In this document: positions 1 through 64,000 of the stretch, one piece after another
How positions within the stretch are numbered: the first letter of the stretch is position 1
Layout: each line of letters opens with the position of its first letter
Virus record (IMG/VR): IMGVR_UViG_3300042888_002665
Strand: one strand, 5' to 3'
Source of the DNA: a virus
DNA: 64,000 nucleotides
Translations under genes and position numbers: made by a program
Notes under the pieces: generated by a model
Seen by the model: only the letters and a program-made list of their open reading frames with translations
Databases searched by the model: none
What the model was told of the DNA's origin: nothing

Positions 1-55
1 CATCGGTATTATTGAATTGGACTGAACCTGTAATTACGGCGCTATGTATTAACAT
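1..55 (-). CDS. Partial (5' end) tail-fibre-family gene running off the window start
   Basis: ATG at 55 reads MLIHSAVITGSVQFNNTD with no stop to the window edge. It resembles the N-termini of neighbouring fibre genes (MRIHSPQITGS, MILYNPTVSGS) and abuts the stop of the ORF at 56. Confidence 0.65.
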   Translation of the reverse strand, partial: MLIHSAVITGSVQFNNTD

Positions 56-1402
56 TTATTGTATATTATTACGTTGTAGTATTTCTTTTAATGTATCGTT
101 TTCTGATTTGAGTTCTTGGATTGCTTTAACTAGGACTGGAATTAATGCTCCTGGTCCTACTGTTTTATAAGTAATTCCATCATTATCATCTTTCCACTCA
201 CCTACTGCATCTGGAAATATTTCTTCTACTTCTTGTGCAATAAATCCAAGTTGGTTTTTTCTACCTTCATTGAATTCTTCTTTAAAATCAAATCTAACTG
301 GTCTTAATGCTGTTATTACATCTAAGCCTTGTTCACTATTTGTAATATTTTCTTTAGTACGAATATCTGATATAGATTGGACTGAGGTATTAGTTGCATA
401 AATAACACCCTCTGTAAATCTGACCTGTTGTGTTAATATTCCTGGTTGTTTTTTATAAAATCTAAAGTCAGCTCCATATTCATAGAATGCCATTGTATCA
501 TTAGCAGTAACACTATAATCACCAGCAACTGATGGAAATCCTCTTAATACTAATCCATGGTATGGGTCATTTGCCAATGACATATTAGCATACTCAAACC
601 CAGTATTACCATGTTTTATACTAAATGTTGCCATTGTAGATGAAGTCCCACCAGCATCTACAGTTAATTTTGCAAGAGGAGAACTTGTACCTATCCCAAC
701 ATTACCACCTCCGGCTTGCATTATTATATTTATATCATCAGCAATATTTAAACGAGTACCTTGTAATTCAGCAAAAGTATTAGCTCCATTTCCCCCAAAT
801 CCAATTCTTAATGTTCTGTGTCCGTTATCAGTTCCTTGATTAGATATCCCTAAATAAACATTTGAACCAGTAGCAGCAATGTGGGTTCTGTATAAGGGTG
901 AAATAGTTCCAATACCTACGTTTGCATCCGTAGTCATTGCTAATATATTTTGATTTGATACTGATTTATCAGTTTTATAATAAAGTTTATCAGTAGCACC
1001 ATATTTTGTAATAGTGTTATTAGCTGCAGGGAATTTAAATAATTCGGCTTCACTAGTAACATTTCTAAAATTAATTTGTGCTGATGTATGGATTGAATCA
1101 GGTAATGTTATTACACCTTTATTTACATTTAATGAACCAGTTATTAATATACTTCCAGTAAATTCATGTGTATTAGTAGACAACGCCCCATTACGCGTTG
1201 ATCCCGTATTAAATTCAATTGATGATGTAATAATTTGCACATTAATCGTTTGTGCAGTTAGCGTTCCACCAACAGTAAAGTTATCAGCATACGATGCGGT
1301 AGCAGCAGTGCCAAAAAGCGATCCAGTAAACGAACCTGATAGGTTCGTTGTGCCTTGTGCTACTGTAGTTGTTCCTTTTAGTATTGGGGAAAATATTTTC
1401 AT
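56..1402 (-). CDS. Tail fibre/spike protein with C-terminal intramolecular chaperone (peptidase S74-like autocleavage domain)
   Basis: The C-terminus SDIRTKENI...LRPVRFDFK...LGFIAQEVEEIFPDAV...LVKAIQELKSEN plus a coiled coil is the typical S74 chaperone pattern. It also has VGIGT fibre repeats. Confidence 0.88.
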   Translation of the reverse strand: MKIFSPILKGTTTVAQGTTNLSGSFTGSLFGTAATASYADNFTVGGTLTAQTINVQIITSSIEFNTGSTRNGALSTNTHEFTGSILITGSLNVNKGVITLPDSIHTSAQINFRNVTSEAELFKFPAANNTITKYGATDKLYYKTDKSVSNQNILAMTTDANVGIGTISPLYRTHIAATGSNVYLGISNQGTDNGHRTLRIGFGGNGANTFAELQGTRLNIADDINIIMQAGGGNVGIGTSSPLAKLTVDAGGTSSTMATFSIKHGNTGFEYANMSLANDPYHGLVLRGFPSVAGDYSVTANDTMAFYEYGADFRFYKKQPGILTQQVRFTEGVIYATNTSVQSISDIRTKENITNSEQGLDVITALRPVRFDFKEEFNEGRKNQLGFIAQEVEEIFPDAVGEWKDDNDGITYKTVGPGALIPVLVKAIQELKSENDTLKEILQRNNIQ

Positions 1403-1411
1403 TATTGTATG

Positions 1412-1657
1412 TTATTGCGTTACATTCTGAGTTAATTGAAATGCTGCTATTACTTCTTCAGTCCATACTGCATTTGCTATTGCTTGTACTTTTGCATCTT
1501 CATTTGTTATATCATCTCCTGGTGATAATGTATGTCTATGCAATGTTCTAGTTATTTCTATACCATCCCTTTCAATAATAGTTGCTGTGCGAACTTGTAT
1601 ATGATTTGACTGTATAAGTTCTACTAAATCTACTAATGTTCTTTCTGTTAATGCCAT
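1412..1657 (-). CDS. Small conserved phage tail-associated protein
   Basis: 81 aa ORF between fibre genes. The QVR..T.I..DG.EI.R..HR..L.PG.D....D..VQAIA.AVW pattern is familiar from small proteins next to phage fibre genes. Confidence 0.6.
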   Translation of the reverse strand: MALTERTLVDLVELIQSNHIQVRTATIIERDGIEITRTLHRHTLSPGDDITNEDAKVQAIANAVWTEEVIAAFQLTQNVTQ

Positions 1658-1674
1658 TTTATTTTTAATTTATA

Positions 1675-2616
1675 TTATACTATATAAGTAATTGTAAATC
1701 CAAATTCATCATTTGCTGATAATGCTGATATTGATAAATCAGTTGGGTTACCATTATCATATCCTTCATAGATATATACTACACTAGTTGATCCTATTGT
1801 TACAAATTTTAATACTATATAATTACCAAGAGTATCTATTCCTTTTGTATCAATAACTCCTTGTGCTTCTGTATTTGCTACTTTAGCAAATGGAAGTCCA
1901 GTTACTTGTAAATAACCTGACCCACCACCAGTTATAGAAGCAGCAATATTAATTCTAGTTGTTACTGTTACTTGCCTTCCTATTTTTGTATAATGTGAAT
2001 AATGAGAAGCTATTTCATATGTGCCAGCAGTATTAGCACCTCTAATTACTGGTGTCCATGTTCCTTCCTCATAATCATCTAATGTATTAGCATCTGATGA
2101 AGCATTTTGTGATGCTGGAAATTTAAGTTGGCCATATGGTAATTCTACTAAACCAGTAGAAGTTATAGTCATTGCTGTCCCCCTATTAGTCCCAAATGCT
2201 AATCTATCTAAATTATGATTATAATTTATAAATCCTTGATCATATAAATTATTTACCCCATCTCCATCACCAAATCTAATTGAAGATAAAGTACTAGTAG
2301 GTGATGAATTTATTTGTATTCCACTTGTTGAAGTAATATTACCAACTGCTAATCCACTATTATTAAACCAACTCCCCGCATTATATGATGTATCAGAAGA
2401 AGTAGCTCCGATTACTAGACTACCACTCATCAACACACTACCAGTAAATTCATGTGTATTAGTTGATAATGTTCCATTACGAGTACTACCAGTATTAAAT
2501 TCAATCGAGGATGTAATCGTTTGTACTACTAATGTTTGTGACGTGATTGTACCTGTAGTAGTGAGCGAGCCCGTTACTACGAGGGAACCTGATACGGTAG
2601 GATTATATAAAATCAT
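1675..2616 (-). CDS. Tail fibre protein
   Basis: Contains ANTLDDYEEGTWTP followed by YTKIGRQV...ITGLPF, a common fibre-tip module. Shares the TSQTLVVQTITSSIEF module with neighbouring genes. Confidence 0.75.
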   Translation of the reverse strand: MILYNPTVSGSLVVTGSLTTTGTITSQTLVVQTITSSIEFNTGSTRNGTLSTNTHEFTGSVLMSGSLVIGATSSDTSYNAGSWFNNSGLAVGNITSTSGIQINSSPTSTLSSIRFGDGDGVNNLYDQGFINYNHNLDRLAFGTNRGTAMTITSTGLVELPYGQLKFPASQNASSDANTLDDYEEGTWTPVIRGANTAGTYEIASHYSHYTKIGRQVTVTTRINIAASITGGGSGYLQVTGLPFAKVANTEAQGVIDTKGIDTLGNYIVLKFVTIGSTSVVYIYEGYDNGNPTDLSISALSANDEFGFTITYIV

Positions 2617-2631
2617 TTAATAGTGTTTTAA

Positions 2632-2640
2632 TATAAATAT
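2632..2640 (-). promoter_or_regulatory. ATATTTATA putative late promoter
   Basis: 15 nt upstream of ATG 2616. Confidence 0.6.
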
Positions 2641-2653
2641 TTGTTATTTATTC

Positions 2654-3004
2654 TTATTCTGTTATTAGAACCCAAGATGTTGTTGTTTCATCCCATATAT
2701 AATGTGATCCATCTGAAGGGTATTCTACTGGTGATTCCCACAAACATGTTTCTTCGTTTAATGCCCAACTATTATATGGTTTAGGTGGAATAAATGCATC
2801 TAAATTATAATCGTATGTAAAACCAATTCCAGCAAAATTCTTGCGTAATGGTTCTCCACCTAATAAATGCTGTCCACCTAATGTATTATACGATGTTTGT
2901 ATCCACATTCCTGGAGTTGAATCTATGAATGTATCAAAAAATTCAGGTTCAGCTACAATCACTTGTGTTACTTTATCTCCTAATACTTTTGCAAAATGTG
3001 CCAT
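2654..3004 (-). CDS. Small conserved phage protein (MAHFA family), tail-fibre associated
   Basis: MAHFAK...WIQTSYN...LRKNFAGIGFTYD...DAFIPPKPYNSW.LNE.TCLWE.P; this type is typically adjacent to Gly-rich fibre genes. Confidence 0.65.
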   Translation of the reverse strand: MAHFAKVLGDKVTQVIVAEPEFFDTFIDSTPGMWIQTSYNTLGGQHLLGGEPLRKNFAGIGFTYDYNLDAFIPPKPYNSWALNEETCLWESPVEYPSDGSHYIWDETTTSWVLITE

Positions 3005-3007
3005 ATT

Positions 3008-5527
3008 TTATCCTATAAATGTTCCTGATGTTGTAAATGTGTGGTATGTGTATCCATTAGATGAGCTAACTGTTCCTCCAATTCCACGTTGAGCACCTTG
3101 GTATCTGATTATAACTATACCAGATCCACCATTTTGTCCTCCTTGAGCACGACCTGCGGCTCCACCACCTCCACCACCTCCGGTGTTTGCAGTTCCTGCA
3201 GTAGCAGTTCCTCCACCACCATTATTAGTACCAGGTATTCCATCTGTAGATGAACCAGCTCCACCACCACCAGTACCTCCTGATGATGTTGCTGTATCCA
3301 GACCTCCAGCACCACCACCACCGCCTCCGGCATATGCAGAACCATTTAACCAAGTCAAACCACTCCCACCAGGTCCACTTGTACGAGTGTTTGCCGCTCC
3401 ATATGCAATACTTCCAGTTTGAGCTCCACCACCTCCACCACCACAACGACCAGATGCAAATCCTGCATTTCCATTATTTCCTTGACCATAAATTCCTAAA
3501 CCAGGCAAACCTGCAGTACCATCACCTCCAGCACCACCACCAGATCCACCAGAGGCTATTGTTTGATCTCCGGATACGTTTTCATCACGCATTCCTGGAC
3601 CCCCACCAACTGCTCTAAAATTAAATGCACCACTATCACCTCCAGCAGCTCCTGTTGTTGATGTAGTACTTGAACCAGCTCCACCAGTACCTACAATTAT
3701 AGGATTTGAAGAACCAGTAATAATCATTGCTGTTGTTGCTATATATCCACCAGCACCACCACCACCGGCTCCACCACCAGCACTATTTGTTCTTTCACCA
3801 CATCCACCACCTCCACCACCACCAACAACTAACAATTCAACTGGGTAAACGGTGGATGATGAATATGAATTAACTCCTTGCCATGTTGTTCCACTAAAAT
3901 ATTCTACAGCAGTAATTGATGTATTAAAACGAATACTTCCAGTATTTGGAGATGCAGGTCGTTGTGCTGTAGTACCTGTAGGTAATGTTAATGTACTTCT
4001 TACAGCTAAATTATCTGCTGATGATGCCGTTGCAGCAAATGATGAGCTAACAGCATTTGTTACTGTTACGTTAGCTGCAGCTACCCAACTAGCCGAATAT
4101 GGAGCCGAACTTGCTACTTGTAAAGTATATCCGGCATAAGACGAGCTAATTGCTGGTAAATCACCTCCAATAGTTGCTATCGCATAGCCCGATGATGCTG
4201 AATCAAATAATAATAGCGATGATGTAAAATCAACTAAACGAATAGTTGTTGGTATTACCATCTCAAACGCATCATCGAATGCTTGTAATGAAACGTATTT
4301 ATCGCCTAAATTATGAGCAAACGACCACGTTGTGGATGCTGTAAAGTATTGTTGTGTTGTTCTACCTTGTACATTTATTATACCACCTATTCCTGCTACT
4401 GCGTAGCCGGCAACTGCTGATCCAAAAGTTAATGTTAATGTATTTGCATCGGTAGCTACTATTGTTTGTGGTATAATAACGTTATTATTATTATCATATA
4501 CCGTTACATTCGGATATTGTACACCTAAATTGTGTGAAACTGTCCACGTTGATGCTGCTGATGATTGTGTATGTATTTTACCACCTGCGGTTAGACCTGT
4601 AATACCAGAGCCATCACCAACAAATGAGCCGGATATGGTAGAGCCGGATACAAATAATGATCCGGTTATAATAGCGGATCCACTAAATGGAAAGCCAACA
4701 CCGGCTCCTGATCCTGAAATGTAGGATGCGGTTAAAGCAAATGATGCTGATACTGCGTTTAGTACATACGATGCTGTTTGTGCTGTAACTACATAAGATG
4801 CAGTAGCAGCATTTGTTATACTACCAGACCAGTATGAAGCGCTTTGTGCATTCAGTACATAAGAAGCAGATTGTGCATTTTCAACATATGATGCTGTAGC
4901 TGAGTTTATGATACTACCTGACCAATATGATGCGCTTTGAGCTTGAACAACATAAGATGCTGTTTGTGCATTTTGCACATATGAAGCGGACTGTGCATTT
5001 TCAACATATGATGCTGTAGCTGAGTTTATGATTGAACCAGACCAGTATGAAGCTGTAGCAACAGACATTGATGATGTCTGATTCGTTAGAATTACATTCG
5101 ATTCATTTACTTGAAGCGATCCAGTTACACTAACTGATCCTGTAAATTGATGTGTGTTTGCTAATAGCGATCCATTAATAGAAGAGCCAGTTACATAATC
5201 AATTGATGATGTAATCGTTTGTACATTAATTGTTTGTGCGGTTAAAGTACCACGTACAGTTAAATTATCGGCGGACGAAGCTGTTGCTGCAAATGATGAG
5301 CTAACAGCATCTAAAACAAATGATGCAGTTAATGCATATGATGAAGTTGGAGATTGTCCTAATAAATGAGATGCAGTTATAGCAAATGAGGCACTTTGGG
5401 CATTTTGAACAAATGATGCCGTAGCAGCAAATGATGCACTTAAAACAGATATAGATGAAGTTATAGTTGTTAATACTATATTTGTATTAGCTGCAGAACC
5501 GGTAATTTGGGGGGAATGTATTCTCAT
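3008..5527 (-). CDS. Long tail fibre-like protein with ASYV repeats and Gly-rich C-terminal domain
   Basis: 839 aa. Has ASYV/ASYWSGS repeats, two W(T/S)(V/F)xHNLG domains, and a Gly-rich tip ending GGSGIVIIRY...GG...YTYHTFT.SG. Confidence 0.8.
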   Translation of the reverse strand: MRIHSPQITGSAANTNIVLTTITSSISVLSASFAATASFVQNAQSASFAITASHLLGQSPTSSYALTASFVLDAVSSSFAATASSADNLTVRGTLTAQTINVQTITSSIDYVTGSSINGSLLANTHQFTGSVSVTGSLQVNESNVILTNQTSSMSVATASYWSGSIINSATASYVENAQSASYVQNAQTASYVVQAQSASYWSGSIINSATASYVENAQSASYVLNAQSASYWSGSITNAATASYVVTAQTASYVLNAVSASFALTASYISGSGAGVGFPFSGSAIITGSLFVSGSTISGSFVGDGSGITGLTAGGKIHTQSSAASTWTVSHNLGVQYPNVTVYDNNNNVIIPQTIVATDANTLTLTFGSAVAGYAVAGIGGIINVQGRTTQQYFTASTTWSFAHNLGDKYVSLQAFDDAFEMVIPTTIRLVDFTSSLLLFDSASSGYAIATIGGDLPAISSSYAGYTLQVASSAPYSASWVAAANVTVTNAVSSSFAATASSADNLAVRSTLTLPTGTTAQRPASPNTGSIRFNTSITAVEYFSGTTWQGVNSYSSSTVYPVELLVVGGGGGGGCGERTNSAGGGAGGGGAGGYIATTAMIITGSSNPIIVGTGGAGSSTTSTTGAAGGDSGAFNFRAVGGGPGMRDENVSGDQTIASGGSGGGAGGDGTAGLPGLGIYGQGNNGNAGFASGRCGGGGGGAQTGSIAYGAANTRTSGPGGSGLTWLNGSAYAGGGGGGAGGLDTATSSGGTGGGGAGSSTDGIPGTNNGGGGTATAGTANTGGGGGGGAAGRAQGGQNGGSGIVIIRYQGAQRGIGGTVSSSNGYTYHTFTTSGTFIG
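4872..5032. repeat. Exact 41-bp direct repeat inside the fibre gene (120-bp period)
   Basis: tgtgcattttcaacatatgatgctgtagctgagtttatgat at 4872-4912 and 4992-5032. Confidence 0.9.
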
Positions 5528-5535
5528 TGTTTATC

Positions 5536-5544
5536 TATAAATAT
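5536..5544 (-). promoter_or_regulatory. ATATTTATA putative late promoter
   Basis: Upstream of ATG 5527. Confidence 0.6.
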
Positions 5545-5548
5545 TTAA

Positions 5549-8500
5549 TTACATAAATGTTCCTAGTGACTTTAACTTCCACCCGGAAGTTGCGGTAGTA
5601 ATATTGAATTGAATTGAGCTCGCCGCAATTGCTGCTTCCGCAATTACTGTTGAAGTATCACCAATATCTACCGTTGAATTATCAGTGAATTGAATCGACC
5701 CACCATTCCAAACAGCCATTACTTCGCCTGTTCGAGCATTAGCACCATTTGCTACAGTATATTTAAAGAATGCAGACGAATATGATCCTGTTGCTAAATT
5801 AAACATATTATTACTACCTACAATACTTGATGGTACTGTATGGTAATCAGTTAATGTTTGGTCAATCGTAAGTGTATTTCCTACTATAAAGTTATTACCA
5901 TATGATGCAGTAGTAGCATTTACAGCATATGATGAAGTTAGAGCATATGATGCTGAAACTGCTGCTAATGATAACTCAACATATGATGCTGTTAGAGCAT
6001 ATGATGATGTTGGGGATTGGCCTAACAAATATGATGCTGTTACAGCATGTGATGCTGAAGTTGCATTTAAAGCAAACGAAGCAAATGATGCTGTTGTAGC
6101 AAATGATGATGTAGCTATATTTATAGATCCACTTATACCCGAAAAGTTAGCAATTGCTACACCAGTAGATGGGAAGGCAAAGTAAATCTCAGCTTCCATA
6201 TCGCTTATAGCGTGTATTCCAGCTGGTATAACTACATTATCTGTTGAATCATATATGATAAAGTTTGGATATCTAGTAGCTAAATTATGTTGGAATGACC
6301 AAGTAACTGCTGTTGATGTTTGATCTAATCTAGCAGTTGATCCATTTACTGTTAAAGTACCACCATTTGAAGCTATTGCAAATCCAGATTCAGGAGCATC
6401 AAAATAAATTGTTGCTTGGTTTGGATCTGATCCAATAATTTCTAATGGTACTATTTGGTGGTATGTTGAATCGTATACTTGTAATAGTGGATTTCTCGTG
6501 TTGAGATTATGCGTAAATGACCAAGTCGTAGCAGCTACTGATTGAGTAAAGGCAACCGTTAAACCCGGAGAATTACCCGCATATGCTGCATATAAAGCAT
6601 GTGATGATGTTGTCGCAAATGATGATGTACCTTGTAGTGAACCAGTAAATGATCCAGTCACATACGTTGCTTTTGTGAAATCAACAAATGATGATGATAC
6701 TAAGAATGAGCCAGTTATTACAGCAGATCCACTAAATGGAAAACCAACTCCACCACCTGATCCTGAAATGTAGGATGCGGTTAGAGCAAATGATGCAGAT
6801 ATTGGGTTACCATTTACCCAATTTCCACTATTATAAATTAATGCTTGGCCGTTTGATGGAGATGTAATATTTACATCAGATAAATCATTTATGTTAGATA
6901 CAGCAGCACCAGCTCCACCAGAGCCCCCAACTGAATTTCTAAATAGGCCAGCTTGAATAATAGCATTTGTTGTATCACCAACTGATAAATCATCGTTAGC
7001 TGCTCCTCCTTTCATTACTAAATAACCAGCAAACACATATGCGTTTTTAGTTACTTCACTTTCAACAAAATCATCTACTGATACAGATTGAACAGCATTT
7101 AAATAAGTAGAATAAATTGCTTGTCCATAATAAACGTGTGATCTGCCTGTTACTGGGTTTACAAATACACGTTGAATAGACCAGTTTCCACTACCTACTG
7201 TAGCTAACGTTCCATCTCCATCATCATAAACTAATGGATTTACAGTAGTATAATATGCTCCTCCATTATTATCGAATAAAAATCCAGAACCTGAACGGTG
7301 TATTCTGATGATACTTGATGTTACATATGTATTAGAATTATATGTACTTGGTAAATCAGGTGAATTTTGATAATATCCACCTAAATTAAATGCAGTTCCG
7401 GATCCAATATTAAGACTTAAACTTCCAACTTGTGGCGTTATTGTAAATCCACTTACTTTTAATGGACCAAACGCACGTGTAAATTCTCCTAATTGTTGAG
7501 GAACATCATATGTTGTTAGCATATTATTTCCTACACCAGTAACTAATGAACCTGTAGCTCCATAATGTGATATTCTACCTATTGGTAAAGCTTCATGGTA
7601 TTGTTCTGGGGTGAAAAATGAAGTTTGTTGTTGTAAATCACCATCAGCATCAATAAAAACATATGTATTTTGAGCACTTGGAGTGGCAATACTATGTGTT
7701 GAAGCCGCCCAATTAACGTAAGTTATTGTTGGTGATATTTCTGAACCTGTAGTAGCATTATGATTTACTATAATACCTGAACCTGATGATACATAGAAGT
7801 TACTAGCTGAATATGTTAAAATACCACCATATAATATTCCAGTATTTAATACTCCTTCGAACCATTTAAATTTGACCTTATTTTCACCTTGTCTGTAATA
7901 TAAATCATATCCAGTAGCAGTATTTGATGCTGAGGTGTATAAAAATGATGATGTATTACTGATTTGGCCAGGATCTAATGTCGGATCTAATCGTAATGGA
8001 CCTGAAACTGTAATTGATCCTGTTAATGTTGTATTTCCAATTTGTATAGTAGAACCAGATACAGTAAATGATCCTGTTATTATTTGATTTCCAACAAATA
8101 CGTTTGAACCAGTAGTAGCAAATATAGTACTATCTTTACCATCTAATAAATCAGCATTTGCAGCATATGATGCACTAACAGCATTTAAAATATAACTAGC
8201 AGTTTCTGCATTCTTAACATAAGAAGCAGTAGCAGCGTTTATAATTGATCCTGACCAATATGAAGCAGATTCAGCTTGTAGTACATATGATGCTGATTGT
8301 GCATTTAAAACATATGATGATGTTAATGCATATGAAGCAGAAGTAGTGTTTATTGCATTATTAGCCCAACTAGCAGTACCTTGTAACGATCCAGTAAATG
8401 AACGAGCAACTATACTTCCGCTTACATCCAAACTACCCGTCATTTGATGACTATTATTTGGATTTAATTGGAATTTTTTATTTGCATTATTATCTAATCC

Positions 8501-10462
8501 ACCAGCAAAGAATTGAACTGGAAAGTTTGAAGCATTACCAATATGCAACTCATTACCAGTAGAGTACAAATATGCATCATTTGCATCACCAATAGATCCG
8601 GTAAATCCTTCACTATTGATACCCATATTAATAAAATTAACTGATTCATTACCATTATTTGCGGTAGCAACTACATCAGATGATGCATTTTCACCTGTAT
8701 TGGTATTCTGAATGTTTAATTGTAGGTAGTTATTTAAATTACCTTTACCTGATATTACGTTATACGATGCTGAAGATGGTTGATATACATACAATGCTTC
8801 AGGAGCCGCAGTAGTGATATCATCTTGATTAATTACTATACTGTAACTTCCAGTTCCATTATCTAATTGTCGTATAACACTATCTGCTAGTACTTGCGAT
8901 GATGTAAAGAACGGAATGTGACCTAAAACAGTATTTTGTAAATTATGTAATGAACCTGAGAATGAGCCTGTTACACGTCCAATGAATGAACCAGTAAATG
9001 ATCCTGTACTATATGATCCACTAAATACTTCTAAAGCAGTTAATCGTGTTGATGCACTACCTGATATAGTAGCATAATCAACTCCATTTATACCTAATGA
9101 ACCTGTTATTCCGACACTACCAGTAAATTGGTGAGTATTGGTTAGTAATGATCCATTTCTAGTACTACCAGTAACAAATTCAATCGATGAAGTTATAGTT
9201 TGAGCTACTATAGTTTGAGCAGTTAATGTACCTCTTACTGTAAAATCATCAGATGATGATGCAGTTTGAGCATATGATGCACTTACAGCATTTAAAACAT
9301 ATGAAGCTGTTTGTGAATTTTGCACATAACTAGCTGTCTGAGCATTTTCTACATATGATGCAGTTGCCGCGTTTGTAATTGAACCAGACCAATATGACGC
9401 ACTTTGTGCATTTTCAATATAGCTAGCAGTATTTGCATTTGATGCAGTTAAAGCAAGTGTAGCATAACTAGCACTTATAGCTTGTAAAACATAAGATGCA
9501 GTAGCAGCATTTATAATTGAACCAGACCAATATGAAGCTGATTCGGCTTGGAGTACATATGAAGCAGTTGCTGCATTTATAATAGATCCAGACCAGTAAG
9601 ATGCTGTAGTAGCATTTGATGCGGTTCCAAATAAGGAACCAGTAAATGAACGTGCTACAATGCTTCCACTAACATCTAAACTACCAGTCATCTGGTGTAG
9701 ATTGTTTGGATTTAATTGTAATTTTCTATTAGTATCTGTATCGATCCCACCTGCAAAGAATTGGATTGGCTTGTTAGATGCATTACCAATATGTAAATCA
9801 TTACCAGTAGAATATAAATAAGCATCGTTTGCAGCACCAATAGATCCTGAAAATGTGCTACTATTAATACCCATATTAACATACTGATTAAATTCACTTC
9901 CATTATTGGCAGTTGCAATTATATCAGAGGATGCTGATGATCCTGAATTGAAATTTTGAATATTAATTTGAGAATAACTGTTGATATCAGATAAAGCTCG
10001 TATTAAGTCAGGTGATGTTGTTACACCCGCATCAACTAAAAATTTCTCATCATTTAAAATACCTGGAAGGTATGGAGCAATAAATAAGCTACCAGAATTA
10101 GTAAATGTAGCTACTCTAGAACCACTAGCATAAATTGATAAATGATGATTAGATAATGTACCTAATACTCTATCTGCTGCACCACCAGTAAAAGTATTAC
10201 CTCCGAGTGCCCAAGCATTATCAGCATAAGAAGCAGTACCGAATAAACTACCTGTAATGCCTTGAGTGACTGTAAGCGAACCAGATACTGTTTGATTACC
10301 TATGAATGTTTGAGAACCACTAATAAAAGCACTACCAGATGTTAAAACAGATCTATCTACAGTAATCCATGATTTAGAAGCACTATCAAATAATGGTACC
10401 CTTCCGTTTTGTTGATCGTAAAGTTTTATTTCTACTGGTTTTCTACCTACTAATTTTGCCAT
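5549..10462 (-). CDS. Very large tail fibre/adhesin-like protein (1637 aa)
   Basis: Ser/Thr/Ala/Gly-rich with ASYV repeats, an internally duplicated ~100 aa domain and HNL domains shared with 3008..5527. Confidence 0.75.
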   Translation of the reverse strand: MAKLVGRKPVEIKLYDQQNGRVPLFDSASKSWITVDRSVLTSGSAFISGSQTFIGNQTVSGSLTVTQGITGSLFGTASYADNAWALGGNTFTGGAADRVLGTLSNHHLSIYASGSRVATFTNSGSLFIAPYLPGILNDEKFLVDAGVTTSPDLIRALSDINSYSQINIQNFNSGSSASSDIIATANNGSEFNQYVNMGINSSTFSGSIGAANDAYLYSTGNDLHIGNASNKPIQFFAGGIDTDTNRKLQLNPNNLHQMTGSLDVSGSIVARSFTGSLFGTASNATTASYWSGSIINAATASYVLQAESASYWSGSIINAATASYVLQAISASYATLALTASNANTASYIENAQSASYWSGSITNAATASYVENAQTASYVQNSQTASYVLNAVSASYAQTASSSDDFTVRGTLTAQTIVAQTITSSIEFVTGSTRNGSLLTNTHQFTGSVGITGSLGINGVDYATISGSASTRLTALEVFSGSYSTGSFTGSFIGRVTGSFSGSLHNLQNTVLGHIPFFTSSQVLADSVIRQLDNGTGSYSIVINQDDITTAAPEALYVYQPSSASYNVISGKGNLNNYLQLNIQNTNTGENASSDVVATANNGNESVNFINMGINSEGFTGSIGDANDAYLYSTGNELHIGNASNFPVQFFAGGLDNNANKKFQLNPNNSHQMTGSLDVSGSIVARSFTGSLQGTASWANNAINTTSASYALTSSYVLNAQSASYVLQAESASYWSGSIINAATASYVKNAETASYILNAVSASYAANADLLDGKDSTIFATTGSNVFVGNQIITGSFTVSGSTIQIGNTTLTGSITVSGPLRLDPTLDPGQISNTSSFLYTSASNTATGYDLYYRQGENKVKFKWFEGVLNTGILYGGILTYSASNFYVSSGSGIIVNHNATTGSEISPTITYVNWAASTHSIATPSAQNTYVFIDADGDLQQQTSFFTPEQYHEALPIGRISHYGATGSLVTGVGNNMLTTYDVPQQLGEFTRAFGPLKVSGFTITPQVGSLSLNIGSGTAFNLGGYYQNSPDLPSTYNSNTYVTSSIIRIHRSGSGFLFDNNGGAYYTTVNPLVYDDGDGTLATVGSGNWSIQRVFVNPVTGRSHVYYGQAIYSTYLNAVQSVSVDDFVESEVTKNAYVFAGYLVMKGGAANDDLSVGDTTNAIIQAGLFRNSVGGSGGAGAAVSNINDLSDVNITSPSNGQALIYNSGNWVNGNPISASFALTASYISGSGGGVGFPFSGSAVITGSFLVSSSFVDFTKATYVTGSFTGSLQGTSSFATTSSHALYAAYAGNSPGLTVAFTQSVAATTWSFTHNLNTRNPLLQVYDSTYHQIVPLEIIGSDPNQATIYFDAPESGFAIASNGGTLTVNGSTARLDQTSTAVTWSFQHNLATRYPNFIIYDSTDNVVIPAGIHAISDMEAEIYFAFPSTGVAIANFSGISGSINIATSSFATTASFASFALNATSASHAVTASYLLGQSPTSSYALTASYVELSLAAVSASYALTSSYAVNATTASYGNNFIVGNTLTIDQTLTDYHTVPSSIVGSNNMFNLATGSYSSAFFKYTVANGANARTGEVMAVWNGGSIQFTDNSTVDIGDTSTVIAEAAIAASSIQFNITTATSGWKLKSLGTFM

Positions 10463-10475
10463 TATTTAATTATTT

Positions 10476-10814
10476 TTAATTAATTGCGTTCTCAAGAACA
10501 GATAATATCACATCTAAACTGCCACTAACAGATGTTTTAATAACAAATGCATCATTTCTTTCTAATACAATTTTACCGGCTAGTGGGTTTAAAGATTCAT
10601 CTACAGGTATTACAGCATTTCTTAATAAGGTAATTTGGGATAATGAACCACTTTTTTGAATTGCTACATCACAAGATTGAATAGAACTTGTTATGTTTGT
10701 AATTTGGCAAGATAAAATAATAGTTGCTACATCTATATTTTCTTGGTATATAGTATTACTACCAGAAACTAAGTTTTTGGTTAATAATCGAAATTTATTT
10801 AAAGCTAATGCCAT
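10476..10814 (-). CDS. Small beta-rich virion protein paired with the upstream beta-helix gene
   Basis: 112 aa, predicted all-beta pattern (IILSCQITN...LNPLAGKIVLE..D.....V.....LD.ILS.LE); tightly spaced within the operon. Confidence 0.55.
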   Translation of the reverse strand: MALALNKFRLLTKNLVSGSNTIYQENIDVATIILSCQITNITSSIQSCDVAIQKSGSLSQITLLRNAVIPVDESLNPLAGKIVLERNDAFVIKTSVSGSLDVILSVLENAIN

Positions 10815-10829
10815 ATTTTTATTATTTAT

Positions 10830-12554
10830 TTATCCTTCTAATGCTAAGTTTAATGGTGTTATTTGTGCTGATATTGCTTTGTTGAATGTTCTACCTTCAA
10901 TTGTACCTGTTTCTTGTCTAATTACAAAATCATTACCCGCATAAAAATCACCTGTTTCATCTCCTGATGTATGGAATACCCTTCCACCAGTTTCTTCTAC
11001 AATACGTAATGCTACATTTGTTTCTCCAACACCCCCTTGATTTATTGGTAGTGCTAAAAAGTTAACACCAGCACCAGCATATGAAAAATCATGCGATGTT
11101 GATGTAATTAATGAACCAAATTCTTGTAAATATTGAGCGCCAGCTCCATTTACATCAACTGCAGTAACTGTATCTATTAATACAGTCATTAATTGATTGA
11201 CTTTATTTCTAGCTGGTGTTGAAAGTGTAGAAAAATTACCTGACGGATCATCTACAATATATTTTCTAATAAATTGCCATCCTAAAATAAAATCCCCAAT
11301 TAATGATCCACTTGCATTCGATGCTCTAGGAACAACAGATACTGCTCCTTTAGTAAATAAAGAACCAGATGCTATAGGTAAAGTAAAAATACTACCTGAT
11401 GATACATCTTGTCCTTTAAACATACCTGAAGTGAATTGAGATATACGAGCTGCTCCTGGTGATAATAAATCATCAGCAAGCGAATCAACTATTATTCCAC
11501 TATCTTTATAACAATATGTTGAACCAGAATAATAATTTTCTTTATAGCTACCCGATATTAATAACTGTTGGGTCATGTATTCTTGAATGTTTGCTTTATT
11601 TGCACTAATCAATAATGAACCCGAAACATCAATAGAAGTACTTACAGCACTTATATCTGGTTTAACTAGCATTCTTAATCCTTTAGATCGTAATCCAAAA
11701 TCACCAAATGTAGTATTTGAGTTTAGTAATGATGCGTGTCCTCCATCTATGCAATAAACACCTACACGTGAAAAGTTAGTAAAAAATGATACTAATTGAG
11801 CATATCCTCTACCTCTAACACATATACCAATTCCGTTAAATGCTACCTGTGTGTATGCATCTACAATCATTGATTTTAGAGGTGAATATCCATCTAAAAC
11901 AGAATCATCTACTATCATACCACCTGGACCGTTTCCAATTAATGGATTAGCTGAGCCTGAATCTAATGGAGAATAAAATTTATCTGCTGGTGTTGCAATA
12001 GCAGAACAGTTCTGAACATAGGGTGAAGTAACGATTGATGCACTTGGAGCAAATGCAAAGAAGAAACCATTTCTTGGATCTTCTAAATTATCAATTTTGC
12101 ATCCTTCTAAACGTAATCCGTAACAATAGGTTCCATTATTCATTAAGAATAAATTCGAACCTGATGTTGCAGTTGTTGGTGATACTACTACTGATCTTAA
12201 ATCATCACCTAATATAGATACATTTGATGGAACTGTAATAGGTGCTATTTCTGTATAGTATCCACTCTTAACTTGAATACTTTGTCTGTATACTGGAAGT
12301 CCTGGATTAGCAGCTCTTGAAGCAGATGCTGCAATTGTAGCTGCTTTAATTGTGCGAAATGGGAATGAAAGTGATTTACCATTATTTGTATCTGATCCGT
12401 CTTCGGCAACATAGAATACTTTATCAATAGTATCTATATCTGTTAATCCAGCTCCAGAACCATTAAATGAGGAAGCGCTTATGAATGTGGTTACATTCAG
12501 TGAATTCAGGCTAGCATCCGATCCGGATACAATCAGTTTTTTCCAATTTGGCAT
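10830..12554 (-). CDS. Tail protein with DUF1565/pectin-lyase-like right-handed beta-helix region
   Basis: FYVAEDGSDTNNGKS...PFRTIKAA...I.VKSG.Y.E...I.VP.NVSI.GD.LR is the classic N-cap of a beta-helix domain. Confidence 0.7.
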   Translation of the reverse strand: MPNWKKLIVSGSDASLNSLNVTTFISASSFNGSGAGLTDIDTIDKVFYVAEDGSDTNNGKSLSFPFRTIKAATIAASASRAANPGLPVYRQSIQVKSGYYTEIAPITVPSNVSILGDDLRSVVVSPTTATSGSNLFLMNNGTYCYGLRLEGCKIDNLEDPRNGFFFAFAPSASIVTSPYVQNCSAIATPADKFYSPLDSGSANPLIGNGPGGMIVDDSVLDGYSPLKSMIVDAYTQVAFNGIGICVRGRGYAQLVSFFTNFSRVGVYCIDGGHASLLNSNTTFGDFGLRSKGLRMLVKPDISAVSTSIDVSGSLLISANKANIQEYMTQQLLISGSYKENYYSGSTYCYKDSGIIVDSLADDLLSPGAARISQFTSGMFKGQDVSSGSIFTLPIASGSLFTKGAVSVVPRASNASGSLIGDFILGWQFIRKYIVDDPSGNFSTLSTPARNKVNQLMTVLIDTVTAVDVNGAGAQYLQEFGSLITSTSHDFSYAGAGVNFLALPINQGGVGETNVALRIVEETGGRVFHTSGDETGDFYAGNDFVIRQETGTIEGRTFNKAISAQITPLNLALEG

Positions 12555-12647
12555 ATCTTAGTAAACTTTATGTTAAGTGTGGTTAGATACATATACTATG
12601 CCTAGCATATATGCCTACTTCCGTTGGGCCAACAATTAACTATTTAC
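12555..12647 (-). promoter_or_regulatory. Candidate structured 5' leader of the 10830..12554 gene
   Basis: Nested complementary segments on the sense strand (GUAAAU/GUUUAC, GUUAA/UUAAC, GUUGG/CUAAC, UAUGC-UAG-GCAUA) lie between an ATATTTAT motif and the ATG. Confidence 0.4.
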
Positions 12648-12656
12648 AATAAATAT
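12648..12656 (-). promoter_or_regulatory. ATATTTATT putative late promoter
   Basis: Precedes the structured leader of 10830..12554. Confidence 0.55.
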
Positions 12657-12661
12657 ACGAT

Positions 12662-12868
12662 TTATCTAGTTTCTTCTAGAAATTGATTCTGAAGTTTGAG
12701 AACTAAATTATATATAATTTCAATATGTTCTCCTAAAAAACTAGATTTTTTGATTAGATTAATTAAAAGTTCCAACTCCTCCTTTGATAATTTATTTTCA
12801 TCAGGTGAAGTTGGAACATTATTATTCTCAAGAGTATTTACTCTAACATTCTTTGCTGTAATTCCCAT
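12662..12868 (-). CDS. Small helical hypothetical protein (possible fibre assembly chaperone)
   Basis: 68 aa ORF filling the gap between fibre genes, with an amphipathic C-terminal helix (IYNLVLKLQNQF). Confidence 0.55.
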   Translation of the reverse strand: MGITAKNVRVNTLENNNVPTSPDENKLSKEELELLINLIKKSSFLGEHIEIIYNLVLKLQNQFLEETR

Positions 12869-12897
12869 AACGATTTTATGTAACTATATCTTTAATT

Positions 12898-13860
12898 TTA
12901 AACGTAAATATAAATTTCTCCGCTTTCTACTCTAATATTACCTACTTTTTGATACTCAACTATGTCTGAAGTTACTACTGCGGCCGCAAAAGCATCTGGA
13001 ACGAAAGAACTTGCTGTAGAATTTAAAGATGCTGTAAAACCCCAACGAGTAGTACCACCATCAAATGCAAATGCGTGTCCAATACCATTTCCTTCATCTA
13101 CTATTAAACCAGCTTCGTCTGGATTTGTTGAGCCAGAATTTAATAATATGAATTTATCTTCAACTGCTAAATTAGCTACATTTAAATAAGTTAAATCACC
13201 ATTTACAGTTAAATTGCCTCCAACTGTTAAATCAGTAGTAATACTTACACTATTAGGTAAACCAACAGTTAATGTATTTGTAGTATCATTATAATCAGTA
13301 TCGATTTCATTAGCAGTACCATTAATTTTTAATGTTTCTGTTTTTAGATCGATTGAACCAGATGATAAAACTCCACCTGCAGTAGATGCACTAATGAATA
13401 ATGTACTAACTAAGCCAGTTAAATTAGCACCATCACCAGCAAACGATCCAGTAAATGAACCGGTTAATTGTGAACTAGCTCCAGTTAACTGAATTGAACT
13501 AGCACCTGAAACTACAGTTCCATTATCTGTTAAAGTAGTATCTGCAAATGCATCTCCAGTCCATTTCGAAATTCTATTTGAAGATAAAGCGGATGAACCA
13601 GAAACTGCTACTGTAGCTGAACCAGTACCATTATATGAAAATGCTGAGACTCCAGTACCATTAGTAATAGCTGAGTCTAGAGCTACATTAGTTAATCCGC
13701 TTCCATTTCCTCTAAATGATCCTGAAAATGAACCAGATAGTATTGTTGATGAAGGAGATGTTGTTATTAATTGACCATTCTGTACGTAAAAGGCACTTGC
13801 TGATACTGCGGATAGTTCAGCTACACTACCTGATACAATGACTTTTTTCCAAACTGCCAT
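12898..13860 (-). CDS. Tail fibre-like structural protein
   Basis: The N-terminus MAVWKKVIVSGS is paralogous to MPNWKKLIVSGS. Has a GGNLTVNG...NL.VEDKFILLNSGS fibre motif and SGSF repeats. Confidence 0.7.
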   Translation of the reverse strand: MAVWKKVIVSGSVAELSAVSASAFYVQNGQLITTSPSSTILSGSFSGSFRGNGSGLTNVALDSAITNGTGVSAFSYNGTGSATVAVSGSSALSSNRISKWTGDAFADTTLTDNGTVVSGASSIQLTGASSQLTGSFTGSFAGDGANLTGLVSTLFISASTAGGVLSSGSIDLKTETLKINGTANEIDTDYNDTTNTLTVGLPNSVSITTDLTVGGNLTVNGDLTYLNVANLAVEDKFILLNSGSTNPDEAGLIVDEGNGIGHAFAFDGGTTRWGFTASLNSTASSFVPDAFAAAVVTSDIVEYQKVGNIRVESGEIYIYV

Positions 13861-13889
13861 TTTTTATTGTTTTTTTAGTATTATTCCGT

Positions 13890-13898
13890 TATAAATAT
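13890..13898 (-). promoter_or_regulatory. ATATTTATA putative late promoter
   Basis: Upstream of ATG 13860. Confidence 0.6.
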
Positions 13899-13902
13899 AT
13901 AA

Positions 13903-14322
13903 TTATTCTAAACCCACATACATTGAAGACGAGGTGAAATAAATATCACCAGCACTAGCAGAAATAGTAAATGGATTTACAGATTGTGTAGCTACATTTA
14001 TTATTCCATTTTGTTTTACTTCGAATATATTTTGATTAGAATTGTTTTTAATTAAAAATAATGTATTATTATTTGAACCAGTAATAAATAAAGTACCTTT
14101 AGTAAATACAGATCCGGTAATTGTTAGTGATCCAGAAATTAAAGTACTAATATTAACAACAAATCCATCAACAGGAGAAATTGATGCAGTTGCACTACCA
14201 CTAGCAATACGAGGTGCTATTAATGCTACTACACTTGTTAATCCACTACCGTCACCAGCAAAGGAACCGGTAAAAGATCCTGATATTGGTTTACGTAGTT
14301 GTTTACTGTTTACTAATGCCAT
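13903..14322 (-). CDS. Short tail fibre-like structural protein
   Basis: SGSFTGSFAGDGSGLT motif shared with the neighbouring genes. Confidence 0.6.
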   Translation of the reverse strand: MALVNSKQLRKPISGSFTGSFAGDGSGLTSVVALIAPRIASGSATASISPVDGFVVNISTLISGSLTITGSVFTKGTLFITGSNNNTLFLIKNNSNQNIFEVKQNGIINVATQSVNPFTISASAGDIYFTSSSMYVGLE

Positions 14323-14324
14323 TC

Positions 14325-15572
14325 TTATAAGAATTTACCGATTGCTATAACTTCGTCACTTGTTTCTAAATTATACCCTAAAGCATTAGTATCAAAAGTT
14401 ACAGTACATGTTCCATTTCCGTTGTCTACAAATGTTGAAACAACACTAAATCGTATATAAATACCATTAATGTAGAAAGTAAAATTATCTTTAGATGTTG
14501 GAGGGAATGCTGATGATAATGGAGCAGGTAAAAATTCTGCATTAAATGTAGCTGTATTTACTGTAACAGAATCTGCTACTTTTACAAGTGATCTATTTAA
14601 ATATGTTAATTGATCAGATGCAATAGATGTATTTATTGTTACATTACTTCCACCTTCAAATATAGTTGTGGAATTTGTAGATCCCATAGTTAAAGCACTT
14701 AATGTAGATATGTCTTGACCGGTCAAATCATCTGTAGTAGTTTCAAAATTAAAAACCAACTGCGATGTCGAGTAATAAATATCAGCGTTAGCTATTTGTT
14801 TATTAATAACATCCGGTATAATATATCCTTGTAATACGATATTAAAATTAGTACGAACGGTTCTACCATCCGTAGTATTTACTTCAGTTGTATTAGTGAA
14901 TTGGTCAATTCGTGCTCTAAACTTAAAACGAGAAAAATCACCCCAATACGAGTCAGAAGCAAAATTAATAGCTTCAATAATTGGATTAATTTGTTCTATA
15001 TAATCAGTAAATATAGCACATGAATATGTTAAAGTAACATAATCAGGTATAACAGACATGTATACCTCTTTTGAAGGTTGTCTGTTAGTTAAAATTGAAA
15101 ATTTATCGTATTGGTTTTTAGGATTAAATCGTTGTTCAAATACTTGATAATTATGTACTTTATTTCCATCTAATTTATTACCTAATGAGCGATTTTTTTC
15201 CAACGTATCACGTTTGTACATGATAATCGGAGCCATTATTTTACCATCTTTATCACGATAAACTCCATCAGATTGGACTGACTTCCATCGTTCTGGAGAT
15301 CCATAAACGATAGGTACCATTACTCGTTCCCCATTCTGTATTACTGATGGTTTAATTGTATTTTCAAAATAATACTTAATTACTTCATCATGATCTTTTA
15401 ATGATACTGAAAAGTCTTTTATTGTTTTATCTTTAAAAGATATTTCTCTACCTCTATTTTTAGAAAATACAGTATCAGTAGGTGTTTTACTTATCGTATT
15501 GATATAAGGAACAAACGCTTCTTGAACGACTTGTGATTGGTTTTTAGGAAGTGGTTTTAAATCTCTAGCCAT
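14325..15572 (-). CDS. Tail terminator/sheath stabiliser (T4 gp15-like) with C-terminal extension
   Basis: VPIVYG.PERW, P.Y..LTY...IFTDY.EQ.N.IIE.I and 'RT.F...LQGYI' match gp15-type motifs; it follows the gp13- and gp14-like genes. Confidence 0.7.
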   Translation of the reverse strand: MARDLKPLPKNQSQVVQEAFVPYINTISKTPTDTVFSKNRGREISFKDKTIKDFSVSLKDHDEVIKYYFENTIKPSVIQNGERVMVPIVYGSPERWKSVQSDGVYRDKDGKIMAPIIMYKRDTLEKNRSLGNKLDGNKVHNYQVFEQRFNPKNQYDKFSILTNRQPSKEVYMSVIPDYVTLTYSCAIFTDYIEQINPIIEAINFASDSYWGDFSRFKFRARIDQFTNTTEVNTTDGRTVRTNFNIVLQGYIIPDVINKQIANADIYYSTSQLVFNFETTTDDLTGQDISTLSALTMGSTNSTTIFEGGSNVTINTSIASDQLTYLNRSLVKVADSVTVNTATFNAEFLPAPLSSAFPPTSKDNFTFYINGIYIRFSVVSTFVDNGNGTCTVTFDTNALGYNLETSDEVIAIGKFL

Positions 15573-16060
15573 TATAATCGTTCTTTAGATAAACCTAACT
15601 TTTCAGGACGTATGTACTGAGCAGTTACAATAATTGAAATACTAGAACCAAAATCAGTAGTATCATCATACGCGTATACTGGATCTTTACCTACTACAAA
15701 TTGATTTTCAACAATCCCCGATAACTCATAATAGTTTTCTTGCCATAATACAACATCACCAACTTGAGGAACTAAGTTAATATCCACAAGAATATCGCGT
15801 AAAAACCGTACATTAATTTCACGAGTAACATCAGTACCAAATTCAGTTTCAGTCCATGCTTGAGCATTACGTTCAATTAGACAATTTACTAAAATAGGGT
15901 CATTATATGTTTTATTAGATGATTCTCCGTATATGTTAGATGTTGTTTTTTCTAGATTAATAGTATAATATCCAACTGATTGCTGGATGATATTATTAAT
16001 CAATTCTTTATTGATGTGACGAAATAATGATATGTCTCTAGAGCCTCCAAACAACGCCAT
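15572..16060 (-). CDS. Neck protein (T4 gp14-like head completion)
   Basis: Pattern D...F..INKEL...I.Q..V.YY....IYGE...K.Y...P.VGD...W...YYE; lies between the gp13-like and gp15-like genes. Confidence 0.65.
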   Translation of the reverse strand: MALFGGSRDISLFRHINKELINNIIQQSVGYYTINLEKTTSNIYGESSNKTYNDPILVNCLIERNAQAWTETEFGTDVTREINVRFLRDILVDINLVPQVGDVVLWQENYYELSGIVENQFVVGKDPVYAYDDTTDFGSSISIIVTAQYIRPEKLGLSKERL

Positions 16061-16061
16061 A

Positions 16062-16391
16062 TTAGTAGTTTCTAATTTTGACTAATGATTTTTCACGTGG
16101 GAAAAATTTGACTAATCCATTAATACCTAAAGCAGAATCTTTAATCATTCTAATTGTCTCTTCAGGTGTACCTTCGTTAATAAATTTAATTTCAAGTAGT
16201 GCATAATCGTAATTAGCATCAGATAATGATTCTAATTTATCATTTGAAATAACTTTAATTACAACAATATCTTTAATTGCTCTAACTTGATTATAAATTT
16301 CGGTCTGGTTTGCTTTAGCTTTTTCTACCTTAATTATGGCTTGCATAAAGTAAGTTTCAAATGCCTCTAAAAGTAAATCTACTAATTTCAT
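16062..16391 (-). CDS. Hypothetical protein with MKLVDLLLE leader
   Basis: 109 aa ORF packed tightly in the operon; the leader ends in L-L-E. Confidence 0.6.
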   Translation of the reverse strand: MKLVDLLLEAFETYFMQAIIKVEKAKANQTEIYNQVRAIKDIVVIKVISNDKLESLSDANYDYALLEIKFINEGTPEETIRMIKDSALGINGLVKFFPREKSLVKIRNY

Positions 16392-16392
16392 A

Positions 16393-17547
16393 TTAAAATA
16401 TATAAATCGGTAATGGAACTTGTTGTAAAGTTTGGTTTACAAATCCTTCATCCATTGAACGTTTTTCTAATTGTTTTGTTCTAGAAGAATCTTCTAGTGT
16501 ACCACGTAATTGTTCTAACAATGCTATTTTTTCAGAACGAGCATCAGTAATTAAATCAGCTTGATTTAATGTTACTTCAGATCCTGGGATTGGTATGGTA
16601 CCGTACTTACCACGAACATATGCTAACATTTCTTTCACCAATGCTAGTGTGTATTGGAATACCCACATTTTACCTACTGAGTTAATCTGAGAATATACTG
16701 GGTTATTGTAAGGTACGTTAGATACATTTGTAACCAAATTGGTAGCTGATCCACTTATAAATGATTGATTACGTTCTGATTTCTTAATATAATGAAATAA
16801 TAAAGTAGTATCTGTTACTGGTATTGGAAATAATCTTAATTGATTGTTTATCAAATCAAACGAATATGCTGATTTTCTAACTTGGTCGTTTAATTCGATT
16901 GCTTGTAATTTTAGCATATCAAAATTCAATGGCATTAACATAAAGTTAATACCTGGAGAATATGATCCGAAGTTAAATGTTTCAAGTAATGATTGTATAC
17001 CTGTACCTGTACCAGCATATGGATCAAAATAACGAACAATTGCTGGAGGTGTTTGTTGGAATACTGTTTTAACTTCAATCGAATCGCCTGGTTGTAATGA
17101 TGCTGATTGTGCCGCCCAAGTATTTAAATTGTAATTTTGATTACCTGCTGTTATCGGAATTGAGGCTGTATACCAAGTTGTAGTACCACCAACACCAGCT
17201 TCAGAACCGTATGTTGAAGCAATTTTGATTGTAGATGATAAATTAGGAGTGATTACTTGGTTATTTAGAGCAGATCCAGTTGAGGATCCTTCCATCGAAA
17301 TATAATTTTCTCTAATTTTCCATTGATATACTTCGTTTCCGTATATTGTAACTGCTTCTTCGAATGCAGCATAGAATTGAATATCTTGTAATTCAATATT
17401 TTCGATTGGATATCCTAAACGTTGTGCACACCACTTTACTACTTTATCAGCATCGGTTCTAAATGTAGAATCGGCATCATAAAAACCAAACGGAGTAGAT
17501 CCAGTAGTAAAAAAAGTTGAACCAGTATATATTGCTATGTTAGCCAT
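16393..17547 (-). CDS. Neck protein (T4 gp13-like adaptor)
   Basis: RLGYP...IEL.D.Q......EA near the N-terminus and W..QY.LAL.KEML...RGKY..IP.PG..VTLN..DL...A..EK..L.E.L near the C-terminus are gp13-type motifs. Confidence 0.75.
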   Translation of the reverse strand: MANIAIYTGSTFFTTGSTPFGFYDADSTFRTDADKVVKWCAQRLGYPIENIELQDIQFYAAFEEAVTIYGNEVYQWKIRENYISMEGSSTGSALNNQVITPNLSSTIKIASTYGSEAGVGGTTTWYTASIPITAGNQNYNLNTWAAQSASLQPGDSIEVKTVFQQTPPAIVRYFDPYAGTGTGIQSLLETFNFGSYSPGINFMLMPLNFDMLKLQAIELNDQVRKSAYSFDLINNQLRLFPIPVTDTTLLFHYIKKSERNQSFISGSATNLVTNVSNVPYNNPVYSQINSVGKMWVFQYTLALVKEMLAYVRGKYGTIPIPGSEVTLNQADLITDARSEKIALLEQLRGTLEDSSRTKQLEKRSMDEGFVNQTLQQVPLPIYIF

Positions 17548-17569
17548 TAATCAGATATGTAGTGTTTGT

Positions 17570-17578
17570 TATAAATAT
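17570..17578 (-). promoter_or_regulatory. ATATTTATA putative late promoter
   Basis: Upstream of the gp13-like ATG 17547. Confidence 0.6.
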
Positions 17579-17595
17579 TGACTTAGTACACTATA

Positions 17596-18291
17596 CTATA
17601 AATCTCTTAATTCTTTATACATATTTAAAACTGACTCCACAATTGGATGTCTATGATTTGTTTTTAATGTAATAGCAGCTACTCCTTTTACAGATCCTGC
17701 TACTTGCTTTGATAGAAAATACATACCAGAATCTTTTTTAGATTTTAGATCTATCTGAGTAGTATCGCCTACAATCACCATTTTACTTCCTTTACATAAA
17801 CGAGATATTACCATTTCCATTTGGGAATCAGTAACGTTTTGTGCCTCGTCTACAATAATAAATGCATTTGAAAAGTTACGTCCACGCATAAATGCGAATG
17901 GAACGATTTCAATATCCCCCTCTTCAAAATACTTATCCACCTTTACTTTATCGTATAAACGATATGCATTATCGTATATTGGAGCAACAAATGGATCTAA
18001 TTTCTCTTTAATTCCGCCAGGTAAAAAGCCAATTTCTTCTTTAGCTGTTACTACTGGTCTTGCTATAATAATTTTTTCAACTTCCTTGTTAAATAGCTGA
18101 TCCAATGCTGTTTGGACTGCTACTAATGTCTTACCGCTTCCTGCCTGCCCTGTAATGATTGTTATATCATTTTCTAGAATTTTTGCTTTTGTTTCTTTTT
18201 GTTCTTCATTTAATTGAAGTTGGAACTTAATTGGACTTTTCGGTTTACGTTTTTCAGTAAACATTGGATCCGTGTGGTGATTTGAAGCCAT
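17596..18291 (-). CDS. phoH: PhoH-like ATPase
   Basis: GQAGSGKT, ARPVV, IGFLPG, FMRGR.F, DEAQN and GD..Q.D motifs. Start moved to MASNHH (18291) because the ORF-track start (18315) falls inside the ATATTTAT motif. Confidence 0.93.
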   Translation of the reverse strand: MASNHHTDPMFTEKRKPKSPIKFQLQLNEEQKETKAKILENDITIITGQAGSGKTLVAVQTALDQLFNKEVEKIIIARPVVTAKEEIGFLPGGIKEKLDPFVAPIYDNAYRLYDKVKVDKYFEEGDIEIVPFAFMRGRNFSNAFIIVDEAQNVTDSQMEMVISRLCKGSKMVIVGDTTQIDLKSKKDSGMYFLSKQVAGSVKGVAAITLKTNHRHPIVESVLNMYKELRDL

Positions 18292-18313
18292 AAAACTTAT
18301 TTTAGTTATCAGC

Positions 18314-18322
18314 AATAAATAT
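18314..18322 (-). promoter_or_regulatory. ATATTTATT putative late promoter
   Basis: Upstream of phoH ATG 18291. Confidence 0.55.
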
Positions 18323-18334
18323 AAAAAAATAACA

Positions 18335-18405
18335 TTTCCTAATTATATTCATAATATAAAAATATAATTTAAAATATTGTTGAAATTAATTTATTTCCCA
18401 ATTAT
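18335..18405 (+). promoter_or_regulatory. Tandem TTTCC(T/C)AATTAT motifs upstream of the RadA-like gene
   Basis: Copies at 18335-18346 and 18394-18405; the same motif precedes 32631, 34006 and 43052. Confidence 0.5.
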
Positions 18406-18436
18406 CTTTAATTTATAACTAAAAACAAATAATATT

Positions 18437-19231
18437 ATGAATAATCAAATTAAAAGAGGCCGTCCGGCTAAAGAAAGAGACGTGGTTGAAACATTCGATC
18501 CACAATCAATTAAAATTGTTTATAACAAACAATTAAATTTCAGTAATACATTATTTGAACCATTAAAAACAGAATCAGAACTAGATATGATTTTATCTAC
18601 TGATGGTGGTATAATGCCTGCTGTTAATATGGTTATTGTTGGTGGGCCAGGTACTGGTAAAACAACTATAGCATTAGATATGATTTCTAAATTGATTAAT
18701 CAAGGATATAAATGTTTATTTGTATCTGCTGAAATGGATGAAATTGGTTATTATAAGTACTGTAAGCGATTACCTCAATTTGAAAATATTCCTGTATTAT
18801 TTGCTAAAAATTATGCTACAAATATTAAATCAACAATCGAATACACATTCGATCAAGGTTGGGATGTAGTAGTTGTTGACTCGTTAGCTGAATTGGTTGG
18901 AATGTATAAAGAACAATATAAAACAACTGAATATTTTGCTGAACGTTGGTTATTAGGTTTAGAAGATCGTATTAAAAAGGGTAATAATCAGGGTAGTTAT
19001 TATACATCATTTATTAATGTACAACAAGTAACTAAAGGAGATGATTTTGTTGGATCAAACAGAATCAAACACATGACTGATTCGATGGCGCATATTGAAC
19101 GTTCTAGAGATAGATTACAGCGTACTATTTATTTTTCTAAAAATAGAGATTGCGATAAAGATTTTAAAATGTATTTTTCGTTTTATAAAGATAAAGTATT
19201 TTATACATTTGAAGAAGAAGAAAAACAATAA
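18437..19231 (+). CDS. RadA/Sms-like RecA-family ATPase (no Zn finger or Lon domain) with N-terminal AT-hook-like RGRP
   Basis: ELD.IL..DGG.......I.GGPGTGKTT (Walker A), VVVVDS (Walker B) and QVTK....GSNRIKHMTD...SKNR, which aligns by eye to RadA HVTK..GP..LEHMVD..KNR. Confidence 0.75.
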   Translation: MNNQIKRGRPAKERDVVETFDPQSIKIVYNKQLNFSNTLFEPLKTESELDMILSTDGGIMPAVNMVIVGGPGTGKTTIALDMISKLINQGYKCLFVSAEMDEIGYYKYCKRLPQFENIPVLFAKNYATNIKSTIEYTFDQGWDVVVVDSLAELVGMYKEQYKTTEYFAERWLLGLEDRIKKGNNQGSYYTSFINVQQVTKGDDFVGSNRIKHMTDSMAHIERSRDRLQRTIYFSKNRDCDKDFKMYFSFYKDKVFYTFEEEEKQ

Positions 19232-19242
19232 ATAACTATAAT

Positions 19243-20022
19243 ATGCGACACAATTTTATTCCAGTAAATTCATTTGATAAAGCATTAGCTTTTGCTCCGT
19301 CCATGCATCTAAATTTTAGAGATGATCAACTAATTAAAAGTAAACCATATACTATTAATACACAAGATATTTTAAACCCATTAATGGATTCAGGATGGAA
19401 TATTGACGGTGTAGCTGAAAAACGCAAAGGTAAGAATGGCCAAGTAAATCAACATTTTATTAAACTAACACATCCTGATCTGAATCTGAACGTTAAATCA
19501 AATAATGAAGGTAAATCGCAGTTATTAATCTCTAATAAAGTATGCGGCAGTTCACCACTCAATATAGATTTAGGAGTATATCGTCAAGTATGCAGTAATG
19601 GAATGTGGGCGATGGATACCGCGTGGGAAAACAATATATCACATACTAAACGCTCATTCGATAATCTACCTAATATTATTCAATCAACTGTAAATAATGT
19701 TAATGAATTTATGAAAAAGTTAAATCAAATGGCTAATGTTGATTTAAATGAAGATGAGATGAATGATTTAGCTGAACGTGCTGCTCGTTTACGTTTTGGT
19801 GATGATGTTGAGCGTCATATTATTAATCAATTATTAGATGTTCGTCGTAAAGAAGATGCTGATAATGATTTATACACTGTGTATAATCGCGTTCAAGAAG
19901 GATTAACCAAAAATAATATATTAATTAATCTACAAGGTAAACCATTATTAGGTGTTAATAATATAAAAGAAGATATTGAAATTAATAAACAATTATTTCA
20001 ATTAGTTGAAGAATATATTTGA
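19243..20022 (+). CDS. DUF932-family protein
   Basis: G.YRQVCSNG and RR.ED..NDL.TVYNRVQE.L motifs are characteristic of DUF932. Confidence 0.8.
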   Translation: MRHNFIPVNSFDKALAFAPSMHLNFRDDQLIKSKPYTINTQDILNPLMDSGWNIDGVAEKRKGKNGQVNQHFIKLTHPDLNLNVKSNNEGKSQLLISNKVCGSSPLNIDLGVYRQVCSNGMWAMDTAWENNISHTKRSFDNLPNIIQSTVNNVNEFMKKLNQMANVDLNEDEMNDLAERAARLRFGDDVERHIINQLLDVRRKEDADNDLYTVYNRVQEGLTKNNILINLQGKPLLGVNNIKEDIEINKQLFQLVEEYI

Positions 20023-20051
20023 TAATTATTATTTGTTTTAGAGTTAAAGAA

Positions 20052-20072
20052 GGCCGACGTTTTGCGTCGGCC
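20052..20072. terminator. Bidirectional intrinsic terminator between the convergent DUF932 and capsid genes
   Basis: GGCCGACG-TTTTG-CGTCGGCC 8-bp stem, with a T-rich tract downstream on each strand. Confidence 0.85.
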
Positions 20073-20099
20073 ATTCTTTTATTCTAAAAATTAGAAATA

Positions 20100-21773
20100 T
20101 TAAAATCCTAATGTTTCTAATCCGTGTACAAACACCTTACCGTAGAATTCAGGACGAACCATTTTCTTAGCGTAACGAGTCATCAAACCTTTACGTGGAG
20201 TAAATGTTTCTGGATCGTAAACTAATGGAGTCATGATCAATGGAATGTATGGAGCATAAACAGCACCAGTTTCAAGGAATTGAGATCCTTTATAACCCAT
20301 CAAGATTTGGTTAGAAGTCAAGTATGGATTCTTGTAAACTTTGTAACGAGAATTTAATGAACCGATTTTCTGGATACCAAATCCGAATTCTGATTTCTCA
20401 CCATCACCGTCAGTAGCAAATCCTGGAATAGATTCTAATACTGTAGCAACTGCTGGAGAACAAACTAAGAAGTTAGCACCACCACGCAATGTCTTTTGGT
20501 GAATTTTGTTAGAAACTTGTTGCAATACAGTTCCGATAGTTTGGAACCATTCGCCTTGAGAGTTGTAGTATCCTGAGATATTACCTGAAGCTGAGTTAGC
20601 AGATACAGTTGTGAAACCTGAACCGTTCCAGAATGTATTGTTAGCAGCTGACCAGTAACCAGTAGTTGCAGCATTGTCGATCAACATAGATAACAATTCT
20701 AAGTCAACTTCCATTGCAATGTAGTTAGACAACATAGAAGTAACTTCAGATTCAGCATCTACCGAGTGGTATGCGTTCAAATCTTGAGAGAATTCTGGTG
20801 TCCATTGTGCTTTCAATTTACGAGTCTTAGCAACGATAGCTTCTGATTTCAATTTAATATCAATTGAAGGGATAGCTATTTGAGAAGAAGACTCAGAGTT
20901 TGGATAACCAGCACCTGAAGCATCTTCAAAATCACCACGAGCATCTACAGTAGTTGCTTTAGGGTAAGTTACTGAGTAGTTTTGGCTACCAAGACCAACT
21001 ACTGAACCAGAAACAACTAAAGTAATTGTACCGTTAGCATTCAAAGTAGTAAATTCATTGATTACGTTAGCAGCTGATACTGAACCAGCACCTGAGCCTG
21101 AAGAAATTTCAATAGCTTTAACCGCGTTATCATCTAAACCAACTAATGAACCTGAACCTAAAGTAATTGTACGAGCTGAAGATCCAATTGAAGATGAAGC
21201 AGCTGAGTTATAATTAAATGTAGCAATAGAAGTTGATCCAGAAGTACCAGCAATACCTGCAGATGCAGTAGTATTGATTGAATATCCGAAACGTCCCTCA
21301 CCATATAAACCACCAGCTACGTCTAAGTTTTTAACGTTTGGATGATTTTCTGCTTGATTACCATATAAAGAAGCAGTTCCAAAACCAGCTTTACCAGCTG
21401 TAGATGCCATTCCTAAGTTTGAATATTTGAAATCCAAATAGAATACTAGACCTGAAGGTAAAGACATTGGTTGTACAGAAACGAATTCTTTAGCAACGAT
21501 TTCACCGAATACACGGCGAACTAAAGGCAAAGCAACACCAGCCCAGTTCTCGCCAGACCCACCTGACATAGAAGTAGTACCACCAGTTACGTTTGCTTCT
21601 TGAACCAATGCTTTAGCTTGGTTTTCCAAAATTACCGCCATATTATTGCGGTCATACTCACTGTTAAGGTTTTTCAATAAACCTGTTTTTTCCCATTTTC
21701 CAACTAATTTGCCAGCTTCTGCTTGACGATCTTGGAACGGATTTGCGCTTTCTAAAAGACTTTGTACGTTCAT
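20100..21773 (-). CDS. gp23: Major capsid protein (T4 gp23-like)
   Basis: LPLVRRVF...VSVQPM..PSGL.FYLDF.Y, I.AKTRKLKA.WTPE..QDL.AYH..DAE.E and GAVYAPY.PL...F.P.KG.MTRYA motifs. Confidence 0.97.
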   Translation of the reverse strand: MNVQSLLESANPFQDRQAEAGKLVGKWEKTGLLKNLNSEYDRNNMAVILENQAKALVQEANVTGGTTSMSGGSGENWAGVALPLVRRVFGEIVAKEFVSVQPMSLPSGLVFYLDFKYSNLGMASTAGKAGFGTASLYGNQAENHPNVKNLDVAGGLYGEGRFGYSINTTASAGIAGTSGSTSIATFNYNSAASSSIGSSARTITLGSGSLVGLDDNAVKAIEISSGSGAGSVSAANVINEFTTLNANGTITLVVSGSVVGLGSQNYSVTYPKATTVDARGDFEDASGAGYPNSESSSQIAIPSIDIKLKSEAIVAKTRKLKAQWTPEFSQDLNAYHSVDAESEVTSMLSNYIAMEVDLELLSMLIDNAATTGYWSAANNTFWNGSGFTTVSANSASGNISGYYNSQGEWFQTIGTVLQQVSNKIHQKTLRGGANFLVCSPAVATVLESIPGFATDGDGEKSEFGFGIQKIGSLNSRYKVYKNPYLTSNQILMGYKGSQFLETGAVYAPYIPLIMTPLVYDPETFTPRKGLMTRYAKKMVRPEFYGKVFVHGLETLGF

Positions 21774-21798
21774 TTTTTTTAAATTAAATTTTTTAAAA

Positions 21799-22836
21799 TT
21801 ATTTACCGAAGGCTAATTTTTCCCAACGGTTGTATTGAGCATCAGTTTCGATTACTTTAGCACCGCTATTAGTAATCATTCCTACTGCTTTTGAAGCAAA
21901 ACCAACTGATTCTTTAATCGCAGATTTTGTTTCAGCTTTCTTAGAGAATGAAGTAATTATTGATTCGTAAACCAATTTAGCTTCTTTCGCTGATTCAGCT
22001 TTGTCAAAAGTTTTAACTACGTCGATCTTTTGTGATTCAGTTAAGTTAGTACCTTTGAATACTTTATTCATGTAAAGTAATTTTGCGTTTAGCAAATTAA
22101 CTTCTTGAATTGAAGAACGAAGTTCATCGATTGTAGCTAAAGCTTGAGCTAATTCTTCTTCCATTTTAGATTTAGAATCATCTTCGTCTTTGCCATATCC
22201 TTCTTCTACTTCTTCTTCTTCTGATAGACCGAATTCAGCTAATAATTCGTCGATATTAATGTCATTTTCATCCATTTTATCTTCGTCTTTATCATCATAC
22301 ATTTCGTCGATCATTTCGTCTAAGTTGATTTCTTCTTCTTCACCGGCAGCATCAGCTCCTAATTCAGCATCTAAATCGATTTCTTCTCCACCGTCTTTGC
22401 CAGGAATTTCCTCGCCTTGTTCAGTTTCTAATTTTTCGAATTCTTCAGCCGCAATTTGGCGAATATATTCTTCAACTTCTTCAGGCGACATTTCAGTGAT
22501 ATCTTTATCTTCTTCTTTTTCGCCTTCTTTTTCTTCACCTGCTTCAGGTGCTTCTTCAGATGCTTTTTCTTCTGCTTCTTTTTCTTCTTCATCATCAGCC
22601 TCAGCTAATAATGCTTCTAAGTCAAGAGTTTCTTCCATTTGATCGTCTGCTTTTTTAGCTTCTTCCATCTTGTCTTCGTCTTCTTCCTCCATCTCGTTTA
22701 ACTTTGCAGCTAACATAGATTGTAATTGTGGAGTGAAAGCTTCTTCAAGAGCAAGTTTAGCATTAGCAAGAGCAGTTTCACGAACGGCTTTAGCATCAGC
22801 AATAGCATCTTTTAAAATTTGCTTTGTGTTACTCAT
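21799..22836 (-). CDS. Prohead core scaffold protein (T4 gp22-like)
   Basis: Very acidic coiled-coil protein directly upstream of the capsid gene, with many [LIM]xE sites. Start moved to MSNTKQIL (22836) because ATG 22941 lies inside the promoter motif. Confidence 0.8.
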   Translation of the reverse strand: MSNTKQILKDAIADAKAVRETALANAKLALEEAFTPQLQSMLAAKLNEMEEEDEDKMEEAKKADDQMEETLDLEALLAEADDEEEKEAEEKASEEAPEAGEEKEGEKEEDKDITEMSPEEVEEYIRQIAAEEFEKLETEQGEEIPGKDGGEEIDLDAELGADAAGEEEEINLDEMIDEMYDDKDEDKMDENDINIDELLAEFGLSEEEEVEEGYGKDEDDSKSKMEEELAQALATIDELRSSIQEVNLLNAKLLYMNKVFKGTNLTESQKIDVVKTFDKAESAKEAKLVYESIITSFSKKAETKSAIKESVGFASKAVGMITNSGAKVIETDAQYNRWEKLAFGK

Positions 22837-22938
22837 TTTATCCTTAATTTTGTTTTTGGAAATAAGATTATTATGAATCTTAATGGGGGTTGTACTTGTT
22901 TTTGTGATACCATATAGACATGGTATATTTGAGTCTGC

Positions 22939-22947
22939 CATAAATAT
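22939..22947 (-). promoter_or_regulatory. ATATTTATG putative late promoter of the scaffold/capsid operon
   Basis: About 100 nt upstream of ATG 22836. Confidence 0.55.
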
Positions 22948-22974
22948 ATGTGGATATATTTAAAGCGAAAAAAA

Positions 22975-23000
22975 GTGCCTTCTCTTTGCAGAAAAGGCAC
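22975..23000 (-). terminator. Intrinsic terminator downstream of 23037..24008
   Basis: GTGCCTT...AAGGCAC stem with an A7 run on its left (the U-tract on the minus strand). Confidence 0.75.
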
Positions 23001-23036
23001 CAGAACTATAATACTGAGACTATAGTGGGGTCGGAA

Positions 23037-24008
23037 TTATTTAATTCCAGCGTAATGTTGCCATCTGCTGATTGTCCATTCGTCTAATTCTTTTGATTCA
23101 CTGTATGTTCCTTTTTTACCTGATTCCGGTGTTAATTCTACTTTACCGTTTTCTGGAGCACCTATGTTATATATTTTATTACCTAACATAGCTTTAAGGA
23201 TGTTATTAAGGAACGTAATTTCTGGTTTTACCGTCTCACCGTCTAAAGTATAAGTATACTTTTCGTATTTTGCTATTTTATCATCATTTGATTCTTGTGC
23301 TTCATCTAATGAATTGATATTTACATCCTTAACTGAATTATCTTCAAATCTAACTCGAGCTCTACGTTCGCCAGTTTCATCATCCATTTTCATAGATGTG
23401 ATTTTTGCTTTTTTACCTGCTACTGTAACGTTGTCTCCGATTGAATAATCATCAAATGATGATTTTGGTTGAAATGCTTCGTCTAATCCGTTATAGAATT
23501 TTCTTGCTTCGTCTTCAGATTCAAATGATTTTTCTTTAGTACCATCTGCTGTGCTGTACGTAACAATCCAGAAACGACCTTCTTGTTCAATACTAGATGT
23601 TTCGTTATGTCCTAAATTAGCTTCATCCATTTCTCCATGCTCACCACCATTACTATATTCGTGATATCCTTGAGATGCTTGATCGATAAAGTTTTCTGAA
23701 TTGGTAATATGATCTTGTATCCAAGCTGGAATGTTAATTTCTTGATTACCAATTTTAGCTTTCAATTCCATTGCTGAACGAAGAATTGAATTTAATGAAC
23801 GTTGTGCCATCGATACTTCGTGGTCTTCTTCTTCAGCTAATTTTTTAGCTTTATCAGTTGCAATTGCATACATAGCAGGAGCAGGACCTTTAAAATCCTT
23901 CTTCATTGCTTTAACAATCTCTTCACGTTTTTTTTCTTCAGCAGCTGTTAATTCTTTTTCAGCAACAATTTTAGCTACAGTTTCTTTTACGATTTGTTCT
24001 AAGTTCAT
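23037..24008 (-). CDS. Multi-module head-associated protein (candidate internal-protein polyprotein)
   Basis: Lies between the protease and scaffold genes. Small modules are separated by IVAE, KLAE, EMDE, GLDE, SLDE and ELDE. Confidence 0.6.
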   Translation of the reverse strand: MNLEQIVKETVAKIVAEKELTAAEEKKREEIVKAMKKDFKGPAPAMYAIATDKAKKLAEEEDHEVSMAQRSLNSILRSAMELKAKIGNQEINIPAWIQDHITNSENFIDQASQGYHEYSNGGEHGEMDEANLGHNETSSIEQEGRFWIVTYSTADGTKEKSFESEDEARKFYNGLDEAFQPKSSFDDYSIGDNVTVAGKKAKITSMKMDDETGERRARVRFEDNSVKDVNINSLDEAQESNDDKIAKYEKYTYTLDGETVKPEITFLNNILKAMLGNKIYNIGAPENGKVELTPESGKKGTYSESKELDEWTISRWQHYAGIK

Positions 24009-24637
24009 TATATATTATCAAAATCACAGGTACAGAATCCTGTGCGGTTACAAATAATTTCAGTAATTAAGCTATCTATTTTAGAATAGTCTTTTGATGG
24101 TTTTGAATATGAAATAGATTCATTTACTACTTCCATATACGCACCTGGTGTAGATGGAGTTGAAACAAAATCCCAACACATTAATTCAAAATCGTCTTGT
24201 ACCTCAATTGTTTCACCAATTTGACGTACAGAGCCCATTCCACGAGACGAGATACCTACGGTGATATTGTTATTAAATAATTCTTTCAATATATTGCCCG
24301 ATGGTGTAGGTAATATTTCAATTTTACCATGAAGTTCGCGCCCCTTCCAATATAAACTTACAATGTTGTGTGATACATTTTTTAAGTTAATGATTGGAGA
24401 ATCTGGATGGTCTAATTCACCTAATGCACGACGTTCTTTAACTGGTCCTTGTAGGTATTTATCAGCTTCACGCTTTAATACTTCATATGGATAAACACGT
24501 CCATTACCATTTTTGGTTTCAGCCATTTGTATTAATCCTTCTACAAACATTTTACCGTTTGGATTCATCATCGACTCCTTCAATGATTGAGGAGTAGCGG
24601 TAAATAAGGCTGTTTCTATTAATAATTGCTTATCCAT
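24008..24637 (-). CDS. gp21: Prohead protease (T4 gp21-like)
   Basis: NGNGRVYP, ALGELDHP (His), GISSRGMGS (Ser) and DFVS.PS motifs. Start MDKQLLIE at 24637 overlaps the upstream stop (ATGGATAA). Confidence 0.93.
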   Translation of the reverse strand: MDKQLLIETALFTATPQSLKESMMNPNGKMFVEGLIQMAETKNGNGRVYPYEVLKREADKYLQGPVKERRALGELDHPDSPIINLKNVSHNIVSLYWKGRELHGKIEILPTPSGNILKELFNNNITVGISSRGMGSVRQIGETIEVQDDFELMCWDFVSTPSTPGAYMEVVNESISYSKPSKDYSKIDSLITEIICNRTGFCTCDFDNI

Positions 24638-25148
24638 TAGATCTTTCATTCAAGATACGACCAACTAAAATGATCATTTCATCTTCAGTCAATTTATCCA
24701 TTTTAACTTTTTTAACACCGTTTGCAGCGTCTACAAAGTTATCTTTTTTAACTTCAATAGGTAAATCAGTACGTTTTTTACGATCAACTTTCATTGCTGA
24801 TTCATCATATCCAGCTAAATGAAGTTGAGAATAATAAGCAGCATTATCTTTTAAGTTTTTACAAACGATCTTATCAGCTTTTAATTCTTCAGTACCTTTA
24901 TCTAATTCATAGCGCATTCCTAAATTATATTCTTGAGGATTGCACCACTCATTTGGCATACCATACTCCATTGGAGATGATTTTTCTTCAGTAATGATAC
25001 CTTTGTTTTTTAAGATTTTAACAGCATCACCAAATGATGTTGTATTAGAAATAAATTTAGGTAATGCCATTTTTACATTACGCAAAAATTGAGCTTGACC
25101 CAATGTTCCTTCATTTAATGCTTTATATTGATCGAATATGCTTTTCAT
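24630..25148 (-). CDS. Head-module hypothetical protein
   Basis: 172 aa in the operon. Contains the Y..GM.YE...A..IV.KNL.....YY.QL pattern and ALNE/IITE/LTE sites. Confidence 0.6.
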   Translation of the reverse strand: MKSIFDQYKALNEGTLGQAQFLRNVKMALPKFISNTTSFGDAVKILKNKGIITEEKSSPMEYGMPNEWCNPQEYNLGMRYELDKGTEELKADKIVCKNLKDNAAYYSQLHLAGYDESAMKVDRKKRTDLPIEVKKDNFVDAANGVKKVKMDKLTEDEMIILVGRILNERSNG

Positions 25149-25624
25149 TATTCTTTTAAATTTTTAATTTTCTTGTCTAATTCAGTTAATCGTGTTGATA
25201 TTTCTTCTAATCCACGAATGGAATTAGTTAAATAATTTTCAGTGGTTAGGCTATTTTCGTTACGTAAACGAATACTGTAATCAACGATTTGATTAACTTC
25301 ACGTAAACGTTTTTTAATACCTAATATTGCTTTTGAAATTTTACGTTCAGGAGTAACTTCTGATATTGTTTTATTAAATGAACGATATGATACTTCATTA
25401 ATCGGATCTTGTCCTTCGTATTTAACGAATTCGAATGTTTTACCTGATTTAGGTACTTTACCTACTACTTTATATCCTAATTTTTCAGCTGTTTTAGTGG
25501 CTCTGTTTTTACCACCTTTAGAAAATGCAAATTTAGTCATGTATGCTTCTCCTCCAGATGTAGCATTTTCTTCATCTAAAATTTCAGCTATTGCTTGACG
25601 TATCAATTCACGTAATTTTTCCAT
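25148..25624 (-). CDS. Head-module hypothetical protein
   Basis: 158 aa. Leader MEKLRELIRQAIAEILDE, a coiled-coil C-terminus and overlapping start/stop codons. Confidence 0.6.
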   Translation of the reverse strand: MEKLRELIRQAIAEILDEENATSGGEAYMTKFAFSKGGKNRATKTAEKLGYKVVGKVPKSGKTFEFVKYEGQDPINEVSYRSFNKTISEVTPERKISKAILGIKKRLREVNQIVDYSIRLRNENSLTTENYLTNSIRGLEEISTRLTELDKKIKNLKE

Positions 25625-26478
25625 TATGCTGTTCTTAACTCGTGTAATAATTCGTAATAATTCATTAAATTCAATACATCATCATCAGATATATTTTCCG
25701 ATTTAGGGATCATATTTAGTATATTATTTACTTCTGATAATTTGATTTGTATTTTTTTATCTGTAATTTTAGATGTTAATACTTCTAATTCTAACTTAAC
25801 GTTTTGAATTTGATTATTAACGTATTCTTTTAATGATACAGTATTGGATATGTTCTTAATGAATTCAGACAATAATGTTTTTTGTTCTGGTAGTAGATCT
25901 GTATATTTTGAGTTGAAGTTTTCAACTACCATTTTATAGATCATCATACGTGTGCTTTTATCTTGCTTAGCGTATTCTTCCATCACTTGATCCTTTACTA
26001 CTGCTTTATCTATTGATTTATTAGTTAAAAACTCAAGTAAAGTTACTCGGTTATCAATAACGATTTTAGGATCAGTAAATTCAGCTGAAGTATGTGCTTC
26101 CATTAAATTAAAAATGGCAGCATTAATTTTATAGTTTTGAATCTTAGCTTTAAAAAAATCTTCTAAGTTATAATTTTCCTTGATGTCTTTAATCAAGTTA
26201 TATTTTTCCTTACGTAATGCAGTTTTATTTAATTTTTCAGATAATTTTAAGATAGTTTCAACTAAGCTATCTGCTTTTGATTCGGCTAATGATTGTACAT
26301 TAATTAATGTTTGATATAATTTGTGTTCTTTAGCTATTTCCGTATTTGAAAAATATTTTTTAACTAAAGTAGCCGCGTGTGGTTCTTTATTAGACAAAAT
26401 ATCACTAGCAATTTGGCGCACTAATAGCTCAAATAATATGCCAGTGTTTTTGTATTTAGAATTTTTTAATTTAGACAT
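25624..26478 (-). CDS. Conserved helical head-module protein next to the portal gene
   Basis: 284 aa, K.SK.KNTGILFELL.RQ N-terminus, has its own promoter motif. Confidence 0.65.
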   Translation of the reverse strand: MSKLKNSKYKNTGILFELLVRQIASDILSNKEPHAATLVKKYFSNTEIAKEHKLYQTLINVQSLAESKADSLVETILKLSEKLNKTALRKEKYNLIKDIKENYNLEDFFKAKIQNYKINAAIFNLMEAHTSAEFTDPKIVIDNRVTLLEFLTNKSIDKAVVKDQVMEEYAKQDKSTRMMIYKMVVENFNSKYTDLLPEQKTLLSEFIKNISNTVSLKEYVNNQIQNVKLELEVLTSKITDKKIQIKLSEVNNILNMIPKSENISDDDVLNLMNYYELLHELRTA

Positions 26479-26496
26479 GTCTTAGTATTACTCTGT

Positions 26497-26505
26497 TATA
26501 AATAT
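26497..26505 (-). promoter_or_regulatory. ATATTTATA putative late promoter
   Basis: Upstream of ATG 26478. Confidence 0.6.
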
Positions 26506-26513
26506 CGATTAGT

Positions 26514-28343
26514 TTATATATCTTGAATATTTGATTCATTTAGTATGGAAGGCTCTTCGAATACGTTGGTTTTCTTTACGTTTATACTTTCTAACATTTT
26601 TTTGTTTTTTAAGTATTCAACTCTAGCATTCTCTAACGTCCAAGTAGCACCAGTACCTGCAGCTGCTTTTAATGGCTCGTGCATACCTTTAGCGCCGATT
26701 GGATCTTTACCTAATGCATGATTTTGTGTTCCATAATCAGATACTTTTTCTTCAGGGCGTCCTGCTTCTTTTTCATCGTATCCAATAGGTACCTCGCCAT
26801 AACGGCCTTTACCGTATAATGATGCTAAATCATGTGGCGTACCAAATGATGTACCTGAATCAACTGGATCATTACCTTCATTTTCAATTTGTGAAATACG
26901 GAATGAACGTTTTTTATCTTCAATTGTTTGGTTACGGAACTCAGCGTATTGATCTTCTGAGAAGTGGAATATGTTTTGGTAAATCCAATCAGTAGGTAAT
27001 AATGATTTATCCATTATATTTCCAGCTAATTCAACTTTTTCCTTCCATAGAGCAATTTTTTCTTGCTCATAAATGATAGATGGAGTAGTTAACGATAATT
27101 CAAAATTCGTTAATTCAGCATCATCAAATCCTTGAGTGTATAAGTGAACTAAAGCGATTTTAGTTAATTCAGATACAACAATACGTTGTACACGTTCTAT
27201 TGTACGAGCAAAACGAATATCTTCAGATGCTAAAGTAGCTTTACCAGTTAAATCTTTTTCGTATCCTAAGAACGCTTTTGGAACGCGTAGTGCAGCAAAT
27301 AATTTATCACGTAAGTAAGATACGTCTTCGATTGCTGTATACTCTAATCCTTTTAAAGTATCGATTTTAGTAGTTGTATCATTTCCTCTAACTGGAAGAT
27401 AGAAATCTTCAGTTAAATTCATCATATTGTACTTTAAGTTATAATCGCCTGTTTGAGGATCAATATATGGAGTTTTCTTAATACGTTGCTTCATTTTCTC
27501 CATGTATCCATCTACTTCATTTGGAGCTATATTTCCAATGTTTGTATAGAAAATACGTTTTTCAGGTGCACGCATAATACGATGTATCAACATCGCATCT
27601 TCCATTAAAGTTAATTGCTTGAATATTTTACGACCTGGTTCAAGATATGAACGGCCATAAGGCAAATATGATGGGTCTGATATTAATCTAAAGTGAGCTA
27701 TTTCGTAATTTTCAAAATAATCATCTTTATTTGTGTTTGTAGCGTATCCGTATGATTGATTTAAGTTAATCTTAAAACGCACATATGATGGATTGTTTGG
27801 ATTAGATCCTTCTTCGCGTTGCACATCATATACAGAAAATGGGAGTGCATTATACACACCAAATTTTTCTGCAATATCTAAATGCAAATAAAAATCACCA
27901 TACTTACACATCGTTCTAATCCATGACCATAGATTAAATTCTACGTTTAGAACTTCATAAAATAAATTATAAAGTACACGTTGTGTTTTCTCGTTTGGAG
28001 ATTTTATATGTAGTACTTCACCCTGCTCGTTTTTTAGAGTAGCTTCATCAGCTATGATATCTAACGCTGAAGCAATGATAGCATCTGTATCCATTGCCTC
28101 ATAGTCCGTGTAAAGTGAAGTACGTAATGTTTGGTAATTCATTAATGGAGTATATGACAATTTTGAATTGCCAGCATGAATCCGATTGAATCTATCTATT
28201 AATGAATTGGTTTGAATATTACCGTAAGTCTGTAGTCGGTCAACATCAATCGTACGTAATTGATTACCTCCTACATTTCTAATTATTACATCAGTGGAGA
28301 ATAATCTTCTTAGTCGTCCGAATAGACTAGTATCTATTGCCAT
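26514..28343 (-). CDS. gp20: Portal protein (T4 gp20-like)
   Basis: YE.MD....I..ALDI.ADE, YG.S.LE..R..FKQL..MEDA.LI.RI.RAPE.RIFY..IGN, EDFY.P.R and L.QEDIRF-like SEDIRFARTI.R.Q motifs. Confidence 0.96.
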   Translation of the reverse strand: MAIDTSLFGRLRRLFSTDVIIRNVGGNQLRTIDVDRLQTYGNIQTNSLIDRFNRIHAGNSKLSYTPLMNYQTLRTSLYTDYEAMDTDAIIASALDIIADEATLKNEQGEVLHIKSPNEKTQRVLYNLFYEVLNVEFNLWSWIRTMCKYGDFYLHLDIAEKFGVYNALPFSVYDVQREEGSNPNNPSYVRFKINLNQSYGYATNTNKDDYFENYEIAHFRLISDPSYLPYGRSYLEPGRKIFKQLTLMEDAMLIHRIMRAPEKRIFYTNIGNIAPNEVDGYMEKMKQRIKKTPYIDPQTGDYNLKYNMMNLTEDFYLPVRGNDTTTKIDTLKGLEYTAIEDVSYLRDKLFAALRVPKAFLGYEKDLTGKATLASEDIRFARTIERVQRIVVSELTKIALVHLYTQGFDDAELTNFELSLTTPSIIYEQEKIALWKEKVELAGNIMDKSLLPTDWIYQNIFHFSEDQYAEFRNQTIEDKKRSFRISQIENEGNDPVDSGTSFGTPHDLASLYGKGRYGEVPIGYDEKEAGRPEEKVSDYGTQNHALGKDPIGAKGMHEPLKAAAGTGATWTLENARVEYLKNKKMLESINVKKTNVFEEPSILNESNIQDI

Positions 28344-28376
28344 ATTATTTTGTGTTACTCAATATGTAGTATATGT

Positions 28377-28385
28377 TATAAATAT
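28377..28385 (-). promoter_or_regulatory. ATATTTATA putative late promoter
   Basis: Upstream of the portal ATG 28343. Confidence 0.6.
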
Positions 28386-28404
28386 ACAAACATAATAAAG
28401 AAAT

Positions 28405-29976
28405 TTAAAGGAGCCAATTTAATGATTCTGTATTGCCATGAGTGTCTCTCATTTGCCAAGGATTATCACTCATATAAGTTCCTGAACTAATACCTGAAGA
28501 TGCTATATTGATTCCATTTAGTGATGCTTTAGTCATTTCTAGTCCATTTTGGTGATATACTAATGCTGTATCTCTAATATATAAACCAAATGATAATGCC
28601 ATTGTTAAATCGTCATTATATCCTCCTTGGGCTTGTGCTTTGCCATGATCCCAAATAAATGTTCTTAGTTCTTCTAATTGGCGTTTAGAATAAAATACAA
28701 ATTGCTTATCGCGTAATGAAGATTCTAATTTAGAAATAAATAATGGGCGTGTTTTAGATGAGTTAGTCAATCCAGGAACGGTCTGATCATTTTCCATCTT
28801 GTACACAAAATTATCAATCGACATATCACCACCTTTAGGAGAGTGATACAAATTTGAATAACCACGTTCAATAATTGAATTAATAACGTCCCATCCAATA
28901 TTTGCATTTTCAATTACTAATAATGCTGAATTATATTCAATAGCGGCTGTAATTAAATTATTTGCAAATTCACGAGTACCAATTTTAGATTTAAATTCAG
29001 CTACTTGTTTATATGCTTTAGTTGCTATAATATGAAATGTTGAATAATCACTTCCGTCACCACGAGCAACGTCAGCACATACAACATATGTTTCAGACGG
29101 ATCTGGATATTCCCAAATCCAATAATCACCACCCATACCACGTCTTTCAACAGGATCCATAATGTGATTCTGCTCATAGTATTCTAGAATATCGTTTGTT
29201 ACAACGTTATTACCAGAAGCTAAAAAGTCACATTCATATTCTTGGGCAATTTCTTGAGTGCCCATATTTGCCTTTTCATTCTCGAACCATTGAGCATCAC
29301 GTTCAGGATGTACATCCCAAGGTAATTTGATTGGTAAAAATGAATTTTCGTTATTGATAGCACCAACCCAAGTTTTATGGAACCAGTTACCAATACCATT
29401 TGGAGATGATAATGCTATGCATCCACCACCAGATGAAATTGTAGGTTTAATTGCGGTATAGATCCGATCAATCCCGTCAATAAATGCAGCCTCATCAATT
29501 AGTAGTAACGATACAGCGTATGAACGACCAGCATCGGAAGCAGCTGATGATGCAACGATTTGGGATCCATTAGATAATTTTAATGATAATTTGTTATTTG
29601 AATCGGGTTTTTCTTTACCTTTAAGCCAAGCTGGTAATTGTTGGTACATAAATTGTACCTTATCTACCATGTTTACAGCTGTTGATTGCTTAGTTGCAAT
29701 ACATAATACTGTTTTATCTTTATGAAACAACATTGTCCATAATGAAAAACCAGCAGCTAACGTTGATATACCTAATTGACGTGATTTATTAATGATTGTA
29801 TAATCATTCTTTAACCATAACTTCAATACTTGCTCTTGAAATGGGTATAGATTAAAATTTACACGTCCCCTAGTTGGGTGTTGTACCATACAGTACTTAC
29901 GCATAAAGTGGATAGGATCTGTTAAACATTTAACATACTCCTGCCGCATTATATCCTTTATACTTTGTTCGCTCAT
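28405..29976 (-). CDS. terL: Terminase large subunit (T4 gp17-like)
   Basis: LYPFQ, KSRQLGIST (deviant Walker A), LLIDEAAF (Walker B), SSPNG, DVARGDG.DYS, IE.N..G and C-terminal DDL.MA nuclease motifs. Confidence 0.96.
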   Translation of the reverse strand: MSEQSIKDIMRQEYVKCLTDPIHFMRKYCMVQHPTRGRVNFNLYPFQEQVLKLWLKNDYTIINKSRQLGISTLAAGFSLWTMLFHKDKTVLCIATKQSTAVNMVDKVQFMYQQLPAWLKGKEKPDSNNKLSLKLSNGSQIVASSAASDAGRSYAVSLLLIDEAAFIDGIDRIYTAIKPTISSGGGCIALSSPNGIGNWFHKTWVGAINNENSFLPIKLPWDVHPERDAQWFENEKANMGTQEIAQEYECDFLASGNNVVTNDILEYYEQNHIMDPVERRGMGGDYWIWEYPDPSETYVVCADVARGDGSDYSTFHIIATKAYKQVAEFKSKIGTREFANNLITAAIEYNSALLVIENANIGWDVINSIIERGYSNLYHSPKGGDMSIDNFVYKMENDQTVPGLTNSSKTRPLFISKLESSLRDKQFVFYSKRQLEELRTFIWDHGKAQAQGGYNDDLTMALSFGLYIRDTALVYHQNGLEMTKASLNGINIASSGISSGTYMSDNPWQMRDTHGNTESLNWLL

Positions 29977-30710
29977 TTAATCCAGTTTTCTAATGCTTTT
30001 AAATATCCATCACCCATATGGTCTTTGACAGTTTTGCCTGAAAATAATGCTTTAAGATATAACCAAAGTGATCTTAATGATGATTCTTTTTTTAATATAT
30101 TACCATCTGTATCTAATCTTACTTGGTAGTTTACGTGATGAAATCTAATATATGGTACATGAGTTACTAAATCGTTTTTATGTACGATTCGTAGAGTATC
30201 TATACCACTATTATCGTAATTTTCTTTGAATACTTTATTACCAACTCTAGGACTACCAATAGTTGTTGATTTAACGTTATAATGTGGGTAATGTTTTTTA
30301 ATTGAGTGTGCATACAATGTTGCTACTGCTCCACCTAAACTATGCCCACAAACTACAATATCTGTAGCTTCACCTTGTAGATTTTCTAATGCAGTATCGA
30401 TTGCATCATATGTATCACCTACTACTGATTCCCAGGAACTCTTGAATCCAATATGTACTTTCTCACCTTCGTTTATAAATGGTACTTTATCAATTGAAGC
30501 ATCGTTTTGAAAATCCTTCTTTGATTCGCTGCCTCTCCACACAACATATATAGTTTTATCTTTTACTGCTACAAATCCTTGTGTGTCTGATTTTTTATGT
30601 TCGATCCATTTTACTAATTCTAATCCATAATCATCCCATATGATTTGATCTTGGTTGGAATAAGCTAACACTGCTAATTTAGCGTTATATAATGCTTCGT
30701 TTCTTGTCAT
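29973..30710 (-). CDS. Lipase class 3 (alpha/beta hydrolase)
   Basis: VVWRGS, VH.GF, GHSLGGA nucleophile elbow, GSPRVGN and D.V..VP motifs. Confidence 0.92.
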   Translation of the reverse strand: MTRNEALYNAKLAVLAYSNQDQIIWDDYGLELVKWIEHKKSDTQGFVAVKDKTIYVVWRGSESKKDFQNDASIDKVPFINEGEKVHIGFKSSWESVVGDTYDAIDTALENLQGEATDIVVCGHSLGGAVATLYAHSIKKHYPHYNVKSTTIGSPRVGNKVFKENYDNSGIDTLRIVHKNDLVTHVPYIRFHHVNYQVRLDTDGNILKKESSLRSLWLYLKALFSGKTVKDHMGDGYLKALENWIK

Positions 30711-30724
30711 AATATATTTTTGTA

Positions 30725-30733
30725 TATAAATAT
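30725..30733 (-). promoter_or_regulatory. ATATTTATA putative late promoter
   Basis: Upstream of the lipase-terminase unit, immediately after a terminator. Confidence 0.6.
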
Positions 30734-30746
30734 ATAGAAAAAGAAA

Positions 30747-30765
30747 AGTCCGCTAAAAGCGGACT
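30747..30765 (-). terminator. Intrinsic terminator
   Basis: AGTCCGC-TAAAA-GCGGACT stem followed on the minus strand by TTTCTTTTTC. Confidence 0.8.
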
Positions 30766-30797
30766 CTCTAAATAAACAAACATTATTATGAAAAATC

Positions 30798-31748
30798 TTA
30801 TACTTCTGCTTCAGCGTCTTCAGCGCCAACGATAGCGGCAGCATCTCTAGTTTCTTTATCAGAAATTTTAGGTATACCGTATTTCTTTTTAGTGATACGG
30901 AATTTTTTAGCTAATTCTAAAGTAACTGGATCTTGTGTTTGAATTAATCCATCAGCATATTGTTGAGCAATTTCTTGTCCTAATTCATCATCGTTAGCTA
31001 CCATAGATTGCATTTTATCAACATATTGTTGTTTTCCAGCAGCGTTATCAGCCTTACGATAAGCTTCACGAGCACGTTTGTAATCTAATGTTTTAGCAGC
31101 TAATGCTGCGCGATCTGCAGGAAGCATGTAATCTGGATTAGCTTGAGTAGCAGCAGTATACTCAATATCACGACCGAATTTTGAACCGCGGTCTTGAGAT
31201 GGAGTAACCACACCAGTTGCTTTTTCAAATCCTGTTGACACATCTTTTTGTGAGGCACTAAACGGCAGTTCATCATATGATATTTTTTTCTTTCCAATCG
31301 CACCAATTACTAGTGGACGAATAAAAGATTGTTGTGATGCATATTGACGATCAGGATTAGCTTCGTTATGAAACTTTAAAATATCTGTAGCTGTTAATGC
31401 TTCGCCTTTATCTTTTAATACTTTAACTATATCAACTAAACTTCTAAATTCTGATTTTGATAATTTACCTTGTACACTTTCTAATTCACCACGAAAATCT
31501 GGTTTCAGTGAGTATTTTACTTCAGCAGCACGAGCCATTTCTTTAATTGATGTATTTCCAAGTGTAGCAGCTTTAACTGTTGGGTCTTTTTTTATAGCAT
31601 CTATTGTTTCTTTATCACTAGGATCTACATTTATTATTTTGTCCCCTTTATTAGCATCAGCGTAATCAATAGTCATTGGTTTAGTAGCTTCACCCATGAT
31701 CTCCTCACGTACTATTTTATTAATTATTTCTTTTAATTTATCTTCCAT
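30798..31748 (-). CDS. Hypothetical protein with amphipathic leader ending IMGE
   Basis: 316 aa, with its own promoter motif and terminator. Confidence 0.65.
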   Translation of the reverse strand: MEDKLKEIINKIVREEIMGEATKPMTIDYADANKGDKIINVDPSDKETIDAIKKDPTVKAATLGNTSIKEMARAAEVKYSLKPDFRGELESVQGKLSKSEFRSLVDIVKVLKDKGEALTATDILKFHNEANPDRQYASQQSFIRPLVIGAIGKKKISYDELPFSASQKDVSTGFEKATGVVTPSQDRGSKFGRDIEYTAATQANPDYMLPADRAALAAKTLDYKRAREAYRKADNAAGKQQYVDKMQSMVANDDELGQEIAQQYADGLIQTQDPVTLELAKKFRITKKKYGIPKISDKETRDAAAIVGAEDAEAEV

Positions 31749-31778
31749 TATTTTGTTTTTTGAATAGAAATTGTCTAT

Positions 31779-31787
31779 TATAAATAT
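31779..31787 (-). promoter_or_regulatory. ATATTTATA putative late promoter
   Basis: Upstream of ATG 31748. Confidence 0.6.
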
Positions 31788-31789
31788 TA

Positions 31790-32314
31790 TTATTTTTTTA
31801 ACTCATTTAATATGATAGCAATTCTCTCCTCAGTACTACCTTTAATTTCAACTACACGTTTAGCAGGATATGTTTTTAAAAACCATTTAATAGATAAATC
31901 AATCTTATGCCGATATTCAGCATTAGTTTCTCTAATACCATTATCTTCAATTTCTACACCTTCTGGCGATACATAAAAGATAATATCGTATTGCTTAGCC
32001 AACAACATAGCTGCGTCAAATAATATCTCCTTTTCATTAGACTTAATCGACCTAGCTTCTTTAGTAAATGCGCAAACATCATATACTGTTCTGTCAGTTA
32101 ATAGATTATCATTAAATAATTCACTCGCACGCTCAGCAATGAAAACCAACTGACCTTTAACACTAGAGTCAGTATTTAATGGGATACCTAAATCACTCAA
32201 GTATTTAGATCGTTCAACACACCCAGTATAATCCTTAAACTCATCTAATTCTAATAATGCTTTAACCAATGTAGTTTTACCTACAGACATTGTACCTGCT
32301 AAACCTATTTTCAT
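31790..32314 (-). CDS. P-loop nucleotide monophosphate kinase-like (AAA_28/NadR kinase-like)
   Basis: KIGLAGTMSVGKTT Walker A, DRTVYD, YDIIFYV.P and DNGIR lid motifs. Confidence 0.8.
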   Translation of the reverse strand: MKIGLAGTMSVGKTTLVKALLELDEFKDYTGCVERSKYLSDLGIPLNTDSSVKGQLVFIAERASELFNDNLLTDRTVYDVCAFTKEARSIKSNEKEILFDAAMLLAKQYDIIFYVSPEGVEIEDNGIRETNAEYRHKIDLSIKWFLKTYPAKRVVEIKGSTEERIAIILNELKK

Positions 32315-32631
32315 CGTGCTAACCCTAATTTAATTGCTTTGTTGTGACTAACTTCCTTACCATTCTTTGGATTGATGTATGTTCTATGAGCAACAGGAAT
32401 CCAATGATTATCTCTATGAGTATAATCAAGAATATGATTATATCCCTTAGGATAAAAACATTCTACCGATATAGGTCCGGATGGATTTTTGTCTAGGTCG
32501 TATGTCCATACATCTCTCGTACCATCTGCATGATTAAATTCACGAGTATATTTACGTTTTTGTGGTTGGATCACACCTTCAGTAATTAACGTTTCACGAT
32601 TTTTGGGTCTACCCCGTCTTTCTGATTTCAT
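32311..32631 (-). CDS. Hypothetical protein with N-terminal AT-hook-like RRGRPK
   Basis: 106 aa; ATGA overlap with the downstream kinase gene. Confidence 0.6.
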   Translation of the reverse strand: MKSERRGRPKNRETLITEGVIQPQKRKYTREFNHADGTRDVWTYDLDKNPSGPISVECFYPKGYNHILDYTHRDNHWIPVAHRTYINPKNGKEVSHNKAIKLGLAR

Positions 32632-32650
32632 AATATTAATGTTTGTTTAA

Positions 32651-32669
32651 TATAAATATAATTAGGAAA
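32651..32669 (-). promoter_or_regulatory. Composite TTTCCTAATT-ATATTTATA promoter
   Basis: The sense strand reads TTTCCTAATTATATTTATA upstream of ATG 32631. Confidence 0.6.
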
Positions 32670-32677
32670 CAAATATT

Positions 32678-34006
32678 TTACTCTACTCCTGTTATTTGTT
32701 CTAGTATATCTCTTTGAATGAGTTTTTCAGCAACATAAATACCGTGTGCACCTGATACTGTAATTCCACGAGCTGATAATGCATCACCTACAAAGTGTAC
32801 ATTAGGGTAATCGTTCAATGATAAATCATGATAACGAACTAATGGTTCAGGTGATAAGTACTTAACTTCAGGAATGTACATTCCCCAATCATCACCCATT
32901 TCAGGGAATACTTGTTTCATATCTTGAATAAAATCCCAAATATATTTAAAATATCCATCAAGTGCAGGTTCAACTACATGAGCAAGTGTATCTAAACTAA
33001 TTCGAGTAGCTGATACATCATTACCTTCTGATGTTGTAGATGGAGTTCTAGATGGAGAGTAATACAATCCAGTTCCGTGTTTTTGTAGGGTTTGCACTAC
33101 ATTTCTACTCCAAGCAAATGGATCTTCGATACCCTTAATTTCCATTAAGATACCGAAGTTGGTCATATTGTTCCGGAATTCTTCCCCCTTTTTGGCATGA
33201 CCATTGTAAGTAATATCACCATAAGTTTCCTCAACGGCCACATAAGCAGCGTTATTATTAGTGCAGAAACTACGAAGAGATACGTTATCGAATTTCTGAT
33301 AAAGTTTGAAATCATAGCTGATATCGATTAATTTTTGAAAATATTTTTGTGGCGCTTCAAATCGAACACCAATTTGTACTGATTTAGGTTCATTAGGTAA
33401 TTCATAGTCGTCTGCTAATTTTTGTGCAAAGTCAATACCTGATTTGCCTACTGCAAATATTAATTCATCATATGATATTACTTCTAAACTATCTTTAATA
33501 TCAATATATTCGGCTTTAAAATCAATAGCTGATACTTCTGCATTCCATTTAAATGTAACACCCCTATCAGTTAAATACGAATACCACGCTTTAGCAATTT
33601 CATGTAAATAATTTGAACCAATATGCCATACTGGAAATAAACGTAATCCAAAATATGGTTTGATAAAATCAGGTTCAGCAATTGGATCAGACATAAATAT
33701 TTCGTCTGGTTTAGGATGAAAACGAGTAAAGTTATCTACTACTTGTTTCATTAATTCCATTGCTTTATCTTCACCACAATACTTAGCTAACTGACCACCG
33801 ATTTCAGTATGATAAGTTAATTTACCATCTGACCATCCACCAGCACCTAACATACCTGTCATTACTTCTTCAGGTAAACGATTATGCGGATCATTACCTT
33901 TATCAATGATTGTGATTAATTCACCGGGATATCCATTATCCACTAATTTGGTAGCAGCGTTAATACCTGCTACCCCAGCACCTACGATTATAATTTTTTT
34001 GTCCAT
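32678..34006 (-). CDS. FAD-dependent oxidoreductase (COG2509/YhiN-like)
   Basis: IIIVGAGVAG Rossmann motif, GAGGWSDGKL, FCTN, VNG-like YNGH, and PEVKY...VGDA...RGI..SG..G. Start moved to MDKKII (34006) because a terminator hairpin sits at 34044-34065. Confidence 0.88.
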   Translation of the reverse strand: MDKKIIIVGAGVAGINAATKLVDNGYPGELITIIDKGNDPHNRLPEEVMTGMLGAGGWSDGKLTYHTEIGGQLAKYCGEDKAMELMKQVVDNFTRFHPKPDEIFMSDPIAEPDFIKPYFGLRLFPVWHIGSNYLHEIAKAWYSYLTDRGVTFKWNAEVSAIDFKAEYIDIKDSLEVISYDELIFAVGKSGIDFAQKLADDYELPNEPKSVQIGVRFEAPQKYFQKLIDISYDFKLYQKFDNVSLRSFCTNNNAAYVAVEETYGDITYNGHAKKGEEFRNNMTNFGILMEIKGIEDPFAWSRNVVQTLQKHGTGLYYSPSRTPSTTSEGNDVSATRISLDTLAHVVEPALDGYFKYIWDFIQDMKQVFPEMGDDWGMYIPEVKYLSPEPLVRYHDLSLNDYPNVHFVGDALSARGITVSGAHGIYVAEKLIQRDILEQITGVE

Positions 34007-34031
34007 AATAAATTTTAAATTGCTTTTAAAT

Positions 34032-34043
34032 ATAATTAAGAAA
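34032..34043 (-). promoter_or_regulatory. TTTCTTAATTAT motif upstream of the FAD oxidoreductase
   Basis: The sense strand reads TTTCTTAATTATATTTAAA directly after the terminator hairpin. Confidence 0.5.
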
Positions 34044-34065
34044 GGCCCAATCTTTCGATTGGGCC
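34044..34065 (-). terminator. Intrinsic terminator
   Basis: GGCCCAATC-GAAA-GATTGGGCC on the minus strand (9-bp stem, GNRA loop) followed by TTTCTT. Confidence 0.85.
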
Positions 34066-34110
34066 ACAGATCCATTTTTAATATTAAGTCGAACGGCTAT
34101 GAATCGTTCT

Positions 34111-35100
34111 TTAAATTTTTAATAATCCTTCTGGATTTATTATAATAGCACCTCCGTTAATATAGGTATTATTTAATATGTCGTCAGTTGATAAATTATT
34201 GATACCTTCTTCAGTTACTTTTCTAAATGATATTTTTCCATTTTCAGTAACATTTGCCATATATCCTCCAAATCCAGGTTTTTTAGCAAATTTAATAAGT
34301 AATATCTGTTTTAATAATTTAGCAGCGCCTTCATTACTATCAAACGAAGACTCTAAATTCAATAATTGTAATAAAGAATCTACTTTAGCATAAATATTCC
34401 CAATCAAAGAATACTTATCGGATAATTCTCTTAAATCTGAACTGCTAAAATCTCTTAAAGTATTAAACGTATTAGTTAAGTCTACTTTATTAAAATTTGT
34501 TGATGTTGATACTTTTTTACTTGCTCCTTTACTTTCTAAAGATGAAACTAAAGCATCTAAACCAAATAATGTATTTAATAATTCAATATTTGCTTTATCT
34601 GAACCGAATTTACCTAAAGTCATACGATTAGTATCATATGCTTTTACTTCAACTCCAACTCCATCAATATTCAAATCCGGATTATCTCCTCCTTGAGTAC
34701 CTATAGCATCATGTCCTGCCTGATGGGCAAATAACCAATATAAAGCAATTTCACCATTTCCAGTTCCTTTAGAACCAGCACTGCCTACTTCTTTCCCACC
34801 TTTTGGAGGAGATATTGGGTATAATCTTTTAAATATTTCTCCATCATTCCCACTTAAAGAAATATTAGCACCTAAAGAATATTTACCTTGAACTGCAGGC
34901 ACTGCTTCAACATTTAAAGCAGATTGTATTGTTTTGTCATACAATTCTGTTTCTTCAGTTATTGGGCGGTGTTTTAAATCTAATTCTAATTCAGATAAAA
35001 TTTCTTGCATTAATTTTTTATCTGAAGGATCCGTTAGATTAGGATATCCTTTAGGAAAACGATATGAGTATTGCTTTAAAAATCTATCTATAACATTCAT
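34111..35100 (-). CDS. Putative PD-(D/E)xK nuclease-like protein with N-terminal leader
   Basis: GEIALYW...NPDL.ID...VEVKAY resembles an E...PD...ExK catalytic arrangement. The N-terminal ~50 aa ends ILSE...PITE. Confidence 0.45.
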   Translation of the reverse strand: MNVIDRFLKQYSYRFPKGYPNLTDPSDKKLMQEILSELELDLKHRPITEETELYDKTIQSALNVEAVPAVQGKYSLGANISLSGNDGEIFKRLYPISPPKGGKEVGSAGSKGTGNGEIALYWLFAHQAGHDAIGTQGGDNPDLNIDGVGVEVKAYDTNRMTLGKFGSDKANIELLNTLFGLDALVSSLESKGASKKVSTSTNFNKVDLTNTFNTLRDFSSSDLRELSDKYSLIGNIYAKVDSLLQLLNLESSFDSNEGAAKLLKQILLIKFAKKPGFGGYMANVTENGKISFRKVTEEGINNLSTDDILNNTYINGGAIIINPEGLLKI

Positions 35101-35564
35101 TATGCTTCTGCAGGTGTTTCTTCAGCCGGTGCCTCTTCAGGAGCAGCATTTAGATTTTGAGATGGTGTAGCAGCTCCTTTATCAGGATTGATAGGACCTA
35201 CAATTAATAGCTCTTGTATTGCTTTAATTGCACGTTGTTCTTCACCTAAATTAGTTAAGTTATATTGTGTACCAGCTACACGAGCAGTGAATTCAGAACC
35301 ATTCCAAATTAAATGATATGTATTGAAATTCTTTAGTGTAATTTTGAATGTAGTAGGACGAGGTGCTATCCATTCAATATTTTCAACGAATGCAGTAAAG
35401 TCTTCAGACATTAATGTAATTAATGTTTCTTGAAGTTTAGGGAATTTCTCCAACATTGGAGAATATTTAAAAGCAGCAGCCGTTGGGGTCTCTAACTTTT
35501 CAGTGTTACCCGCAATCTTTTGAGCTGCTGCTCTTACTTTATCTGCTAATTCCTTTTTAGTCAT
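35100..35564 (-). CDS. Hypothetical protein
   Basis: 154 aa with overlapping start/stop; I.W.APRPTTF.I.L.N pattern and an acidic tail. Confidence 0.6.
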   Translation of the reverse strand: MTKKELADKVRAAAQKIAGNTEKLETPTAAAFKYSPMLEKFPKLQETLITLMSEDFTAFVENIEWIAPRPTTFKITLKNFNTYHLIWNGSEFTARVAGTQYNLTNLGEEQRAIKAIQELLIVGPINPDKGAATPSQNLNAAPEEAPAEETPAEA

Positions 35565-35566
35565 TA

Positions 35567-35995
35567 TTACAATTGAGTAGAATCGATTGCAACTTCTTCA
35601 ACTGATTCTTCAGTTTCTAGAACTTCATCTTTTTCCTCTGGCTTCTCGTCTTTTTTGTCAGACTTAGCACTTTTTTTCTTACCTTTTTTATCAGCGTCTT
35701 TACCGCCTGACATTTTTTCCTCAAGTTCCAATCGAGCACCTTCATATTCATTTATTGATTTGTCCATCTCTTCCATTACTTTAGCGTATAATTTTTCGCC
35801 TAAATAGTGAGATAAGTTAATTTTTTCCATTAATCCTTTTACTTTACCCGCTTTATCAGCTTCTTGCTGAATACGAGCCATTTTTGCTTCGTTTGCTGCG
35901 ATATCACCAGCCTCATCAATTTGAGCGATACGGTGAGAAACTGCTTCAGCAATCATTGACTTAACTAAAGCACGTAATTTTTCTTTCTGATTCAT
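35567..35995 (-). CDS. Hypothetical coiled-coil protein with leader ending MIAE
   Basis: 142 aa in the operon. Confidence 0.6.
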   Translation of the reverse strand: MNQKEKLRALVKSMIAEAVSHRIAQIDEAGDIAANEAKMARIQQEADKAGKVKGLMEKINLSHYLGEKLYAKVMEEMDKSINEYEGARLELEEKMSGGKDADKKGKKKSAKSDKKDEKPEEKDEVLETEESVEEVAIDSTQL

Positions 35996-36624
35996 TATTT
36001 TTTAAGTTTTATTTTCCAAGCTAAGTTGAAACCAATATATTTATTTAGATTGTTATCCAAATATACATTCAGTCCATAAATATTGTCTTTCTTTGTTTTC
36101 AATGTAAGTTGTGGACCAACTAATACATTTGAATTTCCTACTACACCTGATATACCAGCATATACTTGGTTTTTAGGTAGTTCTTTTACTATTTTAGTGT
36201 CAGTAATTGTACGTTCTTTAATTTGAGCACTCCATTTACGTCCAATAATTTTATTCATTGATATAGTATCAGTTAACTCAATTGTACCTAAATTATTATC
36301 TAGCACTAATTTATCTTTATATAATACTTTTTTATTATATTCTTGTACTATTCTAATAGTATCGCCTTTTAAATAAATAGGTACTTCAACACGTTTTTCC
36401 TTTTCAACTATAGTTTCATGGTATATATCTTCACCTTTAACGTATTTTGTTTTATAGTGATCTATAACAACAGTATCTATTTTTTGTTTTAATAATTCAT
36501 AGTTTTTACCATCCACGTTTACTAGCGGCTTATCGCTGTCTTCTTTAGACGTGCATTGTTGAACAACAATCACTCCAACTAACACCAATATAATGATAAT
36601 GAAGAAATTTGCTTTAGTAATCAT
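35995..36624 (-). CDS. Membrane-anchored protein (possible spanin-like)
   Basis: N-terminal hydrophobic helix ending QQC, and a C-terminal alternating beta-strand region ending in aromatic W-K-I. Confidence 0.5.
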   Translation of the reverse strand: MITKANFFIIIILVLVGVIVVQQCTSKEDSDKPLVNVDGKNYELLKQKIDTVVIDHYKTKYVKGEDIYHETIVEKEKRVEVPIYLKGDTIRIVQEYNKKVLYKDKLVLDNNLGTIELTDTISMNKIIGRKWSAQIKERTITDTKIVKELPKNQVYAGISGVVGNSNVLVGPQLTLKTKKDNIYGLNVYLDNNLNKYIGFNLAWKIKLKK

Positions 36625-36636
36625 ATCTTTATTGTT

Positions 36637-37956
36637 TTACCATTTTTTACAAGACCAATAATTAGCTTTCCAACGTGGTCCTGGATTACTGCAATTATGT
36701 CTTGCTCTATACGCTGCACGGCGTTTTGGATTTTTAGCTTTAATAACCATTCGTTTACCTTTAGCTGATTTACCTCCAAAACCGAAGTTAACTTTTACAA
36801 CTTTACCTTTAGCGTTTTTAACGTATACTTTAAATTTTTTAATATCTCCTTGCATGATTTTACCTAATTGAACTTTACGTCCTCGGTATTCAGCTTCGGT
36901 TAATTTAGATTCAGTTAATTGACGAGAGTATTCCTTCATAAACATAATGAATCCCTCATAATCCTCTTTACTTTCTACATCATATTCTTCAGTTAAATCA
37001 GCTCCAATATCGTTTACATCTTGGTATGCATATTTATTTGAAGGTTCGATAGTACCTAAAATTACTTGTGGGTTTATACCTTTTGCTCTAGCAACCATTA
37101 AACGAGTATTACCACCTACTAAATAATACTTATTCGGAGAATATTGGAGAATCAACGCGGGAGGTGTTTTTTCAGCGGCTAATATGCTTTGAATATCTTT
37201 GCCGTAATAACGCGCCAATTCAATCGCTTCTTCCTCGGAATTTATATCGTATGAGTCGGTATTTTCTAAACGACTCCACATTTCATCAGTTAATGTAACT
37301 TCTTTGCCACTTGTGAATGAATTATATACTACATCATATGGTAGACCTAATTCATCTGCTGTACGTTCTATTTCCTCGTTTTCGGCTTGTAAAATAGGAA
37401 TCCACAATAGTGGAGATTTACTTTCTAAACGTACTTTAGCTTTATCTGTATTTGGAACAACACGATCGCCTTTACGATCAGCAGCAGCTTTTTTACGAGC
37501 AGTAGCAGCGCGTTCTTCTTTAGATAATGAATTTGCTTTAGCACGAGGTAAGCAACGAGTTGTTGCTTGGCCTTTTTTCATCGTACCACACGGACCTGTT
37601 ATATTACCTTGGGTATCGATTCGTACCCAATCTTCCTTTTTAAACCAATCACGTAGTGATTCGTTCATGTCATACTTTTCAGTATTATCATGTCCGCACT
37701 TATGACAAAGAAATGGTTCTTTACCGCCGTCTTCTAAATTCCATTCCCAACCGCAGTTTTCACATTCGACTGTTTCTTCATCTCCTTCCATTAATCCCTT
37801 ACATACTTTAACAGCACGACCCGATAAATAAGCAGATGGTACTTCACCAGCAGCTATACGACGATTATAATAAGCTCTACCTTTAGGGCATAGCTTTTTT
37901 TCTATAAGTGATTGAATAGATTCACTAATTAATTTATGTAGTTCTTCTTCAGTCAT
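36637..37956 (-). CDS. Multidomain protein: Cys module + Zn ribbon + DUF5872-like + ParB/Srx-like + DUF6321-like
   Basis: PSAY.SG.AVKVCK; CENCG...CHKCG; LRDWFK.EDWV; YYLVGGNTRL (ParB-like); VNFG...NPKRR..YRARH.C...ANYWS.K.W. The DUF names are from recall and unverified. Confidence 0.65.
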   Translation of the reverse strand: MTEEELHKLISESIQSLIEKKLCPKGRAYYNRRIAAGEVPSAYLSGRAVKVCKGLMEGDEETVECENCGWEWNLEDGGKEPFLCHKCGHDNTEKYDMNESLRDWFKKEDWVRIDTQGNITGPCGTMKKGQATTRCLPRAKANSLSKEERAATARKKAAADRKGDRVVPNTDKAKVRLESKSPLLWIPILQAENEEIERTADELGLPYDVVYNSFTSGKEVTLTDEMWSRLENTDSYDINSEEEAIELARYYGKDIQSILAAEKTPPALILQYSPNKYYLVGGNTRLMVARAKGINPQVILGTIEPSNKYAYQDVNDIGADLTEEYDVESKEDYEGFIMFMKEYSRQLTESKLTEAEYRGRKVQLGKIMQGDIKKFKVYVKNAKGKVVKVNFGFGGKSAKGKRMVIKAKNPKRRAAYRARHNCSNPGPRWKANYWSCKKW

Positions 37957-37967
37957 TTTTATATAGA

Positions 37968-38384
37968 TTATTTATCTGTTATAGGACCTCCAACAACCCA
38001 AGCATTACATGTTCTAGCAGCAGCACATTTAAATTTTAAAAATCTGCAGTATCCTAATTCTCCAGCATTTATTACATCGAATGGGTCTTCTGTTCCTTCA
38101 TCATCGCCTATTCCTTTAGCAATACAATCTAGTGTTTTAGTTGTAATATCGAATGCAGCACAATTAGCACATAATGATTTTTTAGCTTCTTCTGCAGAAT
38201 CTAATTTCCACATGTCAACTTTAACTTGCCAAAATTTTTCATTTGGTTCATTAGGATTTAATGGACCATATCCATACTCATTAATTGCCTTTTGTCTATT
38301 TTCAAGATTAAGTTCTATGTTTTGAGTTGGAGCAGGACACTCATTTATCTCAACTTCACTTAATATATTGATTAATTTAATCAT
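37968..38384 (-). CDS. Cys-rich conserved phage protein
   Basis: Seven Cys (CP..TQ, CANC, GYC...FKCAA.RTC.AW); leader MIKLINILSE. Confidence 0.65.
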   Translation of the reverse strand: MIKLINILSEVEINECPAPTQNIELNLENRQKAINEYGYGPLNPNEPNEKFWQVKVDMWKLDSAEEAKKSLCANCAAFDITTKTLDCIAKGIGDDEGTEDPFDVINAGELGYCRFLKFKCAAARTCNAWVVGGPITDK

Positions 38385-38554
38385 TATTTTCCTTTATTTT
38401 TTATCTTATAATATATCTGTACTCCTAACCACCCAATAGATAGGATGTAAAATAGACCAGTAAGTACAGGATTTAACATAGAAAAGAAGCTATTAAATAA
38501 TGCTATACACGTTGTTGCTACCCCGGCAGCATTTAGCTCATTTGATTGATGCAT
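38384..38554 (-). CDS. Small membrane protein (holin-like candidate)
   Basis: Two hydrophobic segments and a basic C-terminal tail (YKIKNKGK). Start moved to MHQSNEL because ATG 38587 is inside the promoter motif. Confidence 0.45.
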   Translation of the reverse strand: MHQSNELNAAGVATTCIALFNSFFSMLNPVLTGLFYILSIGWLGVQIYYKIKNKGK

Positions 38555-38584
38555 TTTATTAAGAAGAGATAAAAATGTTATGAC

Positions 38585-38593
38585 CATAAATAT
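38585..38593 (-). promoter_or_regulatory. ATATTTATG putative late promoter
   Basis: Upstream of the 38554 gene and its downstream cluster. Confidence 0.5.
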
Positions 38594-39180
38594 TAACTAT
38601 TTAATTTAGCACGGGATTCTTCTATGTCTTTCATTACTTGTTCGCGTATTTTCTGTTTATCTAAAGCTTTTACATGCCAATCTTCAATATCACCTTGTTC
38701 AGTTACGAATCCATTATTTGAACTCATCGAATCTAAAAATGAATCAAATCCATTTACAAATTCATCTAATGCAAAATTAGCATTTGCTTTAACAATTTTA
38801 TCTTCGTATTCTTGATATTTACCATCTATTTTAAGTTGTGATTCCATTTTAATTACACAATCAAAACAAGTTTTATGAAGTATAAACATTTTTTTATCAT
38901 ATTCAGTTTTCATAGGTTTTGAACATGATGGGCATAATAATGGAGTAAATACAGCTTTTTTAGCTCTATCTAATTTAGTAACGCTCATTTTAATGCCGTT
39001 TCTTAATGTCCATTTTCTACCAAACTCCTCCCAAACATCACCTTCATTTCGGTCGATTTGTTTAGTAGTATATCCTACTTGTGTTTGAGTAGCTTCACCT
39101 TGCTTGCCCGACAGTAGATTACGAATACGTTGTACGTCTCGTTTTTGGAATTCTTTTTTTAATAACGTTTCTCTTGACAT
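38593..39180 (-). CDS. Zn-finger-containing hypothetical protein
   Basis: CPSC...H..CFDC; the GD.W.E.G..W...NG motif precedes it. Confidence 0.6.
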   Translation of the reverse strand: MSRETLLKKEFQKRDVQRIRNLLSGKQGEATQTQVGYTTKQIDRNEGDVWEEFGRKWTLRNGIKMSVTKLDRAKKAVFTPLLCPSCSKPMKTEYDKKMFILHKTCFDCVIKMESQLKIDGKYQEYEDKIVKANANFALDEFVNGFDSFLDSMSSNNGFVTEQGDIEDWHVKALDKQKIREQVMKDIEESRAKLNS

Positions 39181-39181
39181 A

Positions 39182-40417
39182 TTATAACCCTAATTTTTGT
39201 AGTTGTTTTATTGTTGATTCTGTAGATGTATGGCGAATACCAATTCCACCTGCATCTATCCATTGTTGGATATTATCTTTTCTATCATCAATTAATATAG
39301 CATTTGGTTCTGCTAAATCTTTTTTATCTTTTGCTTGTTTAAATATAACTGGAGTAGAAGGTAAATTATTATTTATCCATTCTTGTTTACCTATTTCTGA
39401 TGATTGTTCACGTGATGGAGCAGTTAATAATTTAGGATTATATTGTTTAATGTAATCCCATAATTGTTGTCCATCAGACATCCAATTTAACTCAGCCCAA
39501 AATTTAGCACCTGCTTTAGTAATTGCAGACCAAAAATCATTTTTATCGTATGTTGAATCAACACCCGGTGTTTGCTTGCCTGTTAAATCATTATACCCAC
39601 GTTCAAAATCAACTAGTACCCCATCCATATCACAATATACTTTATATTGTTGTTCGCCTTCAGCTAACATCGCAATTTTAGATTTAGCTGAATCTAGTGT
39701 ATCAGTTTGGGGAATTTGTTTAACTAATAAAATTATATCTTGATTTAATTGTTCAGCATCTGCTTTAGCTTTAGCTTGTTCTTCTGGTGTTTTAGGTTTG
39801 CTAGTGAATTTAGCTGTATCAAAGTATAATTTTTTAACTTCAGCGGGATCAAATGTTTTATTAGCATCTTCAGGATCGTTATTAATTAATATAAAACGAT
39901 CACCAAATTCTTGACGATATATCTCAATGTTTTTGTTTGTATCTCTCCAAGTACGTAACACAATTTGAGGTAGTAATGAACGTTCGCGTTCAGCATTACG
40001 CTTTAAAGATGTCATAGGTGAAACATATAACATTAACATCATTGTATCGTATCCTAATGCTTCTAATTCTGCTTTCTTTTTGAATAGCGGTTTAGAGGCA
40101 GCACCAGTACCATCAATAATAACGTTATTTAATCCTTCAAGCGCTTTAGCATATTTTTCTTTAGTAGCTCCTTGAGCTTGGCCCATTAATTTAGCTGCTT
40201 GAGATAATTCTTCAGGACCAAAATCTTTTAAATTAGTACCTAAACCAGATGATTTAAGTAATTCTTCGTATGTATCGTCTACATTTATTACTTGATATTT
40301 TTCAACTGGAAGTAATTGTTTTAATGTATAAGTTTTACCTGAGCCAGCAGGACCAGCTAAAAATATTGCTTTAGGTTTACCAGTTATTTCTTGTAGTATA
40401 TCAAATAATTTTATCAT
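39182..40417 (-). CDS. Fusion: zeta-toxin/AAA_33-like P-loop kinase + HAD 5'(3')-deoxyribonucleotidase (NT5C-like)
   Basis: N-terminal AIFLAGPAGSGKT...IN.DD...IIDGTG...RN..R.R. C-terminal VYCDMDGVLVDF...LTAP...LIDDR..NI..W...GG.GI.H. Confidence 0.85.
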   Translation of the reverse strand: MIKLFDILQEITGKPKAIFLAGPAGSGKTYTLKQLLPVEKYQVINVDDTYEELLKSSGLGTNLKDFGPEELSQAAKLMGQAQGATKEKYAKALEGLNNVIIDGTGAASKPLFKKKAELEALGYDTMMLMLYVSPMTSLKRNAERERSLLPQIVLRTWRDTNKNIEIYRQEFGDRFILINNDPEDANKTFDPAEVKKLYFDTAKFTSKPKTPEEQAKAKADAEQLNQDIILLVKQIPQTDTLDSAKSKIAMLAEGEQQYKVYCDMDGVLVDFERGYNDLTGKQTPGVDSTYDKNDFWSAITKAGAKFWAELNWMSDGQQLWDYIKQYNPKLLTAPSREQSSEIGKQEWINNNLPSTPVIFKQAKDKKDLAEPNAILIDDRKDNIQQWIDAGGIGIRHTSTESTIKQLQKLGL

Positions 40418-41289
40418 TTTACTATAAACATTTCAGGTCGCATTTGAGCGAAGTTTCTCATCATTATAGCGGCAGCAGCATTAGCCTCATTTTCATGTGG
40501 ATGGCCTGTTTTGCCGGATTCTGGTGTTAATCTATTTTGTATATCTTGTTTAAAATGAACTAATTCATGTGCTAATGTTCTAAAAACATCGGCTTGATGG
40601 CGATTAGCTACACTTAATTCAATACTTTTATTATTTGGATCATATCCACCAAATGAACGTCTTGATTCTGCTGTTGTTGGATCATATGACATTTTTAATG
40701 GAGGTAATGATTTTAATTTTAAATATTCTTTACAATATCCAACAAATTCTTTCAATAACGGGAATTGATTCTCATATAATGATTCATGTATTGGTTCTTC
40801 ATTGTTATTATAAACGCTACCGTATGCATCAAAGAATTTTTGTGTTGTAATACCAGCAGGTAAAAAATTAGCTATTTGTTTTACATTACGTGCTTGAATA
40901 GCATCTCTAAAGTCAGTTGCTGATGTATTTTCAAAATTACCAGCGTCAAATACCTCAACTTTAGGATTGTCAGCTAATGAAGCAAAACGTGAACTTTCTT
41001 CTTTACCGAATACAACTACAAAATCTTGATCAGGATTATTTTTGATTGAAGATAATGTATAATATACAGGAGAGCCTTCGGATGGTATAACTTTAACTTT
41101 AGGACCTAATATATTAGTATATAATTCCCAAACCTTTAATGATTGTTCTAATGATACCCCACCACGTTCTTTAGAGGAAACGGCAACTACCACCTCAGAA
41201 ATATCATCTCTATCAACTAATAATTTGACTACTTGGAAATGACCTTTGTGAGGTGGTTTAAACGCGCCGGGATAAATTGCTATCTTCAT
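40414..41289 (-). CDS. Fusion: HIGH-family nucleotidyltransferase (cytidyltransferase-like) + zincin-like HExxH domain
   Basis: IAIYPGAFKPPHKGH (HxGH) and SAT.FR, then RTLAHELVH.KQ...E.EANA.A. Confidence 0.82.
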   Translation of the reverse strand: MKIAIYPGAFKPPHKGHFQVVKLLVDRDDISEVVVAVSSKERGGVSLEQSLKVWELYTNILGPKVKVIPSEGSPVYYTLSSIKNNPDQDFVVVFGKEESSRFASLADNPKVEVFDAGNFENTSATDFRDAIQARNVKQIANFLPAGITTQKFFDAYGSVYNNNEEPIHESLYENQFPLLKEFVGYCKEYLKLKSLPPLKMSYDPTTAESRRSFGGYDPNNKSIELSVANRHQADVFRTLAHELVHFKQDIQNRLTPESGKTGHPHENEANAAAAIMMRNFAQMRPEMFIVK

Positions 41290-41314
41290 TAATTAATATA
41301 CAGTATAATATACT

Positions 41315-41323
41315 AATAAATAT
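41315..41323 (-). promoter_or_regulatory. ATATTTATT putative late promoter
   Basis: Upstream of the nucleotidyltransferase ATG 41289. Confidence 0.55.
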
Positions 41324-42114
41324 TAATTTTCTGTCTCTAGCTTAACTGATGTAGGTAATGTTTCAGTATATGGGGATGCATTTGGATTTTCTAATTTATA
41401 TATGTCTTGAATTTTAGTAAACATAGTAAAATTCTTTTCGATTTCATCTACAATTTTAACTTGCCATCCTTTACCTTGCATCTGACCTTCTTTACCTTCT
41501 TTATGTGTTTTAGCTTTTAACCAAATAATACCAGTACGTGTAACTGCTTCAGTATGAGTTTCATTCCAAGCCTGCGCATAGGCCGCGAGTTGTAAATCAT
41601 ATGATGTATGTAGTGAATTTGATGTTTTAATGTCTAATAACCAAAGTTCCCCGTTGATTCTCACAATCAAATCGGCCGTACCAGCATACTCATATTGGTC
41701 AGAAAATAAATGATATTCTTTAGATACTAATTCTGGTTTTACTTGATTCCAGAAATCAGCAAATCGTAAAATCATTTTCCAAACATCTAATTGATATTTA
41801 GCATTTCCGTATTCATCAATCCAAGTAATTTCATTTCCACCTAAGAAATCTTCAATTGCATTGTGTACTTGTGTTCCCTCATTAGCTGCTTTACGCATTA
41901 TAATATCTGAATTATGTCCAACGTCTTTTAGCCATGAATGGAAAAAACCATTCTTAGGAAAGAAATTTAATATGGATGTAACAGATGGATAGTACTTTTC
42001 GCTACGTCTGTAGAAACGACTATCTAAAATGTTTACTTGTTTTGAATTTTCTGTGTATTCAACAATCCGTTTAATGTTTGGATCTTTGATTACATTTGAG
42101 TTTTGCTCAATCAT
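41323..42114 (-). CDS. PD-(D/E)xK exonuclease (lambda-exo/Cas4-like)
   Basis: YPSVTSIL, GT.VH..IE, E..L.S....YAGT.D, LDIKTS and QLAAY motifs. Confidence 0.88.
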   Translation of the reverse strand: MIEQNSNVIKDPNIKRIVEYTENSKQVNILDSRFYRRSEKYYPSVTSILNFFPKNGFFHSWLKDVGHNSDIIMRKAANEGTQVHNAIEDFLGGNEITWIDEYGNAKYQLDVWKMILRFADFWNQVKPELVSKEYHLFSDQYEYAGTADLIVRINGELWLLDIKTSNSLHTSYDLQLAAYAQAWNETHTEAVTRTGIIWLKAKTHKEGKEGQMQGKGWQVKIVDEIEKNFTMFTKIQDIYKLENPNASPYTETLPTSVKLETEN

Positions 42115-43052
42115 GCGATTTTTAGTTTTATACCCATTATTTTTTCAAATGTTAGTGGATATGTGTTTTCAATTATATTTAAGAAATTCTTAAATCCGAT
42201 TTCATTTGCATCCTTACCGTCCATTTCAACTAAGTAAACTTCTTTACCATAGTTCATCAATGTTTGACAGTGTTGTAATGCTTCACGTTGTGCGTCTTTA
42301 TCTAAAGCAACGTATACTTTTTCTACATCTGAAGTAACTAATCGTTTCATTAGTGCCTCAGAGAGTACTTTACCAAATAATGGAATAACATTTCGTTGTA
42401 TTGTTAATGCATCAAACATACCTTCAACTAATACTACTGGTGCATCCCAATTTATAAAATATTCTAATCCAATTATGTTTTTATTCTGTACTGATGGATT
42501 CTTGTATTTACGAGGTGAATCTTGATCAAATGAGCGAGCAATAAAATAATTTAATTGTCCGTCTGAGTCATATGATGGTATGATTACTCGTCCATTATAT
42601 TCGCCTTCAGTACAGAATCCGATATTATATTTTTTAATGTGATTGTCTGTGATATCTCGTTTATGAAGAAAATGTAATGCTTGTTTAGCATATATTTGGT
42701 CCATTTTAGATAATGGAGTAACGTCAATCAGCGTTTTGAATTCCTTAGGTAATGTTATTTGATTGTAAACAATTTCTTGGCGTTTACCAGGTACAATAAT
42801 AACGTCTAGCTGCTCTACTTTAGAACGATCGACTTTCATTGCTTTAAATAATGAGTGAATTGATTTACCTTTAGTATTACAAACCCAACAATGCCAAGGA
42901 TTTTCTTTCTTCTCGTTAGTAGCTACATTAACTTCTAATTTCGGCTTATGGTGCTTACAGAATGGGCAGTGAAACGAATGATTGCCTCGAGATGTAGGTT
43001 TAGATTTACCTAACACATTTTCCAATAAGTTTATCAAAACTAGATTTTCCAT
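42111..43052 (-). CDS. DNA primase (Zn finger + TOPRIM)
   Basis: CPFCKH...CWVC zinc finger, VEGMFDAL TOPRIM and LDKDA...MDGKDANE motifs. Confidence 0.93.
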   Translation of the reverse strand: MENLVLINLLENVLGKSKPTSRGNHSFHCPFCKHHKPKLEVNVATNEKKENPWHCWVCNTKGKSIHSLFKAMKVDRSKVEQLDVIIVPGKRQEIVYNQITLPKEFKTLIDVTPLSKMDQIYAKQALHFLHKRDITDNHIKKYNIGFCTEGEYNGRVIIPSYDSDGQLNYFIARSFDQDSPRKYKNPSVQNKNIIGLEYFINWDAPVVLVEGMFDALTIQRNVIPLFGKVLSEALMKRLVTSDVEKVYVALDKDAQREALQHCQTLMNYGKEVYLVEMDGKDANEIGFKNFLNIIENTYPLTFEKIMGIKLKIA

Positions 43053-43061
43053 ACTATAACA

Positions 43062-43073
43062 ATAATTAGGAAA
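43062..43073 (-). promoter_or_regulatory. TTTCCTAATTAT motif upstream of primase
   Basis: Exact copy 9 nt upstream of ATG 43052. Confidence 0.5.
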
Positions 43074-43078
43074 TAATA

Positions 43079-43525
43079 CTATATCAAATCCTTACGGAAG
43101 AATTTACCAGCTATGTTATCATTATATGAACTAACTTCTAACACGTCATAATGAAATTGTGCCTTTAATTCAAGATATGTTAATTGCTTTTTACCTTTAG
43201 CTAGATATATAATTTCACGACGAAATTTATCTTTTCCAAATAATTTAATATCTGCTGCTAGTTCTTTAGATGAACCGTAGTACGTCTTCCAATCAGATTC
43301 TATGTGTAGTATTTCATGGGTGGATTTTCTACCACGAGTAACTGGCTGCTCGTCTAGTTGCTTTTTAGTTAGCTTATGTTTTCTATTATGGTATAGTGAT
43401 TTTTTACCAATATAAGCTTTATTAGTGTCTATATGAGTAATTTTATAAACAAAACCAAACGTACCTTCAGGAAATTGATCTACAGATTCAATTTGTTTTT
43501 TAAATAATAACCAATTAGGAGTCAT
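43079..43525 (-). CDS. GIY-YIG domain protein (Seg/NrdA.1-like)
   Basis: GFVYKIT......AYIGKK...W..YYGSS...F.REI...ELK.Q...YNDNI motifs. Confidence 0.8.
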   Translation of the reverse strand: MTPNWLLFKKQIESVDQFPEGTFGFVYKITHIDTNKAYIGKKSLYHNRKHKLTKKQLDEQPVTRGRKSTHEILHIESDWKTYYGSSKELAADIKLFGKDKFRREIIYLAKGKKQLTYLELKAQFHYDVLEVSSYNDNIAGKFFRKDLI

Positions 43526-43826
43526 AACGTATTAGGAAGGTCATGTCTGTTTCTAATGATATAGGAACAGGCTGACCGAATTTTGCAACCATTAATAATT
43601 CATCATTATCGTTATATAATCCAAGTGCAGTAGCATATGGTTGAAAATCAGAACCAGTAGCAAAACTCATTATTTCTGAGTATGCGTTTGATGATGTTTG
43701 GCGTAAACTTGGATTGTAAGTAGTATTAAATTCATTTTCATTCACATGAGCAGTAATATAATTTTCATATACTGTATGTTCATTGGTAAATGATAATTTA
43801 AAATTATTTATATTAACTATATTCAT
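43515..43826 (-). CDS. C-terminal half of a split baseplate wedge-like protein
   Basis: EFN.T.NPS...PY.T.LGLYND.DELLMVAK..QP matches the C-terminus of the paralog at 46463..47455 (DFN.TTNPS...TYVT.VGMYNDSNELLGVAKLSRP). Confidence 0.7.
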   Translation of the reverse strand: MNIVNINNFKLSFTNEHTVYENYITAHVNENEFNTTYNPSLRQTSSNAYSEIMSFATGSDFQPYATALGLYNDNDELLMVAKFGQPVPISLETDMTFLIRYDS

Positions 43827-43833
43827 ATCTATA

Positions 43834-45126
43834 TTATACTACGTCGTTTCCACTTTCACAACTACAAGCTCCTTCATCACCATATATTGCTGTTAATCCA
43901 CCAATAACATATATTTCTTCTAATACAACAAAACAATCTCCTGGGTAGCTTCTAAATGTTTGAGCAGTGGTTAATGTAGGGGTATAAAATCCATCTTGAC
44001 TAGTACCACATAATCTAAGGCGTTTCCCAACTGCTGCTTGAGGTGGTGTTGATGGAGTAGGAGCAGCACCACAAGATACATTAGCATTCCACGCATCTCC
44101 GATTCCATTACCAGGTCCTACATCTACTATAAGTTCATAATCTCCACCTTGATAAGTGGCGGATAAAGTACCTGAACCACCATTATTAAGACTTGATCCC
44201 CAAGGACCTTCATAATTAGCAAATCCAAGCCAATCAGTAAATGATATTCCTCCTCCATTTCTACGAAGAGCAAATTTATTAGGTCTGTCTTGAGCTTGTA
44301 CTGAAATAATAATAGTATCACCTATTGTTCTAGATGAAAAGTTTAAACATTTAGTTTGTGTTGTAAATGTATCATAAGGCCAAGAATCACTTAATGCCGA
44401 ACCACACCCGTTAGGACATGGTGTTGGGGTTGGAGTTGGTGTTAATGTATTGGTAGGTGTTGGGGTAGGAGTAGGAGTTGGAGTAGGAGTTGGAGTAACT
44501 GGTGGATTTGAGGCTCCACAAGTACAATCAACATAACTAGTATTAATAGTCCGAGGAGATACACCTTCTCCTATTGATTGTACTCTCCAACATCCTTCAA
44601 ATCCGGCATCTGAAAGTGATACATAACTATTTACTGATAGTGTTCCTACTGTAGAAGATTTATTAGCTGTTGTTGTTGTTACTGTATCAGCACACGCACT
44701 TTGTTGTACTAAGTTATATAATGTAGGAAGTGGTGTTGGAGTTGGGGTAGCAGTAGCTCCGGGAACTGGTGTTGGAGTAGGAACTGCAGGAACTGGTGTG
44801 TTAGTAGGAGTTGCTGTTGGTGGAGGAGTTGGAGTAGGTGTAGGGGTTGGTGTAGGTGTAGGTGTAGGTGTTGGTAGTGGTGTTGGGAGTGAAAATGTAT
44901 GGACCCAAGTAGTATTACTACTATATATGCCGTTTCCATTAAATGATTTTATATATCCTTCATAATTAACACCTGTTTGTAGTCCTCCAATAGCAACATT
45001 AGTTTCAGAAGTAACAGGAAGTTCTTTATACACATCAGCAGATCCACTTACTCTATACCCAACAACATATCCTTGAATAGGTTCAAGCGTTAAAGGAACA
45101 TTCCACGAAACTGATATTGAAATCAT
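43834..45126 (-). CDS. FN3-like + Pro/Thr-linker + Cys-module surface protein
   Basis: N-terminal SVSW.....GY.VGYR...GL..G..YEG.IKS (FN3-like), three PT-rich linkers and Cys-containing beta modules. Confidence 0.7.
   Translation of the reverse strand: MISISVSWNVPLTLEPIQGYVVGYRVSGSADVYKELPVTSETNVAIGGLQTGVNYEGYIKSFNGNGIYSSNTTWVHTFSLPTPLPTPTPTPTPTPTPTPTPPPTATPTNTPVPAVPTPTPVPGATATPTPTPLPTLYNLVQQSACADTVTTTTANKSSTVGTLSVNSYVSLSDAGFEGCWRVQSIGEGVSPRTINTSYVDCTCGASNPPVTPTPTPTPTPTPTPTNTLTPTPTPTPCPNGCGSALSDSWPYDTFTTQTKCLNFSSRTIGDTIIISVQAQDRPNKFALRRNGGGISFTDWLGFANYEGPWGSSLNNGGSGTLSATYQGGDYELIVDVGPGNGIGDAWNANVSCGAAPTPSTPPQAAVGKRLRLCGTSQDGFYTPTLTTAQTFRSYPGDCFVVLEEIYVIGGLTAIYGDEGACSCESGNDVV
44420..44505 (-). 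repeat. Pro-Thr codon repeat
   Basis: Encodes PPVTPTPTPTPTPTPTPTNTLTPTPTPTP; 6-nt periodicity. Confidence 0.9.
44723..44890 (-). repeat. Pro-Thr codon repeat
   Basis: Encodes LPTPLPTPTPTPTPTPTPTPTPPPTATPTNTP...PTPLPT. Confidence 0.9.
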
Positions 45127-45140
45127 ATTATTTTATTTTA

Positions 45141-45149
45141 TATAAATAT
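45141..45149 (-). promoter_or_regulatory. ATATTTATA putative late promoter
   Basis: Upstream of the FN3/PT gene ATG 45126. Confidence 0.6.
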
Positions 45150-46447
45150 TAAGGTGCAGGACACTCATGATACCAAGAAAGAGAATCACTTACTAATCCA
45201 TTTCCACTAAATGATTTTATATATCCTTCATACTTTACTCCGTATGTTATTCCTGTTATTTGTATATCATAGAATGTAGATGTGCTGAATTCAGTATGTG
45301 TTCTTCTAGATCCGGCTCTTCTATATCCTATAATATATCCATTTGTAGGAGTAAAAGGTTCAGGCTGCTTGAATGTTATTGATAAAGCATTTGGATATGA
45401 ACAACGAACACTTACATTAGTTGGGGGTTCAGGTATTACTTCATTAATAGTAACTATACTAGCACTTATTGGTGGATTTGGTTGAGTTACAGATACAACG
45501 TATAATGTTGGAGTTGGAGTAGGTGTTGGTGTTGGGCTAGGAGTTGGGGTAGGAGCACTATAGTCATTATAGATAGAGGCAGTGATTGGGGATGTATTAC
45601 TTATTAAATACGACCCACTATATATACTTCCAGTAAATGAACTACTTACATTATATAATGTATAATAAGTTCCAACTGCCGTTTCAGTTAAAATTAATGA
45701 TCCACTTCCATCCACACTAAAAGAACTAGTGTTATCTATTGTTATAGAGCCTGTTAATAATAAGCCTCCTCTTCCATTAACATTAGATATAATATTAATA
45801 GATTTTGTAGCACTACTTGTAGGAAATGTAGTTACAATCTTGGATGAGAGGGGGGTGAGTGGGAAAATTGTTTGATATTCTTGATCAGTTATAATAGCTA
45901 ATCCATGAGAATAAAATATATTACCAACATGAGAACTAGAATTCTTAAAATCAATTAGATTTCCAATACCATCATCTTTTATAAAATAAGCAGATGATGA
46001 TAATTCAAAAGCATACGGTAATATTTGTTGGCCGTATAAATCTTTATTTATTGATATTACTCTAATTCCTTCATTTGCTCCTGTAGGGAATAGTTTAATT
46101 AATGATTGATTATTATTGTAATCAAAATTAGATCCTGTAAGTTTATTAGATGAAGCACCATCATAATATAAAGAAGCAATTAAAGAACTACTATCTAATG
46201 TATTATTACTTGATGAATTTTGCTGATAAAATAAATGATTTATCTGGGAGTATAATAGTCTTTCATATTTACCCTCAGTAATTGGATCAGTATCTAATGA
46301 AAAGGAACCAGTTAAGTTGGTCCCTTTATAGATTTTTATATATTGATCATTACTCGGATAAAGATCATAATTAAAAATCCATCTTTTATTAGCTACATAC
46401 GGTACAGATATTACATCTGATCTTTTTAACCTTTTAAATGAAGCCAT
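45149..46447 (-). CDS. N-terminal half of a baseplate wedge-like protein fused to PT linker + FN3-like domain
   Basis: IRVISI...YG.QILP..F.L...IKDDG.GNL...VGNIFYSHGLAII parallels the 46463..47455 paralog, then diverges into PT and FN3. Confidence 0.7.
   Translation of the reverse strand: MASFKRLKRSDVISVPYVANKRWIFNYDLYPSNDQYIKIYKGTNLTGSFSLDTDPITEGKYERLLYSQINHLFYQQNSSSNNTLDSSSLIASLYYDGASSNKLTGSNFDYNNNQSLIKLFPTGANEGIRVISINKDLYGQQILPYAFELSSSAYFIKDDGIGNLIDFKNSSSHVGNIFYSHGLAIITDQEYQTIFPLTPLSSKIVTTFPTSSATKSINIISNVNGRGGLLLTGSITIDNTSSFSVDGSGSLILTETAVGTYYTLYNVSSSFTGSIYSGSYLISNTSPITASIYNDYSAPTPTPSPTPTPTPTPTLYVVSVTQPNPPISASIVTINEVIPEPPTNVSVRCSYPNALSITFKQPEPFTPTNGYIIGYRRAGSRRTHTEFSTSTFYDIQITGITYGVKYEGYIKSFSGNGLVSDSLSWYHECPAP
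45506..45556 (-). repeat. Pro-Thr codon repeat
   Basis: Encodes APTPTPSPTPTPTPTPT in 45149..46447. Confidence 0.9.
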
Positions 46448-46462
46448 TTATATTGATTGATT

Positions 46463-47455
46463 TTAATAATCTAATTTAATTCTTATAAGTGCTTCTTTTG
46501 TAAAGTCTTTAATTAATGGACGTGACAATTTAGCTACACCTAACAACTCATTACTATCATTATACATTCCAACAGTAGTAACATATGTTTGTGGATTGTC
46601 AATTAATGTACTATATAACAAACTACCACTATCATTTATAATAGAGGGATTTGTTGTATAATTAAAGTCATTATTTTTAACTCTAGTAAAGAAATATCGT
46701 GATGACACGGTTTCTTGTGATTGCATTGTAAATAATGAACCTGTATATATTCTGTTAAATAAAGCGCTCATACTTCCACCAGAACTTCCACCAACTTCAG
46801 CTAATCCAATACCTCCACTAGATGATGGTAAACTTAAAGCTCTAGGATTTAATAAAATAATACCTAAGTCTGGGAATACTAATCCATAACTTCCGCTAAC
46901 TCCTTGGTTTTGAACATTAGCAATAGTTCCTGCACTTCCTGAAAGTAATGTATAATAGCGATTAGATCCAATAAAATTAGTAACAGATCCACTTACCACA
47001 CTATCATCAGTTAATTGTAATGATGATAAGCCAAACCCAGTTCCTGAAAGTTTTAATGTAAGTGAACCAGGTCTTATTGATTCTTTAAATCTAGCACGAG
47101 CAATTGATAAAGCCCAAAATGAACTTACTGTTGTTTCTCCAAATCTAAAAGAACTGTTTTCATCATTATAGATTAAACTTCTATATTGACCATAATTAAT
47201 ACGAGAAGGAGTATTTGTTGTAACGGCTGAATTAATAGGAGAATATCCGATTCCACCTAAATTAGCATATTGAATTGAAAATTGAATATTAGCTGCATCC
47301 ACACTATCATATACATCTAAGTTATATGATGTTCCTAAATCAGGATCAGGTGTATAAAAAGTAGTTAAAGTTGCATTATCGTTAGTCCATGCCCCTCTAG
47401 TGATAGTTTCTGAGCTTATTACTGAGTCTTCAGGATTGTATTGTATGAATGACAT
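46463..47455 (-). CDS. Baseplate wedge-like structural protein
   Basis: In the baseplate cluster; FNYTTNPS...VGMYND.NELL.VAKLS.P..K C-terminus. Confidence 0.65.
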   Translation of the reverse strand: MSFIQYNPEDSVISSETITRGAWTNDNATLTTFYTPDPDLGTSYNLDVYDSVDAANIQFSIQYANLGGIGYSPINSAVTTNTPSRINYGQYRSLIYNDENSSFRFGETTVSSFWALSIARARFKESIRPGSLTLKLSGTGFGLSSLQLTDDSVVSGSVTNFIGSNRYYTLLSGSAGTIANVQNQGVSGSYGLVFPDLGIILLNPRALSLPSSSGGIGLAEVGGSSGGSMSALFNRIYTGSLFTMQSQETVSSRYFFTRVKNNDFNYTTNPSIINDSGSLLYSTLIDNPQTYVTTVGMYNDSNELLGVAKLSRPLIKDFTKEALIRIKLDY

Positions 47456-47456
47456 G

Positions 47457-48119
47457 TTATATGTTGTTTACTTTGATTATGTTTATAGGAATCGTAATTC
47501 TAGCACCCGAATCTCTACCAATTACTGTTAAAGTAGTGGTTAGTTGAGATAATGAAGTACCAAATAATGTATTAATTGTAGTACCAGTTAATGTAAATGA
47601 AGCACCTAATACAGATCTACTTAATTTAGTACCCGTAGTTGTATTTGCATCTATTGCATCATTAGTAGCGTCAATTCCAACACCATTAAATACTGAAAGT
47701 AATCTTACATCAGCAATTGTTGCTGTATAACCATTAGCTTCAAATACAGAAGTAGATCCTAAATAATTTAATGTTTGAGGAGTAATAGTTAAGTTAGCAC
47801 CTTGACGTAGTGATATAGTATTATATCCTAAAGATATAACAGGTAATTTTGATGTGCCGCGAGGTAAAGTTACTAATTTATACTTCATTATTTGTGACTC
47901 ATCCGGAAATGCTTCAAGCATAGGCATAGCTTCAATAGCTTCACCATAAAATGCGGATCCAGATGGATGATTAGGATTATATAAAGTATAATCAATCTCA
48001 TCATCAGCTAATGCAAATTGTGTAATTTGAAAAGAACCATCATTTCGTGCTAATAATTCTCGTCCTTTTTTGGTTAATATAGCATCTACTGTTACTGTAG
48101 AATTATCTAGAATTGCCAT
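47457..48119 (-). CDS. Conserved baseplate-region structural protein
   Basis: DAILT.KGRELLA....F.ITQFAL.DDEIDY.L motif, familiar from large myovirus baseplate clusters. Confidence 0.65.
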   Translation of the reverse strand: MAILDNSTVTVDAILTKKGRELLARNDGSFQITQFALADDEIDYTLYNPNHPSGSAFYGEAIEAMPMLEAFPDESQIMKYKLVTLPRGTSKLPVISLGYNTISLRQGANLTITPQTLNYLGSTSVFEANGYTATIADVRLLSVFNGVGIDATNDAIDANTTTGTKLSRSVLGASFTLTGTTINTLFGTSLSQLTTTLTVIGRDSGARITIPINIIKVNNI

Positions 48120-48139
48120 AGTTTAATATGTTATTTTGG

Positions 48140-48148
48140 TATAAATAT
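48140..48148 (-). promoter_or_regulatory. ATATTTATA putative late promoter
   Basis: Upstream of ATG 48119. Confidence 0.6.
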
Positions 48149-48169
48149 ATATATTTTATTATTTTTTAA

Positions 48170-51100
48170 TTAAAATGAACCTCCATCAAAAGTTCCCATA
48201 TCAATTAATTTTTGTTTTACTTCTTTAGTAATAACGTCAATATTTTCTAATATCGCTGGGTTTACATTTTCCGGGATGATAAATCCTAAAGATGTTTCTC
48301 CTGGGTCTTTATCAAATGTCAATACTATATTATTTTCGTCTTTAACTCGTTTTAAAATTAAGAACTTATCTATTGTACTATTAAAATAATTAGGAATGGC
48401 TAGATTACTAGGAAGAGTTGAAGATAAAATCAAATTCAATCGACTAAAACTATCTTTATACGAATATATTATAATACTTTCAAATACTTTTGGTTGATTA
48501 TTTGTTGTATAGTGAAGAACTAAAACATCCCCTGATGATGGATTAAAATCATATGTAATGCTTCTATATGTATAATATAATGAGCTTTCATTTTTTGCAA
48601 CATTAGGGACAAATTGGTATCCAACTACACTACTTAATTCTGAATTTAGTATTATAGTGTTACTACTATTAGAACCATATATAAAAGGAGAAGTTGAATT
48701 AGTAATATTAGGATATGTACCAATCATACTAACATTTTGTTGATTAGTTAATATACCACCAACAGCTACACTTGCAGTGTAGTTTATTGGATTTTGATTA
48801 CTTTCAACAAGTTCAAAACTAATGACATCATTCTTTTTAAAATTTTGGAATTCTGTAGTTAAATTAAAATTTAACTTATTAGCTAAAGTAGTATCAGTAG
48901 ATATTTCTCTATATTGAGTATATGATTGAAAATCATTATTTACATCATATACTGTTTTGCCGCTTATAGTACCAACCGGAGATGCTGTTAATATTTGATT
49001 ATAATCAGTATCAGTCATAAAATATACTACTGGATTTGTTCCACTATATACTTCAATATTATTAACTATAGATGTAGTAATTGAACTATACATTGTTACT
49101 CTATAAAAAGTAGTACCTGAAGAAAGTGATCTACCTGTAGATACTCCAGTAGTTCCATCTATTATAGTTACTGTTTCTGGAAGAATATATACTCCGTCTT
49201 TAGTAAGGTAATTATCTTGTAAAGGTCCAACATAACTGTATGTAACTTTTCTAGATGTATAATCTAATTGTTGACTGTTTAATAAGCTACCATTCTTTTT
49301 AATATTATATTGGTACGATACTTTATCTCCAATATTAGGTATAGTTAATCCAATTGTAAATGCTGATGAGAATTGATGCGGACCGTCAGTATCTACAGTG
49401 TATGATGAGAAGCTTGTAGGTGTTAAACCATTGTCTGAGTAGTTAAAATTACCATTAGAAGTTGTATCTGGTATGTCTATAGATTTACCAAATAAACTAT
49501 ATACATTATTATTAACTATAGGATATACTATTGGGGTTCCTCCTTTTATTAGGCCGCCTTTTGTAGTAACTTTAAACTGTTTTACATTAAATGAAGTATC
49601 AGGAGTGTATTTAAAGTATAATTTATCATTTGTACTATTATATAACATAGGTGAATAATCGTATCCACTACTATATATTAATTTACTTCCATTAACTACT
49701 TTCTGATTAGCAAATTTTTGGGAGTCAAATAAAGAAACAATTCCTTTAGTTCCTGTTTTGAACATATTCTGAATATCTACCCAATATTTATTTCTCTCAT
49801 TTAATTCAGTTAAGTTACCATTTATATCAACCAAATATTTTATAGCTACGTTATTCTTTTGAGGAGATATTAAAAAATCATTATCTTTAATTTGGGTAAA
49901 TATACCTATTTGATTTGAATAATTATCAATAGCTGCAGTTTTACCAAACGAATTATCCCCAGCCCAAACAGAGGATTGGGAAGAATAAGTATTATATTTC
50001 AAACTAGTTAATTTTGTTCCTTCATAACGAGAACGTTTATGTCCCATTAATGTAGCATAACTATCTTGTAATTCAACACTTGAAGATATTCTAGTACCAC
50101 TATCTAATACTTGAGAAGTAGAGTATATGTTTTCTATTTTAAATCTTGATTTTGATTTTAAATTAGAAGATACATTATTTAATACAACATTAAAATCAGT
50201 ATTTTGAAATTGATGCAAATCAACATTTCCAACATTAAATAAGTAAGGATTTGGATTTGAATTTTCGTAATAATTATTAATATTTAAATATGAACCTGAA
50301 ATTTGTCCTGTATAAAATGAGGATTTATTTCCTTCTATTTTATTGTAATAATAACTATTATCTTCAGAAATAACAGGACTATTGTAGCTAGCATCAAGTA
50401 TATTTTGATTATTTAATTTAGGCTTAAAGGATTTAATTTTATTTCTTTCAAGAACTGGAGATTGGATTGTTATTCCAGTTAAAGTGTTAGTTCTAGTAGG
50501 AGTAAAATCCTTTAACATTTTAAATAAACTATTGTCAAAATACTTTACTAATTCAAAGAATCCCTTATAATCTAATCGTTTAGCACTTCCTGATATAGCC
50601 GCACTAGATGAGATAAATCTATTTTTTTGAGTATCTAATAGATTATAAGATGATGATTCGGCTAATCTAGGATCACCAATATAATCATCTAATGAAAATG
50701 TTGGGTTAGTTATAGCAATAGAAGATGATATTCGCTTGTTTAGTTCATTTTGTGGACTAAATGATAAATCTACAAAATGTAAGTCTGTTGATGCAAAATT
50801 ATTTGAAGAGGTAGGGGATTGTTGTACTGATACAAATGGAGATAAAATACTACCTGTAATAGTATTATTTTGAATGGTTATTTTATCATTATCATATCCT
50901 TTAAGTAATCCAGATTTAGTTGTTCCTCCGAATTCTTTAGGAGAAAACACACTACCTGTAATTCCGAATGTAGTTATTAAGTTTTGTAATCCAACTGTAG
51001 TTCCTTTATTTTTTAATAATAAAGGAAGATTATGATATATTCGTTTATATAATTCAGATACTAAATCTTTTCGAGGAATATTATTTAAAAAACTACTAGT

Positions 51101-52813
51101 TACTGAAAACATTGAAGGGTCGGCATCATTGAAAATTACACTTCCACTATTTGTTCCTTCTATATAATTAGTAAAATCTTCTCCTCCCTTACTATTATAT
51201 AAGGCAACACCCAATGAACGCAAAGTATCATATACAATATCTTTAGAAATACCTTTTTCTAAATTGTTATCAGCATTGTATAATTCATTAATTGATGTAA
51301 TATAAATCCACACATTGTCAAAATAATGACCAATCATATCTACAAAATCATAATATGATTGATAATTATCAGGATCATTTTTTATATAGTTAGGAATTAT
51401 ATTATATAACCAATCTAAATTTTCTTCATCATAATTAGCAGCGGATGAGGTATATGAATTATACCATGTTGATGTAGAAGGTGAAGATAAAATAGCATAT
51501 CCACTAGAAGTAGTATTAAATCTTAATGATAATGTATTAAGTCCTACAGTAGAAGATTGAGTTGTTAATAATTGTCCTGACCCTGAATATATCGATATTA
51601 CTTGAGGTAATTCATTTAAACTATGGGTAAAATTCCAAACTGGAGATTTAATCGGTTGGTAAAATAGTTTATTTATAAATCTATTAGTGTATGGTTTTAA
51701 ATTAGTTGATTTTGGCCATGCTTTAGAACCAGATTCAAAATATAAATAATGTTCAAACCCATCAAATTTAGATATGATATCATCTATTTTTAATTTTAAA
51801 GATGAAGTTTCTTGATTAGATAAAAAAGAAGAACTATTAGAGGATAATATATTATTTATATTGCTATTATATGATTCTATTAATCCTAATTTATAATTAA
51901 AAACATCTAATCTTTTTTTAGCTGAACTAAAATGGATAAAGTTTTCAAATGATGTATAATCAATATTTAAATCATATGAATTATCATTTATGTAATTTAA
52001 TGCATTGTAATATGATGATCCAGTTAATGAAGATATAAGAGAAGAATAGTTTTCATATCCCGTTGGTAATATATTTTTTACATCAACTTCAATATCAAAA
52101 TTAGGACGTCTTAATTTTGGGATAGGAGGTAAAACTATTAGTGTATCTAAATCAATATTAAATACATAGGGCTCAGTAATTTCTTCAACTACCCATAATG
52201 ATGTTTTAACTTCAATAGAAGGATCTAAAGGCTCATATAATTTAAATAATACTGTTGAATTAGTATTATCGATTGCTATATTTACTGCTACTTGTTGTAA
52301 ATTATTATTAAAATTTAATAAATATAATTTCTCATATGTAGAAGAATCAGAATCATTTATTAATATTTGAGATTGAGCAATTAAATCTTCAGCAGAAATA
52401 ACTACAGAATTAACCCTAATTTCGGTCCTATCTTCTGATATTTCGTCAATAAATAAATCAGCATTAAAATCTGATATTTTTCTTTTGAAGAAATTGTATT
52501 GGGTTTTAAAAGTACCTGTAGTATATCCTAAATTAGTTAAATCGTTAATAGGGTCTATTTCAATTATAGGAAGTGTCTGATTAGAATTAGTTCCAATATA
52601 TGAATCTGAAGGTAATTTGAAGTTACGGTAATTATAATCTATATATGATATGAAGTTAGACTCATCATATGCAAAAAATTCAATATAGTCATCTTGAAAA
52701 CCAAATGACTGCTTTAGATTATTAGAAGCTAATAAATTAAGATCTTCAACCTTAAATCTAGATATTCGTTCAATATCTCCAATATTACCTATAATTTTAA
52801 TATTATCAGCCAT
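48170..52813 (-). CDS. Large baseplate wedge protein (1547 aa, gp7-like position)
   Basis: NFIHFSSA..RL..F.YK...IE.Y, FV.MIG..FD..W.Y, LL.KNKGT..GL..LI..FGI and G..I...VLER.K motifs; located after gp6. Confidence 0.65.
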   Translation of the reverse strand: MADNIKIIGNIGDIERISRFKVEDLNLLASNNLKQSFGFQDDYIEFFAYDESNFISYIDYNYRNFKLPSDSYIGTNSNQTLPIIEIDPINDLTNLGYTTGTFKTQYNFFKRKISDFNADLFIDEISEDRTEIRVNSVVISAEDLIAQSQILINDSDSSTYEKLYLLNFNNNLQQVAVNIAIDNTNSTVLFKLYEPLDPSIEVKTSLWVVEEITEPYVFNIDLDTLIVLPPIPKLRRPNFDIEVDVKNILPTGYENYSSLISSLTGSSYYNALNYINDNSYDLNIDYTSFENFIHFSSAKKRLDVFNYKLGLIESYNSNINNILSSNSSSFLSNQETSSLKLKIDDIISKFDGFEHYLYFESGSKAWPKSTNLKPYTNRFINKLFYQPIKSPVWNFTHSLNELPQVISIYSGSGQLLTTQSSTVGLNTLSLRFNTTSSGYAILSSPSTSTWYNSYTSSAANYDEENLDWLYNIIPNYIKNDPDNYQSYYDFVDMIGHYFDNVWIYITSINELYNADNNLEKGISKDIVYDTLRSLGVALYNSKGGEDFTNYIEGTNSGSVIFNDADPSMFSVTSSFLNNIPRKDLVSELYKRIYHNLPLLLKNKGTTVGLQNLITTFGITGSVFSPKEFGGTTKSGLLKGYDNDKITIQNNTITGSILSPFVSVQQSPTSSNNFASTDLHFVDLSFSPQNELNKRISSSIAITNPTFSLDDYIGDPRLAESSSYNLLDTQKNRFISSSAAISGSAKRLDYKGFFELVKYFDNSLFKMLKDFTPTRTNTLTGITIQSPVLERNKIKSFKPKLNNQNILDASYNSPVISEDNSYYYNKIEGNKSSFYTGQISGSYLNINNYYENSNPNPYLFNVGNVDLHQFQNTDFNVVLNNVSSNLKSKSRFKIENIYSTSQVLDSGTRISSSVELQDSYATLMGHKRSRYEGTKLTSLKYNTYSSQSSVWAGDNSFGKTAAIDNYSNQIGIFTQIKDNDFLISPQKNNVAIKYLVDINGNLTELNERNKYWVDIQNMFKTGTKGIVSLFDSQKFANQKVVNGSKLIYSSGYDYSPMLYNSTNDKLYFKYTPDTSFNVKQFKVTTKGGLIKGGTPIVYPIVNNNVYSLFGKSIDIPDTTSNGNFNYSDNGLTPTSFSSYTVDTDGPHQFSSAFTIGLTIPNIGDKVSYQYNIKKNGSLLNSQQLDYTSRKVTYSYVGPLQDNYLTKDGVYILPETVTIIDGTTGVSTGRSLSSGTTFYRVTMYSSITTSIVNNIEVYSGTNPVVYFMTDTDYNQILTASPVGTISGKTVYDVNNDFQSYTQYREISTDTTLANKLNFNLTTEFQNFKKNDVISFELVESNQNPINYTASVAVGGILTNQQNVSMIGTYPNITNSTSPFIYGSNSSNTIILNSELSSVVGYQFVPNVAKNESSLYYTYRSITYDFNPSSGDVLVLHYTTNNQPKVFESIIIYSYKDSFSRLNLILSSTLPSNLAIPNYFNSTIDKFLILKRVKDENNIVLTFDKDPGETSLGFIIPENVNPAILENIDVITKEVKQKLIDMGTFDGGSF

Positions 52814-53151
52814 TATCTTTTATTTAATTCAGCTAAAGTTTTATTAGAAGCTAATAAATCATTTCTTAATACAGTTATTTCATTTAATAATGCTTGAATA
52901 TCAGTTTCATCAGCTAATTTAATTCCTAAATATTCAGCAGCTCTATTCAGCATATATCTATGAGAATCTATATCTCCTTCTTTTGGAATTTGAATGAATA
53001 AATTTTCATAGAGTTGAAAGAAATCTTCAAGAGTAAATGATATAGCTTCTTGATTATCTAAATTATTAATTAATTGGCTAAAATTTCTATTAACTAATTT
53101 ATTAAAATCACCTTTATTAAAAACAGATTTATCAAATGATATTTGAGCCAT
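52813..53151 (-). CDS. Baseplate-region small protein
   Basis: 112 aa with a C-terminal coiled coil and overlapping start/stop. Confidence 0.6.
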   Translation of the reverse strand: MAQISFDKSVFNKGDFNKLVNRNFSQLINNLDNQEAISFTLEDFFQLYENLFIQIPKEGDIDSHRYMLNRAAEYLGIKLADETDIQALLNEITVLRNDLLASNKTLAELNKR

Positions 53152-54224
53152 TATCTTATAACTTTAAAATAATTATTATCTTCAAACACTACGGTACTTC
53201 CACTAATTATAGATTTAATAACAATGGCATAATATCTTTCAGGTTGTAAACCATTCATATATAAATCAAAATAATTACCAGTTGTATTAGCAGATAATTT
53301 AGTATAAGTAGTATCAAAATCTATCACAAATTCTTCAGTTTTAATATCTTTAATAGCATAATATGAAGATGTTGGGAGGATTTTATTATTTAAATATACT
53401 GAAGATGTTTGGAATGTTCTTGTTGGAAATCTATCTCTAACATTTATTTTGAAACGATTTACTGAATCTTCTTGGAATTCGCCTTTATTATTAGATAAAG
53501 ATATTGATATATTATCAGATTGAACTACAGATAATGAACCCGTATTATACACAAAATCATTCCATCTAAATTCTAAACATGGAGGATAGATAGTATGGGT
53601 ATCAGCTGAAAAATATTTAGTCTCAAAAAATGAACTTGTTGAAAATTCTAATGATTTAGAATGTTTAATTATAAATCCATTTTGATAAAAACTGGAACTT
53701 ATAGCATTAGTTATATCCAATTCAATATCTTTATTAGTAGCGTATGTAAATGATTGAGTAGCTACTAAATTACTCCCAGTAAACCAAACTCCTCCACCAA
53801 CATTATTAGAATATGAAGATGTAACCCCATTAACAGCAGCATTAAATACACTACCACTCATCACATCCCGATAAAACCAACTTACACCATTAGTTGTAGC
53901 AGGAACATTTGCTGCTCTACCAGTACCCATATTCCAAGAACCTGAAATAGGGTGACAAAATAATGTATAGTCTAATGGAATTTCAGAAGCATTAGCCAAA
54001 TATAATTTTAAGTATGCTTTATAATTAGATGATAATATTTTATTATTTAATACATCAGAAATCTGTGAATTAGGGAATGATAGTAAAGCTCTTGATACCT
54101 CAGCTGTGCTTAATATAGAATAATATAAACTAATATCTAATATTTCATCTAATCCAGCATTTTTTGTTGGAAAATAAGAATATATTGATGCGTCTTTTTC
54201 GGGAAATATTTTATATACAGCCAT
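53151..54224 (-). CDS. Baseplate-region structural protein (beta-sandwich)
   Basis: MAVYKIFP.KDA.IYS, SW..G.G, FFS..THTIYPP.L...W.D and F.L.M.GLQPERYY motifs. Confidence 0.6.
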   Translation of the reverse strand: MAVYKIFPEKDASIYSYFPTKNAGLDEILDISLYYSILSTAEVSRALLSFPNSQISDVLNNKILSSNYKAYLKLYLANASEIPLDYTLFCHPISGSWNMGTGRAANVPATTNGVSWFYRDVMSGSVFNAAVNGVTSSYSNNVGGGVWFTGSNLVATQSFTYATNKDIELDITNAISSSFYQNGFIIKHSKSLEFSTSSFFETKYFSADTHTIYPPCLEFRWNDFVYNTGSLSVVQSDNISISLSNNKGEFQEDSVNRFKINVRDRFPTRTFQTSSVYLNNKILPTSSYYAIKDIKTEEFVIDFDTTYTKLSANTTGNYFDLYMNGLQPERYYAIVIKSIISGSTVVFEDNNYFKVIR

Positions 54225-54226
54225 TT

Positions 54227-56047
54227 TTAATATGCGATTACTCTACCATTTATATCAATATCAGGAAATCTTACTTCAAATATACTAGGATCTATAGATG
54301 GATATACAATTCCATTTCTAGTAGCACTATATATATCATATCCATATGGAGAATAATTTCCACCTTGCTTATTTACTATTTCAATTTTGCCTATAGATTG
54401 TACGCCAGGTACTTTTAATAAAAGCGAATTAATCTCCGATATTATAATAGGTTGATTAATCTGCCATGAGTCTATTGAAAAGTATGTTTTTAATGAAGAT
54501 ATGCAAGAAGATAATAATTCTTTACTATTATAACTTAAATCCCCAAATATTTCAAAATTTAATCCTATATTAATATAAAATGCGTCCTTAATGTTTATAG
54601 CATCAGTAATCATTCTATATTCATTAATATATGTTTTTAAATTTGATTTCAATGTTGAATTAGCATTAACTAATTGTTTAGATGAATTATACCCCAAAAC
54701 ATATAAATCTAAACTTAATGGATTATCTTTAATTAAATTTCCAATATTATTATAAGTTTCTTGAGTAATATATGCTTTAGATATACTTCCATATTGAGAC
54801 GGTAAACTTAAAGTACGAACAATATAGTCTTCTTTAGTTACTGCTCTATTTTGAGATGAAAATGAATTTAAAGCATTTAATCTTATTTCTTCTATAGTAT
54901 CACCACCTCTACCTCCAGTAGCAGGTATAGGATTATTACATACAATACTATCTAATACTGTATTTTGTAAATTAATATCTGATGGAGTAAATTTAAAGTC
55001 AATATTAGTTGTATCAATAGATGTTAATACATTAGCTTCTACATTAGAAGATAACCCACCTCCAGATAAATATTTAACTGTTAGTGTTGTATTTTGAGGA
55101 ACTAATCCATAACTTTTAGTAAAAAATATAGAAGCTTTATTATAATCATCGATTTTATCAGATACACTTGATACCAATCCTAAATTTATATTATCTGGGG
55201 TTGGTAATATTGATACATCTGAAGAACCACTAGATATTCCAGCACCAAATTGTAATTCTAGTTTATTATCAGGTTTTAAACGAGTAACAAATCTTCTAGG
55301 TACTTTATTTAATGATAGTAAGTAATTAATTCCACCATCACTTCCAGAAGTAGGATTAATAGAAGAAGTAAACAATGTTTCTTGAGCTAAATATGGAACT
55401 TCATACCATCTATTTCCATCACTATCAGTAACATTTAATATTTGAATTATATTTTCATCTTCAATAGTAATAGAATTAAACTTTATAGAATCTGTAAAAT
55501 CTATATCAATTGTATTAATATTAGCTGATATAGCATTAGTAGATTTTTTAATTAAGTAGTAATTATTATCAACAAATGATATCTCAGCAGAACTAGTATC
55601 TGAAAAATCAATAGCTGTAGTAGTTAAAAATTGTTGATTAGTTGTATTACTAGTTATAATAGTACTTTCAGGTACTCTAAGAGAATAAGATAAATCAGGA
55701 AATGAATTGGATCCACTAATTATACTGGGAAGGAGTTGATATATGTCGACTATAGTATTAGAAGCATATGATGCTTTAGGACGGTAACCGAATGAGTAAG
55801 CTAAATTATATAAACTTTCTTTTTCCTTAGCTAATAGTAAAAAATTCTCTTGAATTTGAGAATCAATATAAAATGAGGATACATCACCAACATAAGATGC
55901 CATTTCAATAAACATATTCCCGGGGGACGCTTCTGAAAAGTCATTATATATTGTAGGAAAATAACTTTTTGCAAATTCTTGAAGTGATAGTTTAAAATCA
56001 CTAAAAGTTTTATTTACATATTTAATATTTTTATCCTCATTTATCAT
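54227..56047 (-). CDS. gp6: Baseplate wedge subunit (T4 gp6/Baseplate J-like)
   Basis: DF...SPG..FIE..SYVGD..SFY.D, WYEV.YLA, YL.GGG..SN, GG...DTIEEIR..A...F..QNRAVT.EDY..R motifs. Confidence 0.9.
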   Translation of the reverse strand: MINEDKNIKYVNKTFSDFKLSLQEFAKSYFPTIYNDFSEASPGNMFIEMASYVGDVSSFYIDSQIQENFLLLAKEKESLYNLAYSFGYRPKASYASNTIVDIYQLLPSIISGSNSFPDLSYSLRVPESTIITSNTTNQQFLTTTAIDFSDTSSAEISFVDNNYYLIKKSTNAISANINTIDIDFTDSIKFNSITIEDENIIQILNVTDSDGNRWYEVPYLAQETLFTSSINPTSGSDGGINYLLSLNKVPRRFVTRLKPDNKLELQFGAGISSGSSDVSILPTPDNINLGLVSSVSDKIDDYNKASIFFTKSYGLVPQNTTLTVKYLSGGGLSSNVEANVLTSIDTTNIDFKFTPSDINLQNTVLDSIVCNNPIPATGGRGGDTIEEIRLNALNSFSSQNRAVTKEDYIVRTLSLPSQYGSISKAYITQETYNNIGNLIKDNPLSLDLYVLGYNSSKQLVNANSTLKSNLKTYINEYRMITDAINIKDAFYINIGLNFEIFGDLSYNSKELLSSCISSLKTYFSIDSWQINQPIIISEINSLLLKVPGVQSIGKIEIVNKQGGNYSPYGYDIYSATRNGIVYPSIDPSIFEVRFPDIDINGRVIAY

Positions 56048-56454
56048 TGTAATTCGATTATAATATTATCCTGTTGTCCTGAAATATTTAATTTGTAATC
56101 TATTTTTATTAAAATTGAATTATTATCAGTATCAGGATTAATTTCTATATTAATAATAGTAATTTCAGGAATATAAATACCTACATTAGTTAATATTTGA
56201 TTTTCTATCTTATAAAAAGTATTATCACTTATAGGTTCAAATAATAATCTAGGTAAATCAGCTCCAAATTCAGGATTTTCAATTCTTTCTCCTTTATATG
56301 TTAATAAAAGATTAATTAAATTAGATTTAATTTGTTCTTTAGTTGAATAAGTTTTAGGAAATACTCCCCCAGCATTAAAAGGTAAAGCTATACCTATAGA
56401 TATATTCTTATCTAAATCTCTAGGATCTATTTTTATTACTTGAGGTATTGGCAT
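56044..56454 (-). CDS. gp25: Baseplate gp25-like sheath initiator
   Basis: QIKSNL.NLLLT.KGER...PEFG..L..LLFEP...YIPEI motif. Confidence 0.9.
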   Translation of the reverse strand: MPIPQVIKIDPRDLDKNISIGIALPFNAGGVFPKTYSTKEQIKSNLINLLLTYKGERIENPEFGADLPRLLFEPISDNTFYKIENQILTNVGIYIPEITIINIEINPDTDNNSILIKIDYKLNISGQQDNIIIELQ

Positions 56455-56456
56455 AT

Positions 56457-56765
56457 TTATTCGTTATATTGTCTCATTGCTGCTAAATCTTGAGGAGTCA
56501 TAGTAGATGCTGTTTCAGCTATAATATCTAAATATGGATTTCCGGTTGATGGAGATTGGGGTTTAGAATAAGATTGTTGATGAGGAGTTGTTAATCCTAT
56601 AGAAGCTGCTAAATTTTGTCTATATGCTACCATATCAACATCCTGAGTAGTGAAACTCATAGTTCTATTTTCTTGTATGGGAGTAGGTTTAACTTGTGAT
56701 AGTTCTTCTCTTAGAACTTCACGAACAGCTTCTTTGATAAGTTTTTTAAATACGTCTACTTTCAT
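56457..56765 (-). CDS. Hypothetical protein with leader MKVDVFKKLIKEAVREVLRE
   Basis: 102 aa with its own promoter motif. Confidence 0.65.
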   Translation of the reverse strand: MKVDVFKKLIKEAVREVLREELSQVKPTPIQENRTMSFTTQDVDMVAYRQNLAASIGLTTPHQQSYSKPQSPSTGNPYLDIIAETASTMTPQDLAAMRQYNE

Positions 56766-56768
56766 GGT

Positions 56769-56777
56769 TATAAATAT
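56769..56777 (-). promoter_or_regulatory. ATATTTATA putative late promoter
   Basis: Immediately upstream of ATG 56765. Confidence 0.6.
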
Positions 56778-58132
56778 TAAGCTACGAGACCCTTTTGGTC
56801 TATTAATAATTTTAATTCTTCAGCTAATACATCAGGTTCTAAAGTAAACGAGTACGAACTTTGTAATACTTCTTGATCTAATCTATTTTTAGCTATCATA
56901 TATCTACGTTTATTACCCTTTACTATAAATCTAGAATTAACTTCTTCACGTACAAAAAATCTAAATCCTTTATAATCGTATCCTTCTAAATAACCCAACC
57001 CATTACCTAATATTTCTTTACTACTATATTGATCTAATAAATCTTCTACAGGATCTAAAGAATTTTTCGCATTAAATCTATCTTCAGCACTATTATTACT
57101 ACTACTTAAAGAATCAGATGGATTACTTGTAGATGGATTAGGACCAGTATCTGATTCAGGTAGAAGAGATTCAGGATTATTAGTTAATAAATCATCTATA
57201 GGTAGTAATCTACTCTCTTGATAATCTAAATCTCTAAGTAATTCTGCTAAAATCTGAGATATAATTCCTAGTAAAACTACTAGTGCTAATTTAATATCTT
57301 CTAATTTTTTATCTTTATTAGCCGCTAACGTAGTAATACCTACAGTAGCAAAAGTAGTAGGAATTGGATTTATTTTAAATAATGCTAAGATTACATCAAG
57401 TATAGGAAGTAGTAATTGAACCACATCCACAATCTGTTTAATTTTTTTTAATCGTTCTCTATTTTGTCCTATAATTGTTTTAGCATTACTTACTAATAAT
57501 CTTGCTTTTGTGATATCACCTTCATTTTGGATGTTACGAATAAAATCATTAACTCTATCTACTAAATTTTCAATTTTTTTATTACTTATAGTAGTATTAG
57601 CTATAATAAAATTAGATACCGCACCTAATGCTAAAATTATAGAAGTTGGATTAACTTTTGGTTTATTGCCAAATTTTACAAAATTTTTAGCAGCTTCCGA
57701 TTTATCTAAAAGAAGTCGTTTTTTAGTTAAATAGTTTGTTTTTAATTGATTTAAATATGCTTTAGGTTGGTTTTGTAATTCTAAACGTTTAATATTTAAA
57801 TTATCACCTAAAATTTTTAATTCGTCAGTACGAGAATTTTCTATTAGTTGGATTTTAATTCCTTTTTCAAATTCAGTTAAAGATTTATCTTTATTAACTT
57901 TAGATGCGGCTTTTCTTGCTCGTACTTCAACATCTAATATTTTATTACCTAAATCTTTTGATTCAGATATTAGTTTTGCTATTGCTGCTGTTTTTGCTAA
58001 TTCAAAGCTTTCCTTTAACGGACCGTTTTTTAAATCTAAATAACGTTTAGCATTACTAACTAAATTTTCTTTAGTTCCATTAGCTAATCCTTTAACATCT
58101 TCTTTTTTAGGAATTAATTTATCAAGTATCAT
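56777..58132 (-). CDS. Helical baseplate-region protein
   Basis: 451 aa; basic coiled-coil N-terminus, hydrophobic central helices, and C-terminal Y.GF...V......KR.Y..A......L.S..SFT. Confidence 0.55.
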   Translation of the reverse strand: MILDKLIPKKEDVKGLANGTKENLVSNAKRYLDLKNGPLKESFELAKTAAIAKLISESKDLGNKILDVEVRARKAASKVNKDKSLTEFEKGIKIQLIENSRTDELKILGDNLNIKRLELQNQPKAYLNQLKTNYLTKKRLLLDKSEAAKNFVKFGNKPKVNPTSIILALGAVSNFIIANTTISNKKIENLVDRVNDFIRNIQNEGDITKARLLVSNAKTIIGQNRERLKKIKQIVDVVQLLLPILDVILALFKINPIPTTFATVGITTLAANKDKKLEDIKLALVVLLGIISQILAELLRDLDYQESRLLPIDDLLTNNPESLLPESDTGPNPSTSNPSDSLSSSNNSAEDRFNAKNSLDPVEDLLDQYSSKEILGNGLGYLEGYDYKGFRFFVREEVNSRFIVKGNKRRYMIAKNRLDQEVLQSSYSFTLEPDVLAEELKLLIDQKGLVA

Positions 58133-59313
58133 ATAGTGTATGATTTAGAAGATAATAAAGTTTGTAAATCCTGTGTTTCTGCTGTTATATAATTTAACGA
58201 TGTTATTAATGATAATCCAGCTTTATTAACAGATATTAATGGAGTTCCTGGAGGGGTTGAAACTACTGATGATAATGCAGTTGATAGATTTTTTAATTCT
58301 TTAATTATATGTGATAATAATTTTACAGTTTCATTACCTTTTAATAAAGGTTCAACTGCTATATTACCTAGTGGGTCTAATCCTAGAATAATTTTAGGAG
58401 CTTCTAATAATATATCTTTTGAAGAGTTTAAATAAATAGTATTAGATGAAGATAAACCAATTCCATTAGCATATAATAATATTTCATCATTTTTTGCATT
58501 TAATACTACTCTATCCCCAGATAATATAACTTGGGAATTAATATATAATTCAGGGGATATAGGATTAAATAACTTATTTGACTTTAAGGTTCTAATCCTT
58601 AAGGGAATTTTTTGAGTTGATGTAAGATATATAGATGATTTATCTATATTAGGATCTTCTACATACGGTTTAAGAGAATCAGGTTGAAAATCATGACCAT
58701 TTGTAATTAATGTTATAGGATCACCATTACCCCCAGTAATACTCCAAAAATTCTCATTTGTATTATATTTTGTTGTACTTGAAAAACGTAAAGAATTTCC
58801 ATTTCTACCTTCAAATATAGTATCTCCTTCAAAAGGAAGTAGTGGATTTATATTTGAATTTTCAGTAAATGTACCCCCCAATTTAATATCATTAGTTAAA
58901 TTATTAGCTGGTTGGGAATTATGGTGATTATTATTCCATAGATTAATTACACTGATATAATATTTTTCATTTTTATATTGATTATCTTGGGTATCAGGAG
59001 ATGGAAGGTCAAATAATAATACTAATTCTTCTCGTAAAGGAATATGTTTTTGATTTGGGAAAAAATTTTTAGCTACTTTACAATCTATGAGCCTAACATT
59101 TGATGTATTTTTATTAGTTGGATAATCTAGATAAAATATAGTACCAACTCCTCCCCACTCTCCATATTTTTGAAATACTTCCTTACCAGGAGTATTTTCA
59201 TCCATAATTACAGCAAAGACTTTACCAACTGAATATAAAGAATTATTAGAAATTGAAGTACCTCCTAGTTGATTACTTAAACTACCTCCAATACTAGCTC
59301 TTGCTGTCCTCAT
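58129..59313 (-). CDS. Baseplate hub/central spike (gp5-like, no lysozyme domain seen)
   Basis: P...E.V.L, YY...INLWN..HHN, L.PFEGD.I.EGR.G.S.RF, short beta repeats and EP.L.G...V; upstream of gp25. Confidence 0.6.
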   Translation of the reverse strand: MRTARASIGGSLSNQLGGTSISNNSLYSVGKVFAVIMDENTPGKEVFQKYGEWGGVGTIFYLDYPTNKNTSNVRLIDCKVAKNFFPNQKHIPLREELVLLFDLPSPDTQDNQYKNEKYYISVINLWNNNHHNSQPANNLTNDIKLGGTFTENSNINPLLPFEGDTIFEGRNGNSLRFSSTTKYNTNENFWSITGGNGDPITLITNGHDFQPDSLKPYVEDPNIDKSSIYLTSTQKIPLRIRTLKSNKLFNPISPELYINSQVILSGDRVVLNAKNDEILLYANGIGLSSSNTIYLNSSKDILLEAPKIILGLDPLGNIAVEPLLKGNETVKLLSHIIKELKNLSTALSSVVSTPPGTPLISVNKAGLSLITSLNYITAETQDLQTLLSSKSYTI

Positions 59314-59668
59314 TTATTTTATTTTCTATTGGTTTATTTATACTATCACCAATTTTTTGGACTTCACCTCTAATTTGGTCTAGTTCAGCTTCACTTAAAA
59401 AATCATCAGAACCACCACCACTATTATTCATAGCACGTTGTACAATTCCAGCCATCTTAATTAATGAATCATCATTTTTAACAGATACATCAAGATACTC
59501 TTTAATCAACGGAACAACCATTAGAGCCGATTGAGTATCAGTTACTAATGGTTTAAGACTTGTAATTAAATCTTTTATTTGTTTTTCCTTTTCTCGAGAA
59601 TTATCGTATATATTCTTTAAAAGATCAGAAAATGATTTCTGACCGAATATTTTTTGTTCAAAATCCAT
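59294..59668 (-). CDS. Conserved helical protein (possible terminase small subunit)
   Basis: 124 aa, helix-rich (IKEYL.V.VKNDD.LIK.A.IVQR); no direct motif proof. Confidence 0.4.
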   Translation of the reverse strand: MDFEQKIFGQKSFSDLLKNIYDNSREKEKQIKDLITSLKPLVTDTQSALMVVPLIKEYLDVSVKNDDSLIKMAGIVQRAMNNSGGGSDDFLSEAELDQIRGEVQKIGDSINKPIENKINEDSKS

Positions 59669-59681
59669 AATATTTATTTAT

Positions 59682-59690
59682 TATAAATAT
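59682..59690 (-). promoter_or_regulatory. ATATTTATA putative late promoter
   Basis: Upstream of ATG 59668, just after the sigma-like gene. Confidence 0.6.
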
Positions 59691-59696
59691 ATTTTT

Positions 59697-60452
59697 TTAG
59701 ATTTTTACAAACCCTGTTTCGTAGTATTCGTTATATAAGTTATAATATACTTTCTTTAATACTTTTATTACTTTAGTTATTTGAAAAGTATCAACATCAA
59801 TCATCTCACGAATATAAATGTAAATAGCCTTTTTATTAAATATTTCTAAATTCTCACGTTTGCGAAATAGTTCTAAAATTACATCTGCTGTTTTTTGATC
59901 TTGGATTCTTGGGAAATATTTTTCAAGATAAGTATCCATATAGCGAACAAAATAGGAAATAAAATCATTCAAATCAGCATCATTATTAGACTCACGAACT
60001 AAATCTTCAACAATAACTTTATCTTCATCTACTTCTTCTAAAGTACCTTTACCTTTTATTTTTTTATAATTTTTTTCATTATAAATAATCAAATAACGTT
60101 TAGCAATAGTTCCGAAATAAGAATATGCTTTACCTTTAGATTGATCATATAAATGAAGTTTTTCTAAAAGAAAAGCTACTACCTCATGTTTTAACTCATT
60201 AATAGTATCAACATCAGTATAATAAAACTTAAATGTATGAATGATATTTTCTGCTAATTTATGAAAAGCATAATCAATGCGTTGATCAAATATATGATTA
60301 CGATTATCTTGATCTTTAGAGGCTAAATATTCTATAATTGCTTCTTCAGTATCTGAAGTAAAATATAGAATTGATTTTTTAGGTTTACGTTTACGTATTG
60401 TTCCTTTTTTAGTTAAAAGTACCTCTTCTTCTGGAGGGGATATTAAATCCAT
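59697..60452 (-). CDS. Phage sigma-factor-like protein (gp55/sigma70 region 2-like)
   Basis: L.HE...FLLEK..LYDQSKGKAYSYFGTIAKRYLI resembles the region 2 FDP.KG..F.TY / gp55 FAYFT motif; helical C-terminus. Confidence 0.65.
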   Translation of the reverse strand: MDLISPPEEEVLLTKKGTIRKRKPKKSILYFTSDTEEAIIEYLASKDQDNRNHIFDQRIDYAFHKLAENIIHTFKFYYTDVDTINELKHEVVAFLLEKLHLYDQSKGKAYSYFGTIAKRYLIIYNEKNYKKIKGKGTLEEVDEDKVIVEDLVRESNNDADLNDFISYFVRYMDTYLEKYFPRIQDQKTADVILELFRKRENLEIFNKKAIYIYIREMIDVDTFQITKVIKVLKKVYYNLYNEYYETGFVKI

Positions 60453-60453
60453 A

Positions 60454-60738
60454 TTAATTGTTTCGAGTTTTGAAAGAATTCAATTGTGTTTGAATTTCTT
60501 GTAATGTCTCAAAGAAAAAACCAATATCATCATCTGCTTTAAATGCTTGTGCAACTTCAGACTCCCCTATTTTTTTATTTGATAATTCTATAAGTTCAGA
60601 AATATTAGTAATATATTGATTTTGTTGATCAACAATTTTTTCTAATTGTTCTGTTTTTAAAAATAAATTATAGCACGCATATGATACGGCTATAATTAAT
60701 GTAATTAAAGTATATAATATAATTTCCATATCAATCAA
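60454..60738 (-). CDS. Membrane-anchored coiled-coil hypothetical protein
   Basis: N-terminal TM helix, then coiled coil and F..DD..G.FF. Confidence 0.55.
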   Translation of the reverse strand: MIDMEIILYTLITLIIAVSYACYNLFLKTEQLEKIVDQQNQYITNISELIELSNKKIGESEVAQAFKADDDIGFFFETLQEIQTQLNSFKTRNN

Positions 60739-61492
60739 AAAATGTATTCATAATGTCCTTTAAATTGGAATTTTCAGGGACATTTATTTGTACTGGTTTT
60801 TTATTTGGTTGAGAAATTGTTTGTTTTGGTTGTTCAACCGGGGTTCCGTTTAATTTATCTAACCACTCACGTTCGAATTCAATACGTGCTGCTAATAAAT
60901 CAGCCTGGTGGATGATGAATGGTAATGATGTACGTAATTTGGTTTCTGGGCCCCACGACAGTAAATAAGATTTATTAGATTCATCATATAAACCATCGTG
61001 TAACTTAATAGCTAACCATTCATTTTTAGAAACTTCAACACCAATTTGAGATAATAACCACAAACCTCGGTCTGGAACGGTCATGTAATCCATTTGAGTA
61101 TTAAAAGTATATATCTCACCTCTATTCTTAACATGCCATTCAGACGGATTTGGTAAAACAGCTTCGTGTTCTAATGTACCAAATTTACCTAAATCATGAT
61201 TTAAAGCAGAAAATACTACCTCTTCAGTAGTATATGTAGGTTTAACATCAAATTTTCTCCAAATCGAATCTATCTCCAAACTAGCTGATACCACACGATT
61301 AACATGTTCGATATACCCTCCAGGGAAACAATTGTGATATTGCGGTTTATGTGATGCAGGTAATAATATAAAGCGTTCTTCATATTTATTATAAAAATCA
61401 ATTAACCGTTTTTGACGATCACCAATAATATATTGTTCAATATAACCTAAAAATTGTTGCCAGTTTTCTAGCAATTGTTCTTCATTTAACAT
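60731..61492 (-). CDS. HD-domain phosphohydrolase
   Basis: H...PGG..EHV.RV, HDLGK, I.LHDG and HQAD motifs. Confidence 0.85.
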   Translation of the reverse strand: MLNEEQLLENWQQFLGYIEQYIIGDRQKRLIDFYNKYEERFILLPASHKPQYHNCFPGGYIEHVNRVVSASLEIDSIWRKFDVKPTYTTEEVVFSALNHDLGKFGTLEHEAVLPNPSEWHVKNRGEIYTFNTQMDYMTVPDRGLWLLSQIGVEVSKNEWLAIKLHDGLYDESNKSYLLSWGPETKLRTSLPFIIHQADLLAARIEFEREWLDKLNGTPVEQPKQTISQPNKKPVQINVPENSNLKDIMNTFFD

Positions 61493-61509
61493 AACCTATT
61501 TTATTTTAA

Positions 61510-61701
61510 TTAAACGTATGATGAAAACTCATCATGTTCTAAAGAAACAGTTGAGCGTAAATCCTCAATTTTTTCCTTCATATCACTTAATGTTTGTAAT
61601 AACGAGTCAGAACTCTCACCTCGTGAAAGTTGAAAATCCAATGTACGGTTTAGATTTTCTAATTGATTTATTTTATTTAAAACTTGTTCCTTATACCTCA
61701 T
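61510..61701 (-). CDS. Small coiled-coil hypothetical protein
   Basis: 63 aa, heptad pattern, followed closely by the HD gene. Confidence 0.55.
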   Translation of the reverse strand: MRYKEQVLNKINQLENLNRTLDFQLSRGESSDSLLQTLSDMKEKIEDLRSTVSLEHDEFSSYV

Positions 61702-61839
61702 ATTCTAATACATTTATACGTATATACGCGTTTGGTTAATGTTTGCAAACGTTTGCAACGTTTTGCGTTTATTTTCTAATCGTTTGGGTTTCAAACTACC
61801 CCAACGTTTAAATATACGTGGGACAGTTTTGGTGCCAAA

Positions 61840-62124
61840 TTACTTCTTGGATTTCTTTAATAATTTTTTAGATTCCTTAATCATTTCTTGCAAATCAATT
61901 GCTCTAAATGGAAATGAAAAATACTTGTTTTCCTCAGCATTTTTTAAAATATCATCCTCTTGTGGATCATCCGTAATAAAAAATGTAAATTGAGCCTTTC
62001 CAGGCATTGCGTCTAGTAAATCGGTTGAAGAAATTTCACGATCCAAACCATTATCTTTAAATAAAGTATTTACACCGTTTACAAAAGCTGCTTTATTAGC
62101 ATCTTTAAATAGATATGTTGCCAT
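61840..62124 (-). CDS. Hypothetical protein
   Basis: 94 aa with an ATATTTAT motif upstream. Confidence 0.6.
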   Translation of the reverse strand: MATYLFKDANKAAFVNGVNTLFKDNGLDREISSTDLLDAMPGKAQFTFFITDDPQEDDILKNAEENKYFSFPFRAIDLQEMIKESKKLLKKSKK

Positions 62125-62146
62125 ATTAAAATTTTATTTGTTTAAT

Positions 62147-62155
62147 AATAAATAT
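62147..62155 (-). promoter_or_regulatory. ATATTTATT putative late promoter
   Basis: Upstream of ATG 62124. Confidence 0.5.
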
Positions 62156-62168
62156 ATAAATTGATAAT

Positions 62169-62639
62169 TTACGCGAGATCCTCGTTAGGTATGCCTAAAA
62201 CTTTAAAAATCACGTCACGCGCAACATTAAAATTTACCGCAAAACCTTCGCGATTATCCTCTACTCTATAATCTGAAAGTAAATCATGGATTTCTTGTTC
62301 GGCTACATAAGGATTCTGGGTAAACCAAAAATCACGTACTTGCCATGGTGTAATAACACCCGTAGCAGAATTAATCTCATTTAAACGGTCGGTAACCGAA
62401 CGCTCAGTAAATCCAATCTTAAAAATACCGGGTACCGACGTATTTTGTAGAATATAGATGTGACCCGTAGTAAATGGTGATTTTTTAGAACCATATTTTT
62501 TCTTAAAATAGCGCACATTCCACGCATTATTTCCATCGTCGACAAAATCGTAACCTCTAGCTGATCGAACGTTATCTCGTACTTGTTGAGCGTTCATCTC
62601 GTAAAATTCTGATGTGTCCTTACCTGTTAAATTTTCCAT
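62169..62639 (-). CDS. T5orf172/MUG113 (GIY-YIG-related) domain protein
   Basis: G.IYIL.N...PG.FKIG.T......RL.E.N..TGV..P...E..IH..L...RV...RE.F motif. Confidence 0.88.
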   Translation of the reverse strand: MENLTGKDTSEFYEMNAQQVRDNVRSARGYDFVDDGNNAWNVRYFKKKYGSKKSPFTTGHIYILQNTSVPGIFKIGFTERSVTDRLNEINSATGVITPWQVRDFWFTQNPYVAEQEIHDLLSDYRVEDNREGFAVNFNVARDVIFKVLGIPNEDLA

Positions 62640-62841
62640 TTTATGTTTATTTATTTTTCATAACCTGGGAATGTGATAAGGACATTTCGTATATACAATT
62701 AGGTTTACCAAAAATTTTGTAGAGGTTAAAATTTGAAATCTCGGATTTTTATCCCAAAAGGGTTATTTTGGAATTTGATATTTCCTTATTACGTTCAAAC
62801 TGTTGAAACGTTATTTGACTTATTGGTTATATTTGTATATA

Positions 62842-63065
62842 CGAGGCGCGGGGTGTAAAGTTGTGTACGTGTTGAGAGTGCGTGGGGTTAAGACACGCGC
62901 CTACCCGCCGCGCGTAGGGACCGCGGCCATCGTGGGATCAACCCGCGCACGAGCCGCGGTCGACCCGCTAGCGTCCGTCTCCTTTTAGATTTTTTTGATA
63001 AGCGCGATATTTTTGTGATACACGGGAAGCCGCACGTCTTTTTGTGACATGCGGCTCCGTGCGGA
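62842..63065 (+). ncRNA. Candidate GC-rich structured non-coding RNA (or structured DNA element)
   Basis: Sharp GC rise with stems AGGCGCG/CGCGCCT, CCTAC/GTAGG, GACCGCGGC/GCCGCGGTC and AGCCGCA/TGCGGCT; TATATTTG lies just upstream (62828-62835). Confidence 0.4.
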
Positions 63066-63290
63066 AGGAAATATATAATTGGGTGAATTATCGAACTTTG
63101 GTGTAATACGTTACATTACCAGCATCATCCATATGATAGGCATGAACGTGTGACTCGATTTGGTATTTTGCAATACGGTGTATAGAACTGAATACTACCT
63201 GCTTATACGCACGTGATTTGGGATTTGTCAATTTGGTCATGTGTTATATTAGTTAATGTTAGTTACTTAGACGGATTGAATTGGTAATGG

Positions 63291-63656
63291 CTATTCAGCC
63301 ACTACCTTTGATTTAACCTTGGTCTTAGCCTTAGTAGGCACTTCAACTACAATCGCTTTAGGACGTCCTAACTTTAATGTCCCGTTTGCACGACGAGCTT
63401 CTAAATCAGCGATTCGCTTTGCACGAGCGCTTTCTGGATTAACTGGACGACCACGCTTAATATCTAGACCTAATGCTTGCTTCATTAATCGCATTTCGCT
63501 TTTAATAGCATTCATTGAACCTGGAACTGATGGACGACCACGCTTGATTAAACCTGCTTCACGCTTTGCTTGAATTTCTTTCAAACGGATTTGACGTGCT
63601 GAATTCTCGTTTACTGGACGACCTAATTGTGCTGTTTTGTTTTCTTGATTTTTCAT
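63291..63656 (-). CDS. Basic protein with four AT-hook-like GRP motifs
   Basis: LGRPV, KRGRPS, KRGRPV and LGRPK arranged as two ~40 aa repeats. Confidence 0.7.
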   Translation of the reverse strand: MKNQENKTAQLGRPVNENSARQIRLKEIQAKREAGLIKRGRPSVPGSMNAIKSEMRLMKQALGLDIKRGRPVNPESARAKRIADLEARRANGTLKLGRPKAIVVEVPTKAKTKVKSKVVAE

Positions 63657-63726
63657 CTTGTTTTTGTTTATTTGTTAGTTATATGTTTTATTATGATGTA
63701 AATGTAACTTGGAAACCTATTGGAAC

Positions 63727-63972
63727 CTAATCTTTTAAATTAACAGCTCCATATGCTGTTACTATTGATCCGAACACTAGAACGATTACCCAATCGGTGT
63801 CTTGATTATATAGGAATCCGTAACATGCAATTACTACTAGCGTTACACCTAATTTTAGAAGCAATGATGCACTGTTTTTCTTGGTTTTAACCTGTTTCTC
63901 GGCTGCGATCTTAGCTAAACGATCTTTGTCATCAGCCCACTGTTCGAATTGTCTTGATTGTTTTGTCAACAT
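63727..63972 (-). CDS. Small membrane protein
   Basis: 81 aa with two C-terminal hydrophobic helices. Confidence 0.55.
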   Translation of the reverse strand: MLTKQSRQFEQWADDKDRLAKIAAEKQVKTKKNSASLLLKLGVTLVVIACYGFLYNQDTDWVIVLVFGSIVTAYGAVNLKD

Positions 63973-64000
63973 GTCTTTTTATTTAGTTAGTTAATTATTT

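Follow-up and report, generated by a model that had tools for sequence, protein, structure and literature searches.

Short N-terminal leaders ending in Glu as probable capsid-targeting propeptides in a T4-like phage of Bacteroidota

Unrelated proteins encoded in the 64,000-nucleotide stretch of viral DNA analysed here (the window) begin with short leaders that share the core h-x-x-h-h-x-E, and on the evidence of their sequences these are probably T4-type capsid-targeting propeptides read by a gp21-type protease. In T4, the gp21 prohead protease removes the capsid-targeting sequence (CTS) of IPI, IPII, IPIII and Alt and the 10-residue propeptide of gp24 (PMC3012670, PMC9958956). Under the proposed mechanism, the tag would dock a protein into the assembling prohead core, the protease would cut it after Glu during maturation, and the mature protein would remain packaged in the head and leave with the DNA on injection. 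This core idea, put forward in a preliminary description of the window, was favoured in every in-silico test (N-terminal specificity, modular swapping, tagged and untagged homologues, cross-recognition with T4, conserved protease and cleavage sites, and S77 co-occurrence), while the cargo number, the ‘non-structural’ label and the enzymatic content had been overstated. All ten leaders quoted there were found in place at the N-termini of minus-strand genes, and their bodies are indeed unrelated, with eight of the ten proteins lacking a Pfam or functional PHROG match. Most of the leader ORFs begin in a 1-4 nt overlap with the stop codon of the gene upstream, so their starts are secure. The leaders take the form either of a 9-10 residue decapeptide tag or of the end of a 12-20 residue helix, the heptad being the last seven residues.

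The source phage is a distant T4-like myovirus of Bacteroidota whose nearest relative is Flavobacterium phage immuto; megablast of the region against cultured phages returned no match. Its head follows the T4 plan, with a portal, core proteins, an S77 (gp21-type) serine protease, an acidic scaffold and a gp23-like capsid protein with a propeptide, and the head genes lie on the minus strand, as do the leader genes. The prohead protease (24008..24649) belongs to the T4 gp21 family (Peptidase_S77; PF03420 at 3.7e-26, 92 bits; phrog_207 at 9e-53) and keeps, in the alignment, the columns of the T4 gp21 catalytic residues His85 and Ser140. Its N-terminal site L-L-I-E/T (24614-24649; slash, known or predicted cleavage position) aligns as Q-L-L-I-E/T to the N-terminal site of T4 gp21 itself, which is removed through self-cleavage (PMC9958956). 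Similarly, the major capsid protein (20100..21773; 57-64% identity to that of immuto) carries an N-terminal propeptide (21597-21773) ending in L-V-Q-E/A at residue 59, and the stretch L-V-Q-E/A-N-V-T-G aligns to L-T-E/A-E-I-G-G of T4 gp23, where L-T-E/A is the known cut at Glu65 (PMC9958956). Both sites had been pointed out in the preliminary description and are real. The alignments indicate that the phage protease would cut after Glu in h-x-E, a specificity kept at the capsid and protease sites homologous to T4 cuts.

Sites of the form h-x-E peak in density in the scaffold and core proteins, as they do in T4 gp22. The acidic scaffold protein, the gp22 analogue (21799..22836), has 23 such sites against 21 in T4 gp22, which gives it the second-highest density in the window; its translation probably starts at M36 in the longest ORF, since the M-S-N-T-K at that position is the scaffold start in all relatives. 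A conserved helical protein of 284 aa (25624..26478), adjoining the portal gene and kept in all four genomes, has 15 sites versus 7.3 expected from its composition and is likely a prohead core component without an N-terminal tag.

Three leader-bearing proteins are encoded within this head cluster. The 323-aa protein (23037..24008), between protease and scaffold, fits the heptad and has an amphipathic leader of 9/17 residues (23958-24008) that is kept in the orthologue from the relative G3. The 172-aa protein (24630..25148) has the weakest motif fit of the set, with a 13-residue leader ending L-N-E (25110-25148) and no heptad fit; at this position the immuto orthologue has A-I-Q-E/G, and the orthologue in a second relative, G2, has T-G-E. 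The 158-aa protein (25148..25624) combines a high h-x-E density with an amphipathic, 18-residue leader (25571-25624), and in its orthologues the conserved body follows another leader of this type. These proteins occupy the positions of T4 gp67, gp68 and gp22 in the head-core cluster, where core proteins are expected, and they are very likely processed core proteins and not the ‘non-structural’ cargo they had been called. With these three accounted for and no clear leader/body boundary in two small proteins described below, the earlier figure of ten or more cargo proteins is too high.

Outside the head cluster, the clearest leaders belong to two proteins with the decapeptide M-I-K-L-x-[DN]-[IL]-L-x-E, both of which are rather likely, judging from their sequences, to bear T4-type capsid-targeting propeptides. 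The first is a 411-aa P-loop kinase with an NT5C-type HAD phosphatase (39182..40417; Pfam Zeta_toxin/AAA_33, PHROG NT5C), tagged M-I-K-L-F-D-I-L-Q-E (40388-40417). In its AF2 model (pLDDT 91), confidence is lowest for the block of residues 1-10 (62), which form a short helix before strand 1, and the tag is retained in 117 of 120 close homologues. The fold is nearest to zeta kinases and T4 Pnkp: both domains align in Foldseek to T4 Pnkp (2ia5 and 1ltq; E ~5e-7, TM 0.28-0.40), the kinase domain being closer to zeta/PezT toxins and the phosphatase closer to 5'(3')-deoxyribonucleotidases, while a PDB sequence search with the protein gave nothing useful. The same kind of search returned a weak phosphopantetheine-adenylyltransferase-like match for the neighbouring nucleotidyltransferase. 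Among cultured relatives, the NT5C protein of phiM12 is untagged and the kinase of HTVC008M has only a short M-I-P-F-I-L-K-E start. The second protein is a Cys-rich orphan of 138 aa (37968..38384) tagged M-I-K-L-I-N-I-L-S-E (38355-38384), for which the AF2 model was unusable (pLDDT 43) and a search of the ESM Atlas gave virus-only orphan clusters and nothing else. The kinase-phosphatase is the one recognisable enzyme among the candidates.

Tags behave as modules. Related phages exchange the protein body directly behind an identical tag; G3, for example, has the same upstream DNA and tag as the 138-aa gene of the window, followed by an unrelated 85-aa body. Conversely, homologous bodies may bear different leader classes, and among homologues of the kinase, NT5C and NMNAT-like proteins some have and others lack an extension of ~10 residues that terminates in h-x-E. 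All three enzymes are encoded by separate genes in G2, where every one of them has a leader of its own; the NMNAT-like protein of the window, unlike that of G2, is untagged.

The leaders of the phage and those of T4 also recognise each other. A profile built only from the leaders of T4 gp24, Alt and IPII/III placed the window genes at 25148 (the 158-aa protein), 39182, 37968 and 16062 at ranks 1, 3, 4 and 5 of 68. In the other direction, the decapeptide profile ranked T4 gp24 1st, Alt 7th, gp67 22nd and IPII/III 28-29th of 258 (Mann-Whitney p=0.005), but it is unspecific within T4, where RnlA and cd.1 are among several proteins in the top seven for which packaging is not known. Each of the T4-trained and phage-trained profiles recovered the leaders of the other group, with false positives in T4. 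The heptad itself matches 16 T4 proteins, with ~7 expected by chance.

It is hard to see what a nucleotide kinase-phosphatase would do inside a capsid. As its untagged homologues are presumably cytoplasmic, the tag could address some other shared partner outside the prohead, such as a modifying enzyme, a chaperone or a cytoplasmic enzyme complex or replication compartment, with the terminal Glu serving recognition and not cleavage. This would suit the recognisable tagged proteins, which are nucleotide or nucleic-acid enzymes (kinase, NT5C, NUDIX, exonucleases) that are normally cytoplasmic, and the similar N-terminus of T4 RnlA, a protein not known to be packaged. We nevertheless regard it as unlikely, because the tag core matches the experimentally cleaved T4 leaders position by position and the profiles cross-recognise, the same h-x-E rule applies at the homologous capsid and protease cuts, three tagged proteins lie within the head-core gene cluster, and no other conserved candidate partner gene was found beside tagged genes in the four genomes. 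Tags also co-occur with S77 proteases, which are encoded in 7 of 9 long tag-bearing contigs and in all 3 of those at least 90% complete, counts that lack a proper background rate.

A second explanation is that only the head-cluster proteins are true substrates, the other leaders being chance h-x-E in amphipathic helices of a Lys/Glu/Ile/Leu-rich, AT-rich proteome. It draws on the bare motif [ILMV]-x-E named in the preliminary description, which is barely enriched as written: with Glu at residue 8-22 it matched 25 of 68 N-termini versus 17.0±3.0 internal windows, and counting of it was dropped as too unspecific in favour of pattern and profile tests. Tail, baseplate and primase N-termini are also not strictly free of it, contrary to what had been said, as it matches primase, capsid, PhoH-side and tail proteins, with false hits in the primase and a baseplate protein. 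Moreover, the class L leaders are heterogeneous, two of them without a boundary. The fuller heptad h-x-x-h-h-x-E, by contrast, is strongly non-random: ending at residue 8-20, it occurs in 10 of 68 proteins versus 1.7 expected from internal density (p ~1e-5), although the pattern was defined post hoc, after the data were seen, and nine of the ten had been picked out in the preliminary description. The excess recurs in the three relatives used for genome-wide counts (G2, G3 and immuto), at 22 versus 6.7, 17 versus 4.8 and 15 versus 6.5 expected, but phage K, an AT-rich control without an S77 protease, has no N-terminal excess (14 versus 9.6, p=0.1). Likewise, N-termini of proteins with unrelated bodies resemble one another ~8 times as often as do internal or C-terminal segments (106 versus 11-20 pairs), a likeness not seen in phage K, and the strict decapeptide pattern was matched at 9 N-termini and nowhere internally over 164,000 positions.

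The decapeptide weighs further against chance helices. Searched as a DNA pattern in IMG/VR, it gave at least 102 matches, and in 96 of the 102 listed its Met is encoded by the first ATG of an ORF that is 40 aa or longer. Among the matches listed, the bodies behind it fall into at least 55 BLAST-distinct, unrelated families, over which five positions are invariant, and internal occurrence is almost never seen. With bodies swapped exactly behind the decapeptide and selection acting on the peptide, as indicated by free synonymous variation, a chance origin appears quite improbable. That the conserved 5' gene ends are instead DNA or RNA elements (recombination cassettes, or initiation signals in a host without Shine-Dalgarno sequences) encoding a functionless peptide is very improbable: although an additional gene in G3 carries a tag and upstream junction duplicated at the DNA level, and the genes are tightly coupled with A-rich upstream regions lacking a Shine-Dalgarno sequence, the amino-acid pattern stays fixed despite free synonymous change in the codons for its conserved Ile, Leu, Asp/Asn and Glu (Leu is encoded by six different codons), and bodies homologous to the 138-aa protein bear another leader class in which L4, L8 and E10 are invariant, only the h-x-x-h-h-x-E residues being common to the different classes.

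The capsid-targeting reading agrees with the T4 CTS in several respects: a peptide of ~10 residues at the N-termini of unrelated proteins, with the core h-x-x-h-h-x-E and a predicted cut after Glu; a homologous S77 protease with homologous capsid and protease cleavage sites; leader profiles that cross-recognise; variable bodies behind a conserved tag; and tagged genes in tandem arrays. Compared with T4, phages of this type tag a larger number of proteins per genome and use no fewer than three leader forms that can replace one another (the decapeptide, the 12-20 residue helices and, in relatives, a 12-mer class); the tagged bodies include a kinase-phosphatase and multi-module proteins, and the hosts belong to the phylum Bacteroidota. 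In the open literature searched, descriptions of a CTS are confined to T4 and its close relatives, analogies to it having been made for giant phages and P1, and the searches found neither proteomic analysis of virions nor N-terminal sequencing nor packaging data for the phage or any of its close relatives. Propeptides of giant phages are long and mutually unlike, with the site S/A/G-x-E, whereas the leaders described here are short, share recognisable sequence and have a hydrophobic P3 as in T4. Packaging of the Dar proteins of phage P1 follows an ordered protein hierarchy, unlike a common cleavable decapeptide, and we know of no S77 protease homologue in P1. Likenesses lie in what may be packaged: a T4-related protease cutting after Glu matures many head-internal proteins, some of them enzymes, in the giant phages phiKZ, 201phi2-1 and SPN3US (PMC5694885, PMC7411985, PMC10052503), comparable to the enzymes among the protease-matured head proteins proposed here. 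Similarly, DarA, DarB and Hdf of P1 are anti-restriction proteins loaded into the head and injected, and papers on P1 discuss a capsid-targeting region (PMC9024508, PMC12810830), which parallels the proposed loading and injection of enzymes or defence-countering proteins.

Proteins that enter the cell together with phage DNA are active ahead of all phage gene expression and are therefore prime candidates for countering host defences; apart from T4, P1 and a few giant phages, virion proteomics is the only means of detecting them. Should the tag prove to be a capsid address, sequence would suffice to recognise packaged and injected proteins in uncultured T4-like phages, the tagged families, most of them orphans, would form a list of candidate early effectors, and foreign proteins might be loaded into the heads of non-coli phages by means of the tag. 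A broader reading, which we hold only tentatively, is that h-x-x-h-h-x-E tags are a portable ‘load into capsid’ address in environmental S77-protease phages, delivering nucleotide- or RNA-handling enzymes and orphan effectors with the DNA. It would extend to dozens of unrelated families, with kinase-phosphatase, NMNAT-like, NUDIX and exonuclease modules among them, and make injected proteins predictable from sequence alone.

Candidates elsewhere in the window vary in strength. The primase (42111-43052) was rejected as a tagged protein: its L-L-E lies in a helix conserved into the fold, and G2 is without the Glu. The 102-aa protein encoded between baseplate genes (56457..56765) fits the heptad in an amphipathic N-terminal helix (56706-56765), but conservation continues past the proposed Glu in all orthologues with no clear leader/body boundary, and its role as head cargo is doubtful. 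A propeptide is possible, though not favoured, on the 109-aa neck-cluster protein (16062..16391), which matches the decapeptide pattern with its start M-K-L-V-D-L-L-L-E (16365-16391); its orthologues have shorter N-termini that still end h-x-E, and neither a body swap nor a clear leader/body boundary was seen. For three island proteins, all fitting the heptad, the chances of a capsid-targeting propeptide are close to even. The 142-aa protein (35567..35995; 17-residue leader at 35945-35995) has 10 h-x-E sites in its 142 residues, the top density in the window, and comparison with G3 showed leader and following sequence to be equally conserved, with no boundary and no drop after the proposed Glu. 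The 316-aa orphan (30798..31748), without a match in the ESM Atlas, has a leader of 15/20 residues (31689-31748) followed by a hypervariable stretch; in the near-identical phage L006 the leader is identical, residues 21-65 have diverged and the remainder is conserved. Lastly, the 439-aa multi-module protein (36637..37956) has a leader of 12/19 residues (37900-37956), and its G3 orthologue bears an unlike leader with a near-identical body that begins directly after Glu, one internal module having been exchanged between two h-x-E junctions.

The N-terminal leaders encoded in the window, together with its prohead protease, appear from sequence to work like the T4 system of capsid targeting sequences (CTS) and gp21-type protease (PMC3012670, PMC9958956), and all membership features of that system that can be tested from sequence were found. 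The two differ in how many and what kinds of protein are tagged, in how varied the leaders are and in the phylum of the host. In full-text literature searches, CTS were discussed only for T4, T4 vectors, giant phages and P1.

Nearly every window gene lies on the minus strand, with A-rich upstream regions lacking a Shine-Dalgarno sequence. The sole sizeable plus-strand genes (18437-20022) lie between PhoH and the major capsid protein (MCP); the product of the second is DUF932-like, with 27% identity to a protein encoded elsewhere in the genome of Flavobacterium phage vB_FspM_immuto (immuto), a 160 kb myovirus. The MCP (20100-21773) shares 57-64% identity with that of immuto and a more distant likeness with capsid proteins of Microcystis, Rhodothermus, Pelagibacter and T4-like phages, and the baseplate, fibre, replication, head and neck modules follow the immuto gene order. 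Read from high to low coordinates, the head module comprises TerL (28405-29976), portal (26514-28343), a 284-aa helical protein (25624-26478), a 158-aa protein (25148-25624), a 172-aa protein (24630-25148), the S77 prohead protease (24008-24649; PF03420 at 3.7e-26, phrog_207 at 9e-53), a 323-aa protein (23037-24008), the acidic scaffold and the MCP, matching the T4 order 20-67-68-21-22-23. The longest scaffold ORF (21799-22941, minus strand) probably opens 35 codons too early, every relative starting at the position of the Met at 22836. Immediately upstream of the large terminase gene lies a gene for a class-3 lipase/esterase without a tag (29973-30710, minus strand; PF01764 at 3.6e-31). Relatives also encode, in or near the head cluster, a very basic 45-aa protein sharing R-P-G-V-H-A-K-S-K-T-S-K (9052-9189 in comparison sequence L024; 111063-111200 in immuto), which may be a DNA-binding head protein; no counterpart was seen in the window.

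In the window protease, the columns of T4 His85 and Ser140 are conserved. Its N-terminal Q-L-L-I-E/T aligns with the self-cleaved N-terminus of T4 gp21, and the MCP propeptide aligns with that of gp23, placing L-V-Q-E/A on the Glu65/Ala66 cut (both T4 cleavages: PMC9958956). Four window proteins have the highest density of h-x-E sites (h, hydrophobic): a 142-aa protein (35567-35995), the scaffold, and the 158-aa and 284-aa proteins of the head module. Among T4 proteins, the scaffold gp22 ranked second.

The preliminary description had quoted ten leaders ending [ILMV]-x-E, each of which is present in the window. The proposed N-terminal enrichment of this motif held weakly (25 of 68 N-termini with Glu at residue 8-22, versus 17±3 internal windows), and its supposed absence from tail, baseplate and primase N-termini did not strictly hold, as the primase and some tail proteins carry it, as does the MCP. 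A heptad, h-x-x-h-h-x-E ending at residue 8-20, was found in 10 of 68 window proteins versus 1.7 expected, nine of the ten being among those originally picked. The excess recurred in immuto (22 versus 6.7), in the related IMG/VR contigs G2 (17 versus 4.8) and G3 (15 versus 6.5), and in T4 (16 versus 6.9, including IPII, IPIII, gp24 and Alt), though p-values for these counts are generous because the motif was defined after the data were seen. When 692 proteins of the window, immuto, G2 (complete, 166 kb) and G3 (139 kb) were clustered by their 30 N-terminal residues, 106 pairs with non-homologous bodies had similar N-termini at E≤0.01, versus 11-20 for internal or C-terminal segments. Staphylococcus phage K (30% GC, without an S77 protease), used as a control, had neither a heptad excess (14 versus 9.6) nor an excess of N-terminal similarity (18 pairs versus 17-20 internal).

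Signal peptides formed one cluster group, serving as a positive control, and a tail-fibre adaptor formed another. This adaptor, M-x-x-W-K-K-h-h-V-S-G-S, begins two fibre-like proteins (10830-12554 and 12898-13860, minus strand) as well as immuto and G2 fibre proteins with unrelated bodies, and so forms a second kind of modular N-terminus, presumably the piece that attaches to the baseplate. Among the leaders, the decapeptide class M-I-K-L-x-[DN]-[IL]-L-x-E occurs on a 411-aa protein (39182-40417) and a 138-aa protein (37968-38384), and in shortened form on a 109-aa neck-cluster protein (16062-16391). Amphipathic helices of 12-20 residues begin the 158-aa, 142-aa and 323-aa proteins, a 439-aa protein (36637-37956), a 316-aa protein (30798-31748) and a 102-aa protein (56457-56765). 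Two more classes occur in relatives only: a 12-mer, M-E-N-F-D-L-K-K-F-L-x-E, on at least five proteins and a 22-mer ending L-A-G-I-I-T-E on two (immuto L001-L003 / G2 L036-L037), both absent from the window. The cultured immuto phages, grown on Flavobacterium sp. LMO8, share the leader types of the window; the leader of the immuto NT5C, for instance, ends L-L-L-E. In an alignment of 138-aa-protein homologues with different leader classes, the only invariant leader residues were L-x-x-x-L-x-E, which combined with the T4 leaders gives the common core h-x-x-h-h-x-E.

The tag behaves as an N-terminal, exchangeable module. The strict decapeptide pattern had nine N-terminal and no internal matches among 164,000 residues, and scanning IMG/VR with a degenerate DNA version gave at least 102 matches, M-I-K-L-K-D-L-L-x-E tags among them; in 96 of the 102 listed, the tag begins at the first ATG of its ORF (40 aa or longer), ahead of at least 55 BLAST-distinct families of bodies, most without a Pfam match. 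Synonymous codons vary freely at conserved tag residues, indicating that the peptide is under selection. Seven of the nine long tag-bearing IMG/VR contigs searched, including each of the three with completeness of 90% or more, encode an S77 protease, a count without a proper background rate. The 138-aa protein and an 85-aa G3 protein have identical upstream DNA and first 11 residues and otherwise no common sequence, and G3 contains an additional, inserted 177-aa gene with junction and tag duplicated. Relative to a near-identical phage, the 316-aa protein keeps its leader while the next 45 residues are hypervariable. The 439-aa protein and its G3 orthologue have unlike leaders and near-identical bodies from exactly after the Glu, with one internal module exchanged between two h-x-E junctions. 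That module is a Zn-ribbon in the window and ParB-like in the 638-aa G3 protein (L043 region); long NMNAT-kinase-NT5C chains from elsewhere also contain the Zn-ribbon and a K-D-P-F-G-L-N linker.

In T4, gp21 removes a 10-residue N-terminal peptide from gp24. Among 258 N-termini, a decapeptide profile built from this phage group ranked T4 gp24 first, Alt 7th, gp67 22nd and IPII/III 28-29th (Mann-Whitney p=0.005), with false positives in T4 such as RnlA. A reverse profile from T4 gp24, Alt and IPII/III only placed four of the candidates within the top five of 68 window N-termini. The N-terminal peptide of T4 RNA ligase 1 (rnlA, 136340-137464) fits the heptad, and an uncharacterised 54-aa T4 ORF (18966-19130, minus strand) has a CTS-like decapeptide start, M-K-T-F-K-E-F-I-K-E.

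The earlier estimate of at least ten cargo proteins, enzymes among them, was too generous in view of the T4 false positives and of the candidates themselves: three of ten are expected head-core proteins, the 172-aa leader does not fit the heptad, conservation of the 102-aa and 142-aa proteins is unchanged across the proposed cut, and the 102-aa gene lies within the baseplate cluster. From sequence, a figure of about five to eight processed proteins, with two to five of them non-core cargo, seems defensible. The sole recognisable enzyme is the 411-aa protein, a P-loop kinase joined to an NT5C-type HAD phosphatase; the remaining candidates are virus-only orphans. Its AF2 model (mean pLDDT 91) predicts the tag, the least confident block (62), as a short helix that precedes the first strand. 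By Foldseek, the kinase domain is nearest to zeta/PezT toxins and the C-terminal domain to 5'(3')-deoxyribonucleotidases, while the two-domain chain aligns to T4 polynucleotide kinase-phosphatase. When 1.8 billion cluster representatives were searched with this protein as query, some homologues proved to be untagged stand-alone kinases or NT5C enzymes beginning right at the first strand, and others were tagged, with about ten added residues ending h-x-E, in some cases very like T4's own CTS; long multi-domain chains open with an NMNAT-like domain with or without the tag. G2 has separate genes for kinase, NMNAT-like and NT5C proteins, with one leader apiece, whereas the fused kinase-NT5C of the window has a single leader.
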